A stretch of DNA of 64,000 nucleotides from an uncultured Planctomycetia bacterium (GTDB taxonomy: Bacteria > Planctomycetota > UBA8108 > UBA1146), in assembly GCA_964422295.1 (NCBI GenBank), contig CAYRAM010000015.1, positions 3,272-67,271 on the forward strand. The letters run 5' to 3'. Made by a program: the position numbers and the translations under genes. This document shows, piece by piece, positions 1 to 64,000 of the stretch. The stretch's first letter is position 1. Each line of letters starts with the position of its first letter. The notes below the pieces were generated by a model. That model searched no databases. It was not told the DNA's origin and saw only the letters and a program-made list of their open reading frames with translations.

Positions 1-733
<733 letters not shown>

Positions 734-826
734 TTAGCCCATGACACACGGATCGGCAACGTGAGCCGCTTCCAAGGAAGCCCATCCTGGTTCAGAATCG
801 GGGCTACACCGCAGAAGGGAGCGCCG

Positions 827-2008
827 ATGGCGACGATTCGCGAAATGGATGTGGAGAAGCTCAAGGACCAGGTCATCGATGAGGTGATCGCTCTGCAGAG
901 GGATATTCACCAGCACCCGGAGATCGGCTTCGACACGGTACGCACCGCGGCCCTGGTGGCGGAACAACTGCGGGCGGCGGGGATCGACACCCGTGAGCAG
1001 ATCGGCAAAACCGGTGTGGTGGGGGATATCGATGTCCCCGGAGCCACCCGGCGCATCGCCTTCCGTGCCGATATGGATGCCCTGCCGATGGATGAAGAGG
1101 CGGATCTTCCCCACAAGAGCAAGATTCCCGGAGCAGCGCATATGTGCGGGCACGATGCCCACACCTCGATGCTGGTCGGCGCAGCGAAAGCACTGGCGAG
1201 TATTCGCGACCATTTGCCTTGTTCGGTGCGCTTTATCTTTCAACCCAATGAAGAGGCATTGCCCGGGGGGGCTCCGGCGATGATCGCCGATGGTTGCCTC
1301 GAAGGGGTTGATCGCATCTTCGGAATGCATGTTTGGCCCTCCTTTGATACCGGCAAGATCGGTGTCGTCGAAGGTCCGACGATGGCACAGCCCGATACCT
1401 TCACCATGGAGATCACCGGTGTCGGTGGACACGCAGCGGCCCCGGATCACTGCAGTGATCCCATCGTTGCCGCCAGCCAAATCATCACCAACGCCCAGCA
1501 GATCGTTTCACGCAACACCGATCCGATGAAATCGTGCGTCGTCAGCTTTACCCAATTTCATGGGGGCAGTGCCGACAATGTGATTCCTGAAAAGGTGGAG
1601 CTCACCGGTACCATTCGCACCTTTGAGAAAGAGGTCGGCGATATGGCTCGCCGGCGTTTGCGAGAGATCGCCGAAGCGGTTGCCAAAGCCCATGACTGCA
1701 ACGCCCAGGTCGAGATCATCGAAGGCTATCCGGTGACCTACAATCATCCGGATGCGTGTCGCGAGGTGGAGAGATCCGTCTCAAAGGAGGTGCCGATGAC
1801 GGCTGAGGGCACTCCTTGCATGGGCGGGGAAGATTTTGCCTATTACGGAGAGAAGATCTCAGCGGCGTTCATGTTTCTGGGGAACCGGGATCAGGACAAG
1901 GGCATCGTCTATTTCTGCCATCATCCGAAATTTCAGGTCGATGATCCGGCGATGGGGATCGGTGTCAGAACCTGGATTGCCCTGGCATTGGGTGCTGATC
2001 AGGCATGA
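827..2008 (+). CDS. M20D family amidohydrolase (hippurate hydrolase/IAA-amino acid hydrolase-like)
   Basis: Motifs RADMDALP, HMCGHD, FQPNEE, GGHAA, GGEDF, HHPKF. Start moved to ATG 827 (GGGAG RBS); the ORF track starts at 728. Confidence 0.92.
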   Translation: MATIREMDVEKLKDQVIDEVIALQRDIHQHPEIGFDTVRTAALVAEQLRAAGIDTREQIGKTGVVGDIDVPGATRRIAFRADMDALPMDEEADLPHKSKIPGAAHMCGHDAHTSMLVGAAKALASIRDHLPCSVRFIFQPNEEALPGGAPAMIADGCLEGVDRIFGMHVWPSFDTGKIGVVEGPTMAQPDTFTMEITGVGGHAAAPDHCSDPIVAASQIITNAQQIVSRNTDPMKSCVVSFTQFHGGSADNVIPEKVELTGTIRTFEKEVGDMARRRLREIAEAVAKAHDCNAQVEIIEGYPVTYNHPDACREVERSVSKEVPMTAEGTPCMGGEDFAYYGEKISAAFMFLGNRDQDKGIVYFCHHPKFQVDDPAMGIGVRTWIALALGADQA

Positions 2009-2118
2009 ATTTCCGGGCCTGATGGGGGATTTTGAAGAAGTCCTCAATCTGAGCCGGGCGGCGACCGATCACTTTTTCATGCCCGCCGATTCCATGGGGG
2101 AATCAAAGGGCCGAAAAG

Positions 2119-2385
2119 GTGCGCCCGTTGTTCTCCGTCGATGAACTGGTCCAAACACTGCGATTGCAGGCGATGATCCGTGGTTACCGCTTTGTCACCC
2201 GAGCCTGGATCACGGTCGGGCGTGATACTGCCTGCCCCGTCGATCAATTACGTCTGGCTCTCGAGGGTCATCTCTCCGGAGAACTCTTCGAGAACTGCCA
2301 GATTTCCATCGAGGAGCGAGACGGGGCAGAGATCAGGGTAGATCGCATGGAAGGCATCCTGGTCCTTCCCAAGTGCTCCAACTGA
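2119..2385 (+). CDS. Small hypothetical protein, possibly HypA-like without the zinc finger
   Basis: 88-aa ORF (GTG start) filling the gap between two co-oriented genes. Pattern VTRAWITVG..CPVDQLRLALE...ENCQISIEE..AEIRVDRME resembles the HypA alpha/beta domain. Confidence 0.45.
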   Translation: MRPLFSVDELVQTLRLQAMIRGYRFVTRAWITVGRDTACPVDQLRLALEGHLSGELFENCQISIEERDGAEIRVDRMEGILVLPKCSN

Positions 2386-2488
2386 ACCCCTTCCACGAAT
2401 GGAGCGCAGCTCTTCCTGAAGGACTGGACACCTTTCCCTTCCCGGGTCAGCATCCTGGAGTCAGGATCGATGGATCCGGGAGTCCAGC

Positions 2489-4291
2489 ATGCACAAAAAC
2501 CTGCGCACTTTTCTTGATGAACTTCGCAAGGCCGGGGAACTGGTCGAAGTGGATGTTCCGGTCGATCCGCGATTGGAAGTGGCGGAGATCCACCGCCGTG
2601 TCATCGCTGCCGGGGGCCCCGCTCTGCTCTTTCGCAATCCCCAAGGGGCACGCTTTCCACTGGTGATGAATCTGTTCGGCAGTTCTCGCCGCGTCGACAT
2701 CGGATTTGGTCGTCACGGCGAGAACTTCCTCAAGAAATTGGTTCACACCGTGGAGACGATCGTGCCTCCAACCTTTCAAAAGGTCTGGCAGTCGCGGGCT
2801 CTGGCGGGGGCACTCTTCAAGGTCGGAATGCGTCGGCGCAGCTATGGCCCGGTGATGGAAGTGCGCAATCGATCGGCGAATCTCGACGATCTTCCCATCA
2901 TCACCAGTTGGCCCGAAGACGGGGGCCCCTTCATCACATTGCCGCTGGTCTACACCCAACACCCGGAGGATGGCCGTCACAATTTGGGGATCTATCGCAT
3001 GCAGGCCCATGACTCTGAGCACCTCGGCTTGCACTTTCAAATCCACAAAGGGAGTGGCTATCACCTGATGGAAGCGGAACGCCTCGATAAACCGTTTCCG
3101 GTGACCTGCTTTCTTGGTGGACCACCGGCGATGATCGCCAGTGCCATCGCGCCACTGCCAGAGAATGTGCCGGAACTGCTGCTCGCCTCCCTGCTGCAAA
3201 ACGCCCCCTTGAAACTGGCACAGGCGGGGGATCTGCAGCATCCCTTCGTCGCCGAGTGTGAGTTTGCCATTCACGGGTACGCCTTGCCGAAGGAAAGGTG
3301 GCCGGAAGGCCCTTTCGGTGATCACTACGGCTACTATTCCCTGAAGCATGACTACCCGGTGATGAAGATTCGCGAGATCGCCCATCGCAGGGACGCCATC
3401 TACCCGGCGACGGTGGTCGGCAAACCGCGGCAGGAGGATTTTTTCCTCGGCGATTTTCTGCAGGAGCTGCTTTCGCCACTGTTCCCGTTGGTGATGCCGA
3501 CGGTCAAGGGTCTTTGGTCCTATGGAGAGACCGGTTACCACTCGCTGGCGGGAGCGGTGGTCAAAGATCGCTATCCCAGGGAAGCGATGGTTTCCGCCTT
3601 CAGAATCCTTGGAGAAGGCCAACTGTCACTGACGAAGTTTTTGTTGATGACGGATGGCGATGTCGATCTGAAAGATTTCACCGGCACCCTCGAACACATA
3701 TTGGCGCGAACAGACTTTGCCACCGACCTGCATGTCATCGGGTGTACCAGCATGGATACCCTCGACTACGCCGGTCCCAAGGTGAATGAAGGATCGAAGG
3801 GATTCCTGATGGGATTGGGGGATCCGATTCGAGATCTCCCCGATCGCTTCAGCGGGGAACTCCCCAGCGGATTTGAAAATGCCCGTGTCTTCTGTCGTGG
3901 TTGCCTGGTCGTCGATGGACCTGCCTATGAAAAGGAACCCGGTGCCGCCCGACGATTGGTGGAGGCGAGTGCACTCGATGAGTGGCCACTCGTGGTTTTC
4001 GTCGACGATGCGAAGACTGCTACCGCAACGGAAGCCCGGTTCCTTTGGTCCACCTTTACCCGCTTTGAGCCGGCGGCGGATATCCACGCCCGCTCCGGGG
4101 AGATCCGCCGCAATCACATCGCCTACGGTGGACCGGTGGCCATCGACTCGCGGATGAAGCCAGGATACCCGGATGAACTCTTCTGTGACGAGGAGACTGC
4201 CGCAACCGTCGATCAGCGTTGGAAGGAGTACTTCCCCGCTGGCGGAGTCGAGATGGGCGACAGTGCTGCCGGTCATCTCGACGATGGATGA
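2489..4291 (+). CDS. ubiD: UbiD family prFMN-dependent decarboxylase (long form, menaquinone-biosynthesis-type)
   Basis: Motifs LEVAEIHRRV, WPEDGGPFITLPLVYT, NLGIYRMQ, EGPFGDHYGYYS, TVVGKPRQED; extended C-terminal region. Confidence 0.92.
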   Translation: MHKNLRTFLDELRKAGELVEVDVPVDPRLEVAEIHRRVIAAGGPALLFRNPQGARFPLVMNLFGSSRRVDIGFGRHGENFLKKLVHTVETIVPPTFQKVWQSRALAGALFKVGMRRRSYGPVMEVRNRSANLDDLPIITSWPEDGGPFITLPLVYTQHPEDGRHNLGIYRMQAHDSEHLGLHFQIHKGSGYHLMEAERLDKPFPVTCFLGGPPAMIASAIAPLPENVPELLLASLLQNAPLKLAQAGDLQHPFVAECEFAIHGYALPKERWPEGPFGDHYGYYSLKHDYPVMKIREIAHRRDAIYPATVVGKPRQEDFFLGDFLQELLSPLFPLVMPTVKGLWSYGETGYHSLAGAVVKDRYPREAMVSAFRILGEGQLSLTKFLLMTDGDVDLKDFTGTLEHILARTDFATDLHVIGCTSMDTLDYAGPKVNEGSKGFLMGLGDPIRDLPDRFSGELPSGFENARVFCRGCLVVDGPAYEKEPGAARRLVEASALDEWPLVVFVDDAKTATATEARFLWSTFTRFEPAADIHARSGEIRRNHIAYGGPVAIDSRMKPGYPDELFCDEETAATVDQRWKEYFPAGGVEMGDSAAGHLDDG

Positions 4292-5351
4292 TCGAGTAAC
4301 CCAGGTCGAGGGTTTCACCAGGTTCGGGGTAGGGTATCCTTCCGGCGTGATTAATTTTTGCCATCCCTTCCAGCCTCCATGGTGTCCAGAGTCGCGGATT
4401 TCGCTGCTGCTCTTGCTAATGCTGTCGATTCCTTCCGTGAAGGTGTTGGCCCAGGATCCGCAAGAAGCGGACCCTCCTCCTCCGAGCAATTTGGAAGTGG
4501 TCAACGACTTTCATAGCCGTGTCGGCGATCGGATTTTTCAAATTAGTGAACGGGTCGATGACTTTTTCGGAGACCGGCGCATGGAAGATGAGCCGGTGGA
4601 AACCCGATTGCGGGTTCGATCTCAATTTCGCCTCTACGAGGGGGGAAGATCGGAGGTCAAATTCAAGATCAGGGCCAATGCGGTACTTCCACGCACGCAG
4701 CAACGTCTCGGATTTTTCGTCGAATCCTTGCGCGAAGATTTTCTCACCGACTTCAGCCAGGTGTTGGGAGATGAGTCATCGGAACAGAGCTCCGACAATC
4801 CCCTGGCCGATGACAACGTTTCCGGTCTGCGGCTCTCCCTCTTCAAAGATGCTCCCGGGAAGTGGACTCTGGACGGAGGAGTCAAAATCTCATCCGATCC
4901 TAAAACCCGTGTACGCTTGCGTTGGCAATATGACTGGCAGGCCTTTGAAAAGTGGAACATGAGGGTTGTCCAGGGATTTGAGTATCGGGAAGAGTTGGGC
5001 CCTGGATTGAGAACTCAATTGCGCTGGGAAAGATTGATCTCGGATCGTCTGCTGAGGATCTCTCTCGAAGGGGTTCGCTTCGATGAGGACCCTGCCGAAT
5101 CTCTCTTTTCCATCGATCATTATCTACCCTTGAGTGAGGATTCGACGGTGAGAATCACCGCTTCGGAGTTGGGATTCCTCGGATCGGGAGCAGAACTGGA
5201 TGGATCATCCCTAGAGGTGGCTTGGCGCAAGAAGGTGCTCTTTGACTGGCTCTTCGCCGAAGTGGCACCGAAAATGTTCTGGTCTGATGATCCTGAAGAG
5301 GGGCGCGAGTATTCGACCTTCTTGGCTCTCGAAGTCGTCTTTGTCAATTGA
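4284..5351 (+). CDS. Putative exported outer-membrane beta-barrel protein (hypothetical)
   Basis: Signal-like hydrophobic stretch (ISLLLLLMLSIPSVKVLA), then VDDFFGD and alternating-pattern strands (RVRLRWQYDWQ, WLFAEVAPKMFW), ending LEVVFVN. Overlaps the ubiD stop; exact start uncertain. Confidence 0.55.
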   Translation: MDDRVTQVEGFTRFGVGYPSGVINFCHPFQPPWCPESRISLLLLLMLSIPSVKVLAQDPQEADPPPPSNLEVVNDFHSRVGDRIFQISERVDDFFGDRRMEDEPVETRLRVRSQFRLYEGGRSEVKFKIRANAVLPRTQQRLGFFVESLREDFLTDFSQVLGDESSEQSSDNPLADDNVSGLRLSLFKDAPGKWTLDGGVKISSDPKTRVRLRWQYDWQAFEKWNMRVVQGFEYREELGPGLRTQLRWERLISDRLLRISLEGVRFDEDPAESLFSIDHYLPLSEDSTVRITASELGFLGSGAELDGSSLEVAWRKKVLFDWLFAEVAPKMFWSDDPEEGREYSTFLALEVVFVN

Positions 5352-5385
5352 ATGATGGCCCATACGGGGCAGATGGGGATTAGCG

Positions 5386-6459
5386 ATGCTTAGAGGAGAG
5401 TATGACCGCACGCGTTTTATCCGTGGGGTGATGGCGATGCTCCTGGTCGGAGCCTGTTGTGGAATATTGGTCGCCAGTGGCAATCCCGGGAACATGGGCA
5501 TCTGTGGGGCATGCTTTCTTCGCGATAGTAGTGGCGCACTGAATCTTTTTAGTGAGCCGGAGTCCCTGAAATATCTGCGACCGGAAATCATCGGTGTCGT
5601 CTTTGGAGCGATGGCTTGGATGATGGGGCGCGGTAAATGGCAAGCGCGTTCCGGTTCCCATGCATCGACTCGCTTCTTCTTTGGAGTGTGGATGGGGATC
5701 TCCAGTCTGGTTTTTCTCGGCTGTCCCTTTCGCATGATCCAACGTATCGCCGGCGGAGATCTCTCCGCATGGGCCGCTGTGCCCGGCTTCGTGATCGGTG
5801 TCGGTTTTGGTTTGTGGCTGGAGAAGCGCGGGTACAACGTCGGCAAGACAGAGGTGGCACCGGCTCCGGTGGGATTGTTGGGGCCTTTACTTCTGTTGGG
5901 TGCGGGCATCTTGTGGGCGCAGGGACTGCTGTCGGGGCCCGGCTTGGGTGAAGAAGGTGCGCCGGCCCACGCAGATTGGAAACTCTCCCTGGGGCTCGCA
6001 CTGGCAGGGGGCGCGCTGCTATCAGCGACCCGATTCTGTGCCGTGACTGCGGCTCGTCAGGTGTTCCAAAAGGATCGGCGCATGTTGTGGGCAACCCTCG
6101 CCATGATGGTCGGCTACGCCGCCGTCGTCTTCTCCACCGGCAATGGCAGCATCTCTTTTGAGGGGCAGCCGGCAGCCCACGGAGAAATCCTCTGGTCCGC
6201 CCTCGCCCTGGCGCTGGTCGGACTGTGTGGTTGCCTGGCGGGGGGCTGCCCCGTGAGGCAACTGGTGATGACCGGTGAAGGCAACGGTGACGCAGCGATG
6301 GCGGTGATGGGCATCCTTCTCGGAGGTGCTCTCAGTCATGGGCTGGGTTTGGCATCGAGTGGAGAGGGGACCACTGCCGCCGGCCAGATCGCCATCATCT
6401 TGGGATTGGTCGTGGCTGCCGCCTATGGTTACTGGCGATCATCAGGATCATCGGAATAA
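5386..6459 (+). CDS. yedE: YedE family putative selenium transporter (YeeE/YedE, seleno-YedE type)
   Basis: Signature GNPGNMGICGACFLRD, plus FLGCPFRMIQRIAGGD, RFCAV and LAGGCPVRQLVMTGEGN; multiple TM helices. Confidence 0.88.
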   Translation: MLRGEYDRTRFIRGVMAMLLVGACCGILVASGNPGNMGICGACFLRDSSGALNLFSEPESLKYLRPEIIGVVFGAMAWMMGRGKWQARSGSHASTRFFFGVWMGISSLVFLGCPFRMIQRIAGGDLSAWAAVPGFVIGVGFGLWLEKRGYNVGKTEVAPAPVGLLGPLLLLGAGILWAQGLLSGPGLGEEGAPAHADWKLSLGLALAGGALLSATRFCAVTAARQVFQKDRRMLWATLAMMVGYAAVVFSTGNGSISFEGQPAAHGEILWSALALALVGLCGCLAGGCPVRQLVMTGEGNGDAAMAVMGILLGGALSHGLGLASSGEGTTAAGQIAIILGLVVAAAYGYWRSSGSSE

Positions 6460-6483
6460 TTGAGCGTGAAAGGGTGCAGGACG

Positions 6484-7614
6484 ATGTTTCACAGTGCAAT
6501 CCTGGCGATATGGTTCATTGCAATGCCCCTGGGTGCAGTCGCAGATCTGCCAAAAGGGTATCAGATCCCGGTAGTCGACCTGGCTGCTGAGCCGGGAGTG
6601 ATCACCGTCGATCGTGAAGCGGGCAAATATCTGGGTCATCCGACAGCGGTGCTGTTGGAGGATGACCAGACAATTCTCTGCGTTTATCCAAAGGGACACG
6701 GTGGTGGCGCCGTCGTCTACCGCAAGAGTCAAGACGGCGGCAAGACGTGGAGTGATCGACTGCCCACTCCGGAGAATTGGAAAACCTCCAGGGAAGTTCC
6801 GACGATCCATCGAATGATCGATCGAGATGGCAAGAAAAGATTGATCATGTGGTCCGGACTTCATCCGGCACGGTTGGCGGTCAGTGAAGATGACGGTGAC
6901 AACTGGTCTCCCCTCAAGCCGGTCGGAGATTGGGGAGGCATCGTTGTGATGGGGTCGGTTACTGAGCTGGCGGATGGAAGCCATGCCGCTTGGTTTCATG
7001 ATGACGGCCGATTTTTGATGAAGGAGCGGGGGCCTGCCCGCTTCGATGTCTTCCAAACTCATTCCAGCGATGGCGGATTGACCTGGTCAAACCCGGTGGC
7101 GATCGCCCACCTGCCAGATGTCCATCTCTGCGAGCCCGGGTTTGTGCGATCTCCCGATGGAAAGACCATCGCCCTGCTGCTAAGGGAGAACAGTCGCCGA
7201 AAAAACTCCTACGTGATCTTCAGCGAAAATGAAGGCAAGACCTGGTCAAAGCCGCGACAACTCCCTGCGGCTCTGACCGGAGACCGACACACTGCGATTC
7301 ATACCGGCGATGGGCGTCTCTTCATCTCCTTCCGGGATACGACCCTGGAAAGTGCAACGAAAGGGGACTGGGTCGCCTGGGTGGGAACGTGGGAAGACAT
7401 CATCGAAGGCCGTGAGGGACAATATCGGGTTCGCATCATGGACAACCATGTACGTGGCGATTGCGCCTATCCAGCGGTGCTGCAACAAGAGGATGGCACC
7501 ATCGTCACCATCACCTATGGCCATTGGACACCGGGGGAATCGCCGTGGATCGCTTGCAAGAGATTGACGATGAAGGATCTCGACCAGCGATTTCGCAAGT
7601 TGATCGGCGAGTGA
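6484..7614 (+). CDS. Secreted sialidase-family (BNR/Asp-box) beta-propeller glycoside hydrolase
   Basis: Signal peptide; Asp boxes SQDGGKTW, SEDDGDNW, SSDGGLTW, SENEGKTW; CEPGFVR and CAYP motifs. ATG 6484 preferred over TTG 6460. Confidence 0.85.
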   Translation: MFHSAILAIWFIAMPLGAVADLPKGYQIPVVDLAAEPGVITVDREAGKYLGHPTAVLLEDDQTILCVYPKGHGGGAVVYRKSQDGGKTWSDRLPTPENWKTSREVPTIHRMIDRDGKKRLIMWSGLHPARLAVSEDDGDNWSPLKPVGDWGGIVVMGSVTELADGSHAAWFHDDGRFLMKERGPARFDVFQTHSSDGGLTWSNPVAIAHLPDVHLCEPGFVRSPDGKTIALLLRENSRRKNSYVIFSENEGKTWSKPRQLPAALTGDRHTAIHTGDGRLFISFRDTTLESATKGDWVAWVGTWEDIIEGREGQYRVRIMDNHVRGDCAYPAVLQQEDGTIVTITYGHWTPGESPWIACKRLTMKDLDQRFRKLIGE

Positions 7615-7632
7615 TCAAGGATTGCTCGGTGT

Positions 7633-8310
7633 TCAGGAAGCTTGCTGAATACGTTCTTTGAGATCGATGCCCAGGTCGATGAACCTTTTCAAATCTTCGT
7701 GGGAGTACCAAGCCTTACCCGACTGAAAATAGATCAGAATGTTTTCCCTGAAGTACCAATATACCCAAGGGTTCGCCTCAAGATATTCAAGCGTGCGCAC
7801 ATTCAGTACCGCTTCGATCCCTTCGATGTCTTCTCCTATGACGGTGTACTTACTTTCGAAACCTGGGTGGCTGTGAAACCGAGGCACATTTGCCCCAAAG
7901 AAGCGGCCGATGCTGTGATACATGTTTCGTTTTTTGATCGTCATATCAGGGACTGGTTTTTCAAAGGGAATGATACAAACCGAATGACGCATGGCGATAA
8001 CTGCTTGCCCGGTGTAGAGCATCGTTTCCAGGAGCAGGATGTACACACTGCTTCCCCGGTAGTCTCCCGTACCCAAGGCGAGTTTCTTGTGGGATTGCAT
8101 CTGCTGAACTGAGAGTGCGGCGTCGAGCCATTTATAGGATTCGGGATCAATTTCGGTGTGATGCTCGAGGCCGAGTTGCTCCAGCCCCTCCGACAAGTCT
8201 GCGGATTGTTTCTTCTCCTGCTTGCGAAGTTTTCTCACGACAAAAACAATTGCGGTGATAGAGGTTCCTCCAACGAAGAGGATCAGTGCCAGAGTTTCCA
8301 GGTCACTAAT
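7633..8310 (-). CDS. Hypothetical membrane-anchored protein
   Basis: ORF track gives 7633..8238 (GTG). The frame stays open 24 codons further to ATT 8310, adding a TM-like segment (LALILFVGGTSITAIVFVV) followed by RKLRK. Body contains FHSHPGFESKYTVIGED. Confidence 0.6.
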   Translation of the reverse strand: MSDLETLALILFVGGTSITAIVFVVRKLRKQEKKQSADLSEGLEQLGLEHHTEIDPESYKWLDAALSVQQMQSHKKLALGTGDYRGSSVYILLLETMLYTGQAVIAMRHSVCIIPFEKPVPDMTIKKRNMYHSIGRFFGANVPRFHSHPGFESKYTVIGEDIEGIEAVLNVRTLEYLEANPWVYWYFRENILIYFQSGKAWYSHEDLKRFIDLGIDLKERIQQAS

Positions 8311-8319
8311 GGATCAGCC

Positions 8320-8910
8320 TCACTTCCTGCACTGATAGGCGAAGGCTGGTGGCAGGTTTCTCCATACGGTGCGGGTCTTGCTGATCTTTGAAAAGTGGTT
8401 TTCCAGTTCTTTGCGGAATGCGCGGGCTTTGGGAAGCAGGTGGATTCCGCCGTAGGCAAAGGTCACGAAGTACCCCCTGGGTGAGAGTCTTTCAGAGACT
8501 TGGCTGAGGACCTTTTCCTGCAGTGGCCCGGGGAATGCAGCCCAGGGCAAACCTGAAATCACCACGTCCACTTCTTCCAAATTTCGATCCTTGAGCAAAG
8601 CACTGAGGTCACCGGCATCCCCCTCGACGATTTCTGTCAGCGGGGTGAGGTCATCCCTCTTTTGCAATTCCTTGGCAAAGATGGGGTTTTTCTCGATGGC
8701 GAGGAAGTGGCAAGGATCGGGGATTCTTTTGGCGATCTCCTTGGTGAAGACTCCGGTTCCGGGACCGAGCTCGATGACGGTTTTCGCCTGGGTCAGGGAG
8801 ATTCCATCGAGCATGCGGGCAGCGAGAGCAGAACCACTCGGTGCAACCGCACCGATCAGCGCAGGATTGGCGAGATATTCGCCCAGAAATTTGACCTTTG
8901 CTGCCAGCAT
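8320..8910 (-). CDS. Class I SAM-dependent methyltransferase, phospholipid N-methyltransferase (PmtA)-like
   Basis: GAVAPSGSALA, VIELGPGTGVFT, ISGLP, FVTFAY, VWRNLPPA. Start moved to ATG 8910. Confidence 0.85.
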   Translation of the reverse strand: MLAAKVKFLGEYLANPALIGAVAPSGSALAARMLDGISLTQAKTVIELGPGTGVFTKEIAKRIPDPCHFLAIEKNPIFAKELQKRDDLTPLTEIVEGDAGDLSALLKDRNLEEVDVVISGLPWAAFPGPLQEKVLSQVSERLSPRGYFVTFAYGGIHLLPKARAFRKELENHFSKISKTRTVWRNLPPAFAYQCRK

Positions 8911-9102
8911 GGAGGACCTTCCGAGATTCTCTGCAAGAGGATATTGATGAGTCGAATTCCCCGAACGCAAATTTCGATCATGCCACAGACCATCAAAAAT
9001 GTCGAGTCTGGGTCAGGCCCTGTGCACCCTTGATTCCGCGTGTAGACTCCATTCAAGTAAAATTTGCGGGGAATTGCAGGGATGAGGGAGATGGGGAAAG
9101 GG

Positions 9103-10017
9103 ATGAAACCTTCGGTGGGTTGGATCGGTACCGGCGTCATGGGTACCTCGATGGCGGGACATTTGCTCACAGCGGGATACCCGCTGGGGGTCCACACGAG
9201 AAGTGTCGGCAAGGCAGCGCCTCTGTTATCCGCTGGGGCGATCTGGTTTGACAATCCATCGGATCTGGCAGCAAACCACGACATCGTCATTTCCATCGTC
9301 GGCTATCCGAGGGATGTGGAAGAGATTTATGGGGGAGAATCGGGAGTTCTCAGTGATAGCGGTTCCGATAGAAAGTGTCGGATCGCCATCGATATGACCA
9401 CGAGCCAGCCAGCGTTGGCGAGATCCCTCTTTGAAAAGGGTGCAGAGGTAGGAATTTCTTTTCTGGATGCACCGGTTTCCGGAGGAGATGTTGGTGCTCG
9501 CAACGGCACACTGAGCATCATGGTTGGCGGAGACGAGGCGAGTTATCGTGAAGTGTTGCCGATCTTTGAGGTGTTGGGTGATGAGATTCGTCTCCAAGGG
9601 GGCCCCGGATCAGGGCAGCACACCAAAATGGTCAACCAAACCATCATTGCCAGCACCATGATCGGAATGTGTGAGGGACTGGTCTACGCTCGCAAGGCAG
9701 GACTGGATCCTGCTTCCGTTCTGCACAGTGTCTCTGGGGGAGCGGCAGGTTCTTGGTCGCTGTCAAATCTGGCCCCGAGGATTCTCGACGACGACTATGC
9801 CCCAGGATTTTTTGTTGAGCACTTCGTCAAGGATATGGAGATCGCTTTGGATGAGTGTGGGCGGATGGGCATCGATCTTCCCGGTTTGGCTCTGGCGCGG
9901 AAATTGTACGAAGAAGTCGTCACTTCCGGGGGGGAGAAGTTGGGAACTCAAGCACTTTATTCCGCAGTCGACCGTCTCAGTCAGGTCCCCGCCAGGGGAG
10001 ATGAAAATCGTGGCTGA
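9103..10017 (+). CDS. NAD(P)-dependent oxidoreductase, 3-hydroxyisobutyrate dehydrogenase/tartronate semialdehyde reductase family
   Basis: GWIGTGVMG, IDMTTS, FLDAPVSGGDVGA, GSGQHTKMVNQ, FVKDMEIA. Start ATG 9103. Confidence 0.92.
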   Translation: MKPSVGWIGTGVMGTSMAGHLLTAGYPLGVHTRSVGKAAPLLSAGAIWFDNPSDLAANHDIVISIVGYPRDVEEIYGGESGVLSDSGSDRKCRIAIDMTTSQPALARSLFEKGAEVGISFLDAPVSGGDVGARNGTLSIMVGGDEASYREVLPIFEVLGDEIRLQGGPGSGQHTKMVNQTIIASTMIGMCEGLVYARKAGLDPASVLHSVSGGAAGSWSLSNLAPRILDDDYAPGFFVEHFVKDMEIALDECGRMGIDLPGLALARKLYEEVVTSGGEKLGTQALYSAVDRLSQVPARGDENRG

Positions 10018-10639
10018 AATCAAATCTGCGCCTTCGGATCAGCTGATTGCCGAGTTGCAAAGAGAGGCTCAGGAGATTCTCGATGAAGTCTGTGAGAGGT
10101 TTCCCCACTACCGGGATGGTCTCCAAGAAACGACGATTCGCCTCAGTGGCCGTCTGACGAGCAGCGCAGGAAACGCATGTCCCAAGCGCAAACAGATCGG
10201 GCTCAGTGTTCCGATCTTCAGTCTCAAGGAGAACCGGGGTGAGTATCGCAACACGGTGCTCCATGAGTTGGCGCACGTCATCGCCGGTCCATCGGTGCGT
10301 TCCCATGGTGAGGAGTGGCGCAATATCTTTCTCGAATTGGGGGGCAACGGTAAGCGAACCCATCAGATGCGTGCACGCGGTCGTCACCATCGACATACGG
10401 TCGGTTGTGAGAAGTGCGGCGAAGGCATCGAAGTGAGTACACGGATGAGAAACTCTATCGCCAAAGGGCGCAGAGATTATCTTCATATCGGCTGTGGGGG
10501 GATTCTCAATTGTCCAGAAGAGTCTACTTCAGAGAAGCTGAAGAGCAGCACCACCAGCGAAACCGCCGTTGGTTGGGTCAGAGAAGTGTCGAAGAAGTTG
10601 CAACAGGGAACACTATTTCGATTCTTCGGGAAACAATGA
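10001..10639 (+). CDS. SprT-like zinc metalloprotease with C-terminal Zn-ribbon
   Basis: RLTSSAGNA, TVLHELAHV, SHGEEWR, CEKC...H..C. Start ATG 10001 or GTG 10010, overlapping the upstream gene. Confidence 0.85.
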   Translation: MKIVAEIKSAPSDQLIAELQREAQEILDEVCERFPHYRDGLQETTIRLSGRLTSSAGNACPKRKQIGLSVPIFSLKENRGEYRNTVLHELAHVIAGPSVRSHGEEWRNIFLELGGNGKRTHQMRARGRHHRHTVGCEKCGEGIEVSTRMRNSIAKGRRDYLHIGCGGILNCPEESTSEKLKSSTTSETAVGWVREVSKKLQQGTLFRFFGKQ

Positions 10640-10796
10640 TCCCTCGCCAAATTTAGAAGATGAAACGTGGTACAACTTGACTCAATTCCGTCTAACATTT
10701 GTAATATCTGGCAAGCCGAATGTGGATTCGTGCCTCAAACTCTGAGATTGTGAGCATGAATCCAGTGCACGAGGCACTCTGGGTTACGGTGTACCT

Positions 10797-10834
10797 TGGG
10801 GGTCTGTGAGATTTTTGGGGGTCTGTGAGATTTT
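10797..10834. repeat. Perfect 19-bp tandem direct repeat
   Basis: TGGGGGTCTGTGAGATTTT at 10797-10815 and 10816-10834, ending 46 bp upstream of the gmd ATG. Confidence 0.9.
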
Positions 10835-10880
10835 CCACGATGGGGAGAACCCAAAAACATTCAGAATTGATTTCCAATCG

Positions 10881-11882
10881 ATGAAAATCGCATTAATCAC
10901 AGGCATCACAGGGCAAGACGGCTCATACCTGGCTGAACTTCTTCTCGAAAAAGGGTATACAGTCCACGGAATCGTGCGACGGTCATCTCTGATCAATACG
11001 CACAGAATCGATCACATATACGAGAAATTGAATCTTCACTACGGTGATCTGACGGATTCAACCAATTTGGTGAGGGTCATCCAGCAGGTGCAACCCGATG
11101 AGATCTATAATCTGGGTGCTCAAAGCCATGTAAAAGTATCTTTTGAGATGCCTGAATATACTGGGCAGACGGATGCCATTGGCACCCTTCGCATTCTTGA
11201 AGCTGTTCGCTTGTTGGGAATTGAAGAAAAGGTCCGAATCTACCAGGCATCAACCAGTGAGTTGTTTGGACTGGTTCAAGAAGTCCCCCAGAGTGAATCT
11301 ACTCCTTTCTATCCACGTTCACCTTATGGTGTTGCAAAGATGTATGGGTACTGGATCGTGAAGAATTACCGTGAGGCATACGGGATGTTTGCGTGCAGCG
11401 GCATACTATTCAATCATGAGTCACCTCGCCGTGGAGAAACATTTGTGACCCGGAAAATTGCCAGGGGTCTCTCTCGCATCTCAGCAGGCACCGAAGATTG
11501 CCTGTACCTTGGTAACCTCAGCGCAAAACGGGACTGGGGGCATGCAAAAGATTACGTTGAGGCAATGTGGTTGATGCTTCAGCAAAGTGAGCCGGAAGAT
11601 TTTGTGATTGCCACTGGTAGGCAGTATTCCGTACGTGAGTTTGTCAATGAAGCGGCTCCTTACTTTGGCATGGAGATCGAATGGAAAGGTGAGGGGCTGA
11701 ATGAAGTGGGATTCGATCTGAAATCCCAAAAAGAAGTCATCAAGGTGAATCCGAGATACTTCAGGCCCACGGAAGTGGATTCTCTTTTGGGAGATGCCTC
11801 AAAGGCAAAAGATAAATTAGGCTGGGAGCCCAAGATTTCTTTCAAGTCTTTGGTTGAGGATATGTGCACCAATGAACAGTGA
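10881..11882 (+). CDS. gmd: GDP-mannose 4,6-dehydratase
   Basis: [70 protein letters not shown]. Start ATG 10881. Confidence 0.98.
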
Positions 11883-12828
11883 AAGCCGTGTTTACGTTGC
11901 TGGTCACACAGGGTTGGTCGGGTCAGCCCTTGTTCGAATGCTTCAACGTAATGACCATTCAGATGTTGTCACTTCACCATCAAGCGAATGGGATTTGAGG
12001 CGGCAAGAAGAAGTTGAGAAGTTTTTTGGTTTATATCAACCTGAGTATGTCTTGCTTGCTGCAGCAAAAGTTGGAGGCATTGGGGCGAACAATTCGTTTC
12101 CCGGACAGTTCATCTACGACAATTTGATGATCCAGTCGAACATCATTCATGCTGCGCATAAGTCTGGGTGCAAGAAACTGTTGTTTCTTGGATCTTCCTG
12201 CATTTATCCAAAGTTGTGTGATCAGCCGATCAAGGAAGAATACTTGATGACCGGTTCCTTGGAGCCGACAAATGATGCGTATGCCATCGCAAAGATTGCA
12301 GGTATCAAAATGTGTCAGGCGTATCGCACTCAGTATGGGTTTAATGCGATATCGCTGATGCCGACAAATTTGTACGGGCCGAATGACAACTTTGATCTTG
12401 ATACTTCACACGTGTTGCCAGCATTGATTCGAAAATTGGATAATGGGAAGCAGTCTAATGAAACGGGGCAGGATGGTACTGACCACTCTCCCGTGACGCT
12501 TTGGGGGGACGGGACTCCCAGGCGTGAGTTTCTTCACGTCGATGATCTTGCCGATGCATGCCTTGCATGCCTGCTGGATTATGATGAGCCTGAGCCCATC
12601 AATATTGGCACTGGCGAGGATATTCAAATTTCTGATTTGGCAGAACTTATTGCTGAGGTGGTTGGTTTTAATGGTGGGTTCGAATGGGATACATCCAAAC
12701 CAAATGGAACGCCCAGAAAAGTTCTCAGTGTCGACAAGATAAAATCGCTTGGTTGGGCACCAAAGATCGACTTGAAATCCGGAATCGAATCGACTTACGA
12801 ATGGTACAAGACAAATGCTTGCGAATGA
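11872..12828 (+). CDS. fcl: GDP-L-fucose synthase
   Basis: [69 protein letters not shown]. Overlaps the gmd end. Confidence 0.97.
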
Positions 12829-13708
12829 TGATCTGGGAAATCATGGCAGGCTTGGAAACCAGATGTTTCAGTATGCCGCACTACGAGGACTCGCCCATAG
12901 GCATGGATATGAATATTGCCTGCCTCCCCGTGAAGTGGTCGCCACTAAGGACGAAAAGTGCCTGAAATCAGACGTAACACTGTTCGAGTGTTTCGATATT
13001 CCGGAAGCACCTAGGATGTTGACCAATTTTGACAAAGTTGAGGAAAGAAGATTTGAGCTGGACCGAAGTCTTTGGGATAGTTGCCCAGACAACATCAGCC
13101 TCTTGGGGTATTTTCAAACTGAAAAATATTTCAAGCACATCGAAGGAGAGATTCGCGAAGCATTTTGCTTTGTTGAAGGAATCAAAGCTGTTTCAGAGAG
13201 TCAATTTGGATCCAGATTCGGTACAGAAGAAGCTGTCTCTGTACATGTTCGAAGAGGTGATTATCTAAACCTGTCAAAGCACTTTCCTTCTCAAGCGAAG
13301 GAATATTATGTGGAAGGATTAGCTGAGCTTCCTGAGGATCTACCGGTATTAATTTTTTCCGATGGAATTGAGTGGTGTAAAGAACAGGAACATTTTCAAG
13401 GTGACAGGTTCTATTTTTCAGAAGGAAATGGGACTGCCGTCGATCTTTGTCTGCAATCTATGTGCTCGTATCACATCATCGCAAACTCGTCATTTTCCTG
13501 GTGGGGTTCCTGGCTGGCAAAAAGCAAAAAAACTATTGCTCCACGCCAATGGTTTGCTGGGAAAAAAGCCAAAAGGGAGATGAGTGATCTTTATTTACCT
13601 GATTGGGTGGTCATCGGAAAAAAGCAATCATATACACCCTCGGTGCTACGACCGATTGAAGGAGTTCTTCAGAAAATTAGCGGATTCCTGAAAATGGATG
13701 ACTGCTGA
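12815..13708 (+). CDS. Alpha-1,2-fucosyltransferase (GT11)
   Basis: GT11 motifs GRLGNQMFQYA, GYFQTEKYF, HVRRGDY, FSD, HIIANSSFSWWGSWL; overlaps the fcl end. Confidence 0.93.
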   Translation: MLANDDLGNHGRLGNQMFQYAALRGLAHRHGYEYCLPPREVVATKDEKCLKSDVTLFECFDIPEAPRMLTNFDKVEERRFELDRSLWDSCPDNISLLGYFQTEKYFKHIEGEIREAFCFVEGIKAVSESQFGSRFGTEEAVSVHVRRGDYLNLSKHFPSQAKEYYVEGLAELPEDLPVLIFSDGIEWCKEQEHFQGDRFYFSEGNGTAVDLCLQSMCSYHIIANSSFSWWGSWLAKSKKTIAPRQWFAGKKAKREMSDLYLPDWVVIGKKQSYTPSVLRPIEGVLQKISGFLKMDDC

Positions 13709-13801
13709 TGAATTGCGATCCGGAAAGTTAGCCAAGTTCACAGATTCGCTCAATCCAGCGATAAAATTGTTTCAACAACCCTTTAGATTCTCTAGGTGTC
13801 A

Positions 13802-14515
13802 CTAAAAGGGAAGATCGTCATCGTCGCCGGAGTCATCCGGTTTCTTTTTTCTCGGCTTTGGAAGACGCTTGGAAAAATCGTGAGTCGCCGGGTACTTCTT
13901 CCAGCGCTGGGCCATAGAGATCACTTCGACCGCATCCAAAGTCTTGTTTTTGCGATCCGATTCGTCGAGGTATCCGCCGAGAAAGATTTTCATGCGTTTC
14001 TTCAGTTTTGAACTGTTGACCCGCTGGATCCGCAGGATTTCGGTTCCCAGGGAAGTACCGAGGCGATAGTCCTGAATCGCCCTGTTGCGCCCACTTTCGA
14101 CCTGCTTCAGCGATCCATTGACCCAAACCAATCCCTGTTCCAGCAGATTTTCGGGGATCCTGGGGGGGTTGAGGGAACCGGTAACGATGGCGTGGATCTG
14201 TACCAGCATCGGTGGGTAGCGAGCCCCTCCAGAGCCGAGTTGTTCCGCCTGTTTCTTGGCGAGGACATGAACCGTCGATCCAGACTCTACATCTTTCAAG
14301 GAAATGATGTCGTGCACCTCGATGATCGTGTCATTGGTTAGGGTCACCTTCAGGGTCCCCTTTTTACTTTTGACCTCGATCAGTTGGCGGCCATCTTCCG
14401 CTTTTTCAATCTTTTGAATGGTGACGAGTCCCGCAAAGGGCTTTTCCTCAGCGAGAAGCACTCCAGTACATGAGTAAACCAAAAGCGAGAGAGTGAGACT
14501 TATCTTGAGGTTCAT
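13802..14515 (-). CDS. Hypothetical secreted protein (possible DUF5666-like beta/OB repeats)
   Basis: N-terminal signal peptide; two beta-rich segments (TLKVTLTNDTIIEV; KIFLGG...TLDAVEVI); acidic tail. Confidence 0.55.
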   Translation of the reverse strand: MNLKISLTLSLLVYSCTGVLLAEEKPFAGLVTIQKIEKAEDGRQLIEVKSKKGTLKVTLTNDTIIEVHDIISLKDVESGSTVHVLAKKQAEQLGSGGARYPPMLVQIHAIVTGSLNPPRIPENLLEQGLVWVNGSLKQVESGRNRAIQDYRLGTSLGTEILRIQRVNSSKLKKRMKIFLGGYLDESDRKNKTLDAVEVISMAQRWKKYPATHDFSKRLPKPRKKKPDDSGDDDDLPF

Positions 14516-16227
14516 TAGAAGAGCCCCTGGGGCAGGCCCTGGTCATCGAGATCGATGTTGAGCAGGGCAGGCTTCGATCCGAGTCCCGGCATCGTCATGA
14601 TGTCACCGGTGAGGGCGTAGAGGAAACCGGCTCCGGCGGAGAGGCGAACATCCCTGACCGTCATGCGGAAGTTCTCCGGAGCACCGATCTTCTTTGGATC
14701 GTCGCTGAAGGAGTATTGGGTCTTGGCCATGCACACGGGCAAATGGCCGAGGCCCAATTTTTCGTATTTTTTTATCGCCTTGCGGGCTGCGGGTTTGTAA
14801 TCAACTCCGTCCGCCCTGTAGATCTCCCGGCACACGGTATTGATCTTTTCCTTGATGGGGATGTCATCGGGATAAAGAGTCGAAAAGTTTGCGGGGACCT
14901 CCTCGCAAGCGCGGACGACAGCTTCTGCAAGTTCAGCGCCTCCTTCGCCACCACGGGAGTGGACATCGGAGACGACCGCATCGAATGCCCCACAGTTTCG
15001 GGCCATCTCGATGACGGCAGCGACTTCGGCATCCGAATCGGTCGGGAAGCGGTTGAGGGCCACGATCACGGGTACCCCGAACTTGCCGACATTTTCGATG
15101 TGTCTGCGCAGATTGCCGATCCCCTCCTCGACGGCAGAAACATCCTCTTGCAGCATCCCCTCCGGAAGAGGTTTGCCGGGGATGACCCTGTAGCGCCCGC
15201 TGTGAACCTTCAGTGCGCGGATCGTCGCCACCACGACGGCGGCATCCGGCTTCAGGCCACTGACCCGGCATTTGATGTTGAAGAACTTCTCAGCACCCAT
15301 GTCGGCCCCAAAGCCACTCTCGGTGACGACGTAGTCACACAGTTTAAGGGCGACACGATCTGCGACGATGGATGAGTTGCCGTGGGCAATGTTGGCGAAG
15401 GGGCCTGTGTGAACAAAGCAGCCGGTCCCCTCCAGCGTCTGCATGAACGTCGGATGGATGGCGTCCTTGAGGACCACCGCCATCGCCCCCGCTGCTCCAA
15501 GATCCTCCGCCGTGACCGGTTCTCCGGAAGTATTGTTGGCGACGATGATTCTGCCGAGGCGTCCCCTCAAATCCGCGGCATCTTTTGACAGGCCGAGGAT
15601 CGCCATCACCTCACTGGCACTGGAGATATCGAAACCTGTTTCCCGGGGGACACCATTCTTTGAACCACCCAGTCCGGTAATCACTTGGCGCAGGGTGCGA
15701 TCGTTAACGTCGAGACATCGGCGCCATGTCACCGTAGCAGGGTCGATGTCACAGGGATTCCCCATCAGGATCGAGGTGTCGACCCACGCAGCGAGCAGAT
15801 TGTTGGCCAAGCCGACCGCATGGGTATCTCCGGTCAAGTGCAGGTTGAAGTCTTCCATGGGGATCACTTGGCTGTGACCGCCGCCGGCTGCTCCACCCTT
15901 GATGCCGAAGACGGGTCCCATCGATGGCTGCCGAATCGTCGATACCGCACTTTTGCCGATGTGATTGAGACCGAGTCCAAGACCGATAGTCGTCACCGTC
16001 TTGCCCTCTCCCAGGGGAGTAGGGTTGATGGCGGTGACATCGATGTACTTGCCATCGGGACGGTCGGCGAGCCGGTCGAGGATCGACAGCGGTACCTTGG
16101 CGATAAAGCGGCCATGGGGAGTCAGCTCCGATTCCTCAATGCCATACTGCGCCGCAATTTCCCGGATATCCTTCAATGGGACAGAGCGGGCGATGTCGAG
16201 ATCAGAGGAGAGTGATTTTTCAGCCAC
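14515..16227 (-). CDS. fhs: Formate--tetrahydrofolate ligase
   Basis: INPTPLGEGKTVTTIGL, GIKGGAAGGG, GPFANIAHG, VTESGFGADMGAEKF, MAKTQYSFSD, IMTMPGL. GTG start 16227 with AAGGAG RBS. Confidence 0.97.
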   Translation of the reverse strand: MAEKSLSSDLDIARSVPLKDIREIAAQYGIEESELTPHGRFIAKVPLSILDRLADRPDGKYIDVTAINPTPLGEGKTVTTIGLGLGLNHIGKSAVSTIRQPSMGPVFGIKGGAAGGGHSQVIPMEDFNLHLTGDTHAVGLANNLLAAWVDTSILMGNPCDIDPATVTWRRCLDVNDRTLRQVITGLGGSKNGVPRETGFDISSASEVMAILGLSKDAADLRGRLGRIIVANNTSGEPVTAEDLGAAGAMAVVLKDAIHPTFMQTLEGTGCFVHTGPFANIAHGNSSIVADRVALKLCDYVVTESGFGADMGAEKFFNIKCRVSGLKPDAAVVVATIRALKVHSGRYRVIPGKPLPEGMLQEDVSAVEEGIGNLRRHIENVGKFGVPVIVALNRFPTDSDAEVAAVIEMARNCGAFDAVVSDVHSRGGEGGAELAEAVVRACEEVPANFSTLYPDDIPIKEKINTVCREIYRADGVDYKPAARKAIKKYEKLGLGHLPVCMAKTQYSFSDDPKKIGAPENFRMTVRDVRLSAGAGFLYALTGDIMTMPGLGSKPALLNIDLDDQGLPQGLF

Positions 16228-16330
16228 GGGATGCTCCTTTTGGGAAAAGTTCAACATGTGAAAGTAGCCGAGAGGACCTTCTGGATCAACTTTTGACACC
16301 TGAGGCCCCATCGGGGCACTTTTCGCAGGG

Positions 16331-17302
16331 TCAGCGGCTGCGGATCAGGATTTTCCGGTCGATGCCCAAATCGTCGCGGATCTGATCAACCTCCGAGATA
16401 AAGCGTCGTGCGTCCTGGGGATAGCCGGCGGTCGGTTTCAGCTCGGGAAGGTGCCGGGACCACCATCGATTGAGCAAAACCATGTGAAGCTCTCGCAGAT
16501 ACTTGGCAGTCATCGAAGCGAGTGCGGTACAAAAGCTGTGGTCTTCACACTCTTTGCGGAAGTGGACATCGAGAGATTTTCCAGCGGGATTGCTTGCCCG
16601 ATAGGACTGGGCTTCCCTGTTCTGTTCGAGGATTTTGAATTGGCACCCCGGGAAGAGTGGGAGCAACAAGGGGCCGTATCTCTCTCGTCCCCCCAGGCGA
16701 TCGGTCCAGACTTCGATGCTGAGTCGATCCTCGATCATCCATAACCAGTGGAGAAAGCGTCCCATCGCCCAAGCATCGACGGCACCCTTGCTGCCTCGTG
16801 AGTCGACCTCCGAATTGAATTCCAGAACTTCCAAAGGGATTGCCCTGATCTCTCCCATCTCCAGCCCGGCTGCTTCGAGACCACGCTCCAATTTGCGACA
16901 CTTGCCCGCCAATTCGATAGGCTCCGCAGAGAAGGGGAGAGGAAGATCTTGATCCTGGTACCAAGGATATTGGTCCAGATAGTTGGAACGACCTGCAGTC
17001 AGGTGGTGAACCAATTCGCGAAAGGTCTCTGGTTTTTCACCTCGATCGATGGTTGCAAACGCAAGCACTGCTTCCTCAAGACGTGTCAGATCTCCCTTTC
17101 CGGGGCGGTGGAGTTTCTTTGAATCGGCGACGGAGACAATTCCTTTTTCGCGACGACCCGCGCGTCCCAAGTTGGCGACACGATCCCATGGTGCGCTGGC
17201 CGGGGTTCCCTTTTCAGCTTTGAGTGAAACAAATCCAATCACCATCGGCCCGAGCCAAGGCCCGTATCCCGCTTCATCCAGGCCAGCGATCCAGTGATTC
17301 AT
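16331..17302 (-). CDS. Ribonuclease HII-like protein
   Basis: GLDEAGYGP..GP, ADSKKL, DRLGGRERY, ALASMTAKYLRE, GYPQDA; RNase H2 acidic motif pattern with insertions. ATG 17302. Confidence 0.75.
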   Translation of the reverse strand: MNHWIAGLDEAGYGPWLGPMVIGFVSLKAEKGTPASAPWDRVANLGRAGRREKGIVSVADSKKLHRPGKGDLTRLEEAVLAFATIDRGEKPETFRELVHHLTAGRSNYLDQYPWYQDQDLPLPFSAEPIELAGKCRKLERGLEAAGLEMGEIRAIPLEVLEFNSEVDSRGSKGAVDAWAMGRFLHWLWMIEDRLSIEVWTDRLGGRERYGPLLLPLFPGCQFKILEQNREAQSYRASNPAGKSLDVHFRKECEDHSFCTALASMTAKYLRELHMVLLNRWWSRHLPELKPTAGYPQDARRFISEVDQIRDDLGIDRKILIRSR

Positions 17303-17877
17303 ACCTTCTCTCCCGTCGATCCGGAGCCTTGGACCCAAGGGGGTGAATCACCGTGAGCGAGCCAATTGCGCCGCACTTCAGAGAGGATGATGCCGCAAGA
17401 GGTCGCCACATTGTGGGAGTGCTTCGCGCCAAACATTGGGATCTCCACGCTGCCGTCACAAAGAAAGAGTACCTGTTCATCGATCCCCACCACCTCATGA
17501 CCGAGAACGATGGCGAGGGGGTGGGGGTAATCAAGATCGTAGACACTGTGGGAGTCGATGGTCTGCTCCAGGGCGAGGACAGTGATCCCATCGTTTTGAA
17601 GGGTGCGTACGGCAACCGCAGGATCCTCCAAATGATGCCAAGTGATGGTTTCTTCTGCTCCGAGGGAGATTTTTGCGATCTCGGGTCGCGGTGGTGTGGG
17701 TGTGATCCCACAGAGATAGATCTCTTTGACTCCGAACCCATCCGCTGCCCTGAAGATGGCACCCACGTTGGTCAGGCTGCGGATGTTATCCAGGATGAGG
17801 ACCAGTTCGGGTCGCGGACGCTGGGCCCTGGAATCCGCATCTGCCCTGTGCTGGTCGATACGGCGTTTGCGGGTCAA
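17299..17877 (-). CDS. TrmH/SpoU family RNA methyltransferase
   Basis: LILDNIRSLTNVGAIFRAADGF, IVLGHEVVG, EIPMFGAKHSHNVA; TTG start. Confidence 0.92.
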   Translation of the reverse strand: MTRKRRIDQHRADADSRAQRPRPELVLILDNIRSLTNVGAIFRAADGFGVKEIYLCGITPTPPRPEIAKISLGAEETITWHHLEDPAVAVRTLQNDGITVLALEQTIDSHSVYDLDYPHPLAIVLGHEVVGIDEQVLFLCDGSVEIPMFGAKHSHNVATSCGIILSEVRRNWLAHGDSPPWVQGSGSTGEKV

Positions 17878-18114
17878 TCGACTCTCCCTTGCGACACTGA
17901 TTCAGTGAGTCCCCGGCAAGTCGGGCTTGAACGGGGACGAAACCATGGAGGCGATCAGATTAACCTGAGAAACCGGAACCATCGATCCCTGAAAAGGATT
18001 CTGGAGAGAGTTCCCCCTTCCGTTAGGATATGGGACATGTGTAATGAGCCTTATCAGTGAGGGAAAGTCAGCGCACAGCAATCGGGTCAATGTCCTTCGG
18101 AACAGGTACAACAG

Positions 18115-18780
18115 ATGTCAGATCAATTGTTGCTGAATCCTGCTGAACAGCGAGTTCTCGGTGTTTTAATCGAAAAGTCGCTGGCGACTCCCCAGTACTA
18201 TCCGCTGACTCTGAATCAGGTGGTGACCGCCTGTAATCAGAAATCAAACCGAGATCCGGTGGTCTCGATGATGGAGGATGAAGTGGAGGGGGTGTTGACC
18301 ACATTGGCGAACAGGGGTTTGGCGACACAGGTCTTTGCCTCAGGATCGAGGGCAGGGAAGTATCGCCAGGAACTGACTTCGATGCTCGAATTGGACGGGC
18401 AGTCGATGGCGGTTCTCGCCGAGTTTTTCCTGCGTGGTGCGCAAACCTTGGGTGAATTGCGAACGCGGGCCTCGCGGATGAAGGCGATTCCCGACATGAA
18501 TACGCTCAGGGGTGTACTCGATGGGATGGCACAGCGGAATCCACCCTTGGCGTGCCGTTTGACTCCTCCTGGGGTTCAACGCGGAGTTCGTTGGGGACAT
18601 CTGCTGCAAAATCCTGAAAACTTGGAATTTGAAGAGGCGTCCTCCTCTGAGTCTGCGAGTCCGGCGACTGCAACGACCCCTTCCCAGCCAGACAGAGGAT
18701 TCTCTGCACGACTGGAAGAGTTGGAAGCAAAGATTGCTCTTCTCGAAGATAAGATTCAATCCCTTGAAGATCGACGCTAA
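18115..18780 (+). CDS. YceH family protein (DUF480)
   Basis: RVLGVLIEKSLATPQYYPLTLNQVVTACNQKSNRDPV, LRGAQTLGELRTRASRM, C-terminal coiled coil. Confidence 0.93.
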   Translation: MSDQLLLNPAEQRVLGVLIEKSLATPQYYPLTLNQVVTACNQKSNRDPVVSMMEDEVEGVLTTLANRGLATQVFASGSRAGKYRQELTSMLELDGQSMAVLAEFFLRGAQTLGELRTRASRMKAIPDMNTLRGVLDGMAQRNPPLACRLTPPGVQRGVRWGHLLQNPENLEFEEASSSESASPATATTPSQPDRGFSARLEELEAKIALLEDKIQSLEDRR

Positions 18781-18811
18781 TCAGAAACGGCAGTCGAGAG
18801 ACGGGAGCACT

Positions 18812-20587
18812 GTGTTGTCTTTTCATCATTCCTCCAGGGGGTGTTGCTGGGTGATCGCAGGATTGTTTGCCGCAATCTTGGGTCCCGGTCTCCCCAACGT
18901 CTTTGCCGGAGAATCGCTAAAGATTGTCCCCGGAAACATCACTTCGGTGACCGTCTACCCAGGAATTGCCAATGTCGAACGGACAGCTGCGCTATCGCCA
19001 GGGGAACCTGGTAAGCGAAGCTTGTCTCTGGGTCCACTGCCTGCAGATCTGCGCGATCGTTCGGTCAAAGTGGCGACCAGTTCGGGCATCGAGGTTCTTT
19101 CAGTTCAGGTTCAGCGATCCAGCGGTGATCCGGTAGAGTCGAAGCGTGTTGCTGAATTGCGCGTGAATGTCGAAGAAGCAAAGCAGGCATTGCAGGCATT
19201 GACTCGCCAGGAAGAAACTCTGGAGGCATTGCAACAGCGCTATGAGGGAATGGTGCCAGGGAAACCGGGACCAGAAACGAAGTGGGCCCTGTCGTTGCAA
19301 GCGTGGCAAGGGATGGTCGACCTCATTCTCAAGGGCATCGATGTTACCACCCAGCAGCGAATGGAGTTGGTTCCGCAAGTCCGCGAGGCGGAGGATCGTT
19401 TTGAGAAATTTAAAATGGAGTTGGAGCAATTGACTGCTGGCTCGGAGCGCAGCCAAGCGACCATCGAGTTGGAAGTGTTCGATGCTGAAGGCGTGGGAGG
19501 TGTGTTCAGGGTTCAGTATCAGATACCCGGTGCAACCTGGTATCCCTCCTATGAGATGGAGGTCGATACGGAGAGAAAGGTTCTCCATCGGAGGTCGTAT
19601 GCGGAGGTGCGACAATGGACAGGGGAAGACTGGCCTGCGGTGCCGATGTTCTTTGCCACCAGTTTGCCAGAATCGGGGGCAGAGCCAGATAAATTGGTGG
19701 CTTTGAAGATCGAAAGACCCCGATATCTTCCCCAGGAACCGGTGCCCAATCCGCGCTCTTCGCCCAGGCCAGAATCATCGAGGGCGCTGGACCGCGGGAT
19801 CCCTGCAAAGTTGGAGAGTCCGAAGCTTGCTCGTAAAAGGTTGCAACCCGAGGTCGTGGGAGGGCTCCTCCTCGATGAGAAGCGAATAAGTTTTTTTGCT
19901 ACCGAAGACAAGCGGATTCCTCAGATGGATGATCGGGGATTTCTTGCCGTGTTCGAGGCGATACACGCAGCGCCGGTACCCTCCGATGGGACGATTCAGC
20001 GCAGGTTACATCGATTGAATCAATCACCGTACATACCAGATCACATCTGTCTTCCCGAATTGGAAGACGCGGTCTTCCGTCGATTGAAGATGCCACTGGA
20101 GGGGGAAGATCCCCTGCTTGCCGGATCGGCATCCGTATTCGCAGGAGATGATTATCTGGGGTTGACCCATATCAACAGGACAATTGCTCCAGGCGAAGAT
20201 CTCAAAATTGATTTGGGGATCCTCGATCAGGTCGTCGTAACACGAACGACGGAAGACTCGGAGGAAACCCGGGGTTTATTGAGTCGCTCCTTGCAATACC
20301 GAACCGATACTCGTTTACGTTTCGAGAATTTTGGTAATCGTACCGAAAGTTTTGAGGTTCAGGAGAGGATCCCGGTCAGTGATGAGGAATCGGTATCGAT
20401 CTCAGTCGACCGTGGATCTACCGATCCTGATCCTGAGGGAATGAACTCTTCAGATGGGATTCTGCGTTGGAAGATTTCTGTCGAACCAGGGCAATCGAAG
20501 GAGATTCGATTGGTTTGGACGATGCAGATTCCCAAGGAAAAGGTACTGAAGAGAAGAGAAGCCCCCGAAAGAAAGGGGGAAGAATGA
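18812..20587 (+). CDS. DUF4139/DUF4140 (MuiA-like) exported protein
   Basis: Signal-like N-terminus, ITSVTVYPGIANVER, coiled coil, YQIPGATWYPSY, QWTGEDW, LLAGSASVF, LRWKISVEPG. GTG 18812 with GGGAG RBS. Confidence 0.88.
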   Translation: MLSFHHSSRGCCWVIAGLFAAILGPGLPNVFAGESLKIVPGNITSVTVYPGIANVERTAALSPGEPGKRSLSLGPLPADLRDRSVKVATSSGIEVLSVQVQRSSGDPVESKRVAELRVNVEEAKQALQALTRQEETLEALQQRYEGMVPGKPGPETKWALSLQAWQGMVDLILKGIDVTTQQRMELVPQVREAEDRFEKFKMELEQLTAGSERSQATIELEVFDAEGVGGVFRVQYQIPGATWYPSYEMEVDTERKVLHRRSYAEVRQWTGEDWPAVPMFFATSLPESGAEPDKLVALKIERPRYLPQEPVPNPRSSPRPESSRALDRGIPAKLESPKLARKRLQPEVVGGLLLDEKRISFFATEDKRIPQMDDRGFLAVFEAIHAAPVPSDGTIQRRLHRLNQSPYIPDHICLPELEDAVFRRLKMPLEGEDPLLAGSASVFAGDDYLGLTHINRTIAPGEDLKIDLGILDQVVVTRTTEDSEETRGLLSRSLQYRTDTRLRFENFGNRTESFEVQERIPVSDEESVSISVDRGSTDPDPEGMNSSDGILRWKISVEPGQSKEIRLVWTMQIPKEKVLKRREAPERKGEE

Positions 20588-22335
20588 TGGGGTACGTGAC
20601 CCTTGGCAGAACTGCTCTGCTGCTCTTGTTGTTACCTGCGACTCTGGGCCTTGTTCTGAACACATCGATGGCTGTCGCACAGAACTCCAATGAGCTTGAT
20701 TCCAACGGGCTTGAATCCAATGGGCTTGAGCCCATCGTGGCGAAGTCCAACTCCCCGGTCGCCGTCACCGTGTTTGAAGACCGAGCCCGTGTCCGGCGCA
20801 GCGCAGAGGCCACTGTGGGAGAAGGCACCCACCGGTTGTTGTTTCGCCAACTCCCCGGGGAGCTCAACACCGACAGCCTGCACGGCAAGGTGTCAGGTTC
20901 GAGCAGTGGAGACATCCTTATTCTCGGGGTCCATCTCGATCCAGACTTTCCCGATCAAGGGACAGAGTTCCCCGAATCAACACTGAAGGCACGCCTGATT
21001 CAGATCGATGACGAACTCTTGGCGTTATGGTACGAATCTCAGAAAAATAATCTGTTTGTCAAAATGCTGGTCCGTTACTCCGAAATCCTGCGCAGTGTGG
21101 TCTCCGATTCGACTACTGTTGAGGACCGATCCCGGTGGAGAATCAAGGACATCGAACCGATCCAGCAGTGGCTGTTGAACGGAGAAGTCCGCGCTGCAGC
21201 GGAAGCGGATCGCTTGGCAAGACTGCGGTCAAACTTGCGACGGCAACGGCAAGACATCCTGAATGACCTTGAGAATTTCCGCAGGGATTCCGAGCGTTTG
21301 GTTTGGAATGCAACGGTGACTTTTCTGGCTTCCGAAGCGACGACCGCGACCATCGAACTCGCATACGACATTCCATCCGCCCGCTGGGAGCCGATTCATG
21401 AAGCCAGACTGGATGAAGATACCGGTTGGGTAACCTGGAACCAGCGTGCCAGAGTCATCCAATCTTCCGGTGAGCATTGGACCGGGGTGGAGATGACTCT
21501 CTCCACACTGAGGTCTTCATTGGGACTCAGCGCAGGAGAATTGATACCGGTGGAAGTTTCCTTGGCGGATCGGGAGGAGCCTACAGACGGTGCAGTGACC
21601 ACCGCTGATCTGCTCGAACGGGAGGCCCTCGTGGGAAGGCCATTGCGGGAAGAACCCGAGACTGATGCAGGTGATTGGTCTTCCCCCGTGATCGAAACGG
21701 GATTCGGAGGAGTGGTCTCCTTCCGCATCAAAAATCGGGTTGATATTCCTGCTGATGGCAGCCCCCATACCGTCAATATTCAGACCTGGAAGGGTGAGTC
21801 GAAACTCGATTACGAGGCGATCCCTTCCTTGGGACAGGGGATCTATCGCAGGGCAAAGTTGATTTCACCAGGGCCAGGCATGTTGCTTTCGGGGGAAGTG
21901 CAGTGCTTCAGATCGGGTACCTACGTCGGGTTGGGGGAGATCGGCAATATCGCACCGGGACAGGAATTCAAACAGTACTTCGGACTCGATGGACGATTGA
22001 AACTGTTTGTCCAGGAACTTGCAGAAGTACAGACACCATCCCGGTCCGCCTTTTCCAGCCCCAAGTATGAGAAAAAAGCACTCTATGCGGTGACCTCATT
22101 CCTAGATAAACCCGCACTGGTGGAGATCGTCGGCAGGATACCTGTCAGCATGGTTGAGGAGTTGGTGATCGAGGTCGGAAAGGAAACCGATCCGGAAGCC
22201 GAAGTCAGCCGTGATGGTATTTGCCGTTGGGAATTGGCACTCGATCCGGGGGAACGCAAGGAAGTCATCTTTCACTGGATCGCAGAGGCGGACAGGGGCA
22301 GCGAATCTCTATTGGATCTGGTCGATGACGATTGA
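20584..22335 (+). CDS. Second DUF4139/DUF4140 (MuiA-like) exported protein
   Basis: Signal peptide, VTVFEDRARVRR, ARWEPIHEARL, QSSGEHW, LLSGEVQCFRSGTYVG, CRWELALDPGE; ATGA overlap with the first copy. Confidence 0.88.
   Translation: MMGYVTLGRTALLLLLLPATLGLVLNTSMAVAQNSNELDSNGLESNGLEPIVAKSNSPVAVTVFEDRARVRRSAEATVGEGTHRLLFRQLPGELNTDSLHGKVSGSSSGDILILGVHLDPDFPDQGTEFPESTLKARLIQIDDELLALWYESQKNNLFVKMLVRYSEILRSVVSDSTTVEDRSRWRIKDIEPIQQWLLNGEVRAAAEADRLARLRSNLRRQRQDILNDLENFRRDSERLVWNATVTFLASEATTATIELAYDIPSARWEPIHEARLDEDTGWVTWNQRARVIQSSGEHWTGVEMTLSTLRSSLGLSAGELIPVEVSLADREEPTDGAVTTADLLEREALVGRPLREEPETDAGDWSSPVIETGFGGVVSFRIKNRVDIPADGSPHTVNIQTWKGESKLDYEAIPSLGQGIYRRAKLISPGPGMLLSGEVQCFRSGTYVGLGEIGNIAPGQEFKQYFGLDGRLKLFVQELAEVQTPSRSAFSSPKYEKKALYAVTSFLDKPALVEIVGRIPVSMVEELVIEVGKETDPEAEVSRDGICRWELALDPGERKEVIFHWIAEADRGSESLLDLVDDD
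20686..20730 (+). repeat. Three imperfect 15-bp tandem repeats (SNELD-SNGLE-SNGLE)
   Basis: tccaatgagcttgat / tccaacgggcttgaa / tccaatgggcttgag, just after the signal peptide. Confidence 0.8.
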
Positions 22336-22603
22336 AGAAAAAATTGAGCAATTCTTTAATTCCGACGGCAGGGCCAGAAAAGAACAGTTGAAGGAGATTC
22401 TCAAAGAGCCGCTCACACCTGAACAAGCCGAATCACTCGCTCCGGCGATCAAGGACAGGAGTCCCAGGATCAGTGCCAGAGTGACTGCGTTGTTGGCAAA
22501 ACATCAATTGGAGAATTGTTTTGAAGAACAACTATCAGGTTTGAAACCCGGGAAGCAAACTCTGCTAAGAAGCCAATTTCTAAAGATCAAATCTCGGCAA
22601 TAA
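22325..22603 (+). CDS. Small helical hypothetical protein (HEAT-like)
   Basis: ATG 22325 overlaps the upstream stop; helical pattern with LAPAIKDRSPRISARVTALL. Confidence 0.55.
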   Translation: MTIEEKIEQFFNSDGRARKEQLKEILKEPLTPEQAESLAPAIKDRSPRISARVTALLAKHQLENCFEEQLSGLKPGKQTLLRSQFLKIKSRQ

Positions 22604-22623
22604 CTCGCCCTGCTCGCTGCGGA

Positions 22624-23121
22624 TCAGTGATTGCGATCTTCCAGGCCGCCATTGCCTTCTTCCCGATGGCCTTCAAATTCTCCGGGTACGATCTCCTCCA
22701 GCAATACCGCTTCCACATCTGCGGTGCCGAGGATCTCGGTTTTGTTGAATACCACTTCCCATGTGTAACGCCCCGGTTCAGGAAACTCCATCGGCGGCAG
22801 CTCAAAGATGCATTCGTGATGCTCTCTTCGATCATCGTGGTAGATATCAAACTCGGGGCTTTCCTCAAGAATCGTGTCATCCACGAGTCTCTTGAAACGG
22901 AATGAAACCTTGTGGAGCCCGGAAAAATCACTGAGATTGATATATAGAGTTGCGGGACCGTACTCCGCTGGAAACTCGGCGAGGCGCACCTTATTGAATG
23001 TCCCTGCGAGGACGCACTTCGTCGATTCGTCATCTTTGTATACCCGGTCACAGAGCAAGATTGCCTGAACGAGGGGAACGAGAGGCTTGGTCAAGAAGAG
23101 GCCTGCTTTCTGTGTCCGCAT
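22624..23121 (-). CDS. DUF6941-like hypothetical protein
   Basis: QAILLCDRVYKD..TKCVLAGTFN...FPA...LYINLSD...FPEPGRYTWEV; GGAG RBS. Confidence 0.7.
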   Translation of the reverse strand: MRTQKAGLFLTKPLVPLVQAILLCDRVYKDDESTKCVLAGTFNKVRLAEFPAEYGPATLYINLSDFSGLHKVSFRFKRLVDDTILEESPEFDIYHDDRREHHECIFELPPMEFPEPGRYTWEVVFNKTEILGTADVEAVLLEEIVPGEFEGHREEGNGGLEDRNH

Positions 23122-23344
23122 GGATCAAACTCCGGGGCGAGCCGGATTCTACCTTCTTGGTAAAAATCCCTCCAGCAACCCGGTTGTGAACCTGGAGATG
23201 AGGTTGGAGACATTTACCTAAGGATCGGTCTACTCTAAGGTACCGATTTCTTCCCCCCCGATCCACCCCGGTTAAACACGTCAGATCCGCTCTTCTTGAC
23301 CCTTATGGGGTGGTCTCACAGAATGGCCCAAGTCGGAGCCCTGA

Positions 23345-23971
23345 ATGGGGACCGCTAATTTTGGGGTTGGCCGGGAGTGGAAATGGGTGGTGTCTCTCTT
23401 GCGAATGGTGTCAGTGCGTGAAACAGCATGGTTGAACACCTCGCCCGCTTCGATCTGGGCACAATTGACCGATGTGGAAGAATGGTCGCAATGGTGTCAG
23501 GGGATCCGCCGATCTGAATTTCAGCGAGGCTTGAGTTTTGCCCCGGGAACGCGAATCCATCTTGTTTGGGAGTCGCCAGTTCCGGCGCCACTCCAAGGTG
23601 GAACCATCTCGATGATTCGTGATCCTGCGGAGATCAGGGTCAGACAGGTGGGGATGGTGAAGATGGGGATGGTGAAGAGTTACCGCAGGGAGAGTTACCC
23701 TTTCCATCAACCCGATGACTCAGTGCGAAAAGGAGATTCGCAAATAGATTGCTATCAGTTGGCCTGGTTTTCAGGGTGGGGACCCTGGAGATCTGATGCC
23801 TGTATTACACTGAGATCGGATGGAGCAGGATCAAGGGTTGAGTTCTTAAGCACGTGGCAAGGTTGGGGATCCTGGTTTGTGTCCAAGAACTTGGCGGCGT
23901 GTGGAATCGGGCAGCGATCTTGGTTGGCGGATTTACAGGTGACCATTGAACGGATTGGAAGTTTTGGATGA
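23345..23971 (+). CDS. SRPBCC (START/polyketide cyclase-like) family protein
   Basis: N-terminal pattern SPASIWAQLTDVEEWSQW and C-terminal helix WLADLQVTIE; start may be ATG 23405. Confidence 0.65.
   Translation: MGTANFGVGREWKWVVSLLRMVSVRETAWLNTSPASIWAQLTDVEEWSQWCQGIRRSEFQRGLSFAPGTRIHLVWESPVPAPLQGGTISMIRDPAEIRVRQVGMVKMGMVKSYRRESYPFHQPDDSVRKGDSQIDCYQLAWFSGWGPWRSDACITLRSDGAGSRVEFLSTWQGWGSWFVSKNLAACGIGQRSWLADLQVTIERIGSFG
23649..23678 (+). repeat. Perfect 15-bp tandem duplication within the SRPBCC gene
   Basis: TGGGGATGGTGAAGA twice (VGMVK-MGMVK). Confidence 0.85.
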
Positions 23972-25353
23972 CCACTCCCATGACCCCCATGAGAACCCTC
24001 TGGTACATGGGGGCGAAGACCCGACTTTGTGAGGAATTTATCGATGGTGCGGTCAGAGATCTGGTTTCACCTGGGGCGACGATCCTCGATGCCTGTTCCG
24101 GTACAGCAGCTGTGGGGCGCTGGTTTGCGGGGGACTACCGAATTCTGGCCAATGATGTTCAGACATTTGCATCTGTGATCGCCAGGGCCCATTTGGAAGT
24201 ATCGACGCAATGGTCCGAGGAACTGGATTCCCTCGAACCTGAGTCAGACCTTGCCATGGCGAGGGATACAAACCATGCACTCCTTGCAGAAGAGTATGGT
24301 GATGCACTGGAACAGGAAGAGCAACTCCTGGATAGAATCCTGTCAGGTACGGGGGATGAGAATGCTCTCGAAGAGTATCGAAAATTTTGTTCGATATCCC
24401 CGATGCCTTATCAGGAGATTTGCACCGATTCCGGAGATGATTCAGACCCATACCGATCGGTTCGACAACAACTCCCTCAAATGTTGAAGCAGCGTCGATC
24501 AGAGCCTGAGACAACCCCCGCCGTGATGTGCACCGCATATTGGGGACAGGTCTATTTTGGATTGAAACAAGCCATCATGATCGACTCGATTCGCCAGGCG
24601 ATCCGTGAGATTTCCCTGGAATCTGAGTTTGGTGCCGAGAAAAGGTCTTTGTATCTCGCAGCACTCCTTCATGCGGTCTCGGTGAGCACTTCCGGAACCA
24701 GTCACTTTGCCCAACCCCGATCGGTCATCAAAGACTCAGAGTTGATGGCTGTTGCAAAAAGAAGATCCATCGATATCGAAGAGCAATTTGAATTGGCGCT
24801 CGAAGCGATACGCCGTGAAGTATTAGAGCGTCCCCGATTGTCGGGAAACAAAGTGTTCTGCAGCGAGATTGACGACCTCATCGGCGAGGAAAGCCCCATC
24901 TCAGGGAATTCGTTGGATCTCGTCTACCTCGATCCACCCTACACCGCTGATAATTACAGTCGCTTCTATCATGTACTCGAAACACTGGCTCTCTACGACT
25001 ACCCCGAATTGCAGTGTCGCGGGGATGAATTGACCAAGGGCCGATACCCCGTTCGAGAAAATCGATTCTCCTCTGATTTCTGCAGTGGCTCCCATGTCGA
25101 AAGTGCATTCCGCAGAGTGGCAGAGGGTTGTATTCGTCATGGGGCCAAGCTGTTGATCTCCTATTCGGGAGATTCCGGATTGCTCACACGAAAGTGGCAG
25201 AGAGAGGGTCATGACAAACCTGCTGCCAAGCTCCGAGAGTTGATGCTCGAGTATTTCAGCAGCGTGGAGATTCGGGAGCAGCAATTGATGCATTCCGGGC
25301 AAGGCGACACCAACAAATCGGTGCAGGAGTTGCTCCTGCTGTGCGAGGCCTGA
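23968..25353 (+). CDS. DNA adenine methyltransferase (D12/FokI-type), copy 1
   Basis: YMGAKTRL, motif I DACSGTAAVG, ILANDVQ, motif IV YLDPPY, SRFYHVLETL, SSDFC, LLISYS. Confidence 0.88.
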   Translation: MTTPMTPMRTLWYMGAKTRLCEEFIDGAVRDLVSPGATILDACSGTAAVGRWFAGDYRILANDVQTFASVIARAHLEVSTQWSEELDSLEPESDLAMARDTNHALLAEEYGDALEQEEQLLDRILSGTGDENALEEYRKFCSISPMPYQEICTDSGDDSDPYRSVRQQLPQMLKQRRSEPETTPAVMCTAYWGQVYFGLKQAIMIDSIRQAIREISLESEFGAEKRSLYLAALLHAVSVSTSGTSHFAQPRSVIKDSELMAVAKRRSIDIEEQFELALEAIRREVLERPRLSGNKVFCSEIDDLIGEESPISGNSLDLVYLDPPYTADNYSRFYHVLETLALYDYPELQCRGDELTKGRYPVRENRFSSDFCSGSHVESAFRRVAEGCIRHGAKLLISYSGDSGLLTRKWQREGHDKPAAKLRELMLEYFSSVEIREQQLMHSGQGDTNKSVQELLLLCEA

Positions 25354-26564
25354 ACTTGCGTTGGCTGGGAAACAAGACCGCTTTGCTGGATGAGATTCTG
25401 TCCGTCGCCAAGGCTGCCGGATTCACAGGCGGAACCGTGTGCGATCTTTTCGCAGGAAGTGGATCGGTAGGCAGGTTCTTCCGATCTCGTGGCTGTCGGG
25501 TGATCTCCACCGATCTGATGAATTGTTCCCTCGTCTTCCAAAAGACATATCTGGAGACGGAGTCTGCGCCGACATTCGCAGGGATCGAGAATCTCTGGTC
25601 AGATTTAGAGCCCCTCGATCACTCCCGATTGTCCGCATTAGATGAGGCTCAGCGGCCTTCTTGGATTCCCTTTCTGCAGGTGGCGAACTATTTGGAAGCC
25701 GAGCTCGAGCCCCACAAGGGAATTCTGTATCGACAGTTTTCTCCTCAAGGTACTGAGGGAAGACATTATCTAACCGGTGAAAATGCCGCTCGCATCGATG
25801 CAATCTTGAACGCAGTGCGGGATTGGCGAATCTCCGAATTGTTAACTGACCAGGAGGTGTGGCTACTTCTCGCCAGTTGCATCGATGCCGTCGACCGAGT
25901 GGCAAACATATCGGGCACCTACGGAGCGTATCTAAAGAAGTTTCAAAAAAGTGCCTTGAGACCCTTGGAATTGAGGGCCCCTGCGATCGTTCCCGGACCG
26001 ATCGGGAGTGCTCACAGAAAAGATGCACTGGATTGGATCGAGAGCGTGGAGTGTGAACTGCTCTACATCGATCCACCCTACAATCAGCGTCAGTATCCAG
26101 CGAATTATCATCTTCCCGAAATTTTGTCGTTGCTTCCCTTTGAAGAGTCCGATGAACAGATCGAGGCATCGATCTATGGAAAGACGGGATTGATCCCCTG
26201 GAAAGACAAGGCATCACCCTTGTGCAGTCGACGCGGCGATGAATGTTTTCGTTCGATGAAAAGTTTGATTGAAGATTCAAATGCGAAAATCATCGTCTTT
26301 TCCTATAGCGAGGAAGGAATCCTCAATCGCGAAGAATTGGAATCCCTGCTGGGGGATTGGTCCGATACGGGATCAGGCTCAAATGTATCACTGTTGGAGA
26401 TACCCTATCGGCGATTTCGCAGCGATTCAGAGGAGAGTGGTTCTTCCGGTCAAGTGGGGCGAATCTTCAAGCCCGCGCCTGGGAGATCTCCGGATGAGGT
26501 ACAGGAGTGGTTGTTTGTTGCCATGAGAAAATCGGACTCTGAGCGCGCAGGGAGAGTCTGTTGA
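25341..26564 (+). CDS. DNA adenine methyltransferase (FokI/NlaIII-type), copy 2
   Basis: RWLGNKTALL, motif I DLFAGSGSVG, VDRVANISGTYGAYLK, motif IV YIDPPYNQRQYPANYHL, FSYSEEG, EWLF. Confidence 0.92.
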   Translation: MRGLNLRWLGNKTALLDEILSVAKAAGFTGGTVCDLFAGSGSVGRFFRSRGCRVISTDLMNCSLVFQKTYLETESAPTFAGIENLWSDLEPLDHSRLSALDEAQRPSWIPFLQVANYLEAELEPHKGILYRQFSPQGTEGRHYLTGENAARIDAILNAVRDWRISELLTDQEVWLLLASCIDAVDRVANISGTYGAYLKKFQKSALRPLELRAPAIVPGPIGSAHRKDALDWIESVECELLYIDPPYNQRQYPANYHLPEILSLLPFEESDEQIEASIYGKTGLIPWKDKASPLCSRRGDECFRSMKSLIEDSNAKIIVFSYSEEGILNREELESLLGDWSDTGSGSNVSLLEIPYRRFRSDSEESGSSGQVGRIFKPAPGRSPDEVQEWLFVAMRKSDSERAGRVC

Positions 26565-26926
26565 ACTCCAGAGCCTTGGGTGCAATATCCTTTTTTCTTG
26601 CAGGTATCGCGGTCGCGCTGGCGGCGCTGGGAGCACACCTTCTCGAAGGGCGTTGGCATGACGAGGCCGCCCCTGGGCAGTACGCGACAGCGACCCGGAT
26701 TCTGTTTTGGCACTCCATCGGAATTTGGATCTGTTCGCGGCCCGGCTCGGGGATGGCTGCTTGCGGGTGGAGTATGTTTATCTCCGTAATCTTGTTTTGT
26801 GTTCCCGTTTACCTCTTGTCCCTCGGAGCTCCCAGTTGGCTCGGCATGATCGCCCCGCTCGGTGGATTGGGTCTGATCGGATCATGGTTTTGGATGGCCT
26901 GGAGTCAATATCGATCTTCCCATTAG
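26561..26926 (+). CDS. DUF423 (YgdD/TMEM256) family membrane protein
   Basis: ALAALGAH, ILFWHSIG, LFCVPVYL, WLGMIAPLGGLGLIGSW; TTGA overlap with MTase 2. Confidence 0.88.
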   Translation: MNSRALGAISFFLAGIAVALAALGAHLLEGRWHDEAAPGQYATATRILFWHSIGIWICSRPGSGMAACGWSMFISVILFCVPVYLLSLGAPSWLGMIAPLGGLGLIGSWFWMAWSQYRSSH

Positions 26927-27175
26927 CAGCAACTCTTCCATAACTTCAATATCAGTAAGAAGTTCAGGAGTTTTCAGAGAAAAACTAACTCGCAGAATGT
27001 AAATATTTTCAAAATAAATGTAAACCAGAGTGTCGCATGGTCCCATCCGAAAGGTTACATTTGGCCGTATAGGCAAGGGAGTTCTATGAGGCTCGCCTGT
27101 CTTAATTTATTGAACGGTCACATTCCAGCCTCTCGTCACTTCGCTTTGTTGATGAGAGTTATTGGGGAATTGAAT

Positions 27176-30010
27176 ATGAAATTCACGCTGGTTCAGCGAA
27201 ATTGTAAGAACTCTGTATCGATTGCAGCAAAGATCTGTTGCAGCAATCTTAGGGTAATTTCACGTTCAAGTTTTATATGGCTGGTATTGGCACTTTCCCT
27301 CGGGGTTCCTTCCCTTTCTGAAGCGGCCGGGAAACATCTGCGAAATTTTGCTCCAGGGCCGATCGCAGACTCTCTTGCTGCGGCGGCATTGGTCGATGCG
27401 ACCCACACCCTCGGGGGGCCGACAGCATCCACACTCGAATTGGATTGGGTGAGGGAAATCCCTGACCGCGGTGTTCAATTGGCGTGGAAACAATCGTTGG
27501 GTGGAATCCCTGTCCGCGAAGCGATCGGCCGTATGTGGTTGATTCCGGTGGGATCCGGTTCTTGGCAATGCCATTATCGGGCATTTTCATGTATTGCTTG
27601 GCAAGAGCCGCACTCACCAGATGCCCTCGTATCCGCAGATACTCTCGACCCCGGTCTTCAATTTTCGGGACGGATTTGGAGTAAACCAGTACTCGAGTAC
27701 GTGATGGGGGAAGGTACACAGGCTCAACTGGTCTGGGTCACCCATGGAACTTCTAGAGATGAGAGCCTCCACAGTACTTTACGGATCGATTTCTCTGCGC
27801 TGACCGGTGAAAGGTTGGCGGTGGAGGAAGTCGTTTGCTCACTCGATGTCAGTGGGTCGATCTTTGCCAATCGCACACAAGGCACTGGACCCCAGGGAAG
27901 CGCAGGGAACGGCATTCAGCCGACCAGCGGAGTGCGCGTCACTGGTGGAGGATCCGTGACCCATGCGGATGTCAATGGCGATTATTTCCTGTCTTCCGGT
28001 CAAACCAGTTATACGGTTCTTGCCGAACTCGAAGGAGTCTGGGGAAGCGTCAATAGTTCGGTTGCAGCAAATGTCACCGCTTCCGCACAAGCGAGTTCCG
28101 GCACCCTTGATATCGTCATGGATGGCAATGGAGATGCAAATCTCACTGCCCAATTGAATGCGTTTCATTATGTGGACCAAGGATATCGACTCTTCACTGA
28201 ATCTGCAGGAGGCTTTCCCGCCATGTCTACTCCTGTCAATGCGACGACGGGGATGGCCGGCACATGCAATGCTTTTTACGATCCATTCCTACAACTTCTG
28301 CGCTTTTTGCGGGCGGGCGGAAGTTGTGTAGACAGCGCATACTCCAGCGTTGTGCTCCATGAGTTTGGTCATCACGTCGTCAACTCCCTGAACTTGGCTC
28401 AGGGTGCCTTTGGAGAGGGATACGGAGATTCCCTTGCCATCGTCTTCCTTCAGGATGGGGTGATCGGAAGGGACTTTTCAGGGCCGGGAGGTCATGTTCG
28501 AAATGTTTCTGCCTCATCGGTGACCGTGCCGTGCACCTCCAGTATTCACTTCTGTGGACAGGCACTGGGGAAATTCTGGTTCGACCTAGGGAATAACTTG
28601 CGATCAGATCTCGGCAATGTGAGTGGTCAGCAAGCTCTCGAAGAACTTTTTGTCGATTGGTCCGCCCTAACGATAGGGGGGATCAATGGATATCCCATCC
28701 GCGATGAAATGGTGCTCGAAGTATTGATCGCAGACGACATCGACAACAATCTCGCTAATGGAACACCCCATTGGAACCAGATTTGTGCTGCCGCTACTAC
28801 AGGTGGATTGGCATGCCCCGATCTCTCTACCTTGATTTTGACCCTGTTGGCGGGGCCCGGTGAATTGATGGCACCACAAGTTCCTACGCCAGTGGCCTTC
28901 TCATGGGAAGGGATCTCCTCGAGTCCTGCTGCTGGTCAAGCAGAGATTCGCTACCGGGAGGTGGGCACAACCACTTGGCTCAGTGCACCGCTCGCAGTCG
29001 TTCCTAACTTCCGACTTGAGGGAGAAATCCCTCCGCAGAATTGCCTCGTTCCCCTTGAGTGGTATGCACGGGTTCCGGACCAGGGTGGCTTCGTTACCTT
29101 CTATCCACCGCTGGGCTCCAACCAACCGCTGTCGACAATGGTTGCTACTTCAATGATCTCAGTGCTGGAAGAGCCGCTCGCAAGTGATCCGGGGTGGAGT
29201 ACATCTTTGCCTTCAGATACTGCGCTCACGGGACGATGGGAGTACGGAGTTCCCAATGGAACTGCGGCACAAGCCTCTTCGGGGGTGGCTTCCAGCGCAG
29301 GTGATTCAGCGGGATACTTCACAGGTCTTGGATTACCGGGTGGGACGATCGGTGCGGATGACATCGATTTTGGTGATACCACACTGACCTCGACCAATTT
29401 CCTCTTGGACCCATCACTTCTCTATGAAGTGAGTTACTGGCGATGGTTCTGCAATAATGCGTCAGCCAGCACACCCGATGACATCCTGACCGTTTCGTTG
29501 AGTCTCGATGGAGGCAGTTCTTGGGCGGTGATCGAGGAGATCGGCCCGGGACATCCCCATGCGGGGGGAGGGTGGTTCAAAAACTCATTTGCGATAGAGC
29601 CGGGGAGTTCGCCAGGGAACATCTTCCAATTGCGATTCCATACCGGAGATTTGGGAGCCGGGAGTATCGTTGAAGCAGGGGTCGATCTCATCGAGGTCCA
29701 AACCGTCGATTGCGAGACCACCGGGCCTCAACCCGTGGATAACGACTTCATTTCCTCTGATTGCAACGGTGACGGTGTCCATGACTTGAGTGACGTGGTG
29801 CAGGTTCTGGAGGTATTGTTTGGTGTTACCGTCGACTTTTCCTGCGAGGACGCATGTGATTCAGACGATAACGGACAGATTGATATCAGCGACGCCATTC
29901 TCTTGCTTCAAGCGCTCTTCGAAGGGGTCGGTCCCACTCTGAATGGGGTTTGTGGACCGGATTTGACGACCGATGGACTTGACTGTCAGAACTTTCCATC
30001 CTGTCCTTGA
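27176..30010 (+). CDS. Secreted gluzincin (M36/M4-like) metallopeptidase with propeptide, MAM-like beta-sandwich and C-terminal dockerin-like domain
   Basis: TCNAFYD, VVLHEFGH, GEGYGD, YWRWF, IVEAGVD, C-terminal DCNGDGVHDLSD...DSDDNGQIDISDA...CGPD...C...CP. Start uncertain (ORF track 27086). Confidence 0.8.
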   Translation: MKFTLVQRNCKNSVSIAAKICCSNLRVISRSSFIWLVLALSLGVPSLSEAAGKHLRNFAPGPIADSLAAAALVDATHTLGGPTASTLELDWVREIPDRGVQLAWKQSLGGIPVREAIGRMWLIPVGSGSWQCHYRAFSCIAWQEPHSPDALVSADTLDPGLQFSGRIWSKPVLEYVMGEGTQAQLVWVTHGTSRDESLHSTLRIDFSALTGERLAVEEVVCSLDVSGSIFANRTQGTGPQGSAGNGIQPTSGVRVTGGGSVTHADVNGDYFLSSGQTSYTVLAELEGVWGSVNSSVAANVTASAQASSGTLDIVMDGNGDANLTAQLNAFHYVDQGYRLFTESAGGFPAMSTPVNATTGMAGTCNAFYDPFLQLLRFLRAGGSCVDSAYSSVVLHEFGHHVVNSLNLAQGAFGEGYGDSLAIVFLQDGVIGRDFSGPGGHVRNVSASSVTVPCTSSIHFCGQALGKFWFDLGNNLRSDLGNVSGQQALEELFVDWSALTIGGINGYPIRDEMVLEVLIADDIDNNLANGTPHWNQICAAATTGGLACPDLSTLILTLLAGPGELMAPQVPTPVAFSWEGISSSPAAGQAEIRYREVGTTTWLSAPLAVVPNFRLEGEIPPQNCLVPLEWYARVPDQGGFVTFYPPLGSNQPLSTMVATSMISVLEEPLASDPGWSTSLPSDTALTGRWEYGVPNGTAAQASSGVASSAGDSAGYFTGLGLPGGTIGADDIDFGDTTLTSTNFLLDPSLLYEVSYWRWFCNNASASTPDDILTVSLSLDGGSSWAVIEEIGPGHPHAGGGWFKNSFAIEPGSSPGNIFQLRFHTGDLGAGSIVEAGVDLIEVQTVDCETTGPQPVDNDFISSDCNGDGVHDLSDVVQVLEVLFGVTVDFSCEDACDSDDNGQIDISDAILLLQALFEGVGPTLNGVCGPDLTTDGLDCQNFPSCP

Positions 30011-30354
30011 CGATCAGAATGCATGAAAGTATGGATGCATTTGTCTAATAATCCCCAACTCCCGAGGCGTAGGTACTATTCCATCCCCTCCGCAGGCTTT
30101 ATCATTGAGGGCGGTACACATTACCGAATTTGACAACAAATGTTTGATCCCTTTGACTACTGAGATGGACGCTTCACCGGGTAGATTCCGGGATGACTTA
30201 TCCTTGCGATATTTCTGGTGCAGCAATAGTTGCAATAGCCTTTGCTTCTACTTCCTAAAGTTCACGGGATCAGTCATAGATTTCCCTCCATGTGTGCCTT
30301 GTGTTGCTGGTTGTAATTCTACAAATGGTTAATACAGCGAGGTGGGGGGAAGGC

Positions 30355-33339
30355 ATGAAGATGGATCAAACGGGATCCTCTAGTTTGAACGATTTCGTTC
30401 AGGATGCGACCGAGGTGCGGACGTGGAGAAGCCGAGTGCTTCTTGCGATCAGTATCCTGTTGATTTCGCCATTCATGAGTGGCGTCATTTCAGCCCAGGA
30501 AGTTTCAGAATCGTCCGAATGGCCCGAGCGACCTCATGCCGAAGAAGTCGATACATCCCTGCGACATTTTCTTCAATTGCGCCCACAGGTACTGGCAGAG
30601 CGGGATGAGTTCGGCCGTCTCTACCTTTTCGGTGCTCCCTTGGCTTGGGGGCCTACCGATGAAGAATTAATCCGAAGTTTTCTTCACGATCACGCCACTC
30701 TGTTCGGGATCGCGGCCGACGATGTGGAGTTGATCTTTGCGACCGATCTTCTCACAAGGGATGCGACTGTTCTTGCATATCGACAGGTGAGGGATGGAAT
30801 CCCGGTCGAACACAGTGCCCTTCGATTTCTGACTCGGCCTGACTCCGAGACGGGTGAAAGGGTGCTAGTTTACGCAGCAGGACACATTGCATTGGAGCCT
30901 GTTGGTGGATTTGCCGAAGTCCAAATTGATAGTGAAACCGCTCTTCAGAGAGCCCAATCCCAGTGGAGGGGCTCAAGCGATTTGAAGTGGCAACCTGCCC
31001 GCTTGGTCATCGAGGCGAGTGCTTCTCGCCGCAGTGAGAGTCGCTTGGTTTACCGGATCGTTGCAACAGGGATGCGCCCCGAACAGGTCGAGGATTGGGC
31101 GATCACTGTGGATCCGGAGAGTGGGCAAATCATCGAGGTCAAGAACCAGATCCTCCACGTCGATGTCGAGGGCAATGTCTCTGCTCAGGCGACGACCGGG
31201 GATGAGCCTGATACCGCGACCAATCCGCCACAGTCGGTACCCCTAGAAGGGCTCAACGTCTCCATTTCTGGAGGTGCAAGCGCGGTTTCCCAAGCAGGAG
31301 GAGACTTTGTCATTCCCCATGGTGGAGTGGATCCTGTGCAGGTGCTGGCAAACCTCACGGGACAGTGGTGCTCAGTGATCAACATCGATGGTGCAAATCT
31401 ATCTTCCTCGTCGACGGTGACTCCCCCGGGCCCTGCAAATCTGGTGATGAATCCGGTCTACGATCCGAAGACATTGGCGGAGGTCAACGCCTACCTTTAC
31501 ACCCATTTGACCCATGACTTTATTCGGTCGAGAACGACGGGTGTCCCGGGCATCGATGTTCCCATCACCGCAAATGTCAACATCCTCGATACCTGCAATG
31601 CGTTTTTTAGCCCTGGTGAACAAAGCATCAATTTCTTCCAAGAGGGAGGAGGATGCGTCAACACCAGTTTCGCCAGTGTGGTTGCTCATGAGTATGGCCA
31701 CTTCATCGTCAATCGCCTGGGACTTGCTCAAGGGGGATTCGGTGAAGGTTATTCGGATGTCGTCAGTATGCTTCAATTTGATGATCCGATCATCGGTCGA
31801 GGATTTCTCGGCCCTGGAACCCAGGTCAGGGATCCGGTCGCAGCAAATATCCAGTACCCCTGTCCGAGCACATCAGTTCACACCTGTGGACAGATACTCG
31901 GTTCAGTCTTCTGGTTGATCCGGGAAGGATTCGGAACGTTGCTGGGATCCCAGCAGGGCTTGGAAGTCACTCAACAGCTCTTCGTCGATTGGTCATTGGT
32001 AACCATCGGTGGTGTGGGTGACTCCAGTGCGCATCCGGAGACAGCCATTGAGATTTTGACTCTGGATGACAACGACGGGAATCTTGGGAATGGAACCCCC
32101 AACTTTCAGATGCTCTGCGATGTCTTCACCAACCATTCCATCGATTGCCCAATTCCACCTCCGTTGACGCTGGTGCTCCCGGAGGGTTTGCCGGGGAACC
32201 TGGCTCCCAATGTCGCAGAATCGATCAGGATCTCTGCCCTCCCTGGAACGACGCAGGTGGACACCGGATCTGGACAATTGATCTTCCGGCAGGGAAGCAC
32301 AGGAATCTTCAGTATCGCTCCCTTGTCTTGGCAAGGTGGAGCCGATTTTATTGCCGATCTCCCTGGCCAGGGTTGTGGTGAGCCTGTGGAACTCTACTTC
32401 CGCTTCCTCGACCTTCAGGGAACGGAGCATCTGTTGCCTTCCGAGGGATCGAATTCCCCCTTCAGCCTTGAGGTGATCAGTCAATTCCAGGTGACCTTCA
32501 GTGACGACATGGAAACCGATACCGGTTGGTCGGTGGGTGAGCCCACCGATACAGCGACCACAGGAATGTGGGTGCGGGTTGATCCGATAGGAACCGCTGC
32601 GCAACCCAATGGCGGCCATGGGACAGGTGGTGGTTTGGCGTGGATTACCGGACAGGGTACGGTGGGTGGGTCATTGGGTGAAAATGACGTCGACGGTGGA
32701 GAAACGACTTTGAAGTCACCGGTGTTTGATTTGTCCGGATTTGTCAATGCGATCGACCCCGTGGAGATCTCCTATTGGCGTTGGTTTTCCAATGGCACTG
32801 GCGCATCTCCGTACACCGATACTGCTCGCATCGAGATCACGAACGATTTGACCACATGGGTGCCGGTAGAGGTACTTGGGCCTCTGAGTGGTCCTGATAC
32901 CAATGGCGGCTGGGTTTTCCATTCATTTGATATCACCACTTTCGTTCCCTTCTCGTCGACGATGCAAATGAGATTTGCCGCTTCTGACAATGACCAGGGA
33001 TCCATCGTTGAGATGGCCATCGATGATTTTCAAATCTCGCAGAAGATTTGCTTTGAAGGCCCCATCTTCAGGCGAGGAGATGCCAATGCGGATGGAAGTG
33101 TCGATGTATCCGATGCTGTGATGGTACTTCAGTATCTGTTTGAGGGTGCTGTCCTCACTTGTATCGATTCAGCCGATATTGGGGACAATGGAAGTGTCAA
33201 TATCGCTGATCCGGTGGGGATCGTCGGGTTTCTCTTTGGGGGTGGAGCACCACCGGCTGAGCCATATCCTGCATGTGGAATCGATCCCACGGACACCGAT
33301 GGATTGCCGGATTGCCAGTCGCACACAAATTGCCCCTGA
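30355..33339 (+). CDS. Paralogous secreted gluzincin metallopeptidase (FTP/PepSY-like propeptide, MAM-like, dockerin-like)
   Basis: YRQVRDGIPVEHS propeptide, TCNAFFS, VVAHEYGH, GEGYSD, ISYWRWF, IVEMAIDD, FRRGDANADGSVDVSDA...CGIDPT...CP. ATG 30355. Confidence 0.85.
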   Translation: MKMDQTGSSSLNDFVQDATEVRTWRSRVLLAISILLISPFMSGVISAQEVSESSEWPERPHAEEVDTSLRHFLQLRPQVLAERDEFGRLYLFGAPLAWGPTDEELIRSFLHDHATLFGIAADDVELIFATDLLTRDATVLAYRQVRDGIPVEHSALRFLTRPDSETGERVLVYAAGHIALEPVGGFAEVQIDSETALQRAQSQWRGSSDLKWQPARLVIEASASRRSESRLVYRIVATGMRPEQVEDWAITVDPESGQIIEVKNQILHVDVEGNVSAQATTGDEPDTATNPPQSVPLEGLNVSISGGASAVSQAGGDFVIPHGGVDPVQVLANLTGQWCSVINIDGANLSSSSTVTPPGPANLVMNPVYDPKTLAEVNAYLYTHLTHDFIRSRTTGVPGIDVPITANVNILDTCNAFFSPGEQSINFFQEGGGCVNTSFASVVAHEYGHFIVNRLGLAQGGFGEGYSDVVSMLQFDDPIIGRGFLGPGTQVRDPVAANIQYPCPSTSVHTCGQILGSVFWLIREGFGTLLGSQQGLEVTQQLFVDWSLVTIGGVGDSSAHPETAIEILTLDDNDGNLGNGTPNFQMLCDVFTNHSIDCPIPPPLTLVLPEGLPGNLAPNVAESIRISALPGTTQVDTGSGQLIFRQGSTGIFSIAPLSWQGGADFIADLPGQGCGEPVELYFRFLDLQGTEHLLPSEGSNSPFSLEVISQFQVTFSDDMETDTGWSVGEPTDTATTGMWVRVDPIGTAAQPNGGHGTGGGLAWITGQGTVGGSLGENDVDGGETTLKSPVFDLSGFVNAIDPVEISYWRWFSNGTGASPYTDTARIEITNDLTTWVPVEVLGPLSGPDTNGGWVFHSFDITTFVPFSSTMQMRFAASDNDQGSIVEMAIDDFQISQKICFEGPIFRRGDANADGSVDVSDAVMVLQYLFEGAVLTCIDSADIGDNGSVNIADPVGIVGFLFGGGAPPAEPYPACGIDPTDTDGLPDCQSHTNCP

Positions 33340-33367
33340 TTCAGGACATGACACTGATGGAATCACC

Positions 33368-33763
33368 TCAATTGGGTTCAGCGTTTCGAATGCGCTGAGC
33401 CCAGTTGGGGAACTCCTCGGTGTCAAATTCACACGGCTGGGGAAATGGGATCTCTTCTGCAGAGTCGGTTGGGATCAGGTGTACGTGAACATGGGGAACC
33501 TCCCAGCCGATCACCATGATGACGACCCGTTCACATTGGGTTGCCGCCTTTAATTTGCCAGCAACCTGGTGAACTGCCTTCCACAACTTCGCATGATTCT
33601 CTGCAGACATCTCGGTGATGTGACTGATCTCCTCTTTGGGGATGACCAGGCAATGCCCCGGTTTCACCGGCCTGATGTCGAGAAAAGCGAGGTGATCTGC
33701 GTCTTGCCAAACTTCGTGGCATGGGATCTCTCCGTGAATTATTTTGGAAAAAACACTGGGCAT
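33368..33763 (-). CDS. HIT family protein
   Basis: SVFSKIIHGEIPC, AFLDIRP..PGHCLVIPK, EVPHVHVHLIP. Confidence 0.95.
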   Translation of the reverse strand: MPSVFSKIIHGEIPCHEVWQDADHLAFLDIRPVKPGHCLVIPKEEISHITEMSAENHAKLWKAVHQVAGKLKAATQCERVVIMVIGWEVPHVHVHLIPTDSAEEIPFPQPCEFDTEEFPNWAQRIRNAEPN

Positions 33764-33765
33764 GA

Positions 33766-34209
33766 TCAGTTTCCCCATCCTTCATATTTCGAAATAGTTG
33801 AACGAAAACTCTCGGGTACTTCGATGGGTTTGAAGTTTTCATCGATTGCACAATGAGTTGTCCAACCAGTGGCGATCAAACGGTTTTCGCTTTTGTGGCG
33901 TATTTTGACAGCAAATGTGAACGAACTGTTGCGGATTTCCTGGGTACAAACATCGACGGATAGGATGTCGTGAAGACGTGCAGGCGATTTGAAATCTAAG
34001 TGTGCACTGACGACGACATTTTCAAAATCCCGGATGGGTCTCAACCCCTCGGCCAAGCCCAGATTGAGGAGGTATTCCACACGACCGACTTCAAGGTAGG
34101 TGAAGTAATTTCCATGGAACACGATTCCCATGGCATCCGTTTCAGGAAGTCGGACTTTGACCGGGGTGCTGAAATGGTATTCCAGGTCAGCGACGGACCT
34201 TTGCTTCAT
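33766..34209 (-). CDS. Acyl-CoA thioesterase (YbgC/FadM hotdog family)
   Basis: VRLPETDAMGIVFHGNYFTYLEVGR, LDFKSPARLHD. Confidence 0.92.
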   Translation of the reverse strand: MKQRSVADLEYHFSTPVKVRLPETDAMGIVFHGNYFTYLEVGRVEYLLNLGLAEGLRPIRDFENVVVSAHLDFKSPARLHDILSVDVCTQEIRNSSFTFAVKIRHKSENRLIATGWTTHCAIDENFKPIEVPESFRSTISKYEGWGN

Positions 34210-34398
34210 GTTTGGGTCGGGAGAATTCAATCGACATCTCCGATCTGGTTAGTCTATCCCATTTGAAATCTCTGGTGCACGTGTCATCATTCGGGCGCTG
34301 CAGTTCCAAAAACGACTTGGGAGGCTAAGCTCTCCAAGTCAGTGGATGACATCACAGGATGACCTGAATCGGAAGCCAATTTTAATTCCGGAGGTAAT

Positions 34399-35067
34399 TT
34401 GCCGAGCGAGTCGGAAGAGAACTACCTGAGGGCAATTTGGAAACTGGCAGGAGATGATCCTGACGAGTGGATTCCTACGGGGATGGTCGCTGAAAGGGTG
34501 GGGGTTTCCCCGCCATCTGCAACCAGCATGGTTCAACAATTGTGCGAGAGAGGTTGGCTCAATCACAAGAGATACCACGGTGTTTGTCTGACCGCTGAGG
34601 GTCGGGAGTTGGCTTTGCAAACAGTGCGAAGGCATCGCATTCTCGAAACATATCTCGCCAAAATTCTCGAAGTTCCTTGGGACAAGGTTGATTCAGAGGT
34701 GGAGCGCCTCGAGCACTCAGTCAGCGAGGAACTGATCTGCAGAATGGAAGAAGCACTCGATTTTCCCGATCGGGATCCACACGGGTCCCCGATTCCAGAT
34801 CGTCAGGGGAATCTGCCAAGTTCCAAGGACTTGTATTTGTTTCAGGCTCCCCTGTCCATCCCATTGGAGGTGGTCAGGGTGGTCGATGCACTGCCGGAAG
34901 TGTTGAACTGGCTCGGTGAGAGGGGTGTCAAGCCTGGAGTCACGGTGACTATTGAATCAAGGGAGCCTGGCGGGGGGCCCGTTTTATTGGGAGTCCCGGA
35001 TGGTGACCGGTCATTTGCGATCAGTGGGGAGTTGGCCAGATCCATCTGCGTCAAGGAAATCAACTGA
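34399..35067 (+). CDS. mntR: DtxR/MntR/TroR family metal-dependent transcriptional repressor with FeoA domain
   Basis: SEENYLRAIW, VSPPSATSMV, LTAEG...VRRHRILETYL, EVERLEH, DPHGSPIP; TTG start after GGAGG. Confidence 0.93.
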   Translation: MPSESEENYLRAIWKLAGDDPDEWIPTGMVAERVGVSPPSATSMVQQLCERGWLNHKRYHGVCLTAEGRELALQTVRRHRILETYLAKILEVPWDKVDSEVERLEHSVSEELICRMEEALDFPDRDPHGSPIPDRQGNLPSSKDLYLFQAPLSIPLEVVRVVDALPEVLNWLGERGVKPGVTVTIESREPGGGPVLLGVPDGDRSFAISGELARSICVKEIN

Positions 35068-36336
35068 TGGATCAGATTCATCAGAGTTGTGTATTTTTTC
35101 AGGAGGATGATGCTGTTGAGAGGAAGTGACGTCCTCGTCCTCGAGCATGACCATCAGGGATTCGTCCAAGTGGTGCTCGATCCGATGGGCAGGCTCTTCC
35201 AGGTGATCCGGAGGAAGGCCCAATCGTTCCGCAGCAAATCTTTGCCAGAGGCTACGTTTGCGCAGCAGCGTCTTGGCGATCCTTTTTCCTCGCCCTTGAG
35301 GTATTCCATTGCGAATGAAACCCATTAATCCCAACTGAAGGTATGCAAACCCTGAGATGCTGACCAGACCCGGTGATGCCAGTTTTTCTCCGGTGTTTGC
35401 GAGTTGGAGTGCATCTGCGAGAAGATCTTCTCTTGCAACTCTCAATCTCCACAAGAGCAATCTCGAAGCAACAGGGATGACTCCGCGGTTTGGCGCAAAA
35501 ATTACACAGACAAGCAACAGCACACCAGCAGTGACAGCGATCATTCCCGGTACGTTTGTGTCCACAAAATGAATGGCAGCAAATGTACCCAGCAAAGCAG
35601 ATATGACCCCAGTCAACCCACTGACCAGCATCATTGCTCCAAATCGGTCACAGAGAATGCCGGCGATGGTCGGCGGTACCGCAATCATCGCCACGACCAG
35701 AATCGAACCAACCGCTTCGAAACATGACACTGCAGTAATTGCGACAAGGATGAGAAGTCCGCGTTCCAGGGTTCTCACCGGCAGGCCCATCGACCTGGCG
35801 AGAACGGGATCGAACGCACAGATCTTCCATTCTTTCCAAAAAATGAGCAGAGCGGTCAAGTTGAGAAGGAGTGCCAGTGAGATTGAGACGATGGATCTTG
35901 GGAGGGAATATCCAAAGACATCCATCCTTTGAAAGTGAGTAAACTCGATCAGGCCATGCAATACGCAACTGGGATCGAGGTCGATTTCACGGGTGTACAT
36001 TTCAATCAGAATGATCCCCCCTGAAAACAGGGTTGTGAAAACAACTCCAAGGGCTGCTCCCCCGTCCATTTCTGCGCGATCTCTCAACCACTCTGCCACC
36101 AGCGAAAGGAACAAGGCTGCGATGACTGCGCCTGTAAACATGGGAGCGACTTCTCTGCTTCCCGTGAAAATGAAACCGATGATGAGCCCAGGAACAACTC
36201 CATGGGCGATAGCGTCACCGAGCATGGCGCGATTTCTCAAAGTCAGGTGGACCCCTACGATGGAGCAGGAAAGTGCCGCCAGAACAGCGACGATATAAAT
36301 GTCCAGCATCGCAGGGTTGAGCAGGATCTCCATCAT
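35011..36336 (-). CDS. Mn/Zn/Fe ABC transporter permease (TroD-like) with C-terminal DtxR-like tail
   Basis: AMLGDAIAHGVVPG, EAVGSILVVAMIAVPP; tail RKRSLWQRFAAERLGL...AHRIEHHL. Confidence 0.9.
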   Translation of the reverse strand: MMEILLNPAMLDIYIVAVLAALSCSIVGVHLTLRNRAMLGDAIAHGVVPGLIIGFIFTGSREVAPMFTGAVIAALFLSLVAEWLRDRAEMDGGAALGVVFTTLFSGGIILIEMYTREIDLDPSCVLHGLIEFTHFQRMDVFGYSLPRSIVSISLALLLNLTALLIFWKEWKICAFDPVLARSMGLPVRTLERGLLILVAITAVSCFEAVGSILVVAMIAVPPTIAGILCDRFGAMMLVSGLTGVISALLGTFAAIHFVDTNVPGMIAVTAGVLLLVCVIFAPNRGVIPVASRLLLWRLRVAREDLLADALQLANTGEKLASPGLVSISGFAYLQLGLMGFIRNGIPQGRGKRIAKTLLRKRSLWQRFAAERLGLPPDHLEEPAHRIEHHLDESLMVMLEDEDVTSSQQHHPPEKIHNSDESDPSVDFLDADGSGQLPTDRK

Positions 36337-37544
36337 GGAGAGTCACCGAGGTTTTTGGGTATCTCCCTGCTCCTGCGGTCGAGTAATTTTTCGATATCTT
36401 CCTCGTCGAGGTCGATCAAATTACGATCGATTTCTGCTGCGCTGTCGAGCCACTCTATCCAACGATTTCGTGCCGAGATTGATCGCTCTGCCCGGCTGAT
36501 CCCTTTGGGTGTCAATTTCAGATGGGTGCCCGCCTGTTCCACATATCCAGACAAGATGCATAACCGCAATGCAGATACACTTGCTCCCAAAGAGCCGGCT
36601 AGAATTCTTTCGCGGGCAACGAAGTCGTTCCCGCTGTACAGATTTTCATGGAGAAAAATCAGGATCCGCTGCATTTCCCTCCGCTGTTGTCGGCGTATCC
36701 ATCTCAGCCTCCTTCCGAGCAATCCTTTGTGTGGAGCGATGACCAATGAGATTGCAAACAAGGTTGCGGAGCAGAGAACGATGACTGGGCCAGTGGGCAG
36801 GTCCAAGCGCTGTGAACTCAGCAAAGTCCCCGAGATCCCTGCGAGGGCACCCAAGAATGCGCTGATGGCGAGAAGGTGAGTGAATCGATCAGTCCAAAAT
36901 CGTGCTGTGGCCGGAGGTATTACAACGAGTGCAGCGGTCAGTACCACTCCAACCGCGGGGAGAGAGATGACGATTGTGATCGCCAATAAGAGCATGACCA
37001 ATAGATCGATAATCCCCATCGACAGTCCGGTTCCCTTGCCAAAGGTGCTGTCGAAGCAGCTGACCAAAAACTCTTTGTGCAAGAGAACCATCAATGCACT
37101 GACAATGACTGCAACAACCGTAATCGTGATCGCTTCCTGTTGCAGCATTCCGGCTGCTTGCCCGAAGAGGAAGTGATCGAGACCTGCAGAATATGCGCCC
37201 GGGCTAGATCTTTGAGCGATACTCAACAGTGCAATCCCCGACCCAAAAAATATCCCGAGTATCGATGCGGTTGCGGTGTCTGGCCTGATTCTGGTCAAGA
37301 CAGGGAGCCGCGAGACGAGGACAGCGGCAAGCAGTGTCGTGAGGAGTGCTCCAGCACCCAAGGCCCAATATTCTTGGCTTCCTGCGATCAAGAAACCGAG
37401 AACGATTCCTGGCAAGGTGGAGTGGGCAAGTGCGTCAGCCAGGAGTGCCCGCTTTCGCAACAAGAGCAGACTCCCTACCAGCCCACAGCATAGTCCGAGA
37501 GTGGATGTTCCTACGAGGACGACAAGGGTATTGGGAAGAATCAC
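36333..37544 (-). CDS. Mn/Zn/Fe ABC transporter permease (TroC-like) with C-terminal winged-helix tail
   Basis: ALLADALAHSTLPG, LFGQAA, AVGVVLTAALVVIPPATAR; tail GYVEQ...LKLTPKG..RAERSISARNRW. Confidence 0.9.
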   Translation of the reverse strand: MILPNTLVVLVGTSTLGLCCGLVGSLLLLRKRALLADALAHSTLPGIVLGFLIAGSQEYWALGAGALLTTLLAAVLVSRLPVLTRIRPDTATASILGIFFGSGIALLSIAQRSSPGAYSAGLDHFLFGQAAGMLQQEAITITVVAVIVSALMVLLHKEFLVSCFDSTFGKGTGLSMGIIDLLVMLLLAITIVISLPAVGVVLTAALVVIPPATARFWTDRFTHLLAISAFLGALAGISGTLLSSQRLDLPTGPVIVLCSATLFAISLVIAPHKGLLGRRLRWIRRQQRREMQRILIFLHENLYSGNDFVARERILAGSLGASVSALRLCILSGYVEQAGTHLKLTPKGISRAERSISARNRWIEWLDSAAEIDRNLIDLDEEDIEKLLDRRSREIPKNLGDSP

Positions 37545-38332
37545 CGATCTCCTGCTTTCCCGATCGATCGGCCTGAGCGAATTCTTCTGACGGCTTCCGC
37601 TGCCTCATCGAGAAGAGTCAATTGACCACCATAGGTGCGCAGCAGATTTTCCCTGTTAAAGGTGGTTTTGGTTGGGCCTGCAGCCACCAATCTCAGGTTC
37701 AACAGTAGTACGTGGTCAAAGTAATCTTCGATGGTTTGCAGATCATGGTGAACGATGATGACTGTTCGTTCATCTCTTTTGAGATCGGCAAGTACAGAGC
37801 GGATGGTATCTTCAGTGGCCGCATCCACACCGGCAAAGGGCTCATCCATCAATACGATTTTTGCATCTTGGGCAAGTGCTCTGGCGATGAAGACCCGTTG
37901 TTGCTGACCGCCGGAAAGTTCGCCGATCTGCCGAGATCGATAATCCGCCATCCCGACTGCAGCAAGACACTCCAGGGCCCAGTCTCTTTGCGCTTTGCCT
38001 GGCCATCGGAACCATCCGAGTTGGCGGTAGGTCCCCATCATGACCACATCGAGAACCTGGATGGGAAAATCCCAATCAACACTTTCTCTCTGAGGAACAA
38101 AACCGATCAGTTCATCCGATTGTTCTCTGGGAACATCGAGCACCTTGATCCAGCCATTTGCGGGGGAGTGGGTACCCAAGATACACCCCAAAAGTGTGCT
38201 CTTGCCCGCACCGTTGGGACCCACGACAGCACACAGGGAGCCTTTAGGGATTTCGACGTCGATGTCCCACAGAACCGGTTTTTCACGGTAGGCCATGGTC
38301 AAATCGTGGATCTCAATGGCGGTATCAGTCAA
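37541..38332 (-). CDS. Metal ABC transporter ATP-binding protein (TroB/MntB-like)
   Basis: GPNGAGKST, LSGGQQQR, LMDEPFAGVD, VHHD. Confidence 0.95.
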   Translation of the reverse strand: MTDTAIEIHDLTMAYREKPVLWDIDVEIPKGSLCAVVGPNGAGKSTLLGCILGTHSPANGWIKVLDVPREQSDELIGFVPQRESVDWDFPIQVLDVVMMGTYRQLGWFRWPGKAQRDWALECLAAVGMADYRSRQIGELSGGQQQRVFIARALAQDAKIVLMDEPFAGVDAATEDTIRSVLADLKRDERTVIIVHHDLQTIEDYFDHVLLLNLRLVAAGPTKTTFNRENLLRTYGGQLTLLDEAAEAVRRIRSGRSIGKAGDR

Positions 38333-39333
38333 CGTAAGCCCTCCACAATCGTCTTGGCGTTATGAAGAACCATCTTCGACCAACTGCCAGCACCGCTCTC
38401 TCTGGGACCGGGGGCATCACTATAAAGTTTGCCTCCGATCCTGAGTTCGTGTCCCAGCCTTTCACATCCCTCAATCAGTGCACGAACATTCCTCTCTGGA
38501 ACTGTCGACTCCATGAAGATCGCCGGGACATTTTGATCGCTCAGGAGTTTGACCAGTTGATTGACCCGGAGCAGGGAAGGTTCGGACTCTGTGCTGATGC
38601 CTTGTATTCCATGAACTTCGAATCCGTAACGCTTCCCAAAGTATGCAAAAGCATCGTGGGCAGTGACCAATATCTTTCGATCCTGAGGAATCTGCCCGAG
38701 GAGATCGATGATCTGGCGATCAAGTTCATCCAGGTATTGATTCAGATCTTTGAACCGCTCTTCCAGGTTCACGGAATCAATACTGCCATGGTTGGACAAG
38801 ATTGTTTTCAGATTCGTACAGACTTCCTTCCACAATTGGATGTCGAGCCAAAGGTGAGGATCGATGATGCCTGATTCATCGATGATGAGTTGTTCCTGAG
38901 GAATGTTTGCACATATTGCGACCGCTTTACCCCCAGAGTTCTTGATATCAATCTGTGAGAGCATGTCAGACATTCGACCTTCGAGGTGAAGCCCGTGATA
39001 AAGAACCAGATTCGCTCTCAGGACCTTTCGCAAGTCTTCGGGGGTCGGTTTGTAGAGGTGGGGATCGACGCCGCTTCCCATCAAATGGTCAACCTCAACT
39101 CCTTCAGGGACCATCATTCGAACCGGTTCGGCGATCATCTGGGTCGTGCAGAGGATTTTCAGTGCAGTATCCCCAGACGGCTTAACCTCCTGAGTGCAAC
39201 TCGTGCTGAAGACGGTCAGGAGCAGAATCCCGCCGAGAAGAGAGGTGGGCAGGGAAGGTCTTCCTGAAAGTGATCTGGGGAGTCGGAAGGGGTGCGATTG
39301 CAGCGAGGGGCGAGAGTTCTTCATGAGATCCAT
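38329..39333 (-). CDS. Metal ABC transporter substrate-binding lipoprotein (TroA/MntA-like)
   Basis: FSTSC lipobox-like, GVDPHLY, HGLHLE, DPHLW, VTAHDAFAYF, LYSDA. Start ATG 39333 or 39324. Confidence 0.93.
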   Translation of the reverse strand: MDLMKNSRPSLQSHPFRLPRSLSGRPSLPTSLLGGILLLTVFSTSCTQEVKPSGDTALKILCTTQMIAEPVRMMVPEGVEVDHLMGSGVDPHLYKPTPEDLRKVLRANLVLYHGLHLEGRMSDMLSQIDIKNSGGKAVAICANIPQEQLIIDESGIIDPHLWLDIQLWKEVCTNLKTILSNHGSIDSVNLEERFKDLNQYLDELDRQIIDLLGQIPQDRKILVTAHDAFAYFGKRYGFEVHGIQGISTESEPSLLRVNQLVKLLSDQNVPAIFMESTVPERNVRALIEGCERLGHELRIGGKLYSDAPGPRESGAGSWSKMVLHNAKTIVEGLR

Positions 39334-39383
39334 CTTCCGATGACGGGGGCACAGGATCAAGGTTTAACCATGGCAAAATACTA

Positions 39384-39401
39384 TTTTAGTGGAGACTAAA
39401 A
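39384..39401. promoter_or_regulatory. Candidate MntR/TroR operator (perfect 7-4-7 palindrome)
   Basis: TTTTAGT-GGAG-ACTAAAA about 50 bp upstream of the troA-like gene; TTTAG...CTAAA arms are typical of DtxR-family boxes. Confidence 0.75.
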
Positions 39402-39534
39402 CAGGGGCCCTTGATTCTGCCTTTTCTGTCGCAAATGTCATGAAAGTTGGTAATATTATCGGTATATACAAGTAATTCACCTGTCATGCATGACAAGTTA
39501 TCCAACAGGGCACCCCAGCGAGGAGAGCCCAAAG

Positions 39535-41178
39535 ATGATCGAATATGGAGGCCCGATGACGGCATCTCCCCTTATTTCTGGCCTGATGCGATCAGGACTC
39601 GTTCTGACATATTTGGTGCTGATCTCAAAGCCCGTTTTTTCTGTAGAGATACTTGTACCTCAGGATGTTGCAAATATCCCTGCAGCTGTGGAGCTCGCAG
39701 CGAACGGGGATGAGATCGTCGTCTCTCCGGGTGATTGGTCAGGCCCGATCGATTTTTTAGGGAAAAGCATCATCCTTCGATCGAGTGCAGGGCCAGATGT
39801 CACCCGGCTGGTGGGAACCGCCCAGGATTCTGTCGTAAAATTTGTTTCAGGTGAGAGTTCTCTGGCGATCCTCGATGGATTTTCCATTCACTCAGGCGGT
39901 GGCGCAGTCACTGCAAACGGTATTTGTGGCGGTGGAATTCTGATTCTTAATTCAACACCGTTAATTCGCAATTGTGTCGTCGAGGATAACTCAGCGGCAT
40001 CGGGCGCAGGAATTCATATCGAAGGCCCCACTTTTGGAGTTGTGAATCTCGAAAGTGTCACTGTTCGAAACAACTCAGCGGATGATTTCGGTGGAGGGAT
40101 TGCTCTCGTCAATAACGCAGAACTCTCCATGGTAGATTGTGTCGTCGCAGATAATTATGCAGTGGTGGTTACCGGTGGAATCCAATGCGAGGCAAGTACT
40201 CTCACCGCCATAGGGTGCACAATTTCCGGGAATACATCGAACCTGGCAGTGGGGGGAGTATGGATCTTCCTCGATTCAGAGGCGCAGTTCGTTGATTCCC
40301 TGATAGAAAATAATACCTCGCCCATCTCAGGGGGAGGAATTGTGATCTCTGACCTGGCTCGTGCGACGTTGGAAGGTTGCCTGTTCAGGGGCAACTCCGG
40401 TGGCAGTGCTGGTGGAGGAGTGATGATCGATTCCGGATCGGATCAGGAAAATCAGGTGATTCGCGGGTGCGTCTTCCACGACAACTATTCTATGAATGGT
40501 GGCGCCCATTTGGCCATCAGTTTCAATCCGGTGAGTTTGACGATCGAAAAGTGCACCTTTGGCCTCACGGCTGTGGGCAGCGGATCCGCAATCAGCGTCA
40601 ACAATGGAACTCCAGACGCAGTCTCGATCGATTCGAGTGTTGTGTTCCCGGGTCCCGTGAGTTCAATCGATGCGATTCCCGGATCCACCTTGGTGCAATA
40701 CTCCTGTGTCGAAGGTCTTCAAGGCTTATCCGTCACAGCCATCGATTCCATCGAGATCGACCCGCTCTTTTCCGATCCTGCGAATGGTGATTACACTCTC
40801 GATCCGGCATCCCCCTGCATCAACAATGGAAATCCACTGTTGCCACTGGATCCCGATGGCACCATCACGGATATGGGGGCACTCGGCCTTGCGCCTGTTC
40901 CCGTGCCCAATTTCCGCAGAGGGGATGTGGATTTTTCCGGAACAGCCAACATTGGAGATGCGATCCAGATACTGGCTTACCTCTTTGGATCAGGAGCCGT
41001 CACACCGCTCTGTGACGATGCATTGGATTGCAATGATGATGGGGCACTCAATTTGGCGGATGCCATCAGCTTACTGGCTACCCTCTTTGTTTCAGGGGAT
41101 CCATTGCCGATGCCTTATCTCGAGTGCGGGCCAGATCCGACCGACGATGGTCTCACTTGCAATTCGGATTGCCCCTGA
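39535..41178 (+). CDS. Secreted right-handed beta-helix (Pmp/pectin lyase-like) protein with C-terminal dockerin-like domain
   Basis: Repeated N.S...GGGI units, IDPLFSDP..GDYTL...SPCIN.G....DPDGT..DMGA, then FRRGD...CGPDPT...CP. ATG 39535 with GAGGAG RBS. Confidence 0.82.
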   Translation: MIEYGGPMTASPLISGLMRSGLVLTYLVLISKPVFSVEILVPQDVANIPAAVELAANGDEIVVSPGDWSGPIDFLGKSIILRSSAGPDVTRLVGTAQDSVVKFVSGESSLAILDGFSIHSGGGAVTANGICGGGILILNSTPLIRNCVVEDNSAASGAGIHIEGPTFGVVNLESVTVRNNSADDFGGGIALVNNAELSMVDCVVADNYAVVVTGGIQCEASTLTAIGCTISGNTSNLAVGGVWIFLDSEAQFVDSLIENNTSPISGGGIVISDLARATLEGCLFRGNSGGSAGGGVMIDSGSDQENQVIRGCVFHDNYSMNGGAHLAISFNPVSLTIEKCTFGLTAVGSGSAISVNNGTPDAVSIDSSVVFPGPVSSIDAIPGSTLVQYSCVEGLQGLSVTAIDSIEIDPLFSDPANGDYTLDPASPCINNGNPLLPLDPDGTITDMGALGLAPVPVPNFRRGDVDFSGTANIGDAIQILAYLFGSGAVTPLCDDALDCNDDGALNLADAISLLATLFVSGDPLPMPYLECGPDPTDDGLTCNSDCP

Positions 41179-41252
41179 CCGCTTCAAGGTCCGCTCTTGA
41201 CCCGGGATCGATCTGGACGGAAACTCTGCCCCTGTGAGCCCTTTCCGGGCTC

Positions 41253-42188
41253 TTGAAGGGCGGGGGTTTGGCAAAGATTTTGGAACTCAATGCCACCATC
41301 GAAGAGCGCGAGGATTTTTCTGACGAATTGGCCATCTTCAAGGTACGCCTCGATGAATCCCTCCCAGAGGGTGCTTGGTTCGTCCCTGGCCAATACATGG
41401 TCATCGGAGTCAATAACACTGAAGATCCGGACCTCGGTGGTGTTCAAAGGCCGATGTCGATCGCATCCGAACCTGCACAAAGGAACCATGTCGAGTTCTA
41501 CATTCGACGAGTGGGAAAACCGGAATCCAAAAACCCTCTGACGCACAGCCTGTTTCGACTTCGTGAAGGGGAGAGGGTGTTTCTGAGACCCAAACCCAAG
41601 GGGCACTTCACAATCCCGGGGACTGTCGGGGATGATGATTCACGTTGGCGGATTCTCGTCAGTGCAGGGACCGGGCTGGCCCCCTTTGTTTCAATCGTCA
41701 GAGATGATTTGACGCATGGTCGGGAATTGACCCGGACGTGCATCATTCACGGCGCATCACGCCCGGGTGATCTCGGTTACAGAACAGAACTGGAATCCCT
41801 CGCTGAAAATCATGGCCTCGTCTATCTGCCGACGGTCAGCCGACCGGCAGATCATCCTGACTGGGCTGGATTGCAAGGGCGAGCGGAAGATCGCTTTTTG
41901 CCAGATGCCATGGAAGTTCTCGAAGATCGTATGGGATTGTCTCCGGGCACTCTTGGACCTGACCTCGCAGTGGTCTTGGTGTGCGGACTCCAGGGGACAA
42001 TTGGTGAATCACTGACGCGATTGGCAAAGCGTGGCTTCGTGCCGGCGGAGAAAAAAATCCGCAAAAAGTTGGAGATTCCAGATTCGCTTCCCGGTTCATT
42101 TTTCTTTGAACAGTATGATTCTGATCCGGTGATCGACCTCGAAAATGAGTCCCTTATTCAGGAATTGAAAACGGACTTGGGCCTCTAA
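41253..42188 (+). CDS. Ferredoxin/flavodoxin--NADP+ reductase family oxidoreductase
   Basis: FVPGQY, RPMSIAS, GTGLAPFVS, IIHGAS, LVCG, FFEQY. Start TTG 41253 or 41268. Confidence 0.87.
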   Translation: MKGGGLAKILELNATIEEREDFSDELAIFKVRLDESLPEGAWFVPGQYMVIGVNNTEDPDLGGVQRPMSIASEPAQRNHVEFYIRRVGKPESKNPLTHSLFRLREGERVFLRPKPKGHFTIPGTVGDDDSRWRILVSAGTGLAPFVSIVRDDLTHGRELTRTCIIHGASRPGDLGYRTELESLAENHGLVYLPTVSRPADHPDWAGLQGRAEDRFLPDAMEVLEDRMGLSPGTLGPDLAVVLVCGLQGTIGESLTRLAKRGFVPAEKKIRKKLEIPDSLPGSFFFEQYDSDPVIDLENESLIQELKTDLGL

Positions 42189-42246
42189 TTGGCGTGTTAA
42201 ACTCTGGATATGATGGCTTGGCTTGTGGAAGATATCTGCGGAAGAA

Positions 42247-45200
42247 ATGAGCCCAATGTCCAACAATTCGTCTGAAAAATTGACTCTCCATCTGCACCAT
42301 GGAAGTGAATCACGGCAGATTTCCACTGCCGGTGTCAGTAGCATTACCATCGGTCGCGCTGAAGATTGCACGATATGCCTCGATATTCCAAAGATCAGCA
42401 GAGTTCACGCTGAAATCAGAATCGATGGTTCCGACTTTCGTTTGATCGACAAGAGATCTTCCAATGGCACGTTTCTAAACGGGGACCAGATTGAAACTGC
42501 CCGGCTTCGCCCTGGAGATCGTATCGAAATTGGCGAAGCGGTGATCGAAGTAAAAGATGCCACTTCAGTGGCAGACAGGCCCAAGTCGGCAAGAAAGAAA
42601 CCGCCGGGCTCACCGGCACCCAAAGTTCCTCGAACAAAAAAGCCTGCTGCTGTCGGACGCGGTGAAACCGGCCGTGAGCCTGAAAATGGAAATGCGACGC
42701 CGCTGCGACGAAGTTCGCCTTCATTGATCAACAGGCTGGCAGATTTTTCACTGCTGTTGTTGCTGATCGTTCTCGTAGGCCTGGTGGCAAAGGAGTACTC
42801 CCAAGGCCCCAGAAAAGTCGTCAAAGAAGTGCAACCTGACACGGTTACCGCTCCCATCGATGGAGAAGTCACCGAGATCGCCCGCCCGCTCGACGATGGA
42901 GAAGTCTCCCTCAAACTCCTCGAGCAGGAGATGGCAGCGGGAGAATTGGGGTGGGATGCCATCGAGGGATTGCGTTCGATCGCCCGGAGGCAACCGGGGA
43001 GCAGGGCTGCGAAGACCTGTCTGGACCTGGCCGAGGCGCTCGAAGGCGTCAGAGGGACCACTCTCATCAGCCAACGAGAGTCCCTTGAGGAGTTGTTGAC
43101 ACCGATGGTCTTGAGGCGGGAATTCGGCGAATCTTCACTGATCGCCCGCTTTCTTGCCAGGGCGGATTCGAGCCGCGAGGCGAACCGTTACTGGACGGAA
43201 AGGGCGGACCAGATTGGCAGGATGGCGCGGGCAGACCTTCGCCAGTTGGATGAGCAGGTGACAGGACTTCTCGATTTGAGGAGACCGGGAGAAGCCCTGC
43301 GTCTCGTTGCAGCCTCTCGCCAACGATACAGTGGTTTTCAGGAATTTGAGACGATGTTGTCGGACCTGGTCGAAGGGGTCGCCGACCTTAAATTGAAGGA
43401 GCCGCCGAGGAGAGTCAATGCGCCGCGAGAGTGGAGCGAGTTGCTCTCTCGATCTCGCAGATATCTGGAGGAGTGCCGCTACTCCGACCTTGCTCCCGTG
43501 CTGTACCGGGCTCTCTCTCTGGAGCTCCCTACAACAGATCACATCCAGGCCCTCGAATTATTGGTCAAGGCCGGGGCTCTCACCGCAATGTTTGAAGAAT
43601 TTATTGAAGGAGCCTCCGGAGGAGATGTGACTGTGAAAATCTCCGGTTTCCCGATGCGGGTTCTTCGGGCAACCCGGGATGGCGTCGAGTTGGAAAGAGA
43701 GATCGCCGGTGGAAAGCAGACTTTGGAGAAGAGTTGGCTGGAGGTCACTTCGACCGACAAATCGGCCCTCTTCAGATCTGTTCCCCATTCCGTTGAAGGG
43801 GTCATGGGTCTGGTTTTTCTCGCTGAAGTGGCGGGGGACGATGACGGCTTTCACCGATCGTTGGTCAATTTGCACCGGAGAAAAAAAGGGGAAGGCCTGG
43901 CTGAAGCGATTCTGATGAAGTCGCGACCGGGAATCCCGCCGGGGTCAAAATTTGAAGAGTTTGACGGCCGACTGGTTACCAAACTTGAGAAGGAGAATCT
44001 GCTCGAGGAACGCCGATTGAAAAAAGAGCGTGAGCGTGAAGCGATTGCAGAAGCAAAGCGACTGCAAAAATCAAAGAAGATCGAAGTCATCGTCGCATAC
44101 GCTCAACTATTGCGTGAGCAAGGGTCTTTCAGTCTGGCGGATCAAATGCTGAGGGAAGTGGTCGCCAAATCCGACGATGCGGAGCAATCTGCAGAAGCGA
44201 GAAGACTCCTCGCAGATCCCTACCTGGCACTGGTTCCACTCCGTGAAAGCGGGGATCCGAAAAATCGCATCGATCTGTTCATCTTGGGGGATGGCTACCA
44301 GGTGGACGACGATCAGCAATCCCAATTTCTGAATCATGCCAAAACGTGTGAGAGGCTGCTCTTCTCTGTGGATCCCTATCGGGAGTATGAGCAGTACTTC
44401 AATTGCTCGGCGGTTCATCTTCAATCGGTCGACTTTGGAGTCTCCAGGGAACCCGGGGAGATCAATAAGGATACCCCCCTCGGTTGCCTCGTTCGCTATG
44501 ACGTCTTGACTTCCAATGCAGGAAAGGTGTTCTCGATCACTGGTCGTCTTGGGGAAGCGGGGAAAGACCGCCAGACGGTCGTCATCGCCAATGACGTTGC
44601 GGGTGTTGCCACCGGTGGCGGGGGGGTGACCAGCTTGCCGAAGGGCGCGTTGGGCCTCGTCCACCACGAGGTTGGTCACTCCTTTGGCGGTTTGAATGAT
44701 GAATACGACAATGAACCAGGCCAGGATCCGGATAAGCAACCTCCTCCACCGAGAGATGCAATCGTTCCCACTCGACCGGGACCTCCCAACCTGATGCATG
44801 GCAGTGACAAGGCCGATGTGGCCTCGAAAGTGATTTGGCAAGAGTGGATCGATGCAGAGGATCGCTGGTGGAACAACAGCACCGTAGGTCTGTTTGAGGG
44901 GGGGGACCGCAAACCCTTCCACGTCTGGCGACCCCAACTGTCGTGCATGATGAGAGATTTGAGTGGGTTCTGTGTCGTATGCATGGAACACATGGTGAAG
45001 CAGATCTATCGCAATGTCCGCCCCGTGGACAGAGTGGATCCGGAACCTGGAGAATTGGTGCTCGAAAAGGCGGATGAGGATGAAATCATCCTCAAAGTCT
45101 GGACGCTGCAACCTCGTACTCATGATCTGGAGGTGACGTGGAGAGTACTCTCCTATGGTCTCCAGAAGCCTGCGGGAGCGGGGGGGGAGCCCGCCACAGG

Positions 45201-45429
45201 TCAGACCGCCGTGAAAGACCAGCGACAGGGTGAACTCTGGAGGAGATCCCAAAGCGGACTCGATGCCAGCGGCAAGACGGTCCGTGCTGCCCAATTGAGA
45301 GCAAAAGATTTAGAGCCGGGTTGGCATCGCGTGCGTTGTTCCATCAAAGATCCGACCCCGTGGGTGCTGAGGGATGACGAAGGATTATTGAAGCAGGAAT
45401 TGGAATGGTGGGTGGAAGTTCGACCCTGA
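42247..45429 (+). CDS. FHA domain / transmembrane / helical / M64 (IgA-peptidase-like) metallopeptidase fusion protein
   Basis: FHA: ITIGR...ISRVHAEI...LIDKRSSNGTFLNG. TM: FSLLLLLIVLVGLVA. M64: RIDLFILGDGY, HHEVGHSFGGLNDEY, GLFEGG, WRPQLSCMMR, FCVVC. Confidence 0.85.
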   Translation: MSPMSNNSSEKLTLHLHHGSESRQISTAGVSSITIGRAEDCTICLDIPKISRVHAEIRIDGSDFRLIDKRSSNGTFLNGDQIETARLRPGDRIEIGEAVIEVKDATSVADRPKSARKKPPGSPAPKVPRTKKPAAVGRGETGREPENGNATPLRRSSPSLINRLADFSLLLLLIVLVGLVAKEYSQGPRKVVKEVQPDTVTAPIDGEVTEIARPLDDGEVSLKLLEQEMAAGELGWDAIEGLRSIARRQPGSRAAKTCLDLAEALEGVRGTTLISQRESLEELLTPMVLRREFGESSLIARFLARADSSREANRYWTERADQIGRMARADLRQLDEQVTGLLDLRRPGEALRLVAASRQRYSGFQEFETMLSDLVEGVADLKLKEPPRRVNAPREWSELLSRSRRYLEECRYSDLAPVLYRALSLELPTTDHIQALELLVKAGALTAMFEEFIEGASGGDVTVKISGFPMRVLRATRDGVELEREIAGGKQTLEKSWLEVTSTDKSALFRSVPHSVEGVMGLVFLAEVAGDDDGFHRSLVNLHRRKKGEGLAEAILMKSRPGIPPGSKFEEFDGRLVTKLEKENLLEERRLKKEREREAIAEAKRLQKSKKIEVIVAYAQLLREQGSFSLADQMLREVVAKSDDAEQSAEARRLLADPYLALVPLRESGDPKNRIDLFILGDGYQVDDDQQSQFLNHAKTCERLLFSVDPYREYEQYFNCSAVHLQSVDFGVSREPGEINKDTPLGCLVRYDVLTSNAGKVFSITGRLGEAGKDRQTVVIANDVAGVATGGGGVTSLPKGALGLVHHEVGHSFGGLNDEYDNEPGQDPDKQPPPPRDAIVPTRPGPPNLMHGSDKADVASKVIWQEWIDAEDRWWNNSTVGLFEGGDRKPFHVWRPQLSCMMRDLSGFCVVCMEHMVKQIYRNVRPVDRVDPEPGELVLEKADEDEIILKVWTLQPRTHDLEVTWRVLSYGLQKPAGAGGEPATGQTAVKDQRQGELWRRSQSGLDASGKTVRAAQLRAKDLEPGWHRVRCSIKDPTPWVLRDDEGLLKQELEWWVEVRP

Positions 45430-45507
45430 TGGCACCATGATGCCATCGTGCCGCCCGCGAAGCCCTTCACAGGGGTTCTCACCTCATCTGTGAAAAGAGG
45501 TCTGCCT

Positions 45508-46338
45508 GTGTCAGAACTGAAGACCATCGCTATCACCAGCGGCAAAGGGGGCGTTGGAAAAACCCATCTTTCTGTGGCAGCGAGTATCGAATGGGCCCGC
45601 CGTGGACAACGGGTCATCCTTGTCGATATCGATCTGAACACCGCCAATGCCCACATCTACCTCTCGGTCAAAGATCCCCGTTGGACTCTCAGAGATGTCT
45701 TGGAGAAGAATTGCTCATTGGAACAGGCGCTTATCGAGATTCCTGAAAGTTTCTGGGGAGGTGGGAAGAGTTCCCCTGGTGGATCCCTCCACCTGCTGGC
45801 GGGTTCCATGGACGCCACAGATTTGCTGGGAATGTCGATTCAGGATCATCGGCGATTGCAGGGACTTCTGAACGGGTACGCAGAGCAGGCAGATATTCTG
45901 GTATTCGATACCGGTGCCGGGATCGACCATAATTTGTTGCTTTGTTGTGATTACTGCGAAGAGGTGCTGGTCGTCACCAATTCGGAGGCTTCCTCCAGAT
46001 CGGATGCCCTCAATGTCTTGATCTGTCTCAGCGTTCTCGACCGGCCGCCGTCACGTTGGCTGATTCCCAATATCGTCGAAGACCAAGTGCAAGGGAGAAG
46101 GCTCTTCGATCACTTTCAAAAGGAAACAGGTGACTCGGAGTTGAAGTGGGCCGGTGCCATTCGGGATGATGCCTCTCTCAAGGAGGCTGCCATCGTTGGG
46201 AGATTGGTGTCCATCGAAGAGCCGGGATCCATCGCTTCGGTGGATATCAGAAGTATTGCAACAGTGGTACTCGATCAGTTTGTGGAAGAGACCGATGGTG
46301 ACTTTATCAGCAGGATCGATGACATCATCGGCGGATGA
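45508..46338 (+). CDS. MinD/FlhG-like ParA-family ATPase
   Basis: Deviant Walker A TSGKGGVGKT, LVDIDLNTAN, FDTGAGI. GTG 45508 with GAGG RBS. Confidence 0.88.
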   Translation: MSELKTIAITSGKGGVGKTHLSVAASIEWARRGQRVILVDIDLNTANAHIYLSVKDPRWTLRDVLEKNCSLEQALIEIPESFWGGGKSSPGGSLHLLAGSMDATDLLGMSIQDHRRLQGLLNGYAEQADILVFDTGAGIDHNLLLCCDYCEEVLVVTNSEASSRSDALNVLICLSVLDRPPSRWLIPNIVEDQVQGRRLFDHFQKETGDSELKWAGAIRDDASLKEAAIVGRLVSIEEPGSIASVDIRSIATVVLDQFVEETDGDFISRIDDIIGG

Positions 46339-46388
46339 ACTTGGCATAGTGGCGATGGAATTTTAAAGAACGCCGATTCGAATCAGCC

Positions 46389-46420
46389 AAAAAAATTCCA
46401 GTGCGGGATCGCACTGGAAT
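46389..46420 (-). terminator. Rho-independent terminator downstream of rpmH
   Basis: 11-bp stem ATTCCAGTGCG-GGAT-CGCACTGGAAT with an adjacent A7 tract (U-tract on the minus strand). Confidence 0.8.
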
Positions 46421-46443
46421 CAAATTCAAAAACTGTTCGGGTT

Positions 46444-46581
46444 TTATCCCCAAGCCGTGAGACGGCAGGTTCCCTTGCGGCGGCGTGCATTGATCTGTTT
46501 GCGGCCGGCTTTGGTCTTCATGCGAGCACGGAATCCCTGACGCTTGCGCTTGATTCCGCTCTTTCTGATCCTGACCTTCAT
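46444..46581 (-). CDS. rpmH: 50S ribosomal protein bL34
   Basis: 45 aa MKVRIRKSGIKRKRQGFRARMKTKAGRKQINARRRKG; GFRARM.T..GR....RRRKG core; GGAGG RBS before ATG 46581. Confidence 0.9.
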   Translation of the reverse strand: MKVRIRKSGIKRKRQGFRARMKTKAGRKQINARRRKGTCRLTAWG

Positions 46582-46675
46582 TATTCCTCCGTGGGTTTTT
46601 AACCGAACCGGGAGTCTATCGGTGTGGCCCTCGCGGTGCAACGGGTTCCGCAGATTCGGGGGCCATAAAACCGGC

Positions 46676-47821
46676 TTATTTGCCTGATTGAGGTGTTTTT
46701 ACGTTATTTTCCGGTACCAAGATCTGCACCCTCCACCGTGTTTCCAGGCTGTGGCTCAGGGTGAACTCACGCTCGATAGCGGGGCTCTGACGACTGAAAA
46801 TCATCATTTGTCGGGGTTTGAATCCGGTGTTTGCGGAAAAGATCTCGAATCCCGATCCCCATCGACCGTGGTGGAGGTAAATCGTGGAGTCTTTCCACGG
46901 ATGGTGTCCGTGATTACTGGATCCGCTTCCGCCACCCCCGAAGGAACCCATCGAATCATCGATCCCATCAGTCAGAGGTGGGGGTAACTGGAATGTATAG
47001 CTGCCTCCAGGTTGTGCGCTGAATTGGAATTGGCCGAGATCGGCTTGAAAGCTCTTTTCCACTGCTGAATCGAAGACCAGTTTCAGCGAGGATGCTCCCG
47101 CAGGGAGAGAGAGTTGCAATTGCCGCAAATCCTCATCCTTGGATTCTTCCGTGCTCTTTGATTCGGCATTTTTTTGAAATGGAATCCAGTGGTGCCTGCC
47201 CAGGTCGCGGATCTTCAGTTTTCGCCATCGGACCTGCAGCGGTTCAGTTTGACCTGCTCCAACTCCATGAACCTGAAGGCCGATGACTCCCTGCAACCGA
47301 TTGCCACAGTAGGTTTTTGCGGCAGGAACTCCATTGAGCCAGGTTTCGATCAGGGCACCTTTGGCGATGACGCGCACATGGTTCCATTCGTCGATGTCAT
47401 GTGCTGCGATCGCTTGTGGATTTTTCGAGAGATCACAGAGCCAACCTCGGTCCCCCTCTTCGAAGATACCGGCAGTCCAGAATCGTTTTCGTTCATCGTC
47501 CATATCAATTTCTATCTGGCAGCCCTGCATTCGATTCTTGTTCACCTCACTGCGGATCTGAACCCCCGCATTCAATTTGCTGTCGACCTTGAATTCATAT
47601 TCGAACTCAAAGTCACCGTACTTCCTCTCGGTGACAAGAAAGGTATTGGGAGAGCCGGGGACGGTGGTTCCGGTGACGACCCCATCTTTGACAGTGTACG
47701 TGGCAGTGCCGCAGCAAACCTGCCAGCCGGACAAGTCTTCAGGGGGAGTGAGATCCTGCCATGGAGAAGTGGGATCTGCACTCGGAGGCAGCGACAGCAG
47801 CAAGGTCAGAATGAAATTCAA
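46676..47821 (-). CDS. DUF1080 (3-keto-disaccharide hydrolase-like) domain protein, secreted
   Basis: Signal peptide; NTFLVTERKYGDFEFEYEFK, NAGVQIRS, EWNHVRV, WLNG, GVIGLQVH, VRWRKLKIR. Confidence 0.88.
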   Translation of the reverse strand: MNFILTLLLSLPPSADPTSPWQDLTPPEDLSGWQVCCGTATYTVKDGVVTGTTVPGSPNTFLVTERKYGDFEFEYEFKVDSKLNAGVQIRSEVNKNRMQGCQIEIDMDDERKRFWTAGIFEEGDRGWLCDLSKNPQAIAAHDIDEWNHVRVIAKGALIETWLNGVPAAKTYCGNRLQGVIGLQVHGVGAGQTEPLQVRWRKLKIRDLGRHHWIPFQKNAESKSTEESKDEDLRQLQLSLPAGASSLKLVFDSAVEKSFQADLGQFQFSAQPGGSYTFQLPPPLTDGIDDSMGSFGGGGSGSSNHGHHPWKDSTIYLHHGRWGSGFEIFSANTGFKPRQMMIFSRQSPAIEREFTLSHSLETRWRVQILVPENNVKTPQSGK

Positions 47822-50460
47822 TCTGCCCCCTTATTCAACGATTCGTCGGTCCAGGGCAATCTCCGATCGGCGGTCATCTGACGGATCTTTGTTACCAATT
47901 CCGGTGACACCGGATTCCCGGTATGTCCCCACTGCCTGCGCAGCCATGTCAGCAGACCAGCGATGTCATCGTCCTTCAGTTTGGGGTTTTCCCGATGGCC
48001 GGGCATCGTCAGATCCCAGTGTTCACCCGACACCGTGATGGGACCGGTCAAACCATCGAGGATGATCTTGATGGGGATGGGGTCTGCGCCCAAAAGCCAG
48101 GGGCTATCGAGCAGGGTTGGTCCCAATCCCGGCAATCCTTGGCCTCCCGCGCCGTGACAGGCTGAGCAGGAAGAAGCAAAGGCCCGGGCCCCGGCTTTTG
48201 CCCACCGACGCTCCTCTTCACTCCATGGTTTCAGGTCCGGAGGAGGAGAATCGGATTTCTTGAGGTGGGTGATGATCGTTTCGGCAGGGGCTTTGAGATC
48301 CCTTGGCAAATCTGCCCTCTGCAGCACTTCAGGCAGAGTCGAAATCGGTGGTGGTGCCCAACGTTTTTGAGTCATTACAAAATGAAGCCCTGAGATCACC
48401 GCAGCAAATCGTGGGTCGTCGGAAGCCAACTCTTCGAGCATGGCGAGGATGAGCGGCAAGGAGTGAGGGTCTTTGAGCAGGGCAGATCGAGTCAACTCAT
48501 TTACCAGCGGGACGAAGGCGGAAGTGCCATCGACAGGAAATTCGGCGGCAAGAAATCGTGACAGTCTTTCCACTTGATAGTCGTCCCATTGGCTGAGAAC
48601 CGCCATGCGGATCTCCGCAGCGTGACCATTCCTTTTCAACAGGGCGATGACCGAATTCAGAGCTTCCTCATTTTCCTTCAGAGAAGCGAGAGCCAGCGCT
48701 CTGTGCAGAATCTCCAAGGGTGTCAAAGATCCACTCGGTTCCATTGGTTTGAGGAGCAGAGGTAGGCAGACCTCCCATTCGGGGTGGCTCTGTGGATTCT
48801 CTGCGAATACCTGACATGCGCTGCGTCTGAGCAGTGGATCGTCAGAGCCAAGGGCGTTAGCCAAGTCTCCGGGAAGCAATGCACCGAGACCATCGAGGAT
48901 TCTGAGGGCATGGATGCGGGCCGTGACCGGCGCGGAATCCTGGGCGAGCAGTTGCTGCAATTCACCGACTTCCGCGGATGACCCCGCTTCGACAAGCAAT
49001 CTTTGTGCAGTATCACGAATCCAGCCGACAGGATGGCTGAGTGCTTTGATTTGGCCGCCCGGTTCTGAAAGCAGTGGCAGGCCTTCCGGTGCCGGAGTGG
49101 CATCGAAATCATCCGGGTTGCGAACAATTCGCCAGATTCTCCCAAGGCCCACAGGTTCGGCGAGTCCTCTCTCCTCGATCTGTTTGCGCAGATAGGTGGT
49201 CACAAATTGGCGGTGTTGGATGATCCCTCGATACATGTCTATGACGTAGAGGTTTCCATCCGGACCCAACTTGGCATCGACGGGTCGAAATCTTTCATCC
49301 GTCGAGGCGAGGAAAGCCTGTTTCCCATACACAGTGTGGGGCCAGACCAATTGTTGACCTCTCATCCTGAAGTCGATCTCTTCCATCAAGAATGCAGCGA
49401 CAAGATTGCCCGCGGCTTCCGGAACGAAGGTGATGCCGTTCCATTCGGGACCCCAGCGATCGCTGCGCAAAATGGCGATCCCCGAGGCGGCCGTGTTTCT
49501 GCGCAAGCGACCATCCGGGCGCAGCATCGGTGGCTGATAACCCCGATTGATTCCGGGGTTTACACGCACGGGGAAGGTCGATGGATCAGGGACGACGGTG
49601 TGTCCCGATCGGGCAGGTTGTCCGATGATCCGTCCACACCAAGGATTGGCGAGGAGGAGATCGGTGGGGAGAGAGTCCGCCAGAATCCAGGTCGAGTTGT
49701 GATTGAAATAGAGTCTCCCATAGTCGTCTTGGGCAAGGCCCCATTGCCCCCTGAAAGCCGTGGAAGACTCCTTCAGCTGTGGTTTTTCGCCGACGACGTC
49801 AAAGCGAAACTTGCGACTGCTCTTTGAGTTGTAAATCCAGTTATCGAGGGAGTGGATCAGACCATTGTCCGTATGTTCAACGTGATCGGGATTATCGGTG
49901 CCATAGTTCGTGAGTGAAGTGCGACGGTCACAACGAAGATCCCCATCAAGATCCTGGCAGTACCAAAGGTGGGGAGGCTCGCCGATGAGAACTCCTCCTT
50001 CGACGATGGCGATGGCCCTCGGATTGACCAATCGGTCGAGGAAGAGGTGACTGGTTTCGTAGTGCCCATCACCGTCTTTGTCTTCGAGGACGACCACCTG
50101 TCCCACAGGTTCGGTTTCCCCATCTCCATCGACTGTGGGCATGTAGCCGCGCAGTTCCACCACCCACAGCCGACCTCGCTCGTCCCAGGCCATGGCGACC
50201 GGATCGACCACTTCAGGTTCGCTGGCAACCAGCTCTACCGAGAAACCTGGGGCGATTTGAAACGCCTCGATCGCATCCGCTGGAGAAAGGACCGGGGCAG
50301 GTGGAACACTCCACTGACGCCAGTTTTCTTTTTGGATCTCTCCTTGCCGATCTCCATTCTGCGCATGTGCATCAAATGGCATGATCAGCGACACAAAGAG
50401 TGCGCCCAGCCACACTCCCCGAAGGGGGGCGGCACAAGTAACCCGCGGCAATTTGCTCAT
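47818..50460 (-). CDS. PVC-type membrane-bound dehydrogenase-like protein (beta-propeller + HEAT + cytochrome c)
   Basis: GFSVELVASEP.VVDPVAMAWDERGRLWVVE, FRPVD..LGPDG.LYVIDMYRGIIQH, GRIWRI, heme motif CSACH, GPTL, LTMP. ATG 50460. Confidence 0.88.
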   Translation of the reverse strand: MSKLPRVTCAAPLRGVWLGALFVSLIMPFDAHAQNGDRQGEIQKENWRQWSVPPAPVLSPADAIEAFQIAPGFSVELVASEPEVVDPVAMAWDERGRLWVVELRGYMPTVDGDGETEPVGQVVVLEDKDGDGHYETSHLFLDRLVNPRAIAIVEGGVLIGEPPHLWYCQDLDGDLRCDRRTSLTNYGTDNPDHVEHTDNGLIHSLDNWIYNSKSSRKFRFDVVGEKPQLKESSTAFRGQWGLAQDDYGRLYFNHNSTWILADSLPTDLLLANPWCGRIIGQPARSGHTVVPDPSTFPVRVNPGINRGYQPPMLRPDGRLRRNTAASGIAILRSDRWGPEWNGITFVPEAAGNLVAAFLMEEIDFRMRGQQLVWPHTVYGKQAFLASTDERFRPVDAKLGPDGNLYVIDMYRGIIQHRQFVTTYLRKQIEERGLAEPVGLGRIWRIVRNPDDFDATPAPEGLPLLSEPGGQIKALSHPVGWIRDTAQRLLVEAGSSAEVGELQQLLAQDSAPVTARIHALRILDGLGALLPGDLANALGSDDPLLRRSACQVFAENPQSHPEWEVCLPLLLKPMEPSGSLTPLEILHRALALASLKENEEALNSVIALLKRNGHAAEIRMAVLSQWDDYQVERLSRFLAAEFPVDGTSAFVPLVNELTRSALLKDPHSLPLILAMLEELASDDPRFAAVISGLHFVMTQKRWAPPPISTLPEVLQRADLPRDLKAPAETIITHLKKSDSPPPDLKPWSEEERRWAKAGARAFASSCSACHGAGGQGLPGLGPTLLDSPWLLGADPIPIKIILDGLTGPITVSGEHWDLTMPGHRENPKLKDDDIAGLLTWLRRQWGHTGNPVSPELVTKIRQMTADRRLPWTDESLNKGAD

Positions 50461-50816
50461 TCGCTGGAATCCCGCTCCTTTTTGGAACCGGTGATCTTGC
50501 GAAATCCTTGTTGCAGGATGAAGAGGGGGCCGACGAGGAGGAATCGGGGATCCTTCATGAATGAGGGACGGTTTCCTTCGATGCCGTGCCCGATAAATTG
50601 CAGGATCCAGCCACCGACGAAGAGTCCCACTCCCCACCGCCAGTCTATAAAGACCACGATCAAGGAGATCACGATGGCGGGGATGCCGATGACATGGGTG
50701 GCATGATTCAGCGGGTGTTTGTGATCGGCGTGATAGCGGTCGATCCAGCGCTGAACCGGGCGAGAGTCAGATTCACTGGCGGGCCGGGAATCGGCATCTT
50801 TTGCTTCAGGTTGCAT
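50457..50816 (-). CDS. DUF962/Mpo1-like membrane protein
   Basis: HKHPLNHATHVIGIP, GWILQFIGHGIEGNRPSF. Start ATG 50816 (GGAGG RBS) or 50834. Confidence 0.85.
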   Translation of the reverse strand: MQPEAKDADSRPASESDSRPVQRWIDRYHADHKHPLNHATHVIGIPAIVISLIVVFIDWRWGVGLFVGGWILQFIGHGIEGNRPSFMKDPRFLLVGPLFILQQGFRKITGSKKERDSSE

Positions 50817-51020
50817 GCATTCCTCCGCTGTCATTGTCCATCGAATCCACCCTCGGTTCCATCCCCACTTTTTGAAGGAAACCTGTCACCAGCAACAGTT
50901 TCGGGGACACTTGCCTCGGCAGCCATCGCAGTCGATGCTGTTCATTGCTGCAGATCATTACAGACGTGGGTGGTGCAGGGGGAAACGGAAGATCGGTTCG
51001 AGACTTCACAGGGAGGCACA

Positions 51021-51971
51021 TTGGTCAGCGAATTTTTTGCGGGGCTCGATCTGGGGGGGACCGAAATCAAGGTTGGCATCTGCGGGGTGGACGGTGTGGA
51101 AGCATGGTCGGACCGATCCCCCAGCAATGCTGCTTCAGGTCAGAATGCAATTTTGACCGCTCTTGGCGAAGCATCAGAGCGTGCGATCGCAGCAGCGGAA
51201 GACCATGGCGGAAAAGTTCTCGCACTCGGATTGGGAACCCCCGGTGTGGTTGATCCTGACAGCGGAACCATTCGTTTCCCGGTCGCCAATCTTGGTGGTT
51301 GGCATGGGACCGACATCGTGGGCTTCTTTCGCGACAGATTTCAGATTCCGGCAGTAGTCGAAAATGATGCCAATGCTGCAGCGTGGGGCGAGTATCGTTC
51401 GGGAGCGGGAAGAGGTGCGCGCAATCTCCTAGCAGCAACGGTCGGGACCGGAATCGGTGGCGGTGCGGTGATCGAGGGAGAACTGCTCCAGGGTTCCATC
51501 GGTGGTGCGATGGAGTTGGGGCATATCACCTATCAACCGGGGGGGCGCCCCTGCAACTGTGGACTGATCGGTTGTGTGGAAGCCTACTCGGGAGGTTGGG
51601 GGATGGCCCGCGAATGGGGGCGGCAACTTGCAGATGGAAGTGAGCCGGGAGTGTCGGATCTTATTCAGGCAGCTTTGGCCGGAGATCCCCTTGCCAATCA
51701 GATCCTCGACGAGGGTGCGAAAATTCTGGGGGAAGGGATGATGAGCGCAGTGCACCTGCTCAATCCCGATGTCATCGTGCTCGGCGGCGGAATCATCGAT
51801 GCGAGGCCCCGGCACCTCGAATTGATCGAAGAATCGTTGCGTAAACACTTGTTGCCCAAGGCACTCGCCAGTCTCTCGGTGGAAAAAGCAGCCCAGGGAA
51901 ACAGAGCGGGTTGGATCGGTGCCGCTTTGAGGGCGGAGCATCATTTGAACAGTTCAGGAGGAGCAGGATGA
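51021..51971 (+). CDS. ROK family sugar kinase
   Basis: GLDLGGTEIK, GLGTPG, ENDANAAA.GE, VGTGIGGG, ELGH, CNCGLIGCVEAY, LGGG. TTG 51021 after GGGAGG. Confidence 0.93.
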   Translation: MVSEFFAGLDLGGTEIKVGICGVDGVEAWSDRSPSNAASGQNAILTALGEASERAIAAAEDHGGKVLALGLGTPGVVDPDSGTIRFPVANLGGWHGTDIVGFFRDRFQIPAVVENDANAAAWGEYRSGAGRGARNLLAATVGTGIGGGAVIEGELLQGSIGGAMELGHITYQPGGRPCNCGLIGCVEAYSGGWGMAREWGRQLADGSEPGVSDLIQAALAGDPLANQILDEGAKILGEGMMSAVHLLNPDVIVLGGGIIDARPRHLELIEESLRKHLLPKALASLSVEKAAQGNRAGWIGAALRAEHHLNSSGGAG

Positions 51972-53161
51972 GCAATCCTGAAGAATCAGAAACGAGGGTG
52001 GTGCTCCGGGATGGGCAGTTGGTACTTCCCGATCGCATTCTTCAGGGGGATCTCCTCCTCGAAGGAGCGGTGATCCGTGCCTTGGCTCCTGCAGGAACAG
52101 CCACCGGAGATGAGGTATGGGACCTGGGAGGACGTCGGGTTACTCCAGGCATGATCGACCCTCACATCCATGGTGTAGGCGGTGTCGACTTCAATCACGC
52201 AGAACCCGAGGCCTTGGCGGAAAGTGTCGAGGGGTTGGCAAAACTGGGAGTCACCACGGTCTACCCAACCATCGTGCCGGGACCGGAAGAGGAGATGAAG
52301 CGTGCCTTGTCGACGGTCGCCAGGGCGGCAGAGCTCAGCCCATCCATCCTGGGAATCCACCTCGAAGGCCCCTTCGTGTCTCCGAATCGTCGGGGCGCAT
52401 TGCCTGAAGCGGGAGTCCTGGAGTGGGACGACGAGTTGATGAATCGGCTCTTGGAGGCAGCCGCAGGAAAACTGAGAGTGATGACTTTTGCTCCGGAGAG
52501 GGTTCCTCTCGCCGCCCAGAAAAAGTTTTCGATGGTTGGGGTTAATGGATCGATCGGACATACCTGTGCCAATGCCGAACAAACCGCTGCTGCGATCGAC
52601 GCCGGTGCCCGCCGCTGTACGCATCTGTGCAATGCCATGCCGCCGATGCACCACCGGGATCCAGGGCCGGTGGGTGTACTGTTGCTCGATGATAGGGTGC
52701 GCTGCGAAATGATCCTCGATGGGCATCATCTTTCCGATGAGTTGGTTCGCCTCGCTTTACAGATGAAGGGACCCTCCGGCCTGATCGCTGTCAGCGATGC
52801 CATGCCGCTTGCCGGAATGGGGGTTGCTTCAGGAGTCTTTTGCGGCCAGGAGGTTTGTTCCGACGGCCACAGGGCGACCCTTGCCGATGGGACATTGGCT
52901 GGTAGCGTCACGCTGTTGCCGGAGGCATTATCGAGGACTGGATCAGCCCTGGATCTGGACGATCTATCGCTGCAATCGCTGGGGTCACTGAATGCTGCCG
53001 AGGATCTCGGCTTGCCGCGCAGGGGAAGCTTGCGCAGCGACCATCGTGCAGATCTGGTGATTCACGGTGAGAATGGGATCGATGCGGTTCTGCGCGGAGG
53101 TGTCTCTGTGGATGATGCAGAAGGTCCCCGCTTGCCGGCGATTTTTGAGAGATCTCAATAA
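51968..53161 (+). CDS. nagA: N-acetylglucosamine-6-phosphate deacetylase
   Basis: PGMIDPHIHG, HLEGPF, SIGHT, THLCNAM, LDGHHL, VSDAM, TLAGS; ATGA overlap with the ROK gene. Confidence 0.9.
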   Translation: MSNPEESETRVVLRDGQLVLPDRILQGDLLLEGAVIRALAPAGTATGDEVWDLGGRRVTPGMIDPHIHGVGGVDFNHAEPEALAESVEGLAKLGVTTVYPTIVPGPEEEMKRALSTVARAAELSPSILGIHLEGPFVSPNRRGALPEAGVLEWDDELMNRLLEAAAGKLRVMTFAPERVPLAAQKKFSMVGVNGSIGHTCANAEQTAAAIDAGARRCTHLCNAMPPMHHRDPGPVGVLLLDDRVRCEMILDGHHLSDELVRLALQMKGPSGLIAVSDAMPLAGMGVASGVFCGQEVCSDGHRATLADGTLAGSVTLLPEALSRTGSALDLDDLSLQSLGSLNAAEDLGLPRRGSLRSDHRADLVIHGENGIDAVLRGGVSVDDAEGPRLPAIFERSQ

Positions 53162-53179
53162 CGATGGAGAGGAGGACCG

Positions 53180-54625
53180 ATGACTCCCCATGAAATCCAG
53201 GATCTGTTGGGTCGAATCGCACCAAGGGGGACATGGTGCTCCCTGAGGTGGGTGGAAAACCGCAGTGAAAACTTCACGGTTCGTGACGATGCGCTGCTGC
53301 CACCATCGGCAACAGAGGATTGTGGAGCGATGATCACCGTCGTATCCGGGCAAGGGCAGGGAATTGCGGCGACCAGCGATCTCTCAATCGGAGGACTCTA
53401 TCAAGCCGCTCGGGTCGCATTGGACTGGGCCCAATCGGTCAACGATCGTGGAGTGGTCGACTTTTCAAAGGCTCCCCGGCCGCTGAAATCAGGGACATGG
53501 AGTCATCCCATTGAAAAGCCTTGGGAGCAGATTTCCCATAGCGATTTGATCGATCGCATGAGATCTGAATGCTTACAGATGGCAGGGGATGAGCGCATCG
53601 TTCAACGGGTCGTCAGTGTGTCCCGTTCGCGAACCGATTCCACCCTCGTAACCACCGATGGGGTGACGATTCAACAAACCCATGATCGTTTGATCCCATG
53701 GCTTCAAGTCCTGGCTTCCGATGGGTCCGATGTGCAATCGAAAAGCAATGGTGGGCGGAGTGACGCCCAATTGGGAGGCCTCGAGATTCTCGATCGCACG
53801 GGGTTTGATGGACTCGGCAGAGCGATCAGCGAAGACGCCATTGAAACCCTGCTCTCCCCGGTTTGCCCCAGTGGTGTAATGGATGCGGTCATCGGCCCGG
53901 CACAAATGGTTCTCCAGGTTCATGAATCGATCGGACACGCCCTGGAGTTGGACCGAATCCTGGGTGACGAACGAAACTATGCGGGGACCAGTTTCGTGCA
54001 AAGTTCAGACCTGGGATCCCTTCGCTGGGGGCCTGAAATTCTCGATGTGGTCATCGATCCGGGAGTCGCCGGGGAAGTCTGCAGTACCGGCTTCGACGAT
54101 GAAGGTCTTGAGGCAGAAAAAACCAACCTCATCGAGAAAGGTCTCCTCGTCAGGGGGATCGGTGGCTCCTTGAGTGCACAAAGGTTGGGAAAGCATGAGG
54201 ATGCGATCGCGGTAACACGTGCTTGTTCATGGAATAGACCACCCATCGATCGAATGGCAAATCTCAACGTCGAACCGGGAGATACACCGCTGGATCAATT
54301 GATCGGCGGGGTCGAAAAGGGGATCTGGCTCGACGTCAATTCATCCTGGTCCATCGATGATCGTCGCTGGAAATTCCAATTTGGTGTCGAGGATGCACGT
54401 TTGATCGAGAACGGGGAATTGTCGACCAGGGTCAAGGATGCCGGCTACCGAAGCACGACGATTCCATTTTGGAATTCCCTCGATGCGGTAGGAGACCGGG
54501 ATACGTGGCAGGTGAGGGGAACTCCCAACTGTGGCAAGGGCGAGCCAAATCAGATGGTCTTCGTTGGCCATGCGATGCCAGCCTGTCGGTTCAGGGGACT
54601 CGAAGTCTTCGGAAGGGAGGGGTGA
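53180..54625 (+). CDS. tldD: TldD family metalloprotease subunit
   Basis: QVHESIGHALELDRILGDERNYAGTSF, PIDRMANLN, SWSIDD.RWKFQFG, CGKGEPNQ. Confidence 0.93.
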   Translation: MTPHEIQDLLGRIAPRGTWCSLRWVENRSENFTVRDDALLPPSATEDCGAMITVVSGQGQGIAATSDLSIGGLYQAARVALDWAQSVNDRGVVDFSKAPRPLKSGTWSHPIEKPWEQISHSDLIDRMRSECLQMAGDERIVQRVVSVSRSRTDSTLVTTDGVTIQQTHDRLIPWLQVLASDGSDVQSKSNGGRSDAQLGGLEILDRTGFDGLGRAISEDAIETLLSPVCPSGVMDAVIGPAQMVLQVHESIGHALELDRILGDERNYAGTSFVQSSDLGSLRWGPEILDVVIDPGVAGEVCSTGFDDEGLEAEKTNLIEKGLLVRGIGGSLSAQRLGKHEDAIAVTRACSWNRPPIDRMANLNVEPGDTPLDQLIGGVEKGIWLDVNSSWSIDDRRWKFQFGVEDARLIENGELSTRVKDAGYRSTTIPFWNSLDAVGDRDTWQVRGTPNCGKGEPNQMVFVGHAMPACRFRGLEVFGREG

Positions 54626-55950
54626 TGCAGTCCTGGTTTTTTGATTTGGCAGATTATTCGGAAACATTGCTCACCGATGGTGAAGAAATCACGATGGGAC
54701 TCGCCGGAGAGAAAACCGGGTTCACGCGGATTTCATCGGGCAAAGTCAGGCAAGCGGGATCGATTGAGCAACGTGAGGTGGAGCTTGCCCTGAGATCGTC
54801 TGGACGCGAAGCGCGCATGAATTTGATGCTGTCAGGAACGATGGAAAGTGATCGATCACCGGTCCGAAGTGCCATCGATCGACTCTCCAATCTTTTGAAA
54901 ACGATTCCGGAAGATCCCCATTTGCCGCCACTTGCTGATGCGGGCAGCGAGGAGAGTCGATCTGAGGGTCGATTGCCTCACAAGTCGGAGTTGATCCAAT
55001 CTCTCGCAGGTGAAATTCCGGGTGCAGAGTCCTGCGGCATCGCTCTCACGGGGATGATGTATCGGGGAGTAGCCACATCCAATGCGGTGAGAAGGTGGTA
55101 TGAATCGCCGCTGACAGTGATCGATGGATCGATGCATTTGACGGAGGCCCCAGGTGCTTCCAAGTGGGGCTGGGCCGGTCGTGATTGGCAGGAGGATGAA
55201 GTTCATTCTCGCCGTGAACGTGCTCAGCAAACGCTCGATATACTCTCCCGCCCTGTGGATACTCCCGCAGCCGGTGAGTACCGCACTTGGCTGGAGCCGG
55301 AGGCGATTCGAGATTTGTTGGGTCCATTGTTGTGGAATGGCGCATTCTCGGCGCGGGCCATCGAGAAAGGATCCAGCCCCTTCGCCTCTCTTTACTCAGG
55401 GGAGACTCTTGATCCCAGGGTTTATTTCTCGGAAAGACCCGCGGCGGTGGGGGCCCCGGGCTTTGGAAATCTCGGTTACGAATTGCCGGAGAGGATCTCT
55501 CTGATCGAGGGAGGCATCGGTGTCGATCGTCTCATCAGCCCACGTACCGCAAGGGAATTCAATTGGGAGACGAATGGGGTCAATGGTCCGGAGTCTCCGT
55601 CCTCATTGGAAATGAAACCCGGATCGCTGGATCCCCAAACCGCCTGTGAGGCGATCGGTGATGGCCTTTGGCTCTCCCATGTTCACTATTGCAATATGGC
55701 GGCCAGGGAAGGAGCCAGGGTGACAGGGGTGACTCGCTGGGTCGCTCTCAGGGTGAGGGATGGCAAGGCCGTTGCTCCCGTGGGAACGGTGCGAATTGAC
55801 GATTCGGTGATCCGACTGCTGGGAGAGGGCCTTCTTGAAGTGGGGAACGAGGTCGAGATCCTTCCCGGCAATCACACATACGGTTGCAGGCATCCGCGGG
55901 GGTCCGCAATGCCGGGGATCCTCGTCGAAGGATTTCGCGTCGTTGCCTGA
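54625..55950 (+). CDS. TldE/PmbA family protein
   Basis: Translationally coupled to tldD; YRTWLEPEA, LISPRTAREF, HVHYCN, RVTGVTRW. Confidence 0.85.
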   Translation: MQSWFFDLADYSETLLTDGEEITMGLAGEKTGFTRISSGKVRQAGSIEQREVELALRSSGREARMNLMLSGTMESDRSPVRSAIDRLSNLLKTIPEDPHLPPLADAGSEESRSEGRLPHKSELIQSLAGEIPGAESCGIALTGMMYRGVATSNAVRRWYESPLTVIDGSMHLTEAPGASKWGWAGRDWQEDEVHSRRERAQQTLDILSRPVDTPAAGEYRTWLEPEAIRDLLGPLLWNGAFSARAIEKGSSPFASLYSGETLDPRVYFSERPAAVGAPGFGNLGYELPERISLIEGGIGVDRLISPRTAREFNWETNGVNGPESPSSLEMKPGSLDPQTACEAIGDGLWLSHVHYCNMAAREGARVTGVTRWVALRVRDGKAVAPVGTVRIDDSVIRLLGEGLLEVGNEVEILPGNHTYGCRHPRGSAMPGILVEGFRVVA

Positions 55951-55952
55951 AC

Positions 55953-56990
55953 TCAGATCCGGAATGAATCGTTGAGACGATCGAGGACGCCCGTTGCGGG
56001 ACGCAGGTCTCCCTGTTCCTGTTGCACCAGAGTCTCCTTGGTCAATTTCGTTGCTGCTGTCAGTGAGGGCTGATTCGTATCGACGTGAATCAATCCGGTG
56101 AGAATCTCTCCACGATCACGGGTTTCTTGCAAAACACTTCGGGCAGAATTGATCTCCGCAGGATTGTGGTCCGATTCGAGTTTACGGAGAACCAGTTTTG
56201 AACCGTCGTGCAGTGTGACCTCCTGCAATTCCCCTTCTTCGTAATCGATGTCGATCTGTTCCTTGGGGGCGACGAAGTAGGGGTCATGATAGGTGACGCC
56301 GTGCTCCTTTTGGTGGGTGTATGACTTCGTCGATCCTTCGTGATTGTTGAAGGTCACACATGGCGAGATCACATCGATAAAAGCGAGCCCGTCGAACGAG
56401 AAGGCTGCTTTCAATATCGGCACCAATTGCTTCTTGTCGCCACTGAATGAACGAGCGACGAAGGAGGCACCCAATTCCAGGGCGAGACCACAAAGGTCAA
56501 TGGAATCTTCGCGGGGATATTTCCCCCTCTTGGATGGGCTCAATCGATCCGCGGTGGCTGAGAATTGCCCTTTTGTCAGACCGTAGACACCGTTGTTTTC
56601 GATGATGTAAATCAGCTTGGGATTTCTGCGAATCATGTGAACAAATTGACCCATGCCGATGCTGGCCGAGTCGCCATCTCCACTGACTCCGATGGGGCTC
56701 ATTTCCGAATTGGCGACGTGTGCTCCGGTGGCGAAACTGGGCATTCTTCCGTGTGTGGAATTCAAACCCAATGATTGCCCGAGGAAGTAAGCGGGAGTTT
56801 TTGAACTGCAACCGATACCACTCATCTTGACCACGTTGCGACCATCGACACCGAGATCGTAACACGCCTGAATGATGGCTTCCGAGATGCGATCATGGCC
56901 GCATCCTTTGCACATCGTCGACGCGACACCTTTGTAATCCCCTTTGGCAAGACCCAGGTTATTGACGGCAGGGGCTTTTTCCTCGCTCAT
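55953..56990 (-). CDS. korB: 2-oxoacid:ferredoxin oxidoreductase subunit beta
   Basis: CKGCGHD, SGIGCSSK, HGRMPS.ATG, TPP motif GDGDSASIG, NNGVYGLTKGQ, SPCVTFN. ATG 56990. Confidence 0.93.
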   Translation of the reverse strand: MSEEKAPAVNNLGLAKGDYKGVASTMCKGCGHDRISEAIIQACYDLGVDGRNVVKMSGIGCSSKTPAYFLGQSLGLNSTHGRMPSFATGAHVANSEMSPIGVSGDGDSASIGMGQFVHMIRRNPKLIYIIENNGVYGLTKGQFSATADRLSPSKRGKYPREDSIDLCGLALELGASFVARSFSGDKKQLVPILKAAFSFDGLAFIDVISPCVTFNNHEGSTKSYTHQKEHGVTYHDPYFVAPKEQIDIDYEEGELQEVTLHDGSKLVLRKLESDHNPAEINSARSVLQETRDRGEILTGLIHVDTNQPSLTAATKLTKETLVQQEQGDLRPATGVLDRLNDSFRI

Positions 56991-58774
56991 CGGGCCTCCA
57001 CTTCCGAAGCACTGTTGAGAGCATTGCGAACAAACTTCGCAGACAGAGGCAAACCTCCGTAGTAGTTTCTGCAAAAGATCCTGCCAGCAAGATCCGGGAA
57101 CTCAATCGTCAGCAATCGGGCCAATTGTCCCTGCTGGTTCTGCTCGATCACCATTACCGAATCATGATCTTCGATGAATCCTTTCACCTCGTCATGAAAA
57201 GGGTAACTGCGGATTCTCAGATAGGGCGGAGGTGATTCCATCTCGGAGAGAACTTCATCGACGGCCCATTCCGTCGTTCCGCAGGCGATCAATCCCATCT
57301 GCCCTGAACCGGATCTGAGAACAGGCTCAGGGAGGTCAACCACCATGCCGGAGATCTTGCGGGAAATCCTGTCGAGATTTCTGGCATAGACTTGGGGATC
57401 TTCACTGTAGTTGGCATCTTCATCATGGCCTGAACCCCGGGTCAGGTGAGCAGTTTTGGGATGCAAGGTCACTCCGGGAATGGTGCGATAGGGAATGCCA
57501 TCTCCATCCACATCCCGGTAGCGTCCCCAGTTTTCCAGTTTGGCGATCACCTCATCGGATGCGATTTTGCCGCGATCAAAGTCAGCCGAGGGCTCTTCGA
57601 GGGGATCGCAGATCCAATTGTTCATCCCAAGATCCAGGTCGGACATGAAGATCACCGGTGTCTGGTATTTTTCAGCGAGATCATATGCCTGACAGGACAT
57701 GTCGAAAGCCTCACCGGGAGTTGCGGGGATCAGCATCGGAAACTGTGTGTCCCCATGGGAGTGGAATGCCACTTGAAGCATGTCGCTCTGCTGGGTTCTC
57801 GTGGGCAGTCCCGTCGATGGTCCCACTCTTTGAATGTCATAGATGACGGTGGGGATCTCTGCGAAGTAACCGAGGCCGAGATTTTCCGCCATCAGGGAAA
57901 TGCCTGGACCGCTGGTGGAAGTCATCGAACGAGCCCCCGCCCATCCTGCACCAAGGGCCATGCCTACGGCGGCCAATTCATCCTCCGCCTGGATGACTAC
58001 AAATCGGTTATCGCCGTTGGGATCTTTCTCTCGGACCTTATCAATATGTTTCTCCAGCGACTCGGCAAGAGATGATGCCGGTGTGATCGGATACCAGGAG
58101 ACGACAGAAACTCCGCCCCAGATGGCACCGAGTGCCGCGGCTTCATTGCCGTCCACCAAAATTCTTGATCCCACCTGGTCAGCAGATTCGACCTTGTAAG
58201 GGTCCTCCTTGGTGAAGTTTTCCTCGGCATAATGCTGGCCGATGAGTGCGGCGTCTTCATTGAGTTGAATCACTTCTTCTTTGCCAGGGAAGACGGTTTC
58301 GAGAGCTTCACGGATCGCTGTGATCGGGATATCAAGGAGCCAGGAAACCACTCCCACATAGATCAGGTTTTTCAATCTCGGGCGCAACTTTGCATTGTCG
58401 ATTTTTCTGGCCAACTGATCGAAGGGGACAGGGTATCTGACGAAGCCTTCAAAAGAGCGATCTGCAGTTTTCCAATCGCTGTTATCGATCACGACCGTAC
58501 CCGCTTTGCTCTCTTTCAAATCCTTGGCGATGGTCGCTTGATTGAGAGGTAGCAGAATCTGCCACGATTCAGCCATCGTTTGCCAACCCCCGGGGCTGAC
58601 GCGGATCTGATACCAAGTGGGCAGCCCTGCGATATTGGAGGGAAACAAGTTCTTTGCATTGGCAGCGAGACCCATCCTCAGTAACGCACGGTGAATCACG
58701 ATATTTGAAGTCTGACTGCCAGTTCCATTAGGCGTTGCAATGCGAATCGAGAAGTCGTTCACCACCGGATTCAT
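56987..58774 (-). CDS. korA: 2-oxoacid:acceptor oxidoreductase subunit alpha
   Basis: NGTGSQT, GNEAAALG, WYPITPASS, QAEDELAA, TSGPGISLM, QRVGPSTGLPTR, EQNQQGQL. ATG 58774. Confidence 0.93.
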   Translation of the reverse strand: MNPVVNDFSIRIATPNGTGSQTSNIVIHRALLRMGLAANAKNLFPSNIAGLPTWYQIRVSPGGWQTMAESWQILLPLNQATIAKDLKESKAGTVVIDNSDWKTADRSFEGFVRYPVPFDQLARKIDNAKLRPRLKNLIYVGVVSWLLDIPITAIREALETVFPGKEEVIQLNEDAALIGQHYAEENFTKEDPYKVESADQVGSRILVDGNEAAALGAIWGGVSVVSWYPITPASSLAESLEKHIDKVREKDPNGDNRFVVIQAEDELAAVGMALGAGWAGARSMTSTSGPGISLMAENLGLGYFAEIPTVIYDIQRVGPSTGLPTRTQQSDMLQVAFHSHGDTQFPMLIPATPGEAFDMSCQAYDLAEKYQTPVIFMSDLDLGMNNWICDPLEEPSADFDRGKIASDEVIAKLENWGRYRDVDGDGIPYRTIPGVTLHPKTAHLTRGSGHDEDANYSEDPQVYARNLDRISRKISGMVVDLPEPVLRSGSGQMGLIACGTTEWAVDEVLSEMESPPPYLRIRSYPFHDEVKGFIEDHDSVMVIEQNQQGQLARLLTIEFPDLAGRIFCRNYYGGLPLSAKFVRNALNSASEVEAR

Positions 58775-58976
58775 GAAACTCTCCCTATGACTCGGCAGAT
58801 CCGGAATGGAGCCTCGCCGATTCATAAGAGGATCGTCCCCCTTGGCCTTGGAATCAAGCCTTCCCGAGGTTGAGTACCCTCACCACTGGCCGAAGCGTCC
58901 CGACTGTGAGACCTTGCGGGAGACAGATCGGACCCAGTTGAGACCGGGAGGAATATTGGATTTTGATCTGATAAGC

Positions 58977-59789
58977 ATGGAGCCGATGCTGTGGGCGATG
59001 ATTCTGGTGGTGGGTATCATCGCCGGCGTGATCAATACCATTGTAGGTGGTGGGACCCTGCTGATTCTGCCCCTGTTGATCGAAGTGGTGGAGATCCCTC
59101 CCCACCTTGCCAATGGTACGAATCGAATCTGTGTCGCTGTCCAGGCGGCGGTGGCGCTATGGGTACTGAGCAGGGGTTCGAAGAAGCCAGGGGAAGCAAA
59201 TCCCCCCCCGATTCTTGAGGCGATGCCGTGGAAATTGGCAGTCATCGTCGGCCTCTCTGCATTGCCCGGAGCTTATTTGGCCAGCGTACTCGAACCGGAA
59301 GAATTGCGCAGGGCTCTTGGCCTGTTCGTCCTCGTCGCGGTCAGCGTTTTCATGTTTTCCGAATCTGCCAAAACTACGAAGGAGTCTCCCCGTGATTCGT
59401 CCAAATTGAAGCCACCGGATACTCGCGGATTCAGGGGGATTGGACTGGTCATCGCATCGGTGGGCTGCGGCCTGTACGGAGGTTTTGTCGGCGCCGGGAT
59501 TGGGGCATTCATCATCTTGATGTTCACAGCCACCGGCGTCGAGTTGGAGCGTGCAGTGCGCTGGAAGGTTTTTCTGGTGTGGCTGCTCTCCACCGTGGCG
59601 GGAGTCTATTATTTCGGGGTCGGCAACTTTTCCCTCTCCATAGCAATCCCCTTGGTCGTTGCCTACGCCCTCGGCGGTTATTTGGGGGGGAGGTTGATCG
59701 TCCGTGGGAGTAACAATTGGCTCAGACCCCTCGTTGGAGTGATCAGCGCAACTTTGGCTCTTCTGATGCTCTTTGGAGACCCGAAATAG
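58977..59789 (+). CDS. Sulfite exporter TauE/SafE family membrane protein
   Basis: GVINTIVGGGTLL, ANGTN, GLYGGFVGAGIG; multiple TM helices. Confidence 0.88.
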   Translation: MEPMLWAMILVVGIIAGVINTIVGGGTLLILPLLIEVVEIPPHLANGTNRICVAVQAAVALWVLSRGSKKPGEANPPPILEAMPWKLAVIVGLSALPGAYLASVLEPEELRRALGLFVLVAVSVFMFSESAKTTKESPRDSSKLKPPDTRGFRGIGLVIASVGCGLYGGFVGAGIGAFIILMFTATGVELERAVRWKVFLVWLLSTVAGVYYFGVGNFSLSIAIPLVVAYALGGYLGGRLIVRGSNNWLRPLVGVISATLALLMLFGDPK

Positions 59790-59985
59790 AAGAGAAGGTT
59801 GTCCCCACATTCTGGTCGATTGGTGCTATGTGGACCCCCGTATCAGGAGTACCATAGATGGACGGGTCCTCTTCGGAATTTCTAATCTTGGATCCTGCTC
59901 AAATTCGCTTATCAGTTGAGCTTGGTTCAATTTTGTCATGGCTCCTGCCCGGGAGCGCCAGAAGTATCGGATACGAGGTAATTGG

Positions 59986-61455
59986 ATGAGATTTCAGCTC
60001 TCCCGTCTCTCGTGGGTAATCCTGATCTGTTTGGGGACGATGAGCCCCTTGCATGCCAAGGACTTTCTGCGCGGCGATGTCAACGAAGATGGCATTGTCG
60101 ACATCGCCGATGGCGTAAACATGCTCGATTACATGTTCCTCAGCGGATTTACCTACTGTGTGGATGCCAATGACATCGATGACGACGGCGTGGTCAATGT
60201 CACCGACGCGGTCAATTTGTTTGGATACCTCTTTACGGGGTCCAGTGCGCCTGCGGCACCCTTCACCGTATGTGGCCCTGATCCCACCCCTGATACCCTC
60301 GGTTGTGAAAGTTACGCCACTTGCACCATGGGGGATGCGATTCCGGGTCTCGATCAGCAAACTTTTGAATCTTTCATTCGCGGGCGTGTGTTGACGGCGA
60401 AGCAGTTTTCCCCGGAAGAGGGCTTGGGCCCATTCTACAATTCGGTCAGCTGTTCTTCGTGCCACAGTACTCCCGTCGTCGGAGGTTCTGCGCCCCTTTA
60501 CCGCAACTTTTACTTTGCTGCAGTTGGGCAGATGGGAAGCCAGTCTCCGATTTGGGATCCTCCAGGTGTTCCCAGCATCGTCATGCCCAGTTACACCTAC
60601 CCCTTTGGTCCACGACCAGCTTTCCCCGATCCTTCGCAGGTGGGTAATCAGCCGGTGACAGTCGCCCAAAGAAATGCTCCCCCGGGATTGGGAGTGGGGC
60701 TTTTTGAACAGGTTTCCAATCAAGAGATCGCTTCTCGTGCCGACCCCGCTGACAGTGATGGCGACGGCATTAGTGGCCGCTTCAACACCGACGGTTTCGG
60801 AAACATGGGCCGATTTGGATACAAGTTGCAGGCCAACTTTCTCGAAGCGTTTTTGAGAGGTGCCATCAACAATCAGATGGGGATCACCACTGATCCCTTC
60901 TTCGGTTCATCGGGAATCGTCAGTTCCTCCTTTATGCAGGTGGGAGCTTCCTACGACGAGCCGACGGTCGATGGAGATTCAATCGCAGATCCAGAGATCT
61001 CCGTTGAAGATTTTGGCGACATCGTCATCTTCTCGCAGTTCGTTGCGCCTCCTCCTACAGGGAGTATGGGCCCGGAGGAACTCCAGGGAGAACAAATCTT
61101 CTCCGATCTGGGTTGTGTGAAGTGCCACGTTCCCGAGATTGAATCTGCTTACGGACCTTTGTCCGCCTACACCGACCTGTTGCTCCACGATATGGGGCCG
61201 GAGTTGGCAGACGGTATCTCGATGGGAATGCCACAGTTCAGTACGAGTTCACCAAACACGACCGGTAGTGAGTGGCGTACCCAGCCGTTGTGGGGCGTTC
61301 GGTTGCATGGCCCGTGGCTTCACGATGGCCGTGCGGACACCATGCATGAGGCGATCATCCTCCACGGAGGAGAATCCGAGAGTATTCGGGAAGCCTATGA
61401 GGCATTGCCCGCCGCCGATCAAGAAGCGGTGATTCGATTCCTGGAGGCGCTGTAA
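59986..61455 (+). CDS. Di-heme oxidoreductase (DHOR-family) protein with N-terminal dockerin-like domain
   Basis: Signal peptide, FLRGDVNEDG...CGPDPT..C, then GLGPFYNSVSCSSCH, DPADSDGDGISGR, GRFGYK, CVKCH, YTDLLLHDMG, WRTQPLWG, LHDGRA. Confidence 0.9.
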   Translation: MRFQLSRLSWVILICLGTMSPLHAKDFLRGDVNEDGIVDIADGVNMLDYMFLSGFTYCVDANDIDDDGVVNVTDAVNLFGYLFTGSSAPAAPFTVCGPDPTPDTLGCESYATCTMGDAIPGLDQQTFESFIRGRVLTAKQFSPEEGLGPFYNSVSCSSCHSTPVVGGSAPLYRNFYFAAVGQMGSQSPIWDPPGVPSIVMPSYTYPFGPRPAFPDPSQVGNQPVTVAQRNAPPGLGVGLFEQVSNQEIASRADPADSDGDGISGRFNTDGFGNMGRFGYKLQANFLEAFLRGAINNQMGITTDPFFGSSGIVSSSFMQVGASYDEPTVDGDSIADPEISVEDFGDIVIFSQFVAPPPTGSMGPEELQGEQIFSDLGCVKCHVPEIESAYGPLSAYTDLLLHDMGPELADGISMGMPQFSTSSPNTTGSEWRTQPLWGVRLHGPWLHDGRADTMHEAIILHGGESESIREAYEALPAADQEAVIRFLEAL

Positions 61456-62603
61456 TGATTCCCAAGTTTTGCAGGATTATCTTTGTGGCGTGTTTGTTGT
61501 GCAGTGTCGGCACTGCTTTTGGAGAAATCATCGATGACTCCACCCCGGTTCCCCCGGTGGGAGACTGGGGAGGACCCGATCGAGTTCTGAACGCTGACGA
61601 ATTGGAACTATGGATCCGCGGTCGCAAGATATTTGACAAAGATTGGCGCCAAGCAGATGGTCTGGGTACACCCGAGATGAATGCGGATTCGTGTCGTGCG
61701 TGTCATCAGCAGCCGGTCATCGGTGCCGGTGGAGCACTCGACGGCAACGTTACCCAGTTTGGCAGCGACAACGGTGGATCCGGGCCCTTCACCTTTTTTC
61801 CGGGTGGGCCAGTCGCCAGTAAACTGAGACGCCCCGATACCCCCGGCCGGGAAGATGCAGATCCCGCTGCAGATGTCTTTGAGCAGCGACAGACCCCCTC
61901 CGTTCTCGGTGCAGGTCTCATCGATAGCATCCCCGATAGCGTGATCATCGCCAACGAGGATCCCCTCGACAATGACGGCGATGGTGTCCGTGGTGTCGCC
62001 CGCCTCATCGATACGGGAAGTGGTTTGGAAGTGGGCAAGTTTGGCTGGAAAGGTCAGATCCCCACAGTTTCCGACTTTGTTCGTGACGCTCTCGGTGGAG
62101 AGGTCGGCCTGACCGTCTTTGATGACGGACGTGGATTTGGAATCCTGACCGATGGTGACAATGTCCCCGACCCGGAGATTCCGATCGATGATTATGACGC
62201 TCTGGTCTTCTACAACCAGCGTCTCGCGGCACCGCCACGGGCGGGGGGCGATGTTGCTGCAGGAGAAGCGTTGTTCGCTTCTGTGGGTTGCGCCACCTGC
62301 CATATCCCTGAACTCCCCGGAGCAAATGGCCCCGTAGCCCTCTACTCTGATCTTCTGCTTCACGACATTCATGATGTGGATTTCCGTGGAACTGCTGAGC
62401 CGGATGCAGGAGTGGGGATGTATCGGACACCGCCCCTTTGGGGACTGCGTGAATCCGCTCCTTACCTTCACGATGGCAGGGCGTCGACGATCGAAGCTGC
62501 CATCGAACAGCATTTCGATGAAGCGGAGAATGCCCGTCTCAACTACGAAGGATTGACCGATTCGGAGAGAGAGCAGTTATTGCTCTTCCTTCGGGACATT
62601 TAA
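61455..62603 (+). CDS. Second di-heme oxidoreductase (DHOR-family) protein
   Basis: Signal peptide, GLGTPEMNADSCRACH, DPLDNDGDGVRG, GKFGWK, CATCH, YSDLLLHD, RTPPLWG, YLHDGRA; coupled to the upstream stop. Confidence 0.9.
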   Translation: MIPKFCRIIFVACLLCSVGTAFGEIIDDSTPVPPVGDWGGPDRVLNADELELWIRGRKIFDKDWRQADGLGTPEMNADSCRACHQQPVIGAGGALDGNVTQFGSDNGGSGPFTFFPGGPVASKLRRPDTPGREDADPAADVFEQRQTPSVLGAGLIDSIPDSVIIANEDPLDNDGDGVRGVARLIDTGSGLEVGKFGWKGQIPTVSDFVRDALGGEVGLTVFDDGRGFGILTDGDNVPDPEIPIDDYDALVFYNQRLAAPPRAGGDVAAGEALFASVGCATCHIPELPGANGPVALYSDLLLHDIHDVDFRGTAEPDAGVGMYRTPPLWGLRESAPYLHDGRASTIEAAIEQHFDEAENARLNYEGLTDSEREQLLLFLRDI

Positions 62604-62722
62604 TCCACTTCGCTGAATACAGATATCAGGACCGCCCGTGATTCATGCCTTGCATTGTAATCACGGGCGGTATTTCATCCGGGCGCGAGACAACAGGGGA
62701 ATCATTGACCGGAGTCGCCGAT

Positions 62723-63937
62723 TTGAAGCGTCATTTGCTAATCCTGATATTGCCGATTCTGTTACTTCTCAGCGCATGTGGAATCACGGCTGTTCAAACT
62801 GCCGATCCAGATTCTCTGTCTCCTGAGGGGCACTCCTATCCATTCAAGGTGCTGCACCGTTTGTCTGGAGCAGCGAGGATCCCCTGGTTTCACGATGACG
62901 AGGGTTGTCCCATCGATCGTGAAAAGGCGACCGGCGTCATGGGGGAGGCATTGGCCCGTTGGAATCTGACGGGCAGCGTTGCATTCGAGAGGGTTGAAAG
63001 TGCCAGCGATGCCATCGTCGTGATCCGCTGGCAATCGCGGGAGATCCGCGGAAGAGCGCGATTTGGAAATATGGAATCGATCCTGGCGCAGGTGGTGAGG
63101 TTTGCCAATGCCGATCGCATGGAGATCGTATTGAACAGCTCCCTGCGCTGGAATCCGGGTCCTGTAAAATCTGCCCCCAAAGAAAAGCCTGCTGGTCAGG
63201 TCGATGCTCCTCCCAGATTTCCTGAACTCCCCGAGCCTCATCTGTATTCGGTCATCTTGCATGAGGGTGGTCACGTTCTCGGATTGGGGCATGTCGAATT
63301 GGAAGACTCGGTGATGCAGCCGCTTCAGGGTCACACGGTGAGCGAGCCATCACCCGGTGATTTGGCGGGGATCCGCAGCCTTTATGGGGATGACCTGCCA
63401 GCCGCCCATGGGGATATCCGGATCGTTTGTCACGATCCAGATGGGGGTGAATATCTGGCAGCCCCGATACTCAGGGGGATTGCCCCTGCCGACAGCGTCG
63501 GAGCCTATGTTGTCGATCTCGATGGGGATGAGCACGATGAGATCTTGCTGCTTCAATCTTCCCAATCATGGGCCCCCGGCACAGGATTGCTGTTGTTGGC
63601 ATTCGATGATCGATCCCTGTTAAAAGGAACATACGGACCTTTGCCTGCAGTGATCGATGGCTCATCGCCGTTCTGTTATGGCAGAACCACTTCCGGGGAT
63701 GGTGTCATCGCGCACTCATTGAAAGATGGGCGCTACCATGCGCTGATTTTCAAAGCGGGTCGCTTGCCAGCCAGACCATGGACGAATGACACGTCCTGGG
63801 AATCGATCGGGGGTGGGGGTGGAGATGCGGATGGGGATGGGATTCTCGATGCTCCCATCGTGGGCATCTCTCCGTTGGGATCTTGTGATCTCGATGGGGA
63901 TGGACACAAGGAAACACTGAAGCAGGGGGCACCCTGA
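62723..63937 (+). CDS. Matrixin (M10-like metzincin) lipoprotein with C-terminal acidic FG-GAP-like motifs
   Basis: Lipobox LLLLSAC, LHEGGHVLGLGH, Met-turn SVMQP, DLAGIRSLYG, DLDGDEHDE, DLDGDGHKE. TTG 62723. Confidence 0.85.
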   Translation: MKRHLLILILPILLLLSACGITAVQTADPDSLSPEGHSYPFKVLHRLSGAARIPWFHDDEGCPIDREKATGVMGEALARWNLTGSVAFERVESASDAIVVIRWQSREIRGRARFGNMESILAQVVRFANADRMEIVLNSSLRWNPGPVKSAPKEKPAGQVDAPPRFPELPEPHLYSVILHEGGHVLGLGHVELEDSVMQPLQGHTVSEPSPGDLAGIRSLYGDDLPAAHGDIRIVCHDPDGGEYLAAPILRGIAPADSVGAYVVDLDGDEHDEILLLQSSQSWAPGTGLLLLAFDDRSLLKGTYGPLPAVIDGSSPFCYGRTTSGDGVIAHSLKDGRYHALIFKAGRLPARPWTNDTSWESIGGGGGDADGDGILDAPIVGISPLGSCDLDGDGHKETLKQGAP

Positions 63938-63938
63938 T

Positions 63939-64000
63939 CTAGTCGAAGAGGGCATCGATAAACTGGTCTGGGTCAAAGACCTGCAAATCTTCGACCGCTT
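63939..64000 (-). CDS. ftsY: 3' end of signal recognition particle receptor FtsY (partial)
   Basis: Minus-strand frame ...AVEDLQVFDPDQFIDALFD* matches the conserved FtsY C-terminus; only about 20 codons are visible. Confidence 0.75.
   Translation of the reverse strand, partial: AVEDLQVFDPDQFIDALFD

Follow-up and report, generated by a model that had tools for sequence, protein, structure and literature searches.

A fucosylation cassette of probable cyanophage origin at a variably occupied chromosomal site in a genus of Planctomycetia

Three overlapping genes for the synthesis and transfer of GDP-L-fucose in an uncultured Planctomycetia bacterium very probably derive from a T4-like cyanophage (Kyanoviridae) cassette that was inserted into the chromosome of one marine planctomycete genus and kept there as a working operon. 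They lie in the window, i.e., the whole stretch of 64,000 nucleotides that was analysed (contig CAYRAM010000015.1). The “auxiliary” glycosylation clusters of cyanophages are abundant in the ocean and their function and fate are poorly known. Our results indicate that genes from the head of such a cluster can pass out of the virus-host pair, become fixed in an unrelated phylum and be kept there by selection. Neither the enzymes nor this kind of event is otherwise unusual, and the case is a clear one of an already known kind. It is well delimited, as the empty site is exact, the host lineages are independent (two or three) and the composition lies halfway between phage and host. The features to which we refer are the following (positions in the window).

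9671 to 10639, plus strand: SprT-like host gene, left flank (PF10263, 2.7e-11); its true start is probably later than 9671.
10630 to 13797, no strand: insert missing from empty-site relatives (BLASTN synteny and junction sequences).
10677 to 10705, plus strand: promoter-like element TTGACT-N17-TGTAAT, conserved in TMED53 (G007); putative promoter.
10796 to 10833, plus strand: perfect 2 x 19-nt tandem repeat (family D2), 47 nt upstream of gmd.
10881 to 11882, plus strand: gmd, GDP-mannose 4,6-dehydratase, 333 aa (TIGR01472, 562 bits against a cut-off of 415).
11872 to 12828, plus strand: fcl, GDP-L-fucose synthase, 318 aa (Pfam Epimerase, 7.5e-65; NF047922, 459 bits).
12815 to 13708, plus strand: GT11, alpha-1,2-fucosyltransferase-family protein, 297 aa (PF01531, 98 bits, cut-off 23.9).
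13616 to 13705, plus strand: C-terminal 30-aa tail of GT11, residues 268-297, in planctomycete copies only (20-sequence alignment).
13802 to 14515, minus strand: 237-aa host hypothetical protein, right flank, convergent with the cassette and syntenic in relatives.

The insert (3.17 kb) sits between two convergent host genes and contains only three ORFs, all in the same orientation and overlapping by 11 nt (gmd-fcl, 11872-11882) and 14 nt (fcl-GT11, 12815-12828), which suggests translational coupling. The SprT-like left flank is syntenic in all the relatives of the genus and family examined (with a called length of 219-244 aa in contigs of the TMED53 type). In five other species of the genus and two of the family (G001, G003, G004, G005, G006, G011, and G012) the empty site is precise, with the SprT-like and 237-aa genes abutting, and in G001, G004, and G005 the stop of the former overlaps the stop of the latter (…GATACCTAAAAGGGAAG…). 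In the genome of the window (G000), the insert provides the SprT-like gene with new last codons and a stop, and its right end is the CTA stop of the 237-aa gene, whose product has no match in Pfam or NCBIfam. No tRNA was found between positions 6000 and 18000 and no repeats at the insert boundaries, and the insert has neither the integrase nor the tRNA target nor the flanking direct repeats of a mobile island or prophage remnant. It probably entered by illegitimate recombination between these two convergent housekeeping genes. The neighbours (BNR-repeat protein, methyltransferase, 3-hydroxyisobutyrate-dehydrogenase-like, SprT-like, 237-aa hypothetical, FTHFS, RNase HII, and TrmH) include no polysaccharide genes by Pfam annotation, which bears out a preliminary description of this DNA that had placed the cassette outside any polysaccharide cluster (no wzx/wzy or manB/C). 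An in-frame TGA in the FTHFS gene of relatives was considered as a selenocysteine codon and rejected, as it lies upstream of the true start.

The same description had the three overlapping genes as more AT-rich than their flanks, and this is confirmed by the coordinates and by a comparison in which the cassette is lower in both GC (0.42-0.48 in 600-nt windows, vs. 0.53-0.61 in the flanks) and GC3 (gmd 0.50, fcl 0.47, and GT11 0.40, vs. 0.59-0.69 in seven neighbouring host genes). The GC3 of the phage cassettes is 0.18-0.36, about 0.2 lower, i.e., the planctomycete cassette is ameliorated relative to the phages, about halfway to the host. The amino acid usage of the planctomycete copies has likewise moved in the GC-rich direction. 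The dN/dS ratios of the three genes (0.03, 0.05, and 0.10) indicate that they are maintained under purifying selection.

Gmd exceeds the equivalog cut-off of TIGR01472 (NCBIfam) over residues 2-331, matches Pfam GDP_Man_Dehyd (PF16363; 514.6 bits, 1.8e-154) and has the SDR motifs GITGQDG, ASTSE (TSE) and YGVAK in its translation. For Fcl the best family by a wide margin is NF047922, with 458.9 bits, just below the equivalog cut-off of 500, and 4-315 of the 318 residues aligned; its closest annotated relatives are phage “GDP-L-fucose synthase” genes. Its motifs GSSCIYP, YAIAK, and TSHV align with those of cellular and phage Fcl, and we take the Ser-x-Cys, the YxxxK and the downstream His to be catalytic, as in E. 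coli GMER. GT11 matches Pfam Glyco_transf_11 (PF01531; 98.2 bits, 6.7e-28) over residues 10-267, and H144-x-R146-R147-x-D149-Y150 and NSSFSWWG are invariant in an alignment of 20 sequences. A search of PDB sequences with GT11 gave no match to any solved structure. Its AF2 model (pLDDT 87) has as top Foldseek folds in the PDB NodZ, FUT8, and POFUT1 (E 7e-8 to 1e-5, TM ca. 0.5), that is, the predicted fold matches fucosyltransferases.

Judging from what is known of these families, Gmd would dehydrate host GDP-mannose to GDP-4-keto-6-deoxymannose, Fcl would produce GDP-L-fucose from it by epimerisation and reduction, and GT11 would add the fucose to an envelope glycan, probably alpha-1,2 to a terminal galactose (a putative H-antigen-type linkage), where it may have a role in the surface glycan or as part of a phage receptor. 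As the closest relatives have no gmd, the recipient would have gained a new nucleotide sugar. To call the cassette “self-contained”, as was done in the preliminary description, is an overstatement, because GDP-mannose must come from the host (whose ManC is a weak match, 64 bits vs. a cut-off of 373). The bacterial GDP-L-fucose pathway (E. coli Gmd and Fcl = WcaG; the GT11 enzymes WbsJ and FutC) consists of the same families, with the same expected chemistry (Pfam/NCBIfam, motifs). However, the colanic acid and O-antigen clusters of E. coli differ, the planctomycete cassette being without wzx, wzy, manB or manC nearby.

The nearest relatives of Gmd, Fcl and GT11 alike are cyanomyovirus sequences. 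Gmd is 86% identical to that of the phage contig L106 and 82% to that of Synechococcus phage S-SKS1 (92% to G007), Fcl 76 and 70%, respectively, and GT11 70% to IMG/VR viral contigs, while the whole cassette gives one colinear alignment with phage (71.7% nucleotide identity over 2750 nt). The gene order and both overlaps are identical in contigs L103, L104, L106, and L187-L192, and Synechococcus phage DSL-LC03 has the matching order and the 11-nt gmd-fcl overlap, its GT11 being annotated from an earlier start. What marks these contigs as phage is either the presence of PTOX, zwf, gnd, pstS or Phage_OMP genes or a match to S-SRM01, S-SM2 or Bellamy, and 33 of 80 GT11 loci in IMG/VR hold gmd and fcl within 10 kb, mostly as a contiguous cassette. 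The peptide motifs that had earlier been likened to those of T4-like cyanomyoviruses are all in the translations, and the phages have the same or nearly identical ones. In gene order and overlaps, the cassette is like the head of the glycosylation (“cell wall/LPS modification”) cluster of T4-like cyanophages, e.g., DSL-LC03 and the metagenomic S-SRM01-related contigs, with which it shares a 333-aa Gmd with the short …VEDMC end, 70-86% amino acid and 72% nucleotide identity and a related promoter-like element upstream. In those phages, of which S-SCSM1 is an example (PMC9602691), the cassette follows small phage ORFs and is itself followed by another 8-15 genes for glycosyltransferases and methyltransferases (GT6, GT25, GT2, FkbM, and others), whereas the planctomycete has the first three genes only, on a bacterial chromosome, with the higher GC3 and a tail on GT11. 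An insertion of about 12 aa in Fcl is common to the planctomycete copies, L106, S-SKS1, and DSL-LC03. It was rejected as a shared derived character, since it is missing in the close relatives L103, L187, and L116 and is thus homoplastic or recombinant.

Upstream of gmd, positions 10675-10710 are 83-86% identical over 36 nt to the phage contigs L118, L103, and L104 (E 4e-5, ca. 1.5 Mb searched), where the element has the form TTGACT-N17-TATAAT and is found some 700 nt upstream of gmd. The cassette is probably transcribed from this sigma-70-like element inside the insert, which would still resemble a phage early promoter. It was missed by a consensus promoter scan, since its second hexamer has a G at position 2, and counts in the scan were not above those of shuffles. 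The tandem repeat is not found in G007, where the sequence differs at that place. A GTG at 10806 is an alternative, unconserved start for gmd. The wcaG RNA motif is annotated beside the corresponding genes in phage S-SCSM1; an Rfam scan of positions 10400-14000 (E up to 1) gave no match to it.

In the trees, the planctomycete copies form a clade with full support (100/100), as do these copies together with the viral sequences (100/100), and the single-gene trees agree on the phage clade. Cellular Gmd and Fcl constitute a separate clade. Neither the best matches nor the tree placement, then, fall among PVC or other cellular bacteria. Inside the phage-planctomycete clade, the planctomycete copies are nested among phages in 88% of the bootstrap trees (nesting clade 89/90). 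However, AU tests do not reject their placement outside all viral sequences, either for the single genes (p 0.77 for Gmd, 0.25 for GT11, and 0.075 for Fcl) or for concatenations (p 0.5 and ca. 0.8), the constrained tree being the more likely one in some runs, and in a concatenated tree of contiguous cassettes only, planctomycetes and phages are sister groups. The direction of transfer, therefore, does not follow from the trees alone. A deep nesting with high SH-aLRT in quick-search trees was discounted, since trees as good or better, overlooked in the free searches, came to light in the AU tests. Nesting is the favoured arrangement, although not significantly so by AU tests. The phage-to-planctomycete transfer that had been proposed from the start is thus upheld as regards cyanomyovirus affinity, gene order, overlaps and the fully supported clade, but not as regards significant nesting; from these sequence comparisons, it is the most likely direction.

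One alternative, which we consider unlikely, is that the immediate donor was an unsampled AT-rich cell or a planctomycete phage with the same cassette, drawn from a pool common with cyanophages. Cyanophages are not known to infect planctomycetes, nor do we know of another route for the transfer, the IMG/VR contigs come without host labels, and the AU tests leave room for planctomycete copies outside all sampled viral sequences. However, among ca. 185,000 species no genuinely cellular Gmd exceeds 71% identity, if three short phage-like contigs are left out of account. These contigs, the only “cellular” members of the phage-planctomycete clade, come from MAGs, and were rejected as cellular relatives: one, from a Crocinitomicaceae MAG (PACT01000001.1), is clearly an S-SKS1-like phage contig, and the other two, from Chitinophagaceae and Fonsibacter MAGs, are short and phage-looking in content. 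Moreover, every close contig with examined flanks has cyanophage marker genes or matches an isolate, and an element resembling a phage early promoter appears to have travelled with the cassette. Much less probable still is the reverse direction, with a cassette native to the planctomycete lineage and acquired from it by cyanophages. One concatenated tree would allow it, by placing the planctomycetes between the contiguous-cassette phages and the cellular outgroup, but the cassette is compositionally foreign in GC3, it is inserted in only three of the eight species of one genus and nowhere else in the phylum, the phage sequences of the clade are far more varied and more widely distributed, and nesting of the planctomycete copies is found in the large majority of bootstrap trees mentioned above. 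Finally, an artefact of assembly or binning by which phage DNA was joined to that of a planctomycete, conceivable in a MAG of 70 contigs when three other MAGs hold apparently mis-binned phage-like contigs, is excluded by the recurrence of the same junctions in independent assemblies of TMED53 (five contigs), in G002 and in L225, together with the precise empty site in relatives, and is further contradicted by the position of the cassette 14 kb into a 139-kb contig, by its ameliorated GC3 and by a divergence of the copies in step with that of their hosts, under purifying selection.

Insertion of a cyanophage cassette thus remains the preferred reading, and its distribution within the recipient genus, which includes “Planctomycetia bacterium TMED53” (G007), is uneven. 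G000 and G007 have the cassette at the site, G007 with the same arrangement in the five contigs from separate assemblies, while the assembly of G002 forks into an empty and an occupied allele that are identical for 110 nt and then diverge, the last ca. 13 codons of the 237-aa gene differing between them. The occupied allele of G002 is a divergent cassette (type B, as is L225), distinct from type A of G000 and G007 (Gmd 84%, Fcl 67%, and GT11 62% identical), the two types being as distant from each other as either is from phages. Elsewhere in the family, order and phylum the cassette is missing, and there is no gmd in the other five members of the genus and in most of the family. The native Gmd proteins of those Planctomycetota that have one show 56-67% identity and group outside the phage-planctomycete clade. 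GT11 occurs in 20 of the 401 Planctomycetota genomes, with an identity of no more than 43% outside the cassette-bearing genus. Tentatively, and with more doubt than conviction, we suggest that the locus might be a long-standing balanced polymorphism of presence and absence, shared across species, with empty, type A and type B states, whose alleles would be swapped when the flanks recombine, perhaps with renewal from phage DNA, under frequency-dependent selection by phages or grazers on the fucosylated surface glycan. If this were true, a bacterium that is not a host would be using viral glycosylation genes as its own module of surface variation. In any case, related populations with and without the cassette constitute a natural experiment in which surface fucosylation can be set against susceptibility to phages and grazers.

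There is a precedent for a cyanophage-like glycosyltransferase of a blood-group-antigen pathway in a PVC bacterium, the P-SSM2-type GT6 of Parachlamydia acanthamoebae (PMC3516806), which differs from our case in being a GT6 and not a GT11, a single gene and not a cassette, and in another host phylum. The GT11 described here has in addition its 30-aa tail, present in all three planctomycete lineages and missing in all 17 non-planctomycete GT11s among the 20 aligned (264-272 aa long). The tail is net basic, with a helical hydrophobic moment of 0.65-1.09 that no more than 29 of 2000 shuffles attain, and the AF2 model predicts a helix at residues 279-292, with low pLDDT. This basic amphipathic tail would have been gained after the transfer and is plausibly a membrane anchor; bacterial GT6 enzymes also have a C-terminal basic-hydrophobic tail that binds membranes (PMC3516806).

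The three genes of the cassette were found as overlapping open reading frames exactly where the preliminary description had placed them:

10881-11882, gmd, co-oriented with the next two (Pfam GDP_Man_Dehyd, 1.8e-154)
11872-12828, fcl, same orientation, overlapping gmd by 11 nt (Pfam Epimerase, 7.5e-65)
12815-13708, GT11 gene, same orientation, overlapping fcl by 14 nt (Pfam Glyco_transf_11, 6.7e-28)

By NCBIfam, Gmd scores above its equivalog cut-off (562 vs. 415 bits) and Fcl slightly under its own (459 vs. 500 bits). The cassette had been described as AT-rich and lying outside any polysaccharide cluster, and both points held: its GC content is 0.42-0.48 (flanks 0.53-0.61), the GC3 of gmd, fcl and GT11 is 0.50, 0.47, and 0.40 compared to 0.59-0.69 in the seven adjoining genes, and the genes around it are, by Pfam, housekeeping genes, none of them for polysaccharide. 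Every peptide motif cited as cyanophage-like was present in the translations.

The cassette is a precisely bounded insertion. Its source genome (G000) is a 91% complete MAG (70 contigs, 2.94 Mb), in which the window (G000:C15:3272-67271) belongs to a contig of 139 kb. The site is empty in five genomes of the same genus (G001, G003, G004, G005, G006) and two of the same family (G011, G012), where a SprT-like gene directly adjoins a convergent gene of 237 aa; the stop codons of both genes overlap in G001, G004, and G005 (…GATACCTAAAAGGGAAG…). In G000 they are separated by 3.17 kb (about 10630-13797), and no tRNA, integrase or boundary repeat is present. A chimeric assembly is excluded, since the cassette occupies the same site, between syntenic flanks, in the same-genus G007 (GCA_002167285.1, “Planctomycetia bacterium TMED53”), an arrangement present in five contigs from separate assemblies.

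A third member of the genus, G002, carries both alleles: one contig (C148) ends in empty-site sequence and another (C97) begins within a GT11 gene, the two being identical over 110 nt and then diverging, the typical mark of a fork in the assembly graph. At its end (the last ca. 13 codons), the hypothetical gene of 237 aa reads …KKDDSKEDDDLPF in the empty allele vs. …KKRDDTEEDGDLPF in the occupied one (G002:C148:1-157, G002:C97:1-549; L221, L219), so that the recombination boundary lies within the flanking gene. A Logan-assembled contig of 2962 bp (L225) holds a full-length cassette that matches the G002 fragment and has the same right junction. This type B (GC3 0.36-0.41) is about as far from the type A of G000 (84, 67, and 62% identity in Gmd, Fcl, and GT11) as from the phages. 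In local gene trees the genus falls into the groups (G000, G007), (G003, G006), and (G001, G002, G004, G005). The coexistence of three states at one site (empty, type A, and type B) is of moderate additional interest.

Among 50,697 phage records, Gmd shared 82% identity with Synechococcus phage S-SKS1 and 80-81% with the cyanophages DSL-LC02/03, Fcl 70% with S-SKS1, and GT11 at most 46% with any record; nearly all identified phage matches of GT11 (91 of 104 records) were cyanophages. Uncultivated sequences were much closer, with 70% identity of GT11 to IMG/VR viral contigs and 86% (Gmd) and 76% (Fcl) to contig L106. Their flanks identify these uncultivated contigs as cyanomyoviruses: L103 has 76% nucleotide identity to cyanophage S-SRM01 over half of 8 kb, L187-L189 (about 240 kb) contain Phage_OMP, pstS, PTOX, gnd, and zwf, and L106 has, beyond the cassette, genes matching only the Synechococcus myoviruses S-SM2 and Bellamy. 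L189 (ena:ERZ28548066), at 482,719 bp, is twice its 240-kb siblings with identical gene content around the cassette, and probably represents two head-to-tail copies of a circularly permuted cyanomyovirus genome, joined in long-read assembly.

These contigs share the architecture found in the window, with gmd of 333 aa, fcl of 305-318 aa, GT11 of 265-267 aa and the same 11- and 14-nt overlaps, but have many further glycosyltransferase genes downstream of GT11; isolate DSL-LC03 likewise has the same gene order and an 11-nt gmd-fcl overlap. The cassette and L106 form a single colinear alignment (71.7% nucleotide identity over 2750 nt). Upstream, positions 10675-10710 (TTGACT-N17-TGTAAT, kept in G007) match at 83-86% a phage element, TTGACT-N17-TATAAT, located about 700 nt before gmd in the viral contigs L103 and L118; 27 of 42 phage loci have a consensus promoter of this kind no more than 1 kb before gmd. 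Synechococcus phage S-SCSM1 is annotated with a wcaG RNA motif (L197 1401-1487) about 1 kb before gmd; neither this nor any other Rfam family was detected around the planctomycete cassette. Specific to G000 is a tandem repeat of 2 x 19 nt without mismatch (TTGGGGGTCTGTGAGATTT, 10796-10833), 47 nt before the gmd start, where G007 has unrelated sequence with a short hairpin.

Cellular homologues, searched in one genome per species of about 185,000 species, were more distant. The top Gmd matches (83 and 76%) were each on a short MAG contig, and the rest did not exceed 71%. The first was rejected as cellular, being S-SKS1-like phage DNA, as were the second and a “Fonsibacter” GT11 contig, both short and with phage-like gene content. 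These three contigs, binned into MAGs of Crocinitomicaceae, Chitinophagaceae, and “Ca. Fonsibacter ubiquis” (L015, PACT01000001.1; L016, CAYPET010000046.1; L228, JBMSNN010000032.1), resemble fragments of cyanophage glycosylation clusters and probably entered the public genomes as contaminants through mis-binning. Gmd was not found in the remaining five genus members nor in most of the family; native versions in the family, order or class, where present, are 56-67% identical and fall outside the phage-planctomycete clade. GT11 of any kind occurs in 20 of 401 Planctomycetota genomes, with at most 43% identity beyond this genus.

In quick single-gene trees the planctomycete copies lay inside the viral clades, several supported nodes down. 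However, AU tests did not reject trees keeping all viral sequences together (p = 0.77 for Gmd, 0.25 for GT11, and 0.075 for Fcl; 0.51 and 0.82 for concatenations), and in some runs the constrained tree beat the free quick-search one. A careful search (35 taxa, three genes, C20 mixture model) gave 100/100 support both to the planctomycete copies and to their clade with the viruses, nested them with L106, L104, L189, and S-SKS1 (89/90), and kept the viruses monophyletic in just 12% of the bootstrap trees. Membership of the planctomycete copies in the joint clade is thus firm, and nesting within the phages is favored but not proven; their composition has drifted toward that of the host, which could attract them to the GC-richer cellular outgroup. 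The direction therefore rests on composition (the cassette GC3 is intermediate between phage and host), distribution (three of eight species of one genus vs. hundreds of diverse viral contigs), insertion anatomy and the promoter remnant shared with phages. Taken together, these make the proposed transfer from phage to planctomycete, possibly through an intermediate phage, likely. Events of this kind are known, as are the enzyme families involved, and this example is clean and sharply bounded; our literature search turned up no account of the cassette in planctomycetes.

The genes have been maintained since the split of G000 and G007, as indicated by their low dN/dS (0.03, 0.05, and 0.10 for gmd, fcl, and GT11, with dS saturated), and the catalytic motifs are intact. 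GDP-mannose must be supplied by the host, and such a supply is plausible: a ManC-like nucleotidyltransferase is conserved in the genus, although its score is low (64 bits vs. a cut-off of 373). For GT11, the AF2 model (pLDDT 87) best matched NodZ, FUT8, and POFUT1, all GDP-fucose-dependent fucosyltransferases; a sequence search of solved structures matched no GT11 structure. GT11 would make an H-antigen-type linkage; this, the fucose acceptor and any effect on phage adsorption we can only infer. In the literature the phage genes count as auxiliary genes that modify the cell wall or LPS (PMC9602691). Several viral contigs have, directly after GT11 or a few genes on, a GT6 from the family of blood-group A/B transferases (L190-L192 11896-13412; L103 15571-16287; L187 15261-16010), which suggests a two-step, histo-blood-group-like glycan pathway in phages (GT11, then GT6); only the first step was taken up by the planctomycete.

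A moderately interesting extra is a basic amphipathic C-terminal tail of 28-30 aa, common to the three planctomycete GT11s and missing in all 17 others of a 20-sequence alignment. Bacterial GT6 enzymes have membrane-binding tails (PMC3516806), and by analogy this one may be a membrane anchor gained after the transfer. Beyond the insert, the FTHFS open reading frame (14515-16311, minus strand) was listed with an over-extended N terminus, about 18-20 codons too long: alignments with relatives begin only at residue ca. 21, and in G007 the position corresponding to residue 20 is a stop. Selenocysteine at the internal TGA of the relatives' frames was rejected in favor of this over-extension.

Follow-up and report, generated by a model that had tools for sequence, protein, structure and literature searches.

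The four copies of a cysteine-rich module in a 64,000-nucleotide stretch of DNA from an uncultured Planctomycetia bacterium (the window) are, as judged from profile comparisons and a predicted structure, true calcium-type dockerins of type-I-like kind, and they belong to a very large, Planctomycetota-centred and mostly unannotated dockerin subfamily. That the module, in the window copies and in their relatives, serves protein docking in a non-cellulolytic cohesin-dockerin enzyme assembly of the "planctosome" type is the reading that we hold to be slightly on the probable side.

Results

Four copies of one module

The first-pass annotation had placed four copies of the module in the window, and in-frame translation gives the module in all four stretches (Table 1). 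The copies are about 88 residues long and pairwise 44-47% identical, and their alignment has 22 invariant columns, four Cys among them. Copies 1-3 form the extreme C termini of their open reading frames (ORFs), all of which end with Cys-Pro before the stop codon, while copy 4 begins two residues past the predicted signal-peptide cleavage site of its ORF. A hidden Markov model (HMM) built from the four copies and run over six frames finds exactly these four in the window, and no fifth. When one copy at a time is left out of the model, the held-out copy is always recovered, with E-values that range from 9e-18 (copy 1) over 3e-22 (copy 3) to 4e-26 (copy 4), while the next-best unrelated ORF in the window reaches only E >= 0.23. 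The similarity of the modules is therefore not due to chance.

Table 1. Module copies and the proteins that carry them; positions are counted from the first letter of the window
Feature	Position	Strand	Description	Remarks
Cargo A	27086..30010	+	secreted HExxH...GEGYGD zinc metalloprotease	ORF; motifs VLHEFGHH, GEGYGD
Module copy 1	29747..30007	+	C terminus of metalloprotease A; 6-Cys form	translation; HMM 124.8 bits
Copy 1 Cys codons	C1 29843-29845, C2 29951-29953, C3 29984-29986, C4 30002-30004			extra pair Cys893/Cys924 (ORF numbering)
Cargo B	30292..33339	+	secreted HExxH...GEGYSD zinc metalloprotease	weak PepSY-like propeptide match
Module copy 2	33067..33336	+	C terminus of metalloprotease B; 4-Cys form	Cys codons 33160, 33274, 33313, 33331
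Copy 2, dockerin core	~33067-33252	+		
Copy 2, Cys tail	~33253-33336	+		
Cargo C	39490..41178	+	secreted right-handed beta-helix protein, NosD-like	PF13229, 61.8 bits
Module copy 3	40912..41175	+	C terminus of beta-helix protein C; 4-Cys form	Cys codons 41011, 41125, 41158, 41170
Cargo D	59938..61455	+	di-haem oxidoreductase / putative peroxidase	PF06537, 127.9 bits; two CxxCH motifs
Module copy 4	60064..60324	+	N-terminal in di-haem oxidoreductase D; 4-Cys form	Cys codons 60157, 60271, 60304, 60322

A dockerin core

The module consists of a type-I-like dockerin core of about 60 residues, followed by a tail of about 27. Dockerin_1 (PF00404) is the top Pfam match for three copies and stands at or near the top for all four. 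When the modules are scored alone, Dockerin_1 gives 26.6 bits for copy 2, 22.4 for copy 3, 17.6 for copy 4 and 14.2 for the remaining one, so that one copy in four exceeds the gathering score of 22.9; in the full-length window proteins two matches (21.5 and 18.5 bits) fall below this score and two proteins have none. In relatives with several copies of the module the scores are 37-97 bits, well above it. Searches of Pfam with the four modules at E<=10 return only Dockerin_1, EF-hand families and one DUF, with no match to thrombospondin type 3 or fungal Cys-rich dockerin models.

A profile of the module (A1) compared with the sequences in the PDB has type I dockerins as its only top matches, among them the CelS dockerin with E 8e-7, and the alignment with PDB dockerins spans module positions 1-62 and thereby both repeats. 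The AlphaFold2 (AF2) model of copy 2 (pLDDT 93.7, pTM 0.84) has helices at 14-26, 33-36 and 47-57, that is, the three-helix fold of dockerins in predicted form, and its best 25 Foldseek matches in the PDB are all dockerins, with a TM score to the target of 0.65-0.84 and an rmsd of 1.3-2.5 A. The ligand pattern of the calcium loop, D1-x-N/D3-x-D/N/S5-G6...D12, can be read in each repeat of every copy; the sole degenerate ligand position is a Gly at loop position 3 in repeat 2 of the copy on protease B. The dockerin likeness and the two EF-hand-like calcium-binding repeats of the first-pass annotation are thus borne out, and the comparison with PF00404 that it suggested shows agreement in core and calcium loops, with scores on either side of the gathering score.

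The cysteine tail

The tail has the consensus PPxPFPxCGxDPTxDxLxCxxxxxC, and a counterpart is absent from Pfam, NCBIfam and the PDB; it is a lineage-specific addition to a normal dockerin core. Among about 445 modules of the family, about 98% have both C1, which lies in the linker directly preceding the second calcium loop, and C3. C2 and C4 occur together in 211 modules and are both missing from 227, with only seven discordant cases (Fisher 7e-119). Covariation (3e-42) extends to an optional third pair in profile columns 6 and 37, which copy 1 has. This covariation suggests two disulfides, a near-invariant C1-C3 and, in roughly half of the family and all four window copies, a C2-C4, in agreement with the earlier proposal of a disulfide-stabilised dockerin variant, and the copy on protease A probably has a third. 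Copy 3 has one additional Cys, at residue 514.

Cargo proteins

The cargo is non-cellulolytic, as had been noted from the start: two metalloproteases, a beta-helix protein and a di-haem oxidoreductase. The identities given to the last two gain Pfam support (Table 1), and the proteases are of an HExxH...GEGYxD kind for which Pfam offers no peptidase family, the weak PepSY-like match of B being all that is found for the pair and A having no Pfam family at E<=0.01. Cargo A has a hydrophobic signal segment at its N terminus, and its true start codon is probably downstream of 27086. That the four cargoes are unrelated, as first assumed, does not hold for A and B: the orthologue of A in locus L005 aligns with residues 1-1015 of B at 32% identity, which makes the two paralogues. 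The haem motifs of cargo D are CSSCH and CVKCH; c-type haem matures in the periplasm, so that a periplasmic location instead of the proposed surface location is possible.

Orthologues of A are present in L001-L003 and L005, those of B (74-82% identity) occur in metagenome-assembled genomes (MAGs) of Planctomycetota, and those of C in L001-L004 retain the module. Between orthologues, module and remainder of each protein are equally conserved (63-81% against 63-82% identity). A protein from outside the window, P0318, repeats the architecture of cargo D with its N-terminal module. Homologues of the A/B proteases in Phycisphaerales have, at the same C-terminal position, dockerins that NCBIfam classifies as GC-type. 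Such an exchange may be taken as module swapping, which on sequence evidence would support a docking function.

A large family with cohesins

The expectation of many more copies holds at the level of the family: at E<=1e-10 it comprises 21,389 cluster representatives. Planctomycetota MAGs supply nearly all of these, and most bear the name "hypothetical", although some are already entered at NCBI as "dockerin type I repeat-containing protein". Family-wide, the cargo includes proteases, RHS/YD proteins, cadherin, discoidin, lectin, pilin-like proteins and oxidoreductases. The window's relatives are marine (TMED/MCMED and marine-metagenome records).

In 162 of the 386 family proteins examined, a cohesin shares the polypeptide with the module. 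To exemplify, consider the spacer of some 170-190 residues that separates the modules in such proteins. In P0134 it matches Pfam Cohesin with 37.6 bits (cut-off 24.1); a profile of the spacer has cohesins as its only top matches in the PDB; and the AF2 model of P0180 (pLDDT 91, pTM 0.76) matches about 50 cohesin structures in Foldseek, the best with E 9e-11 and TM 0.81. By profile and predicted structure, then, the spacer domain is a bona fide cohesin. The architectures are Doc-Coh-Doc, Doc-Coh-Doc-Coh-Doc, Coh-Coh-Doc and Doc-Coh-PEP-CTERM. The last is found in P0367 (SP-Doc-Coh-PEP-CTERM), which on its domain order is a candidate anchor in another organism. A MAG with the locus-tag prefix ACKVX7 has a Doc-Coh-Doc-Coh-Doc protein together with proteins of the cargo type. 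Modules borne by enzymes and by scaffoldins are interleaved in sequence space, and one module of the cohesin-bearing P0132 is 62% identical to the module of cargo D, which exceeds the identity among the window copies themselves.

The cohesin-like partner that had been postulated is thus found in the family, on structural support, but not in the window or in the loci examined from its lineage. No cohesin-like domain is detected in the 64-kb window (spacer HMM, with Pfam on selected large ORFs), and no SLH, sortase or LTD anchor scaffoldin is seen there. The spacer HMM likewise finds none in loci L001-L005 or L024 of the window's own lineage (about 51-54% GC), about 110 kb; the search thus covers a few percent of a genome of this lineage. 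All cohesin-bearing loci examined have a GC content of 61-67%, and therefore belong to lineages other than that of the window.

Discussion

The role of the module

In the proposed mechanism, the cargo proteins would be exported by Sec into an oxidising compartment, where the module would fold with calcium and disulfides. Its core is a tandem duplication of an F-hand segment of about 22 residues, in which a helix follows a calcium loop of 12 residues; the tail would be pinned onto the core by C1-C3, with C2-C4 as a second disulfide. The module would then dock its metalloprotease, beta-helix protein or haem oxidoreductase non-covalently on the cohesins of scaffoldin-like proteins, and the outcome would be a cell-associated, non-cellulolytic enzyme assembly. 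For the four window copies, the binding of cohesin, the site of assembly and the formation of the disulfides are what we infer from these relations.

A rather unlikely, though possible, alternative is that the dockerin fold has a role free of cohesin: the module may be a calcium- and disulfide-stabilised adaptor for cell-envelope glycan, peptidoglycan, another class of protein or itself, or mainly a stabiliser of secreted proteins at the calcium level of seawater. The failure to find a cohesin in the window and in the about 110 kb of its lineage speaks for such a role, as does the huge and heterogeneous range of cargo. P0123 and P0125 consist of nothing but four to five tandem modules, which is atypical of enzyme-borne dockerins, and the added tail could make a new binding surface. 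Dockerins outside cellulosomes have reportedly been found in genomes that lack a cohesin (Peer et al. 2009). Against it stand the recurrent presence of the module in one polypeptide with verified cohesins, the intermixing of enzyme- and scaffoldin-borne modules, and a dockerin core that has kept both calcium loops and both helices.

The first-pass annotation had also considered sorting, and the module would then be a C-terminal sorting or secretion signal like PEP-CTERM, the T9SS CTD or LPXTG, which an export or anchoring machine would recognise and process. Copies 1-3 do lie at the extreme C terminus with a conserved CP ending, and NCBI calls the proteins with the sister GC-type dockerin "domain-anchored". 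However, copy 4 is N-terminal, and across the family the module is N-terminal in 148, internal in 109 and C-terminal in 210 instances, with up to seven copies in one protein and tandem arrangements; a C-terminal sorting function fails on this independence of position, and we regard it as very improbable. The module furthermore lacks a transmembrane or hydrophobic helix with a basic tail, its fold is helical and not that of a beta-sandwich CTD, and the PEP-CTERM of P0367 is a separate element beyond module and cohesin. That the similarity of the four stretches should reflect chance or Asp/Gly-rich low complexity is rejected: the module is rich in D and G and its Pfam scores are marginal, but the leave-one-out E-values (1e-17 to 1e-26, where the next ORF has 0.2 or more), the 22 invariant columns, the conservation in orthologues, the family size at E<=1e-10 and the confident predicted fold all speak against it.

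The docking reading can be extended to the phylum. Planctomycetota, marine lineages included, might run an extracellular cohesin-dockerin network that is far larger and functionally broader than cellulosomes, in which Doc-Coh-Doc and poly-dockerin proteins would form a calcium- and disulfide-stabilised mesh, anchored for example by Doc-Coh-PEP-CTERM, that displays proteases, adhesins, RHS-type proteins and redox enzymes. We consider this extension speculative and doubtful. If it were true, the Cys-stapled tail would adapt dockerins to function in oxic seawater, and might add a surface for specificity.

Relation to known systems

The module has the F-hand duplication, the calcium-loop motif and the three-helix fold in common with type I dockerins of clostridia and ruminococci (CelS/Cel48S of C. 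thermocellum, 2mte and 1daq; Xyn10B, 1ohz). Like cellulosomal type I dockerins it is found on secreted enzymes, and its family co-occurs with type-I-like cohesins. Unlike them it scores mostly below the Pfam gathering score, occurs also N-terminally, internally and in tandem, is carried by non-cellulolytic cargo in Planctomycetota MAGs, and adds the Pro-rich tail with two to three putative disulfides, at sites where the aligned CelS core has no Cys.

The novelty that was first assumed is reduced by three precedents, the NCBI dockerin names, a curated GC-type model and the planctosome hypothesis. Andrei et al. (2019, ISME J; PMC6461901) propose for freshwater Planctomycetes (Nemodlikiaceae) that Zn-dependent peptidases are tethered by calcium-dependent cohesin-dockerin binding, the parts of the model being M12B and M14 peptidases, an LTD-anchored cohesin protein of 2,210 residues and a Doc-HYR-Coh adaptor. 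A non-cellulolytic planctomycete cohesin-dockerin system with peptidases has thus already been proposed, and the window module is a Cys-stapled variant. The window resembles the planctosome in having two dockerin-bearing Zn metalloproteases. It differs in its cargo, where the HExxH proteases are unclassified and are joined by a beta-helix protein and a di-haem oxidoreductase, and in that no anchor or cohesin is seen in the window; the passages of the paper drawn on here make no mention of a Cys-stapled tail or of the scale of the family. Later literature merely cites the planctosome as a term, and it still stands as a hypothesis.

The GC-type dockerin (NCBIfam NF041540, "GC-type dockerin domain-anchored protein") is a Planctomycetota (Phycisphaerales) variant, C-terminal on homologues of the A/B protease family. 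Its repeats follow the motif DLNGDGxLDFFDVxxFL, and a PPxPFPxCGxDPTxDxLxC tail is absent, although some variants are also flanked by Cys. The model scores 48 and 43 bits on the Phycisphaerales protease homologues used as positive control (cut-off 29) and 11.3 bits on P0180; it does not match the modules of B and C at E<=1, nor the four full window proteins at E<=0.01.

In the ScaA dockerin of Ruminococcus flavefaciens, an intramolecular clasp, a calcium-free element that ties the ends of the dockerin together, adds stability (PMC3821032). By analogy, the C1-C3 staple could have a stabilising role, by a link that would be covalent and would use the added tail. The ScaA clasp is said to be a non-covalent stacking of N- and C-terminal residues.

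Pairs outside cellulose degradation, such as is proposed for the window, have precedents in the cohesin of Archaeoglobus fulgidus (2xdh) and the cohesin-like modules of Clostridium perfringens (2jh2, 2w1n), which differ in that they come from other phyla, lack a Cys tail and belong to far smaller gene families. Among the structures that best match the cohesin in P0180 is that of the A. fulgidus cohesin.

A cysteine-rich module on four secreted proteins

Translation of the window gives an in-frame module of 87-90 amino acids in each of the four places where the first-pass annotation had claimed one, carried by proteins A to D (table). The pairwise identity among the copies is 44-47%, and 22 columns, the four cysteines included, are invariant. 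When one copy is left out of the HMM, the held-out copy is recovered at E = 9e-18 to 4e-26, and the next ORF follows at E >= 0.23. From this recovery and the shared columns follows that the repeated module is real, and a chance or low-complexity likeness can be rejected by the same values. The HMM made from all four copies, a check that had been proposed together with the claim, finds these four and no fifth in the six-frame translation of the window.

By reading of the sequences, all four cargo proteins have an N-terminal hydrophobic signal segment. The cargoes had been called unrelated, which is right for C, a right-handed beta-helix protein (PF13229), and D, a di-haem oxidoreductase (PF06537), but not for A and B, which are HExxH...GEGYxD zinc metalloproteases paralogous to each other; an orthologue of A (locus L005) aligns with the full length of B at 32% identity. 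A Pfam search assigns no peptidase family to A or B and gives one weak PepSY match, in B, and a comparison of protease B with PDB sequences returns dockerins only, with no protease-family match. The nearest loci, syntenic and 74-82% identical, are found in uncultured marine Planctomycetota MAGs (TMED53, MCMED-G47, bin129, SW42618_bin_2). The orthologues retain the module with all its cysteines, and it is as well conserved (63-81%) as the remainder of each protein (63-82%).

Features of the window, by position
Feature	Position	Strand	Remarks
Tandem paralogues, DUF4140 + DUF4139	18629-20587, 20467-22335	+	each with signal or anchor segment
Adjacent overlapping DPPY ORFs	23968-25353, 25341-26564	+	LDPPYTADNY, IDPPYNQRQY (by reading of translation)
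A, metalloprotease	27086-30010	+	module C-terminal, ending CP then stop
Extra Cys pair of A	Cys893 29762-29764, Cys924 29855-29857	+	profile columns 6 and 37
B, metalloprotease	30292-33339	+	module C-terminal, ending CP then stop
Candidate metal (Mn/Zn-type) ABC uptake operon	34399-39360	-	two permeases, ATPase, substrate-binding protein (translations)
C, beta-helix protein	39490-41178	+	module C-terminal, ending CP then stop
1068-aa FHA + M64 protein	42223-45429	+	FHA N-terminal, 73 bits; IgA-peptidase M64 C-terminal, 79.8 bits
3-keto-disaccharide hydrolase-family protein	46676-47821	-	adjoins DUF7133 + cytochrome c gene; without module
DUF7133 + cytochrome c protein	47818-50637	-	318 bits; without module
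D, di-haem oxidoreductase	59938-61455	+	module starts two residues past predicted signal-peptide cleavage site (..SPLHA|KD)
Second di-haem oxidoreductase	61455-62603	+	PF06537, 91 bits; directly downstream of D
Matrixin-type M10 metallopeptidase	62645-63937	+	weak FG-GAP repeat match; without module

The module has a dockerin core

Comparison with PF00404 (Pfam Dockerin_1), likewise proposed in advance, gives a match in every copy, ranked first in three of them, but marginal at 26.6, 22.4, 17.6 and 14.2 bits when the gathering score is 22.9 bits, and spanning module positions 4-57 only. When full-length proteins are searched, Dockerin_1 is under the cut-off for two copies and unreported for the other two, and no NCBIfam model for the module was found. 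When the four-copy profile is instead compared with all PDB sequences, type I dockerins lead, with the CelS dockerin (2mte/1daq) at E 8e-7 and with 2y3n_B, 6kg9, 4uyq_B and others among the further matches. These alignments cover positions 1-62; the tail has no counterpart among the PDB sequences.

An AlphaFold2 model of copy B, made with a 123-sequence alignment, has pLDDT 93.7 (about 84 in the tail) and pTM 0.84, with helices at 14-26, 33-36 and 47-57 and a tail that is largely coil. Its best 25 Foldseek matches in the PDB are all dockerins (TM to target 0.65-0.84, rmsd 1.3-2.5 A across 55-70 residues). The pattern D1-x-N/D3-x-D/N/S5-G6-...-D12 can be read in both Ca loops. As far as prediction goes, the dockerin core is thereby established, and with it the first-pass description of a dockerin-like module with two Ca-binding repeats. 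Thrombospondin type 3 repeats and fungal dockerins were considered and rejected, as a Pfam scan of the four modules shows no match to either.

Covariation of cysteines

The cysteines were analysed in about 445 module instances taken from fetched relatives. C1, in the linker directly ahead of Ca loop 2, and C3, in the tail, are each present in about 98% of them. The other two tail cysteines, C2 and C4, occur together in 211 modules and are both absent from 227, with 7 discordant (Fisher 7e-119, for sequences that are not independent). From this follows a family with a 2-Cys and a 4-Cys form, and all four window copies have the latter. The pattern is as expected for C1-C3 and C2-C4 disulfides, and to this extent covariation bears out the proposal of a disulfide-stabilised dockerin variant. 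At profile columns 6 and 37, two further cysteines co-vary as an optional pair (both present in 37, discordant in 22, neither in 642; 3e-42). The pair is found in the module of protease A and its orthologues, and suggests an optional third disulfide, which would join Ca loop 1 to the segment ahead of Ca loop 2.

Size and reach of the module family

Searched exhaustively with the profile, 1.84 billion cluster representatives yield 35,906 matches at E<=1e-3, of which 21,389 reach E<=1e-10 and 485 reach E<=1e-30; the weaker ones will include ordinary dockerins aligned by the core alone. Nearly all members that have a name are called 'MAG: hypothetical protein [Planctomycetota bacterium]', and a few 'dockerin type I repeat-containing protein'. 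The module, in up to seven copies per protein, accompanies S8 subtilase, DHOR (in P0318 with the same architecture as in D), beta-helix, FG-GAP/VCBS, TIG, legume-type lectin, Kazal, HYR, spondin, PKD, discoidin and cadherin/Big_9 domains, as well as an RHS/YD-repeat and a prepilin-type protein. The RHS/YD-repeat protein, of 2064 aa (L026, 4396-10590), has its module close to the N-terminus; the other, P0355, has a prepilin-type N-terminal methylation motif and a 4-Cys module at its end. Precomputed annotation places Pfam PF28492 on P0319 and P0326, both with N-terminal modules.

A sorting system had been offered as an alternative to scaffolding. A C-terminal sorting signal should stand last in the protein, as 210 instances of the module in apparently complete proteins do; 148 further instances are N-terminal and 109 internal. 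The position is thus free, and a C-terminal sorting signal is excluded.

Cohesins in the module family

Among the best 150 representatives, the commonest architecture is a signal peptide followed by two modules, at times three or four, with a spacer of about 170-190 aa between modules. The spacer of P0134 matches Pfam Cohesin at 37.6 bits (cut-off 24.1), with others at 18-24 bits. When a profile of 15 spacers is compared with the PDB, cohesins alone come to the top (3l8q ScaB, 1e-6; 1aoh CipA, 8e-6). The AlphaFold2 model of P0180, a dockerin-cohesin-dockerin (Doc-Coh-Doc) protein with signal peptide (pLDDT 91, pTM 0.76), matches about 50 cohesin structures, best 6kgc_A (E 9e-11, TM 0.81), and including the non-cellulosomal A. 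fulgidus cohesin 2xdh. On these four lines of evidence the spacer is a cohesin, and the cohesin-like partner that the first-pass annotation had postulated is present within the module family.

Other arrangements occur. P0282 is Coh-Coh-Doc, P0291 is Coh-Doc, and P0367, with a signal peptide, Doc, Coh and PEP-CTERM, is a candidate membrane anchor, possibly an exosortase-anchored cohesin. Four 'poly-dockerins' (P0123, P0125, P0146, P0149) are built of a signal peptide plus full-length modules in tandem, 3-5 per protein (4-5 in P0123 and P0125), and of nothing else; they could cross-link cohesins, and we know of no cellulosomal counterpart save double dockerins. A Doc-Coh-Doc-Coh-Doc protein (P0141) and the cargo-type P0300 and P0379 come from one and the same MAG, with locus-tag prefix ACKVX7. 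A module carried by the cohesin-bearing P0132 shares 62% identity with that of D, more than the window copies share with one another; modules on scaffoldins and on enzymes therefore belong to a single family. No conserved neighbourhood is obvious around the Doc-Coh-Doc genes in loci L021, L022 and L030.

These three loci (61-67% GC) are from lineages other than that of the window, and every fetched cohesin-bearing locus has 61-67% GC, compared with 51-54% in the window's lineage (54% in the window itself). Scanned with the spacer HMM, neither the window nor L001-L020 nor L024, a locus of the window's lineage, shows a cohesin, and Pfam scans of ten further large window ORFs find none either, in agreement with the earlier statement that none is visible in the window. 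We lean slightly towards the reading that the window modules dock on cohesins, and lean no further mainly because no cohesin was found in the window or in approximately 110 kb of its lineage.

Relation to known systems

To our knowledge, cohesin-dockerin systems have so far been studied almost solely in anaerobic cellulose degraders. The core of the window module is shared by clostridial type I dockerins, which lack its tail and disulfides and differ also in position, cargo and host. A clasp in the ScaA dockerin of R. flavefaciens is said to be non-covalent. This 'intramolecular clasp' (PMC3821032) is a functional analogue of the predicted cysteine staple of the window module. No description of a cysteine-stapled dockerin tail was found in the literature, for which the searchable library is incomplete.

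Andrei et al. 2019 (PMC6461901) propose a 'planctosome', in which Zn peptidases of freshwater Planctomycetes are tethered by Ca2+-dependent cohesin-dockerin binding; later papers only cite the term. The window agrees with this idea as given there, but its peptidase families are different, its cargo is wider and the LTD anchor is absent. The general concept is thus already published, and the advance made by the window module is incremental.

The NCBIfam 'GC-type dockerin' NF041540, a term for which no literature match was found, occurs at the same C-terminal position on Phycisphaerales homologues of A and B (48 and 43 bits; cut-off 29 bits). The window modules do not match NF041540 and are therefore not members, but a sister variant. 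In the Phycisphaerales loci L006-L020, the C-terminal module of the window is replaced by dockerin-like ones of at least three kinds: a GC-type 'DLNGDGxLDFFDVxxFL' repeat, a Cys-flanked 'ACPGDFNGDG...GADCP' and, in L014 and L015, a 'GDIADDFGTLGGDGMVSFGDFLALLG' repeat. Such swapping on homologous cargo supports what would be a shared docking or anchoring role.

If the modules dock on cohesins, a wide range of secreted hydrolases, adhesins and redox enzymes would be organised in assemblies by Planctomycetota such as the marine lineage of the window, with a bearing on how these bacteria attack proteinaceous ocean particles, and tens of thousands of 'hypothetical proteins' would become an interpretable interaction network. 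Most single-copy members escape Pfam Dockerin_1; a dedicated HMM covering the tail as well would close this annotation gap, and the scale of the family, its staples and the Doc-Coh-Doc architectures merit one. Disulfide-stapled cohesin-dockerin pairs could also serve designer enzyme scaffolds as orthogonal, oxidation-tolerant parts.

Other genes in the window

The ABC genes that separate the beta-helix gene from the two protease genes appear, from their translations, to be a metal uptake operon; a DtxR/MntR-like regulator is encoded on the plus strand of this region. The FHA + M64 protein unusually joins a signalling domain that binds phosphopeptides to a metallopeptidase fold of secreted type. 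The overlapping DPPY ORFs look like tandem N6-adenine DNA methyltransferase-like genes. DUF7133/cytochrome c next to a 3-keto-disaccharide hydrolase is a pairing typical of planctomycete sugar-oxidation genes. The second di-haem oxidoreductase, a tandem paralogue of D, has its own signal segment and no module, so that only D is 'dockable'. A protein identical to the M10 metallopeptidase is carried by a 2.4-kb marine metagenome contig in ENA (ERZ27248470).

Follow-up and report, generated by a model that had tools for sequence, protein, structure and literature searches.

To our knowledge, what is known of the M64 family comes from just two enzymes, an IgA protease and a peptide trimmer of Bacteroides. 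The founder of the family, ThomasA, is the IgA protease of Thomasclavelia ramosa (PDB 9QDH, 9I4Z, 9QA6); this multidomain enzyme of a Gram-positive bacterium is secreted, anchored by sortase and directed at the Fab region of IgA. BF3526 of B. fragilis (PDB 4DF9, 9QDI) and BACOVA_00663 (PDB 3P1V) are peptidases of the M64 cluster CL-I. The Bacteroides M64 enzymes are soluble lipoproteins of ~400 residues, in which an N-terminal beta-sandwich helps to close the active site. BF3526 shortens pre-digested peptides from their N-termini, and its residue E97 hydrogen-bonds to the N-terminal residue of the substrate (PMC12402451).

A layout made up of a cytoplasmic FHA domain, a linker, a membrane anchor and an extracytoplasmic part is shared by FhaB/FipA (Rv0019c), GltG, TagH/Fha1 (T6SS) and SctD/YscD (T3SS). 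Several of them are connected with signalling by Ser/Thr kinases through the FHA domain. There are also membrane proteins, among them SctD of the T3SS, in which an FHA-like domain has a structural role and does not bind phosphothreonine. None of FhaB, GltG, TagH and SctD contains a peptidase. Regulated envelope proteolysis in bacteria, as known from RseP/DegS and BlaR1, mostly signals from the outside to the inside. A periplasmic peptidase tied to a cytoplasmic phospho-reader would be a candidate for signalling in the opposite direction, from the inside to the outside.

A single gene joins FHA, TM, solenoid, M64 and Ig-like parts

The window, i.e. the whole stretch of 64,000 nucleotides that was analysed, contains an ORF spanning 42223..45429 (plus strand, as for all features described below). 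Read from the ATG at 42247, the gene (42247..45429) codes for a protein of 1060 residues. An FHA domain, a disordered, basic and Pro-rich linker, a TM helix, a short disordered linker, a solenoid, an M64 domain and an Ig-like domain follow one another in this order. The Pfam, hydropathy and AF2 analyses thus agree with the original prediction of one ORF joining an FHA domain, a TM helix, a helical part, an M64 domain and a beta domain. That prediction also placed the start at 42247. The reading frame was right, but the true start is probably three codons further on, at ATG 42256, because Met4 is invariant among the homologues (alignment A1). A 100% identical protein of 1057 residues in a public collection (P0001) has the same start. 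The difference is immaterial, and residues are numbered from ATG 42247 throughout. Literature searches for FHA combined with M64 yielded no description of this architecture, which had been proposed to be uncharacterised.

The same architecture was found in ~35 clusters at 50% identity, and 13 full-length homologues are present among the protein clusters. In 48 Planctomycetota MAG loci (species-level), all parts follow one another in the same way within one unbroken ORF, at identities ranging from 86% down to ~25-30%, and these loci come from independent MAGs and studies. The family is confined to Planctomycetota, with members from uncultured organisms only. Such a distribution is hardly compatible with an assembly or gene-calling artefact that would have fused two genes, given that the same uninterrupted ORF recurs in 48 independent loci and 13 full-length protein clusters; we consider the probability of such an artefact to be negligible. 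Independent short contigs of four runs, which cover the gene patchily, showed no conflicting joints across it, a weak check as these contigs are short and of low depth. The gene is real and conserved in uncultured marine Planctomycetota, and its product is an inner-membrane-anchored M64 zinc peptidase with predicted activity.

Profile searches of diverse members detected the M64 domain in 32/32 and the FHA domain in 27/32. The cytoplasmic module is swapped for another in three family members, and the replacement N-terminal module found in a few members is unrelated, 290-400 residues long and without a Pfam match. In P0060, P0068 and P0073, which have long N-termini, the FHA domain has not been replaced by a fused kinase. 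These N-termini harbour repeated 'LGxxLVxxGxL...' motifs reminiscent of c-di-GMP-binding MshEN repeats; Pfam gave no support to this assignment even at E-values up to 10, and we do not make it. There are also many short secreted relatives that consist of a signal peptide, one TPR-like hairpin, an M64 domain and an Ig-like domain, without FHA.

The M64 domain has a complete set of catalytic and zinc-binding residues

The M64 zinc-peptidase catalytic domain (residues 658-925, 44218..45021) is the most conserved domain of the protein across the family. It was identified with Pfam (PF09471, 79.9 bits for a cut-off of 26, E 2.5e-22), phmmer (3p1v, 2e-13; 4df9, 6e-12) and Foldseek, which aligned it to 9qdi, 4df9 and 3p1v with E-values of 3e-15 to 1e-13. 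The Foldseek TM scores for these M64 targets, ~0.5, refer to target structures that also contain an extra domain. The domain is modelled by AF2 with pLDDT values >90.

The motif HEVGHSFGGLND agrees with the M64 catalytic motif published as HEXXHXXXGXXD (PMC12402451). Roles were assigned to the residues of the active-site motif HEVGHSFGGLNDEY (residues 807-820, 44665..44706) by alignment with BF3526. In the segment H807-E-V-G-H811-S-F-G-G815-L-N-D818, the predicted zinc ligands are H807, H811 and D818, and the predicted general base is E808; E819 would belong to the second zinc site, and Y820 corresponds to Y324 of BF3526 (PMC12402451). H807, E808, H811, D818, E819 and Y820 are each retained in all 32 members. 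The cluster of C900, C909 and C912 (44944..44982) is predicted to form a structural zinc site completed by E819. These four residues align with E323 (for E819), C398, C409 and C412 of BF3526 (PMC12402451), and the three Cys residues are kept in 31/32 members. The complete M64 domain of the original prediction, with its HExGHxxxxLxDEY motif and Cys cluster, is therefore well supported by the Pfam score and by sites kept in 31-32 of the 32 members. The enzyme looks active, and it probably functions as a peptidase.

In contrast with its catalytic residues, the surroundings of the domain differ from those of the Bacteroides enzymes. No match to PF16217 (Peptidase_M64_N) was found in the protein, and the model has helices directly before the catalytic domain. 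As the N-terminal beta-sandwich (PF16217) is absent, the protein is a member of M64 that does not have the BF3526 architecture. R255 and Y256 of loop 3 and Y286 of BF3526 are not conserved either, T789 being found at the position of Y286.

The periplasmic part comprises a solenoid and an Ig-like domain

An AF2 model of residues 193-1060 built from 116 sequences has a pLDDT of 93.2 and a pTM of 0.80. It superseded an earlier model of the whole protein made from 13 sequences, in which the M64 part had pLDDT values <50; Foldseek searches with the full-protein model returned FHA matches only. In the newer model, residues 213-657 (445 residues, 42883..44217, pLDDT >90) form a family-specific helical region, which is best described as a TPR-like alpha-solenoid. 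It has beta-hairpin inserts at residues 461-496 and 569-578. The long charged helix of residues 579-609, described as a coiled coil in the original prediction, lies inside the packed solenoid in the model. No Pfam family, TPR included, matched the solenoid above threshold, and the Foldseek matches were weak (P58IPK, E 1.8e-3, probability 0.9; SPY, probability 0.25-0.35 with a large rmsd). Of the residues in this region, W497 is present in all 32 members and R575 in 31 of them. The solenoid packs against the peptidase and probably serves to bind substrates or partners.

The C-terminal region (residues 926-1060, 45022..45426) is an all-beta, Ig-like sandwich with high pLDDT values, save for ~80 around residues 973-992. 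Its Foldseek matches, V-set Ig/VNAR and Sap S-layer domains, are weak as well (E ~3e-3), and it occurs also in the short secreted M64 relatives. The model thus confirms the proposed succession of a helical region of ~500 residues and a C-terminal beta domain, the former corresponding to the 445-residue solenoid.

The FHA domain has the features of a phosphothreonine-binding module

Pfam, sequence matches, Foldseek and conserved residues together define an FHA domain at residues 10-104 (42274..42558). The Pfam match (PF00498, residues 33-96) has a score of 73 bits (cut-off 20.7) and an E-value of 2.7e-20. The sequence matches include GarA, OdhI, FhaA and Rv1747, the best being of the GarA/OdhI type, and the modelled fold gave Foldseek TM scores of 0.75-0.87 to the FHA domains of GarA and FhaA (Rv0020c). 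The GR, SxxH and NGT residues that had been predicted are all present, as G36-R37, S51-R52-x-H54 and N73-G74-T75. Residues that contact phosphothreonine are kept in most of the diverse family members (R37 in 28/32, S51 in 26/32, H54 in 28/32 and N73 in 24/32), a set of 32 that includes some members without any FHA domain. They are retained family-wide, down to ~25% identity. The domain appears to be of the canonical phosphothreonine-binding type, and we infer that it binds phosphothreonine in this protein.

We also considered membership in known FHA-containing systems. The whole-protein NCBIfam scores are below the cut-offs for GltG (58.5/650), FhaB (50/125), TagH (44.9/120.25) and SctD (TIGR02500, 11.8/86), and these matches cover the FHA region only. 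Similarly, a match to Pfam Yop-YscD_cpl merely overlaps the FHA domain. No secretion-system, T3SS or gliding genes were found near the gene in the loci examined. Assignment to a T3SS, a T6SS or a gliding machinery was thus rejected, as the scores are far below the cut-offs and no such genes are nearby.

Topology, flexible linkers and a proposed recruitment of the peptidase

A single TM helix is predicted, with a hydrophobic core at residues 164-182 (42736..42792) and a modelled helix at residues 160-185. The core has a Kyte-Doolittle value of 2.38, and all other segments have values of at most 1.3. The net charge of its flanks is +3.8 on the N side versus -0.4 on the C side, and in 27/30 family members it is likewise the N side that carries more positive charge. 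Because of this charge bias, the FHA domain is placed inside and the peptidase outside. The protein is predicted to be a bitopic inner-membrane protein, with its N-terminus in the cytoplasm and its C-terminus on the other side, and the proposed separation of FHA and protease by the membrane thus holds. Signal peptides are found in the short relatives that correspond to the outer module.

Disordered linkers flank the TM helix on both sides. The cytoplasmic one (residues 105-160, 42559..42726) was delimited by its pLDDT, composition and low identity. Ten Pro, eight Arg and six Lys are found in the 61 residues from 105 to 165, in line with the basic Pro-rich linker predicted after the FHA domain; its pLDDT is 27-36 in the whole-protein AF2 model, and its identity across the family is 17-19%. 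The periplasmic linker (residues 187-212, 42805..42882) is shorter, has pLDDT values <50 in both models and is 15-24% identical across the family. It is preceded by a juxtamembrane E-Y-x-x-G-P motif, of which E183, Y184 and G187 are invariant (alignment A1).

We propose the following sequence of events as the most likely one. A Hanks-type Ser/Thr kinase would phosphorylate a target close to the membrane, whether its own chain, a partner protein or the linker next to the FHA domain. On its long flexible tether, the FHA domain would then dock onto the phosphothreonine, and docking would recruit, cluster or position the peptidase. Extracytoplasmic proteolysis would then coincide with kinase activity in place and time. 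The FHA domain suggests a link to a kinase and phospho-control of the peptidase, which would give the very large sets of Ser/Thr kinases of Planctomycetota a concrete extracytoplasmic output. For the recruitment model as a whole, in which a kinase-marked phosphothreonine docks the FHA domain and thereby places the peptidase, we see about an even chance that it is correct.

The original prediction had left open whether phosphorylation recruits or activates the protease. Recruitment, clustering or positioning is favoured over allosteric activation across the membrane, because both linkers that flank the TM helix are disordered and poorly conserved. Recruitment is thus the more plausible part of that proposal, and activation through the membrane fits poorly with disordered linkers of 15-24% identity. 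In an inside-out allosteric switch, the phosphothreonine-bound FHA domain would alter the conformation of the TM helix or the geometry of a dimer, and the closed, solenoid-capped peptidase would open. The topology and the intact sites fit this mechanism as well as they fit recruitment. In addition, the pTM of 0.80 suggests that the solenoid and the peptidase form one rigid body, with the former as a possible lid; the invariant W497 and R575 at the beta inserts of the solenoid hint at a functional contact; and the juxtamembrane motif is conserved. However, ~55 disordered residues on the cytoplasmic side and ~25 on the periplasmic side, all of low conservation, would be poor signal transmitters, which makes such a switch distinctly unlikely, although a dimer-based allosteric mechanism is possible.

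Genomic context and the link with Ser/Thr kinases

The gene is preceded by that of a ferredoxin-NADP reductase-like (FNR-like) flavoprotein (41253..42188; Pfam FAD_binding_6 and NAD_binding_1). This gene directly precedes that of the peptidase in all examined loci that include the upstream flank and have a peptidase of 42% identity or more. A gene for a MinD/ParA-type P-loop ATPase (45448..46338; Pfam CbiA, AAA_31 and ParA) starts 18 bp past the peptidase stop, with no terminator-like site found between the two; MinD models score below their own cut-offs on this ATPase. It is found downstream only in the clade with at least 59% identity, wherever the downstream flank is present, and distant members lack it. 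Neither gene qualifies as a conserved operon partner, since the FNR-like gene is kept only to 42% identity and the MinD-like gene only to ~59%. The folK-folB-SDR block and rpmH near the gene look like plain synteny, and we attribute no role to any of these neighbours.

No Ser/Thr kinase was detected in the 64-kb window at E <1e-10 with an HMM made from the kinases of distant loci, and none was found in the examined flanks of the clade with at least 42% identity. In contrast, Pkinase is the commonest Pfam family around the gene in 19 distant loci (7/123 ORFs within 4 kb). This enrichment reaches significance only for a background of no more than 2% kinases among the genes of those genomes; their share in Planctomycetota ranges from 0.02 to 8% (PMC11032199). 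A kinase gene directly adjoins that of the peptidase in four loci (L036, L038, L045 and L048), which represent different sublineages, and these kinases are not orthologous to each other. PP2C phosphatase is absent among the 25 most frequent neighbour families of the distant loci. A search for RNA runs that would show expression of the gene found none. Thus, co-occurrence with kinases was observed for distant members but neither in the window nor in the flanks of close relatives.

The context also bears on the possibility of a constitutive periplasmic peptidase with a housekeeping or nutritional role, whose FHA domain would be a phospho-independent anchor or assembly module, or a minor regulatory add-on. 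The stable folK-folB-SDR, FNR-like and rpmH neighbourhood suggests a core function, and the examined flanks of the protein's own clade are devoid of kinases. The many short secreted M64-Ig relatives without FHA point in the same direction, as do the nearest structures, which are those of Bacteroides peptide-trimming enzymes (PMC12402451). Nevertheless, we regard such a role as fairly unlikely. Retention of the phosphothreonine-contacting residues down to ~25% identity would be unexpected for a phospho-independent module, the beta-sandwich whose E97 holds the substrate N-terminus in BF3526 is missing here, and kinases recur beside the gene in distant members.

Alternatively, the protein might be an outside-in sensor. 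Its periplasmic part would sense or process an extracellular peptide cue, and the FHA domain would modulate a cytoplasmic kinase or phosphoprotein. Control of kinases and enzymes is within the repertoire of FHA proteins, and the best matches are of the GarA/OdhI type; kinases are adjacent in some lineages, and the swap of the cytoplasmic module in three members indicates modular signalling, which may run in either direction. However, the disordered tethers pose the same problem of transmission, the complete conservation of the catalytic site is more in keeping with an enzyme than with a receptor, and the cytoplasmic side has no output enzyme domain. A sensor function is therefore very unlikely in our opinion.

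More speculatively, the family as a whole might represent regulated ectodomain proteolysis in a bacterial form. An exchangeable cytoplasmic reader, FHA in most members, would couple intracellular signals to the cleavage of specific envelope proteins by a single-pass periplasmic metalloprotease; this generalisation is rather doubtful. The signals would be Ser/Thr phosphorylation and possibly others. If true, it would amount to an inside-out proteolytic signalling device, so far undescribed in bacteria. As the family is small (~35 clusters, 48 MAGs) and found in uncultured organisms only, the immediate impact is modest.

Comparison with known systems

The catalytic domain has the same fold as the BF3526-type peptidases, to which it is 25-28% identical (Foldseek 3e-15). 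Further shared features are the HEXXHXXXGXXD motif, a Tyr that follows the Asp ligand and the second zinc site made up of a Glu and three Cys residues. In contrast with these soluble lipoproteins, it is TM-anchored and carries an FHA domain; the 445-residue solenoid is found in place of their N-terminal beta-sandwich, and the Ig-like domain after the catalytic domain is a feature of the present protein. It thus widens the M64 family by a membrane-anchored, solenoid-capped architecture. ThomasA belongs to the same family and has the same motif (Foldseek 1.6e-9, 14-15% identity to the present protein), but nothing suggests that the marine planctomycete enzyme targets IgA.

A parallel for the proposed control is offered by Rv1747, an ABC exporter of M. 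tuberculosis. Its cytoplasmic FHA domains are reported to read phosphorylation by PknF and to control a membrane machine with an output on the outside (PMC8339232). Rv1747 is, however, a transporter and not a peptidase; it has two FHA domains, its own linker is phosphorylated, and the homology is limited to FHA. For the solenoid, BepA (M48 with a TPR domain) and NlpI-Prc may be compared, periplasmic proteases to which specific protein substrates are handed by a module of helical repeats. Like the ADAM sheddases, these are analogies only, without any sequence or family relationship. The ADAMs are reported to be single-pass membrane zinc proteases under the control of phosphorylation in the cytoplasm (PMC4263450). 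They are metzincins of type I, and the phosphorylation is on their own tail; the present protein instead carries a phospho-reader domain.

Domain organization of the FHA-M64 protein

The FHA-M64 protein is encoded by a single long ORF on the + strand of the window (42223..45429). Translation from ATG 42247, the start chosen in the original prediction and the one from which residues are numbered here, yields 1060 aa. A 100% identical product of 1057 aa in a public protein collection corresponds to a start at ATG 42256, which is likelier since all homologues share this Met (position 4).

Pfam analyses identified an FHA domain at aa 33-96 (73 bits vs a cut-off of 20.7) and Peptidase_M64 from aa 663 (79.9 bits vs a cut-off of 26). 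Sequence searches of the PDB matched aa 10-102 to the FHA domains of GarA, OdhI and FhaA, and aa 665-917 to the Bacteroides M64 structures 3P1V (2e-13) and 4DF9 (6e-12). Hydropathy indicated a sole TM segment at aa 164-182 (Kyte-Doolittle 2.38), preceded by a Pro-, Arg- and Lys-rich stretch. A first AF2 model, built with 13 sequences, resolved the FHA domain, TM helix and helical region and left the M64 part unresolved; a second, covering aa 193-1060 with a 116-sequence alignment, was confident (mean pLDDT 93.2, pTM 0.80). The protein comprises an FHA domain of canonical fold (aa 10-104), a disordered, basic, Pro-rich cytoplasmic linker (aa 105-160), a single TM helix (aa 160-185), a disordered periplasmic linker (aa 187-212), an alpha-solenoid (aa 213-657) with beta-hairpin inserts at 461-496 and 569-578 and a long charged helix at 579-609, a complete M64 catalytic domain (aa 658-925) and an all-beta, Ig-like beta-sandwich (aa 926-1060). 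All elements listed in the original prediction, from the FHA domain and basic Pro-rich linker through the TM and helical parts to the M64 and beta domains, are found where it had placed them.

Foldseek searches of the PDB matched the FHA domain to GarA and FhaA (TM about 0.8) and the catalytic domain to BF3526 (9QDI, 4DF9; E 3e-15) and BACOVA_00663 (1.7e-14), two Bacteroides M64 peptidases, and more remotely to the Thomasclavelia ramosa IgA protease (1.6e-9). Matches were weak for the solenoid (TPR-type proteins, P58IPK at 1.8e-3 and SPY) and for the C-terminal domain (V-set Ig and S-layer proteins). No Pfam family was found for aa 213-657, and in the search of representative sequences the solenoid was seen only joined to the M64 module of the FHA-M64 protein.

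Family extent and integrity of the gene

A word-indexed search returned 13 full-length homologues with 44-81% identity; each has FHA and M64 among its precomputed domains and originates from Planctomycetota or a marine metagenome. When 1.84 billion representatives were searched with a profile of the periplasmic region, about 35 clusters at 50% identity emerged, whose proteins (1030-1280 aa) are matched from directly past the membrane anchor to the C-terminus. Pfam detected M64 in 32/32 and FHA in 27/32 diverse members. Among GTDB species, each represented by one genome, 48 FHA-M64 loci were detected; four carry labels other than Planctomycetota or unnamed bacterium, and the nearest of all 48 is that of Planctomycetia bacterium TMED53 (86%).

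Because so many independent assemblies share this architecture, a fusion artefact is excluded. Contigs from four independent metagenome runs, although patchy in their coverage of the gene, also showed no conflicting joints, in agreement with one fused gene rather than two.

Conservation of catalytic and phosphothreonine-contact residues

HEXXHXXXGXXD is the motif published for M64. In BF3526, H311, H315 and D322 bind the catalytic zinc, E312 acts as general base, Y324 is in contact with the scissile carbonyl, and E323, C398, C409 and C412 bind a second zinc (PMC12402451). The equivalents in the FHA-M64 protein are H807, H811 and D818, E808, Y820, and E819 with C900, C909 and C912, respectively. 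These nine residues are retained in 31-32 of the 32 diverse members, and the M64 domain is the best-conserved part of the protein (mean identity 82% among close members and 45% among diverse ones). The positions that contact phosphothreonine in characterised FHA domains, R37, S51, H54 and N73, are kept in 24-28 of the 32.

Membrane topology

The FHA-M64 protein lacks a signal peptide at its N-terminus and contains a single TM helix. Mean net charge is +3.8 over the 25 residues preceding this helix vs -0.4 over those following it (30 members), the N side being more positive in 27 of them. Short proteins of about 450-480 aa related to the outer module start with a signal peptide, behind which come a single TPR-like hairpin and the M64 and Ig-like domains. 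The single helix, the charge bias and these signal peptides together place the FHA domain in the cytoplasm and the solenoid, peptidase and Ig-like part in the periplasm, on the two sides of the membrane originally proposed. As judged from sequence, these data show a bitopic protein that has been conserved as a whole, with a predicted intact phosphothreonine reader inside and a predicted intact zinc peptidase outside. We consider the architecture, the topology and the predicted enzymatic activity, taken jointly, to be highly probable.

Gene neighbourhood and possible association with kinases

The FHA-M64 gene is flanked upstream by an FNR-like flavoprotein gene (41253-42188) and followed, 18 bp past its stop, by a gene for a MinD/ParA-type ATPase on the + strand (45448-46338); no terminator-like site was found between the latter two. 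The FNR-like gene stays upstream in relatives down to 42% peptidase identity. The MinD-like gene stays downstream only to about 59%, being present solely in the close clade, and a folK-folB-SDR block and rpmH persist to more distant relatives than either. The neighbourhood thus looks like stable core-genome synteny rather than a dedicated operon. The ATPase has a Walker A motif (KGGVGKT), scores below the MinD cut-off (95 bits vs 201.75) and has diverged far more quickly than the peptidase (30-75% vs 60-86% identity in the corresponding relatives). A strong hairpin at 46394-46421 (12-bp stem and T-run), between the MinD-like gene and the site of rpmH in relatives (opposite strand), is likely a terminator.

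The original prediction suggested looking for co-occurring kinases, and these appear in part of the family. Unbiased clustering of flanking ORFs in distant members revealed a Ser/Thr kinase family in 9/24 loci, and among 123 ORFs lying no more than 4 kb away at 19 loci, Pkinase is the most frequent Pfam family (seven ORFs). In four loci a kinase gene stands next to the FHA-M64 homologue: it is divergent in L036, convergent in L038, and upstream in the same orientation both in L045, where it abuts the homologue, and in L048. Since the four loci come from different sublineages and none of their kinases is the orthologue of another, the two genes seem to have been juxtaposed repeatedly. However, no kinase gene was found within the 64-kb window, nor in the flanks retrieved for the clade with at least 42% identity, and PP2C phosphatases are not among the top 25 neighbour families. 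The enrichment is significant at a kinase background of up to 2% of genes and not at 5%, and kinases account for 0.02 to 8% of genes in Planctomycetota (PMC11032199). The link to kinases is only suggestive.

The abutting kinase of L045 (5350-7980) has a TM segment and a C-terminal Cys-rich, zinc-finger-like region of the CxxCxGxG type, and the kinase ORF adjoining the L048 homologue codes for 1355 aa.

Possible modes of control

A Hanks-type kinase would generate a phosphothreonine to which the FHA domain might dock, thereby affecting the peptidase, and the solenoid and Ig-like domains might select substrates or partners. The original prediction was that phosphorylation recruits or activates the protease. 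We favour the first option, in which phosphorylation would serve to recruit, cluster or position the peptidase, for instance beside a receptor kinase or an envelope complex. Activation through a true allosteric switch would need a conformational signal to pass rigidly through the TM helix. This is unlikely, as the helix sits between disordered stretches of about 55 and about 25 residues, in both of which sequence identity among family members is only 15-24%. Other readings are a constitutive peptidase whose FHA domain acts independently of phosphorylation, and an outside-in sensor. Phospho-dependent control by any route has, in our estimation, an even chance of being correct.

In three family members (P0060, P0068 and P0073), the FHA domain is exchanged for a cytoplasmic region of 290-400 aa ahead of the TM helix. 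Pfam found no credible match for it, even with E up to 10; it contains repeated helical motifs ('LGxxLVxxGyL...') and, in two of the three, a CxxC...C cluster. These proteins fit with a cytoplasmic input module that is exchangeable within the family.

Other features of the window

The GC content drops to 0.45-0.49 at 10000-14000, vs about 0.55 elsewhere in the window. This stretch codes for a GDP-mannose 4,6-dehydratase (10806-11882), a GDP-fucose-synthase-like epimerase (11854-12828) and a GT11 fucosyltransferase (12815-13708), and is probably a fucosylation cassette gained horizontally. Tandem paralogous genes at 18629-22335 code for DUF4140/DUF4139 proteins of 652 and 622 aa. Two adjoining ORFs for D12-class N6-adenine DNA methyltransferases (23968-25353 and 25341-26564) precede two ORFs of about 1000 aa without any Pfam match (27086-30010 and 30292-33339); the region 23968-33339 may be a restriction-modification or defence module. 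On the - strand, an ABC-3 (Mn/Zn-type) permease with a C-terminal DtxR-type Fe_dep_repr_C metal-binding/dimerisation domain (35011-36336) is encoded in a ZnuA/ABC operon. This unusual joining of a transporter with a regulator domain is kept in the homologous loci L001, L003 and L006.

Comparison with known systems

The FHA-M64 protein belongs to peptidase family M64 and has a canonical FHA domain. Membership of the SctD, TagH, GltG or FhaB families was rejected, with scores far under the cut-offs and matches limited to the FHA region. Homologues are labelled solely 'M64 family metallopeptidase' or 'FHA domain-containing protein' in databases, and no description of such a protein was found in the literature searched, in line with the novelty originally supposed. 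We rate it as catalogued through domain annotation and uncharacterised as a system. Phospho-control is a testable idea that would be new for bacterial envelope proteolysis if true; its importance is tempered by the small size of the family and its origin in uncultured organisms.

A sequence-space analysis of M64 noted three Planctomycetota clusters, not characterised there, and added BF3526 to ThomasA, the T. ramosa IgA protease, until then the sole characterised member (PMC12402451). Outside the motif, the FHA-M64 protein does not share the residues with which BF3526 contacts its substrate: R255 and Y256 fall in an alignment gap, and the position of Y286 is occupied by T789. The N-terminal beta-sandwich of BF3526, whose E97 hydrogen-bonds the N-terminal residue of the substrate, is also absent. 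The specificity of the FHA-M64 protein may therefore differ from that of BF3526.
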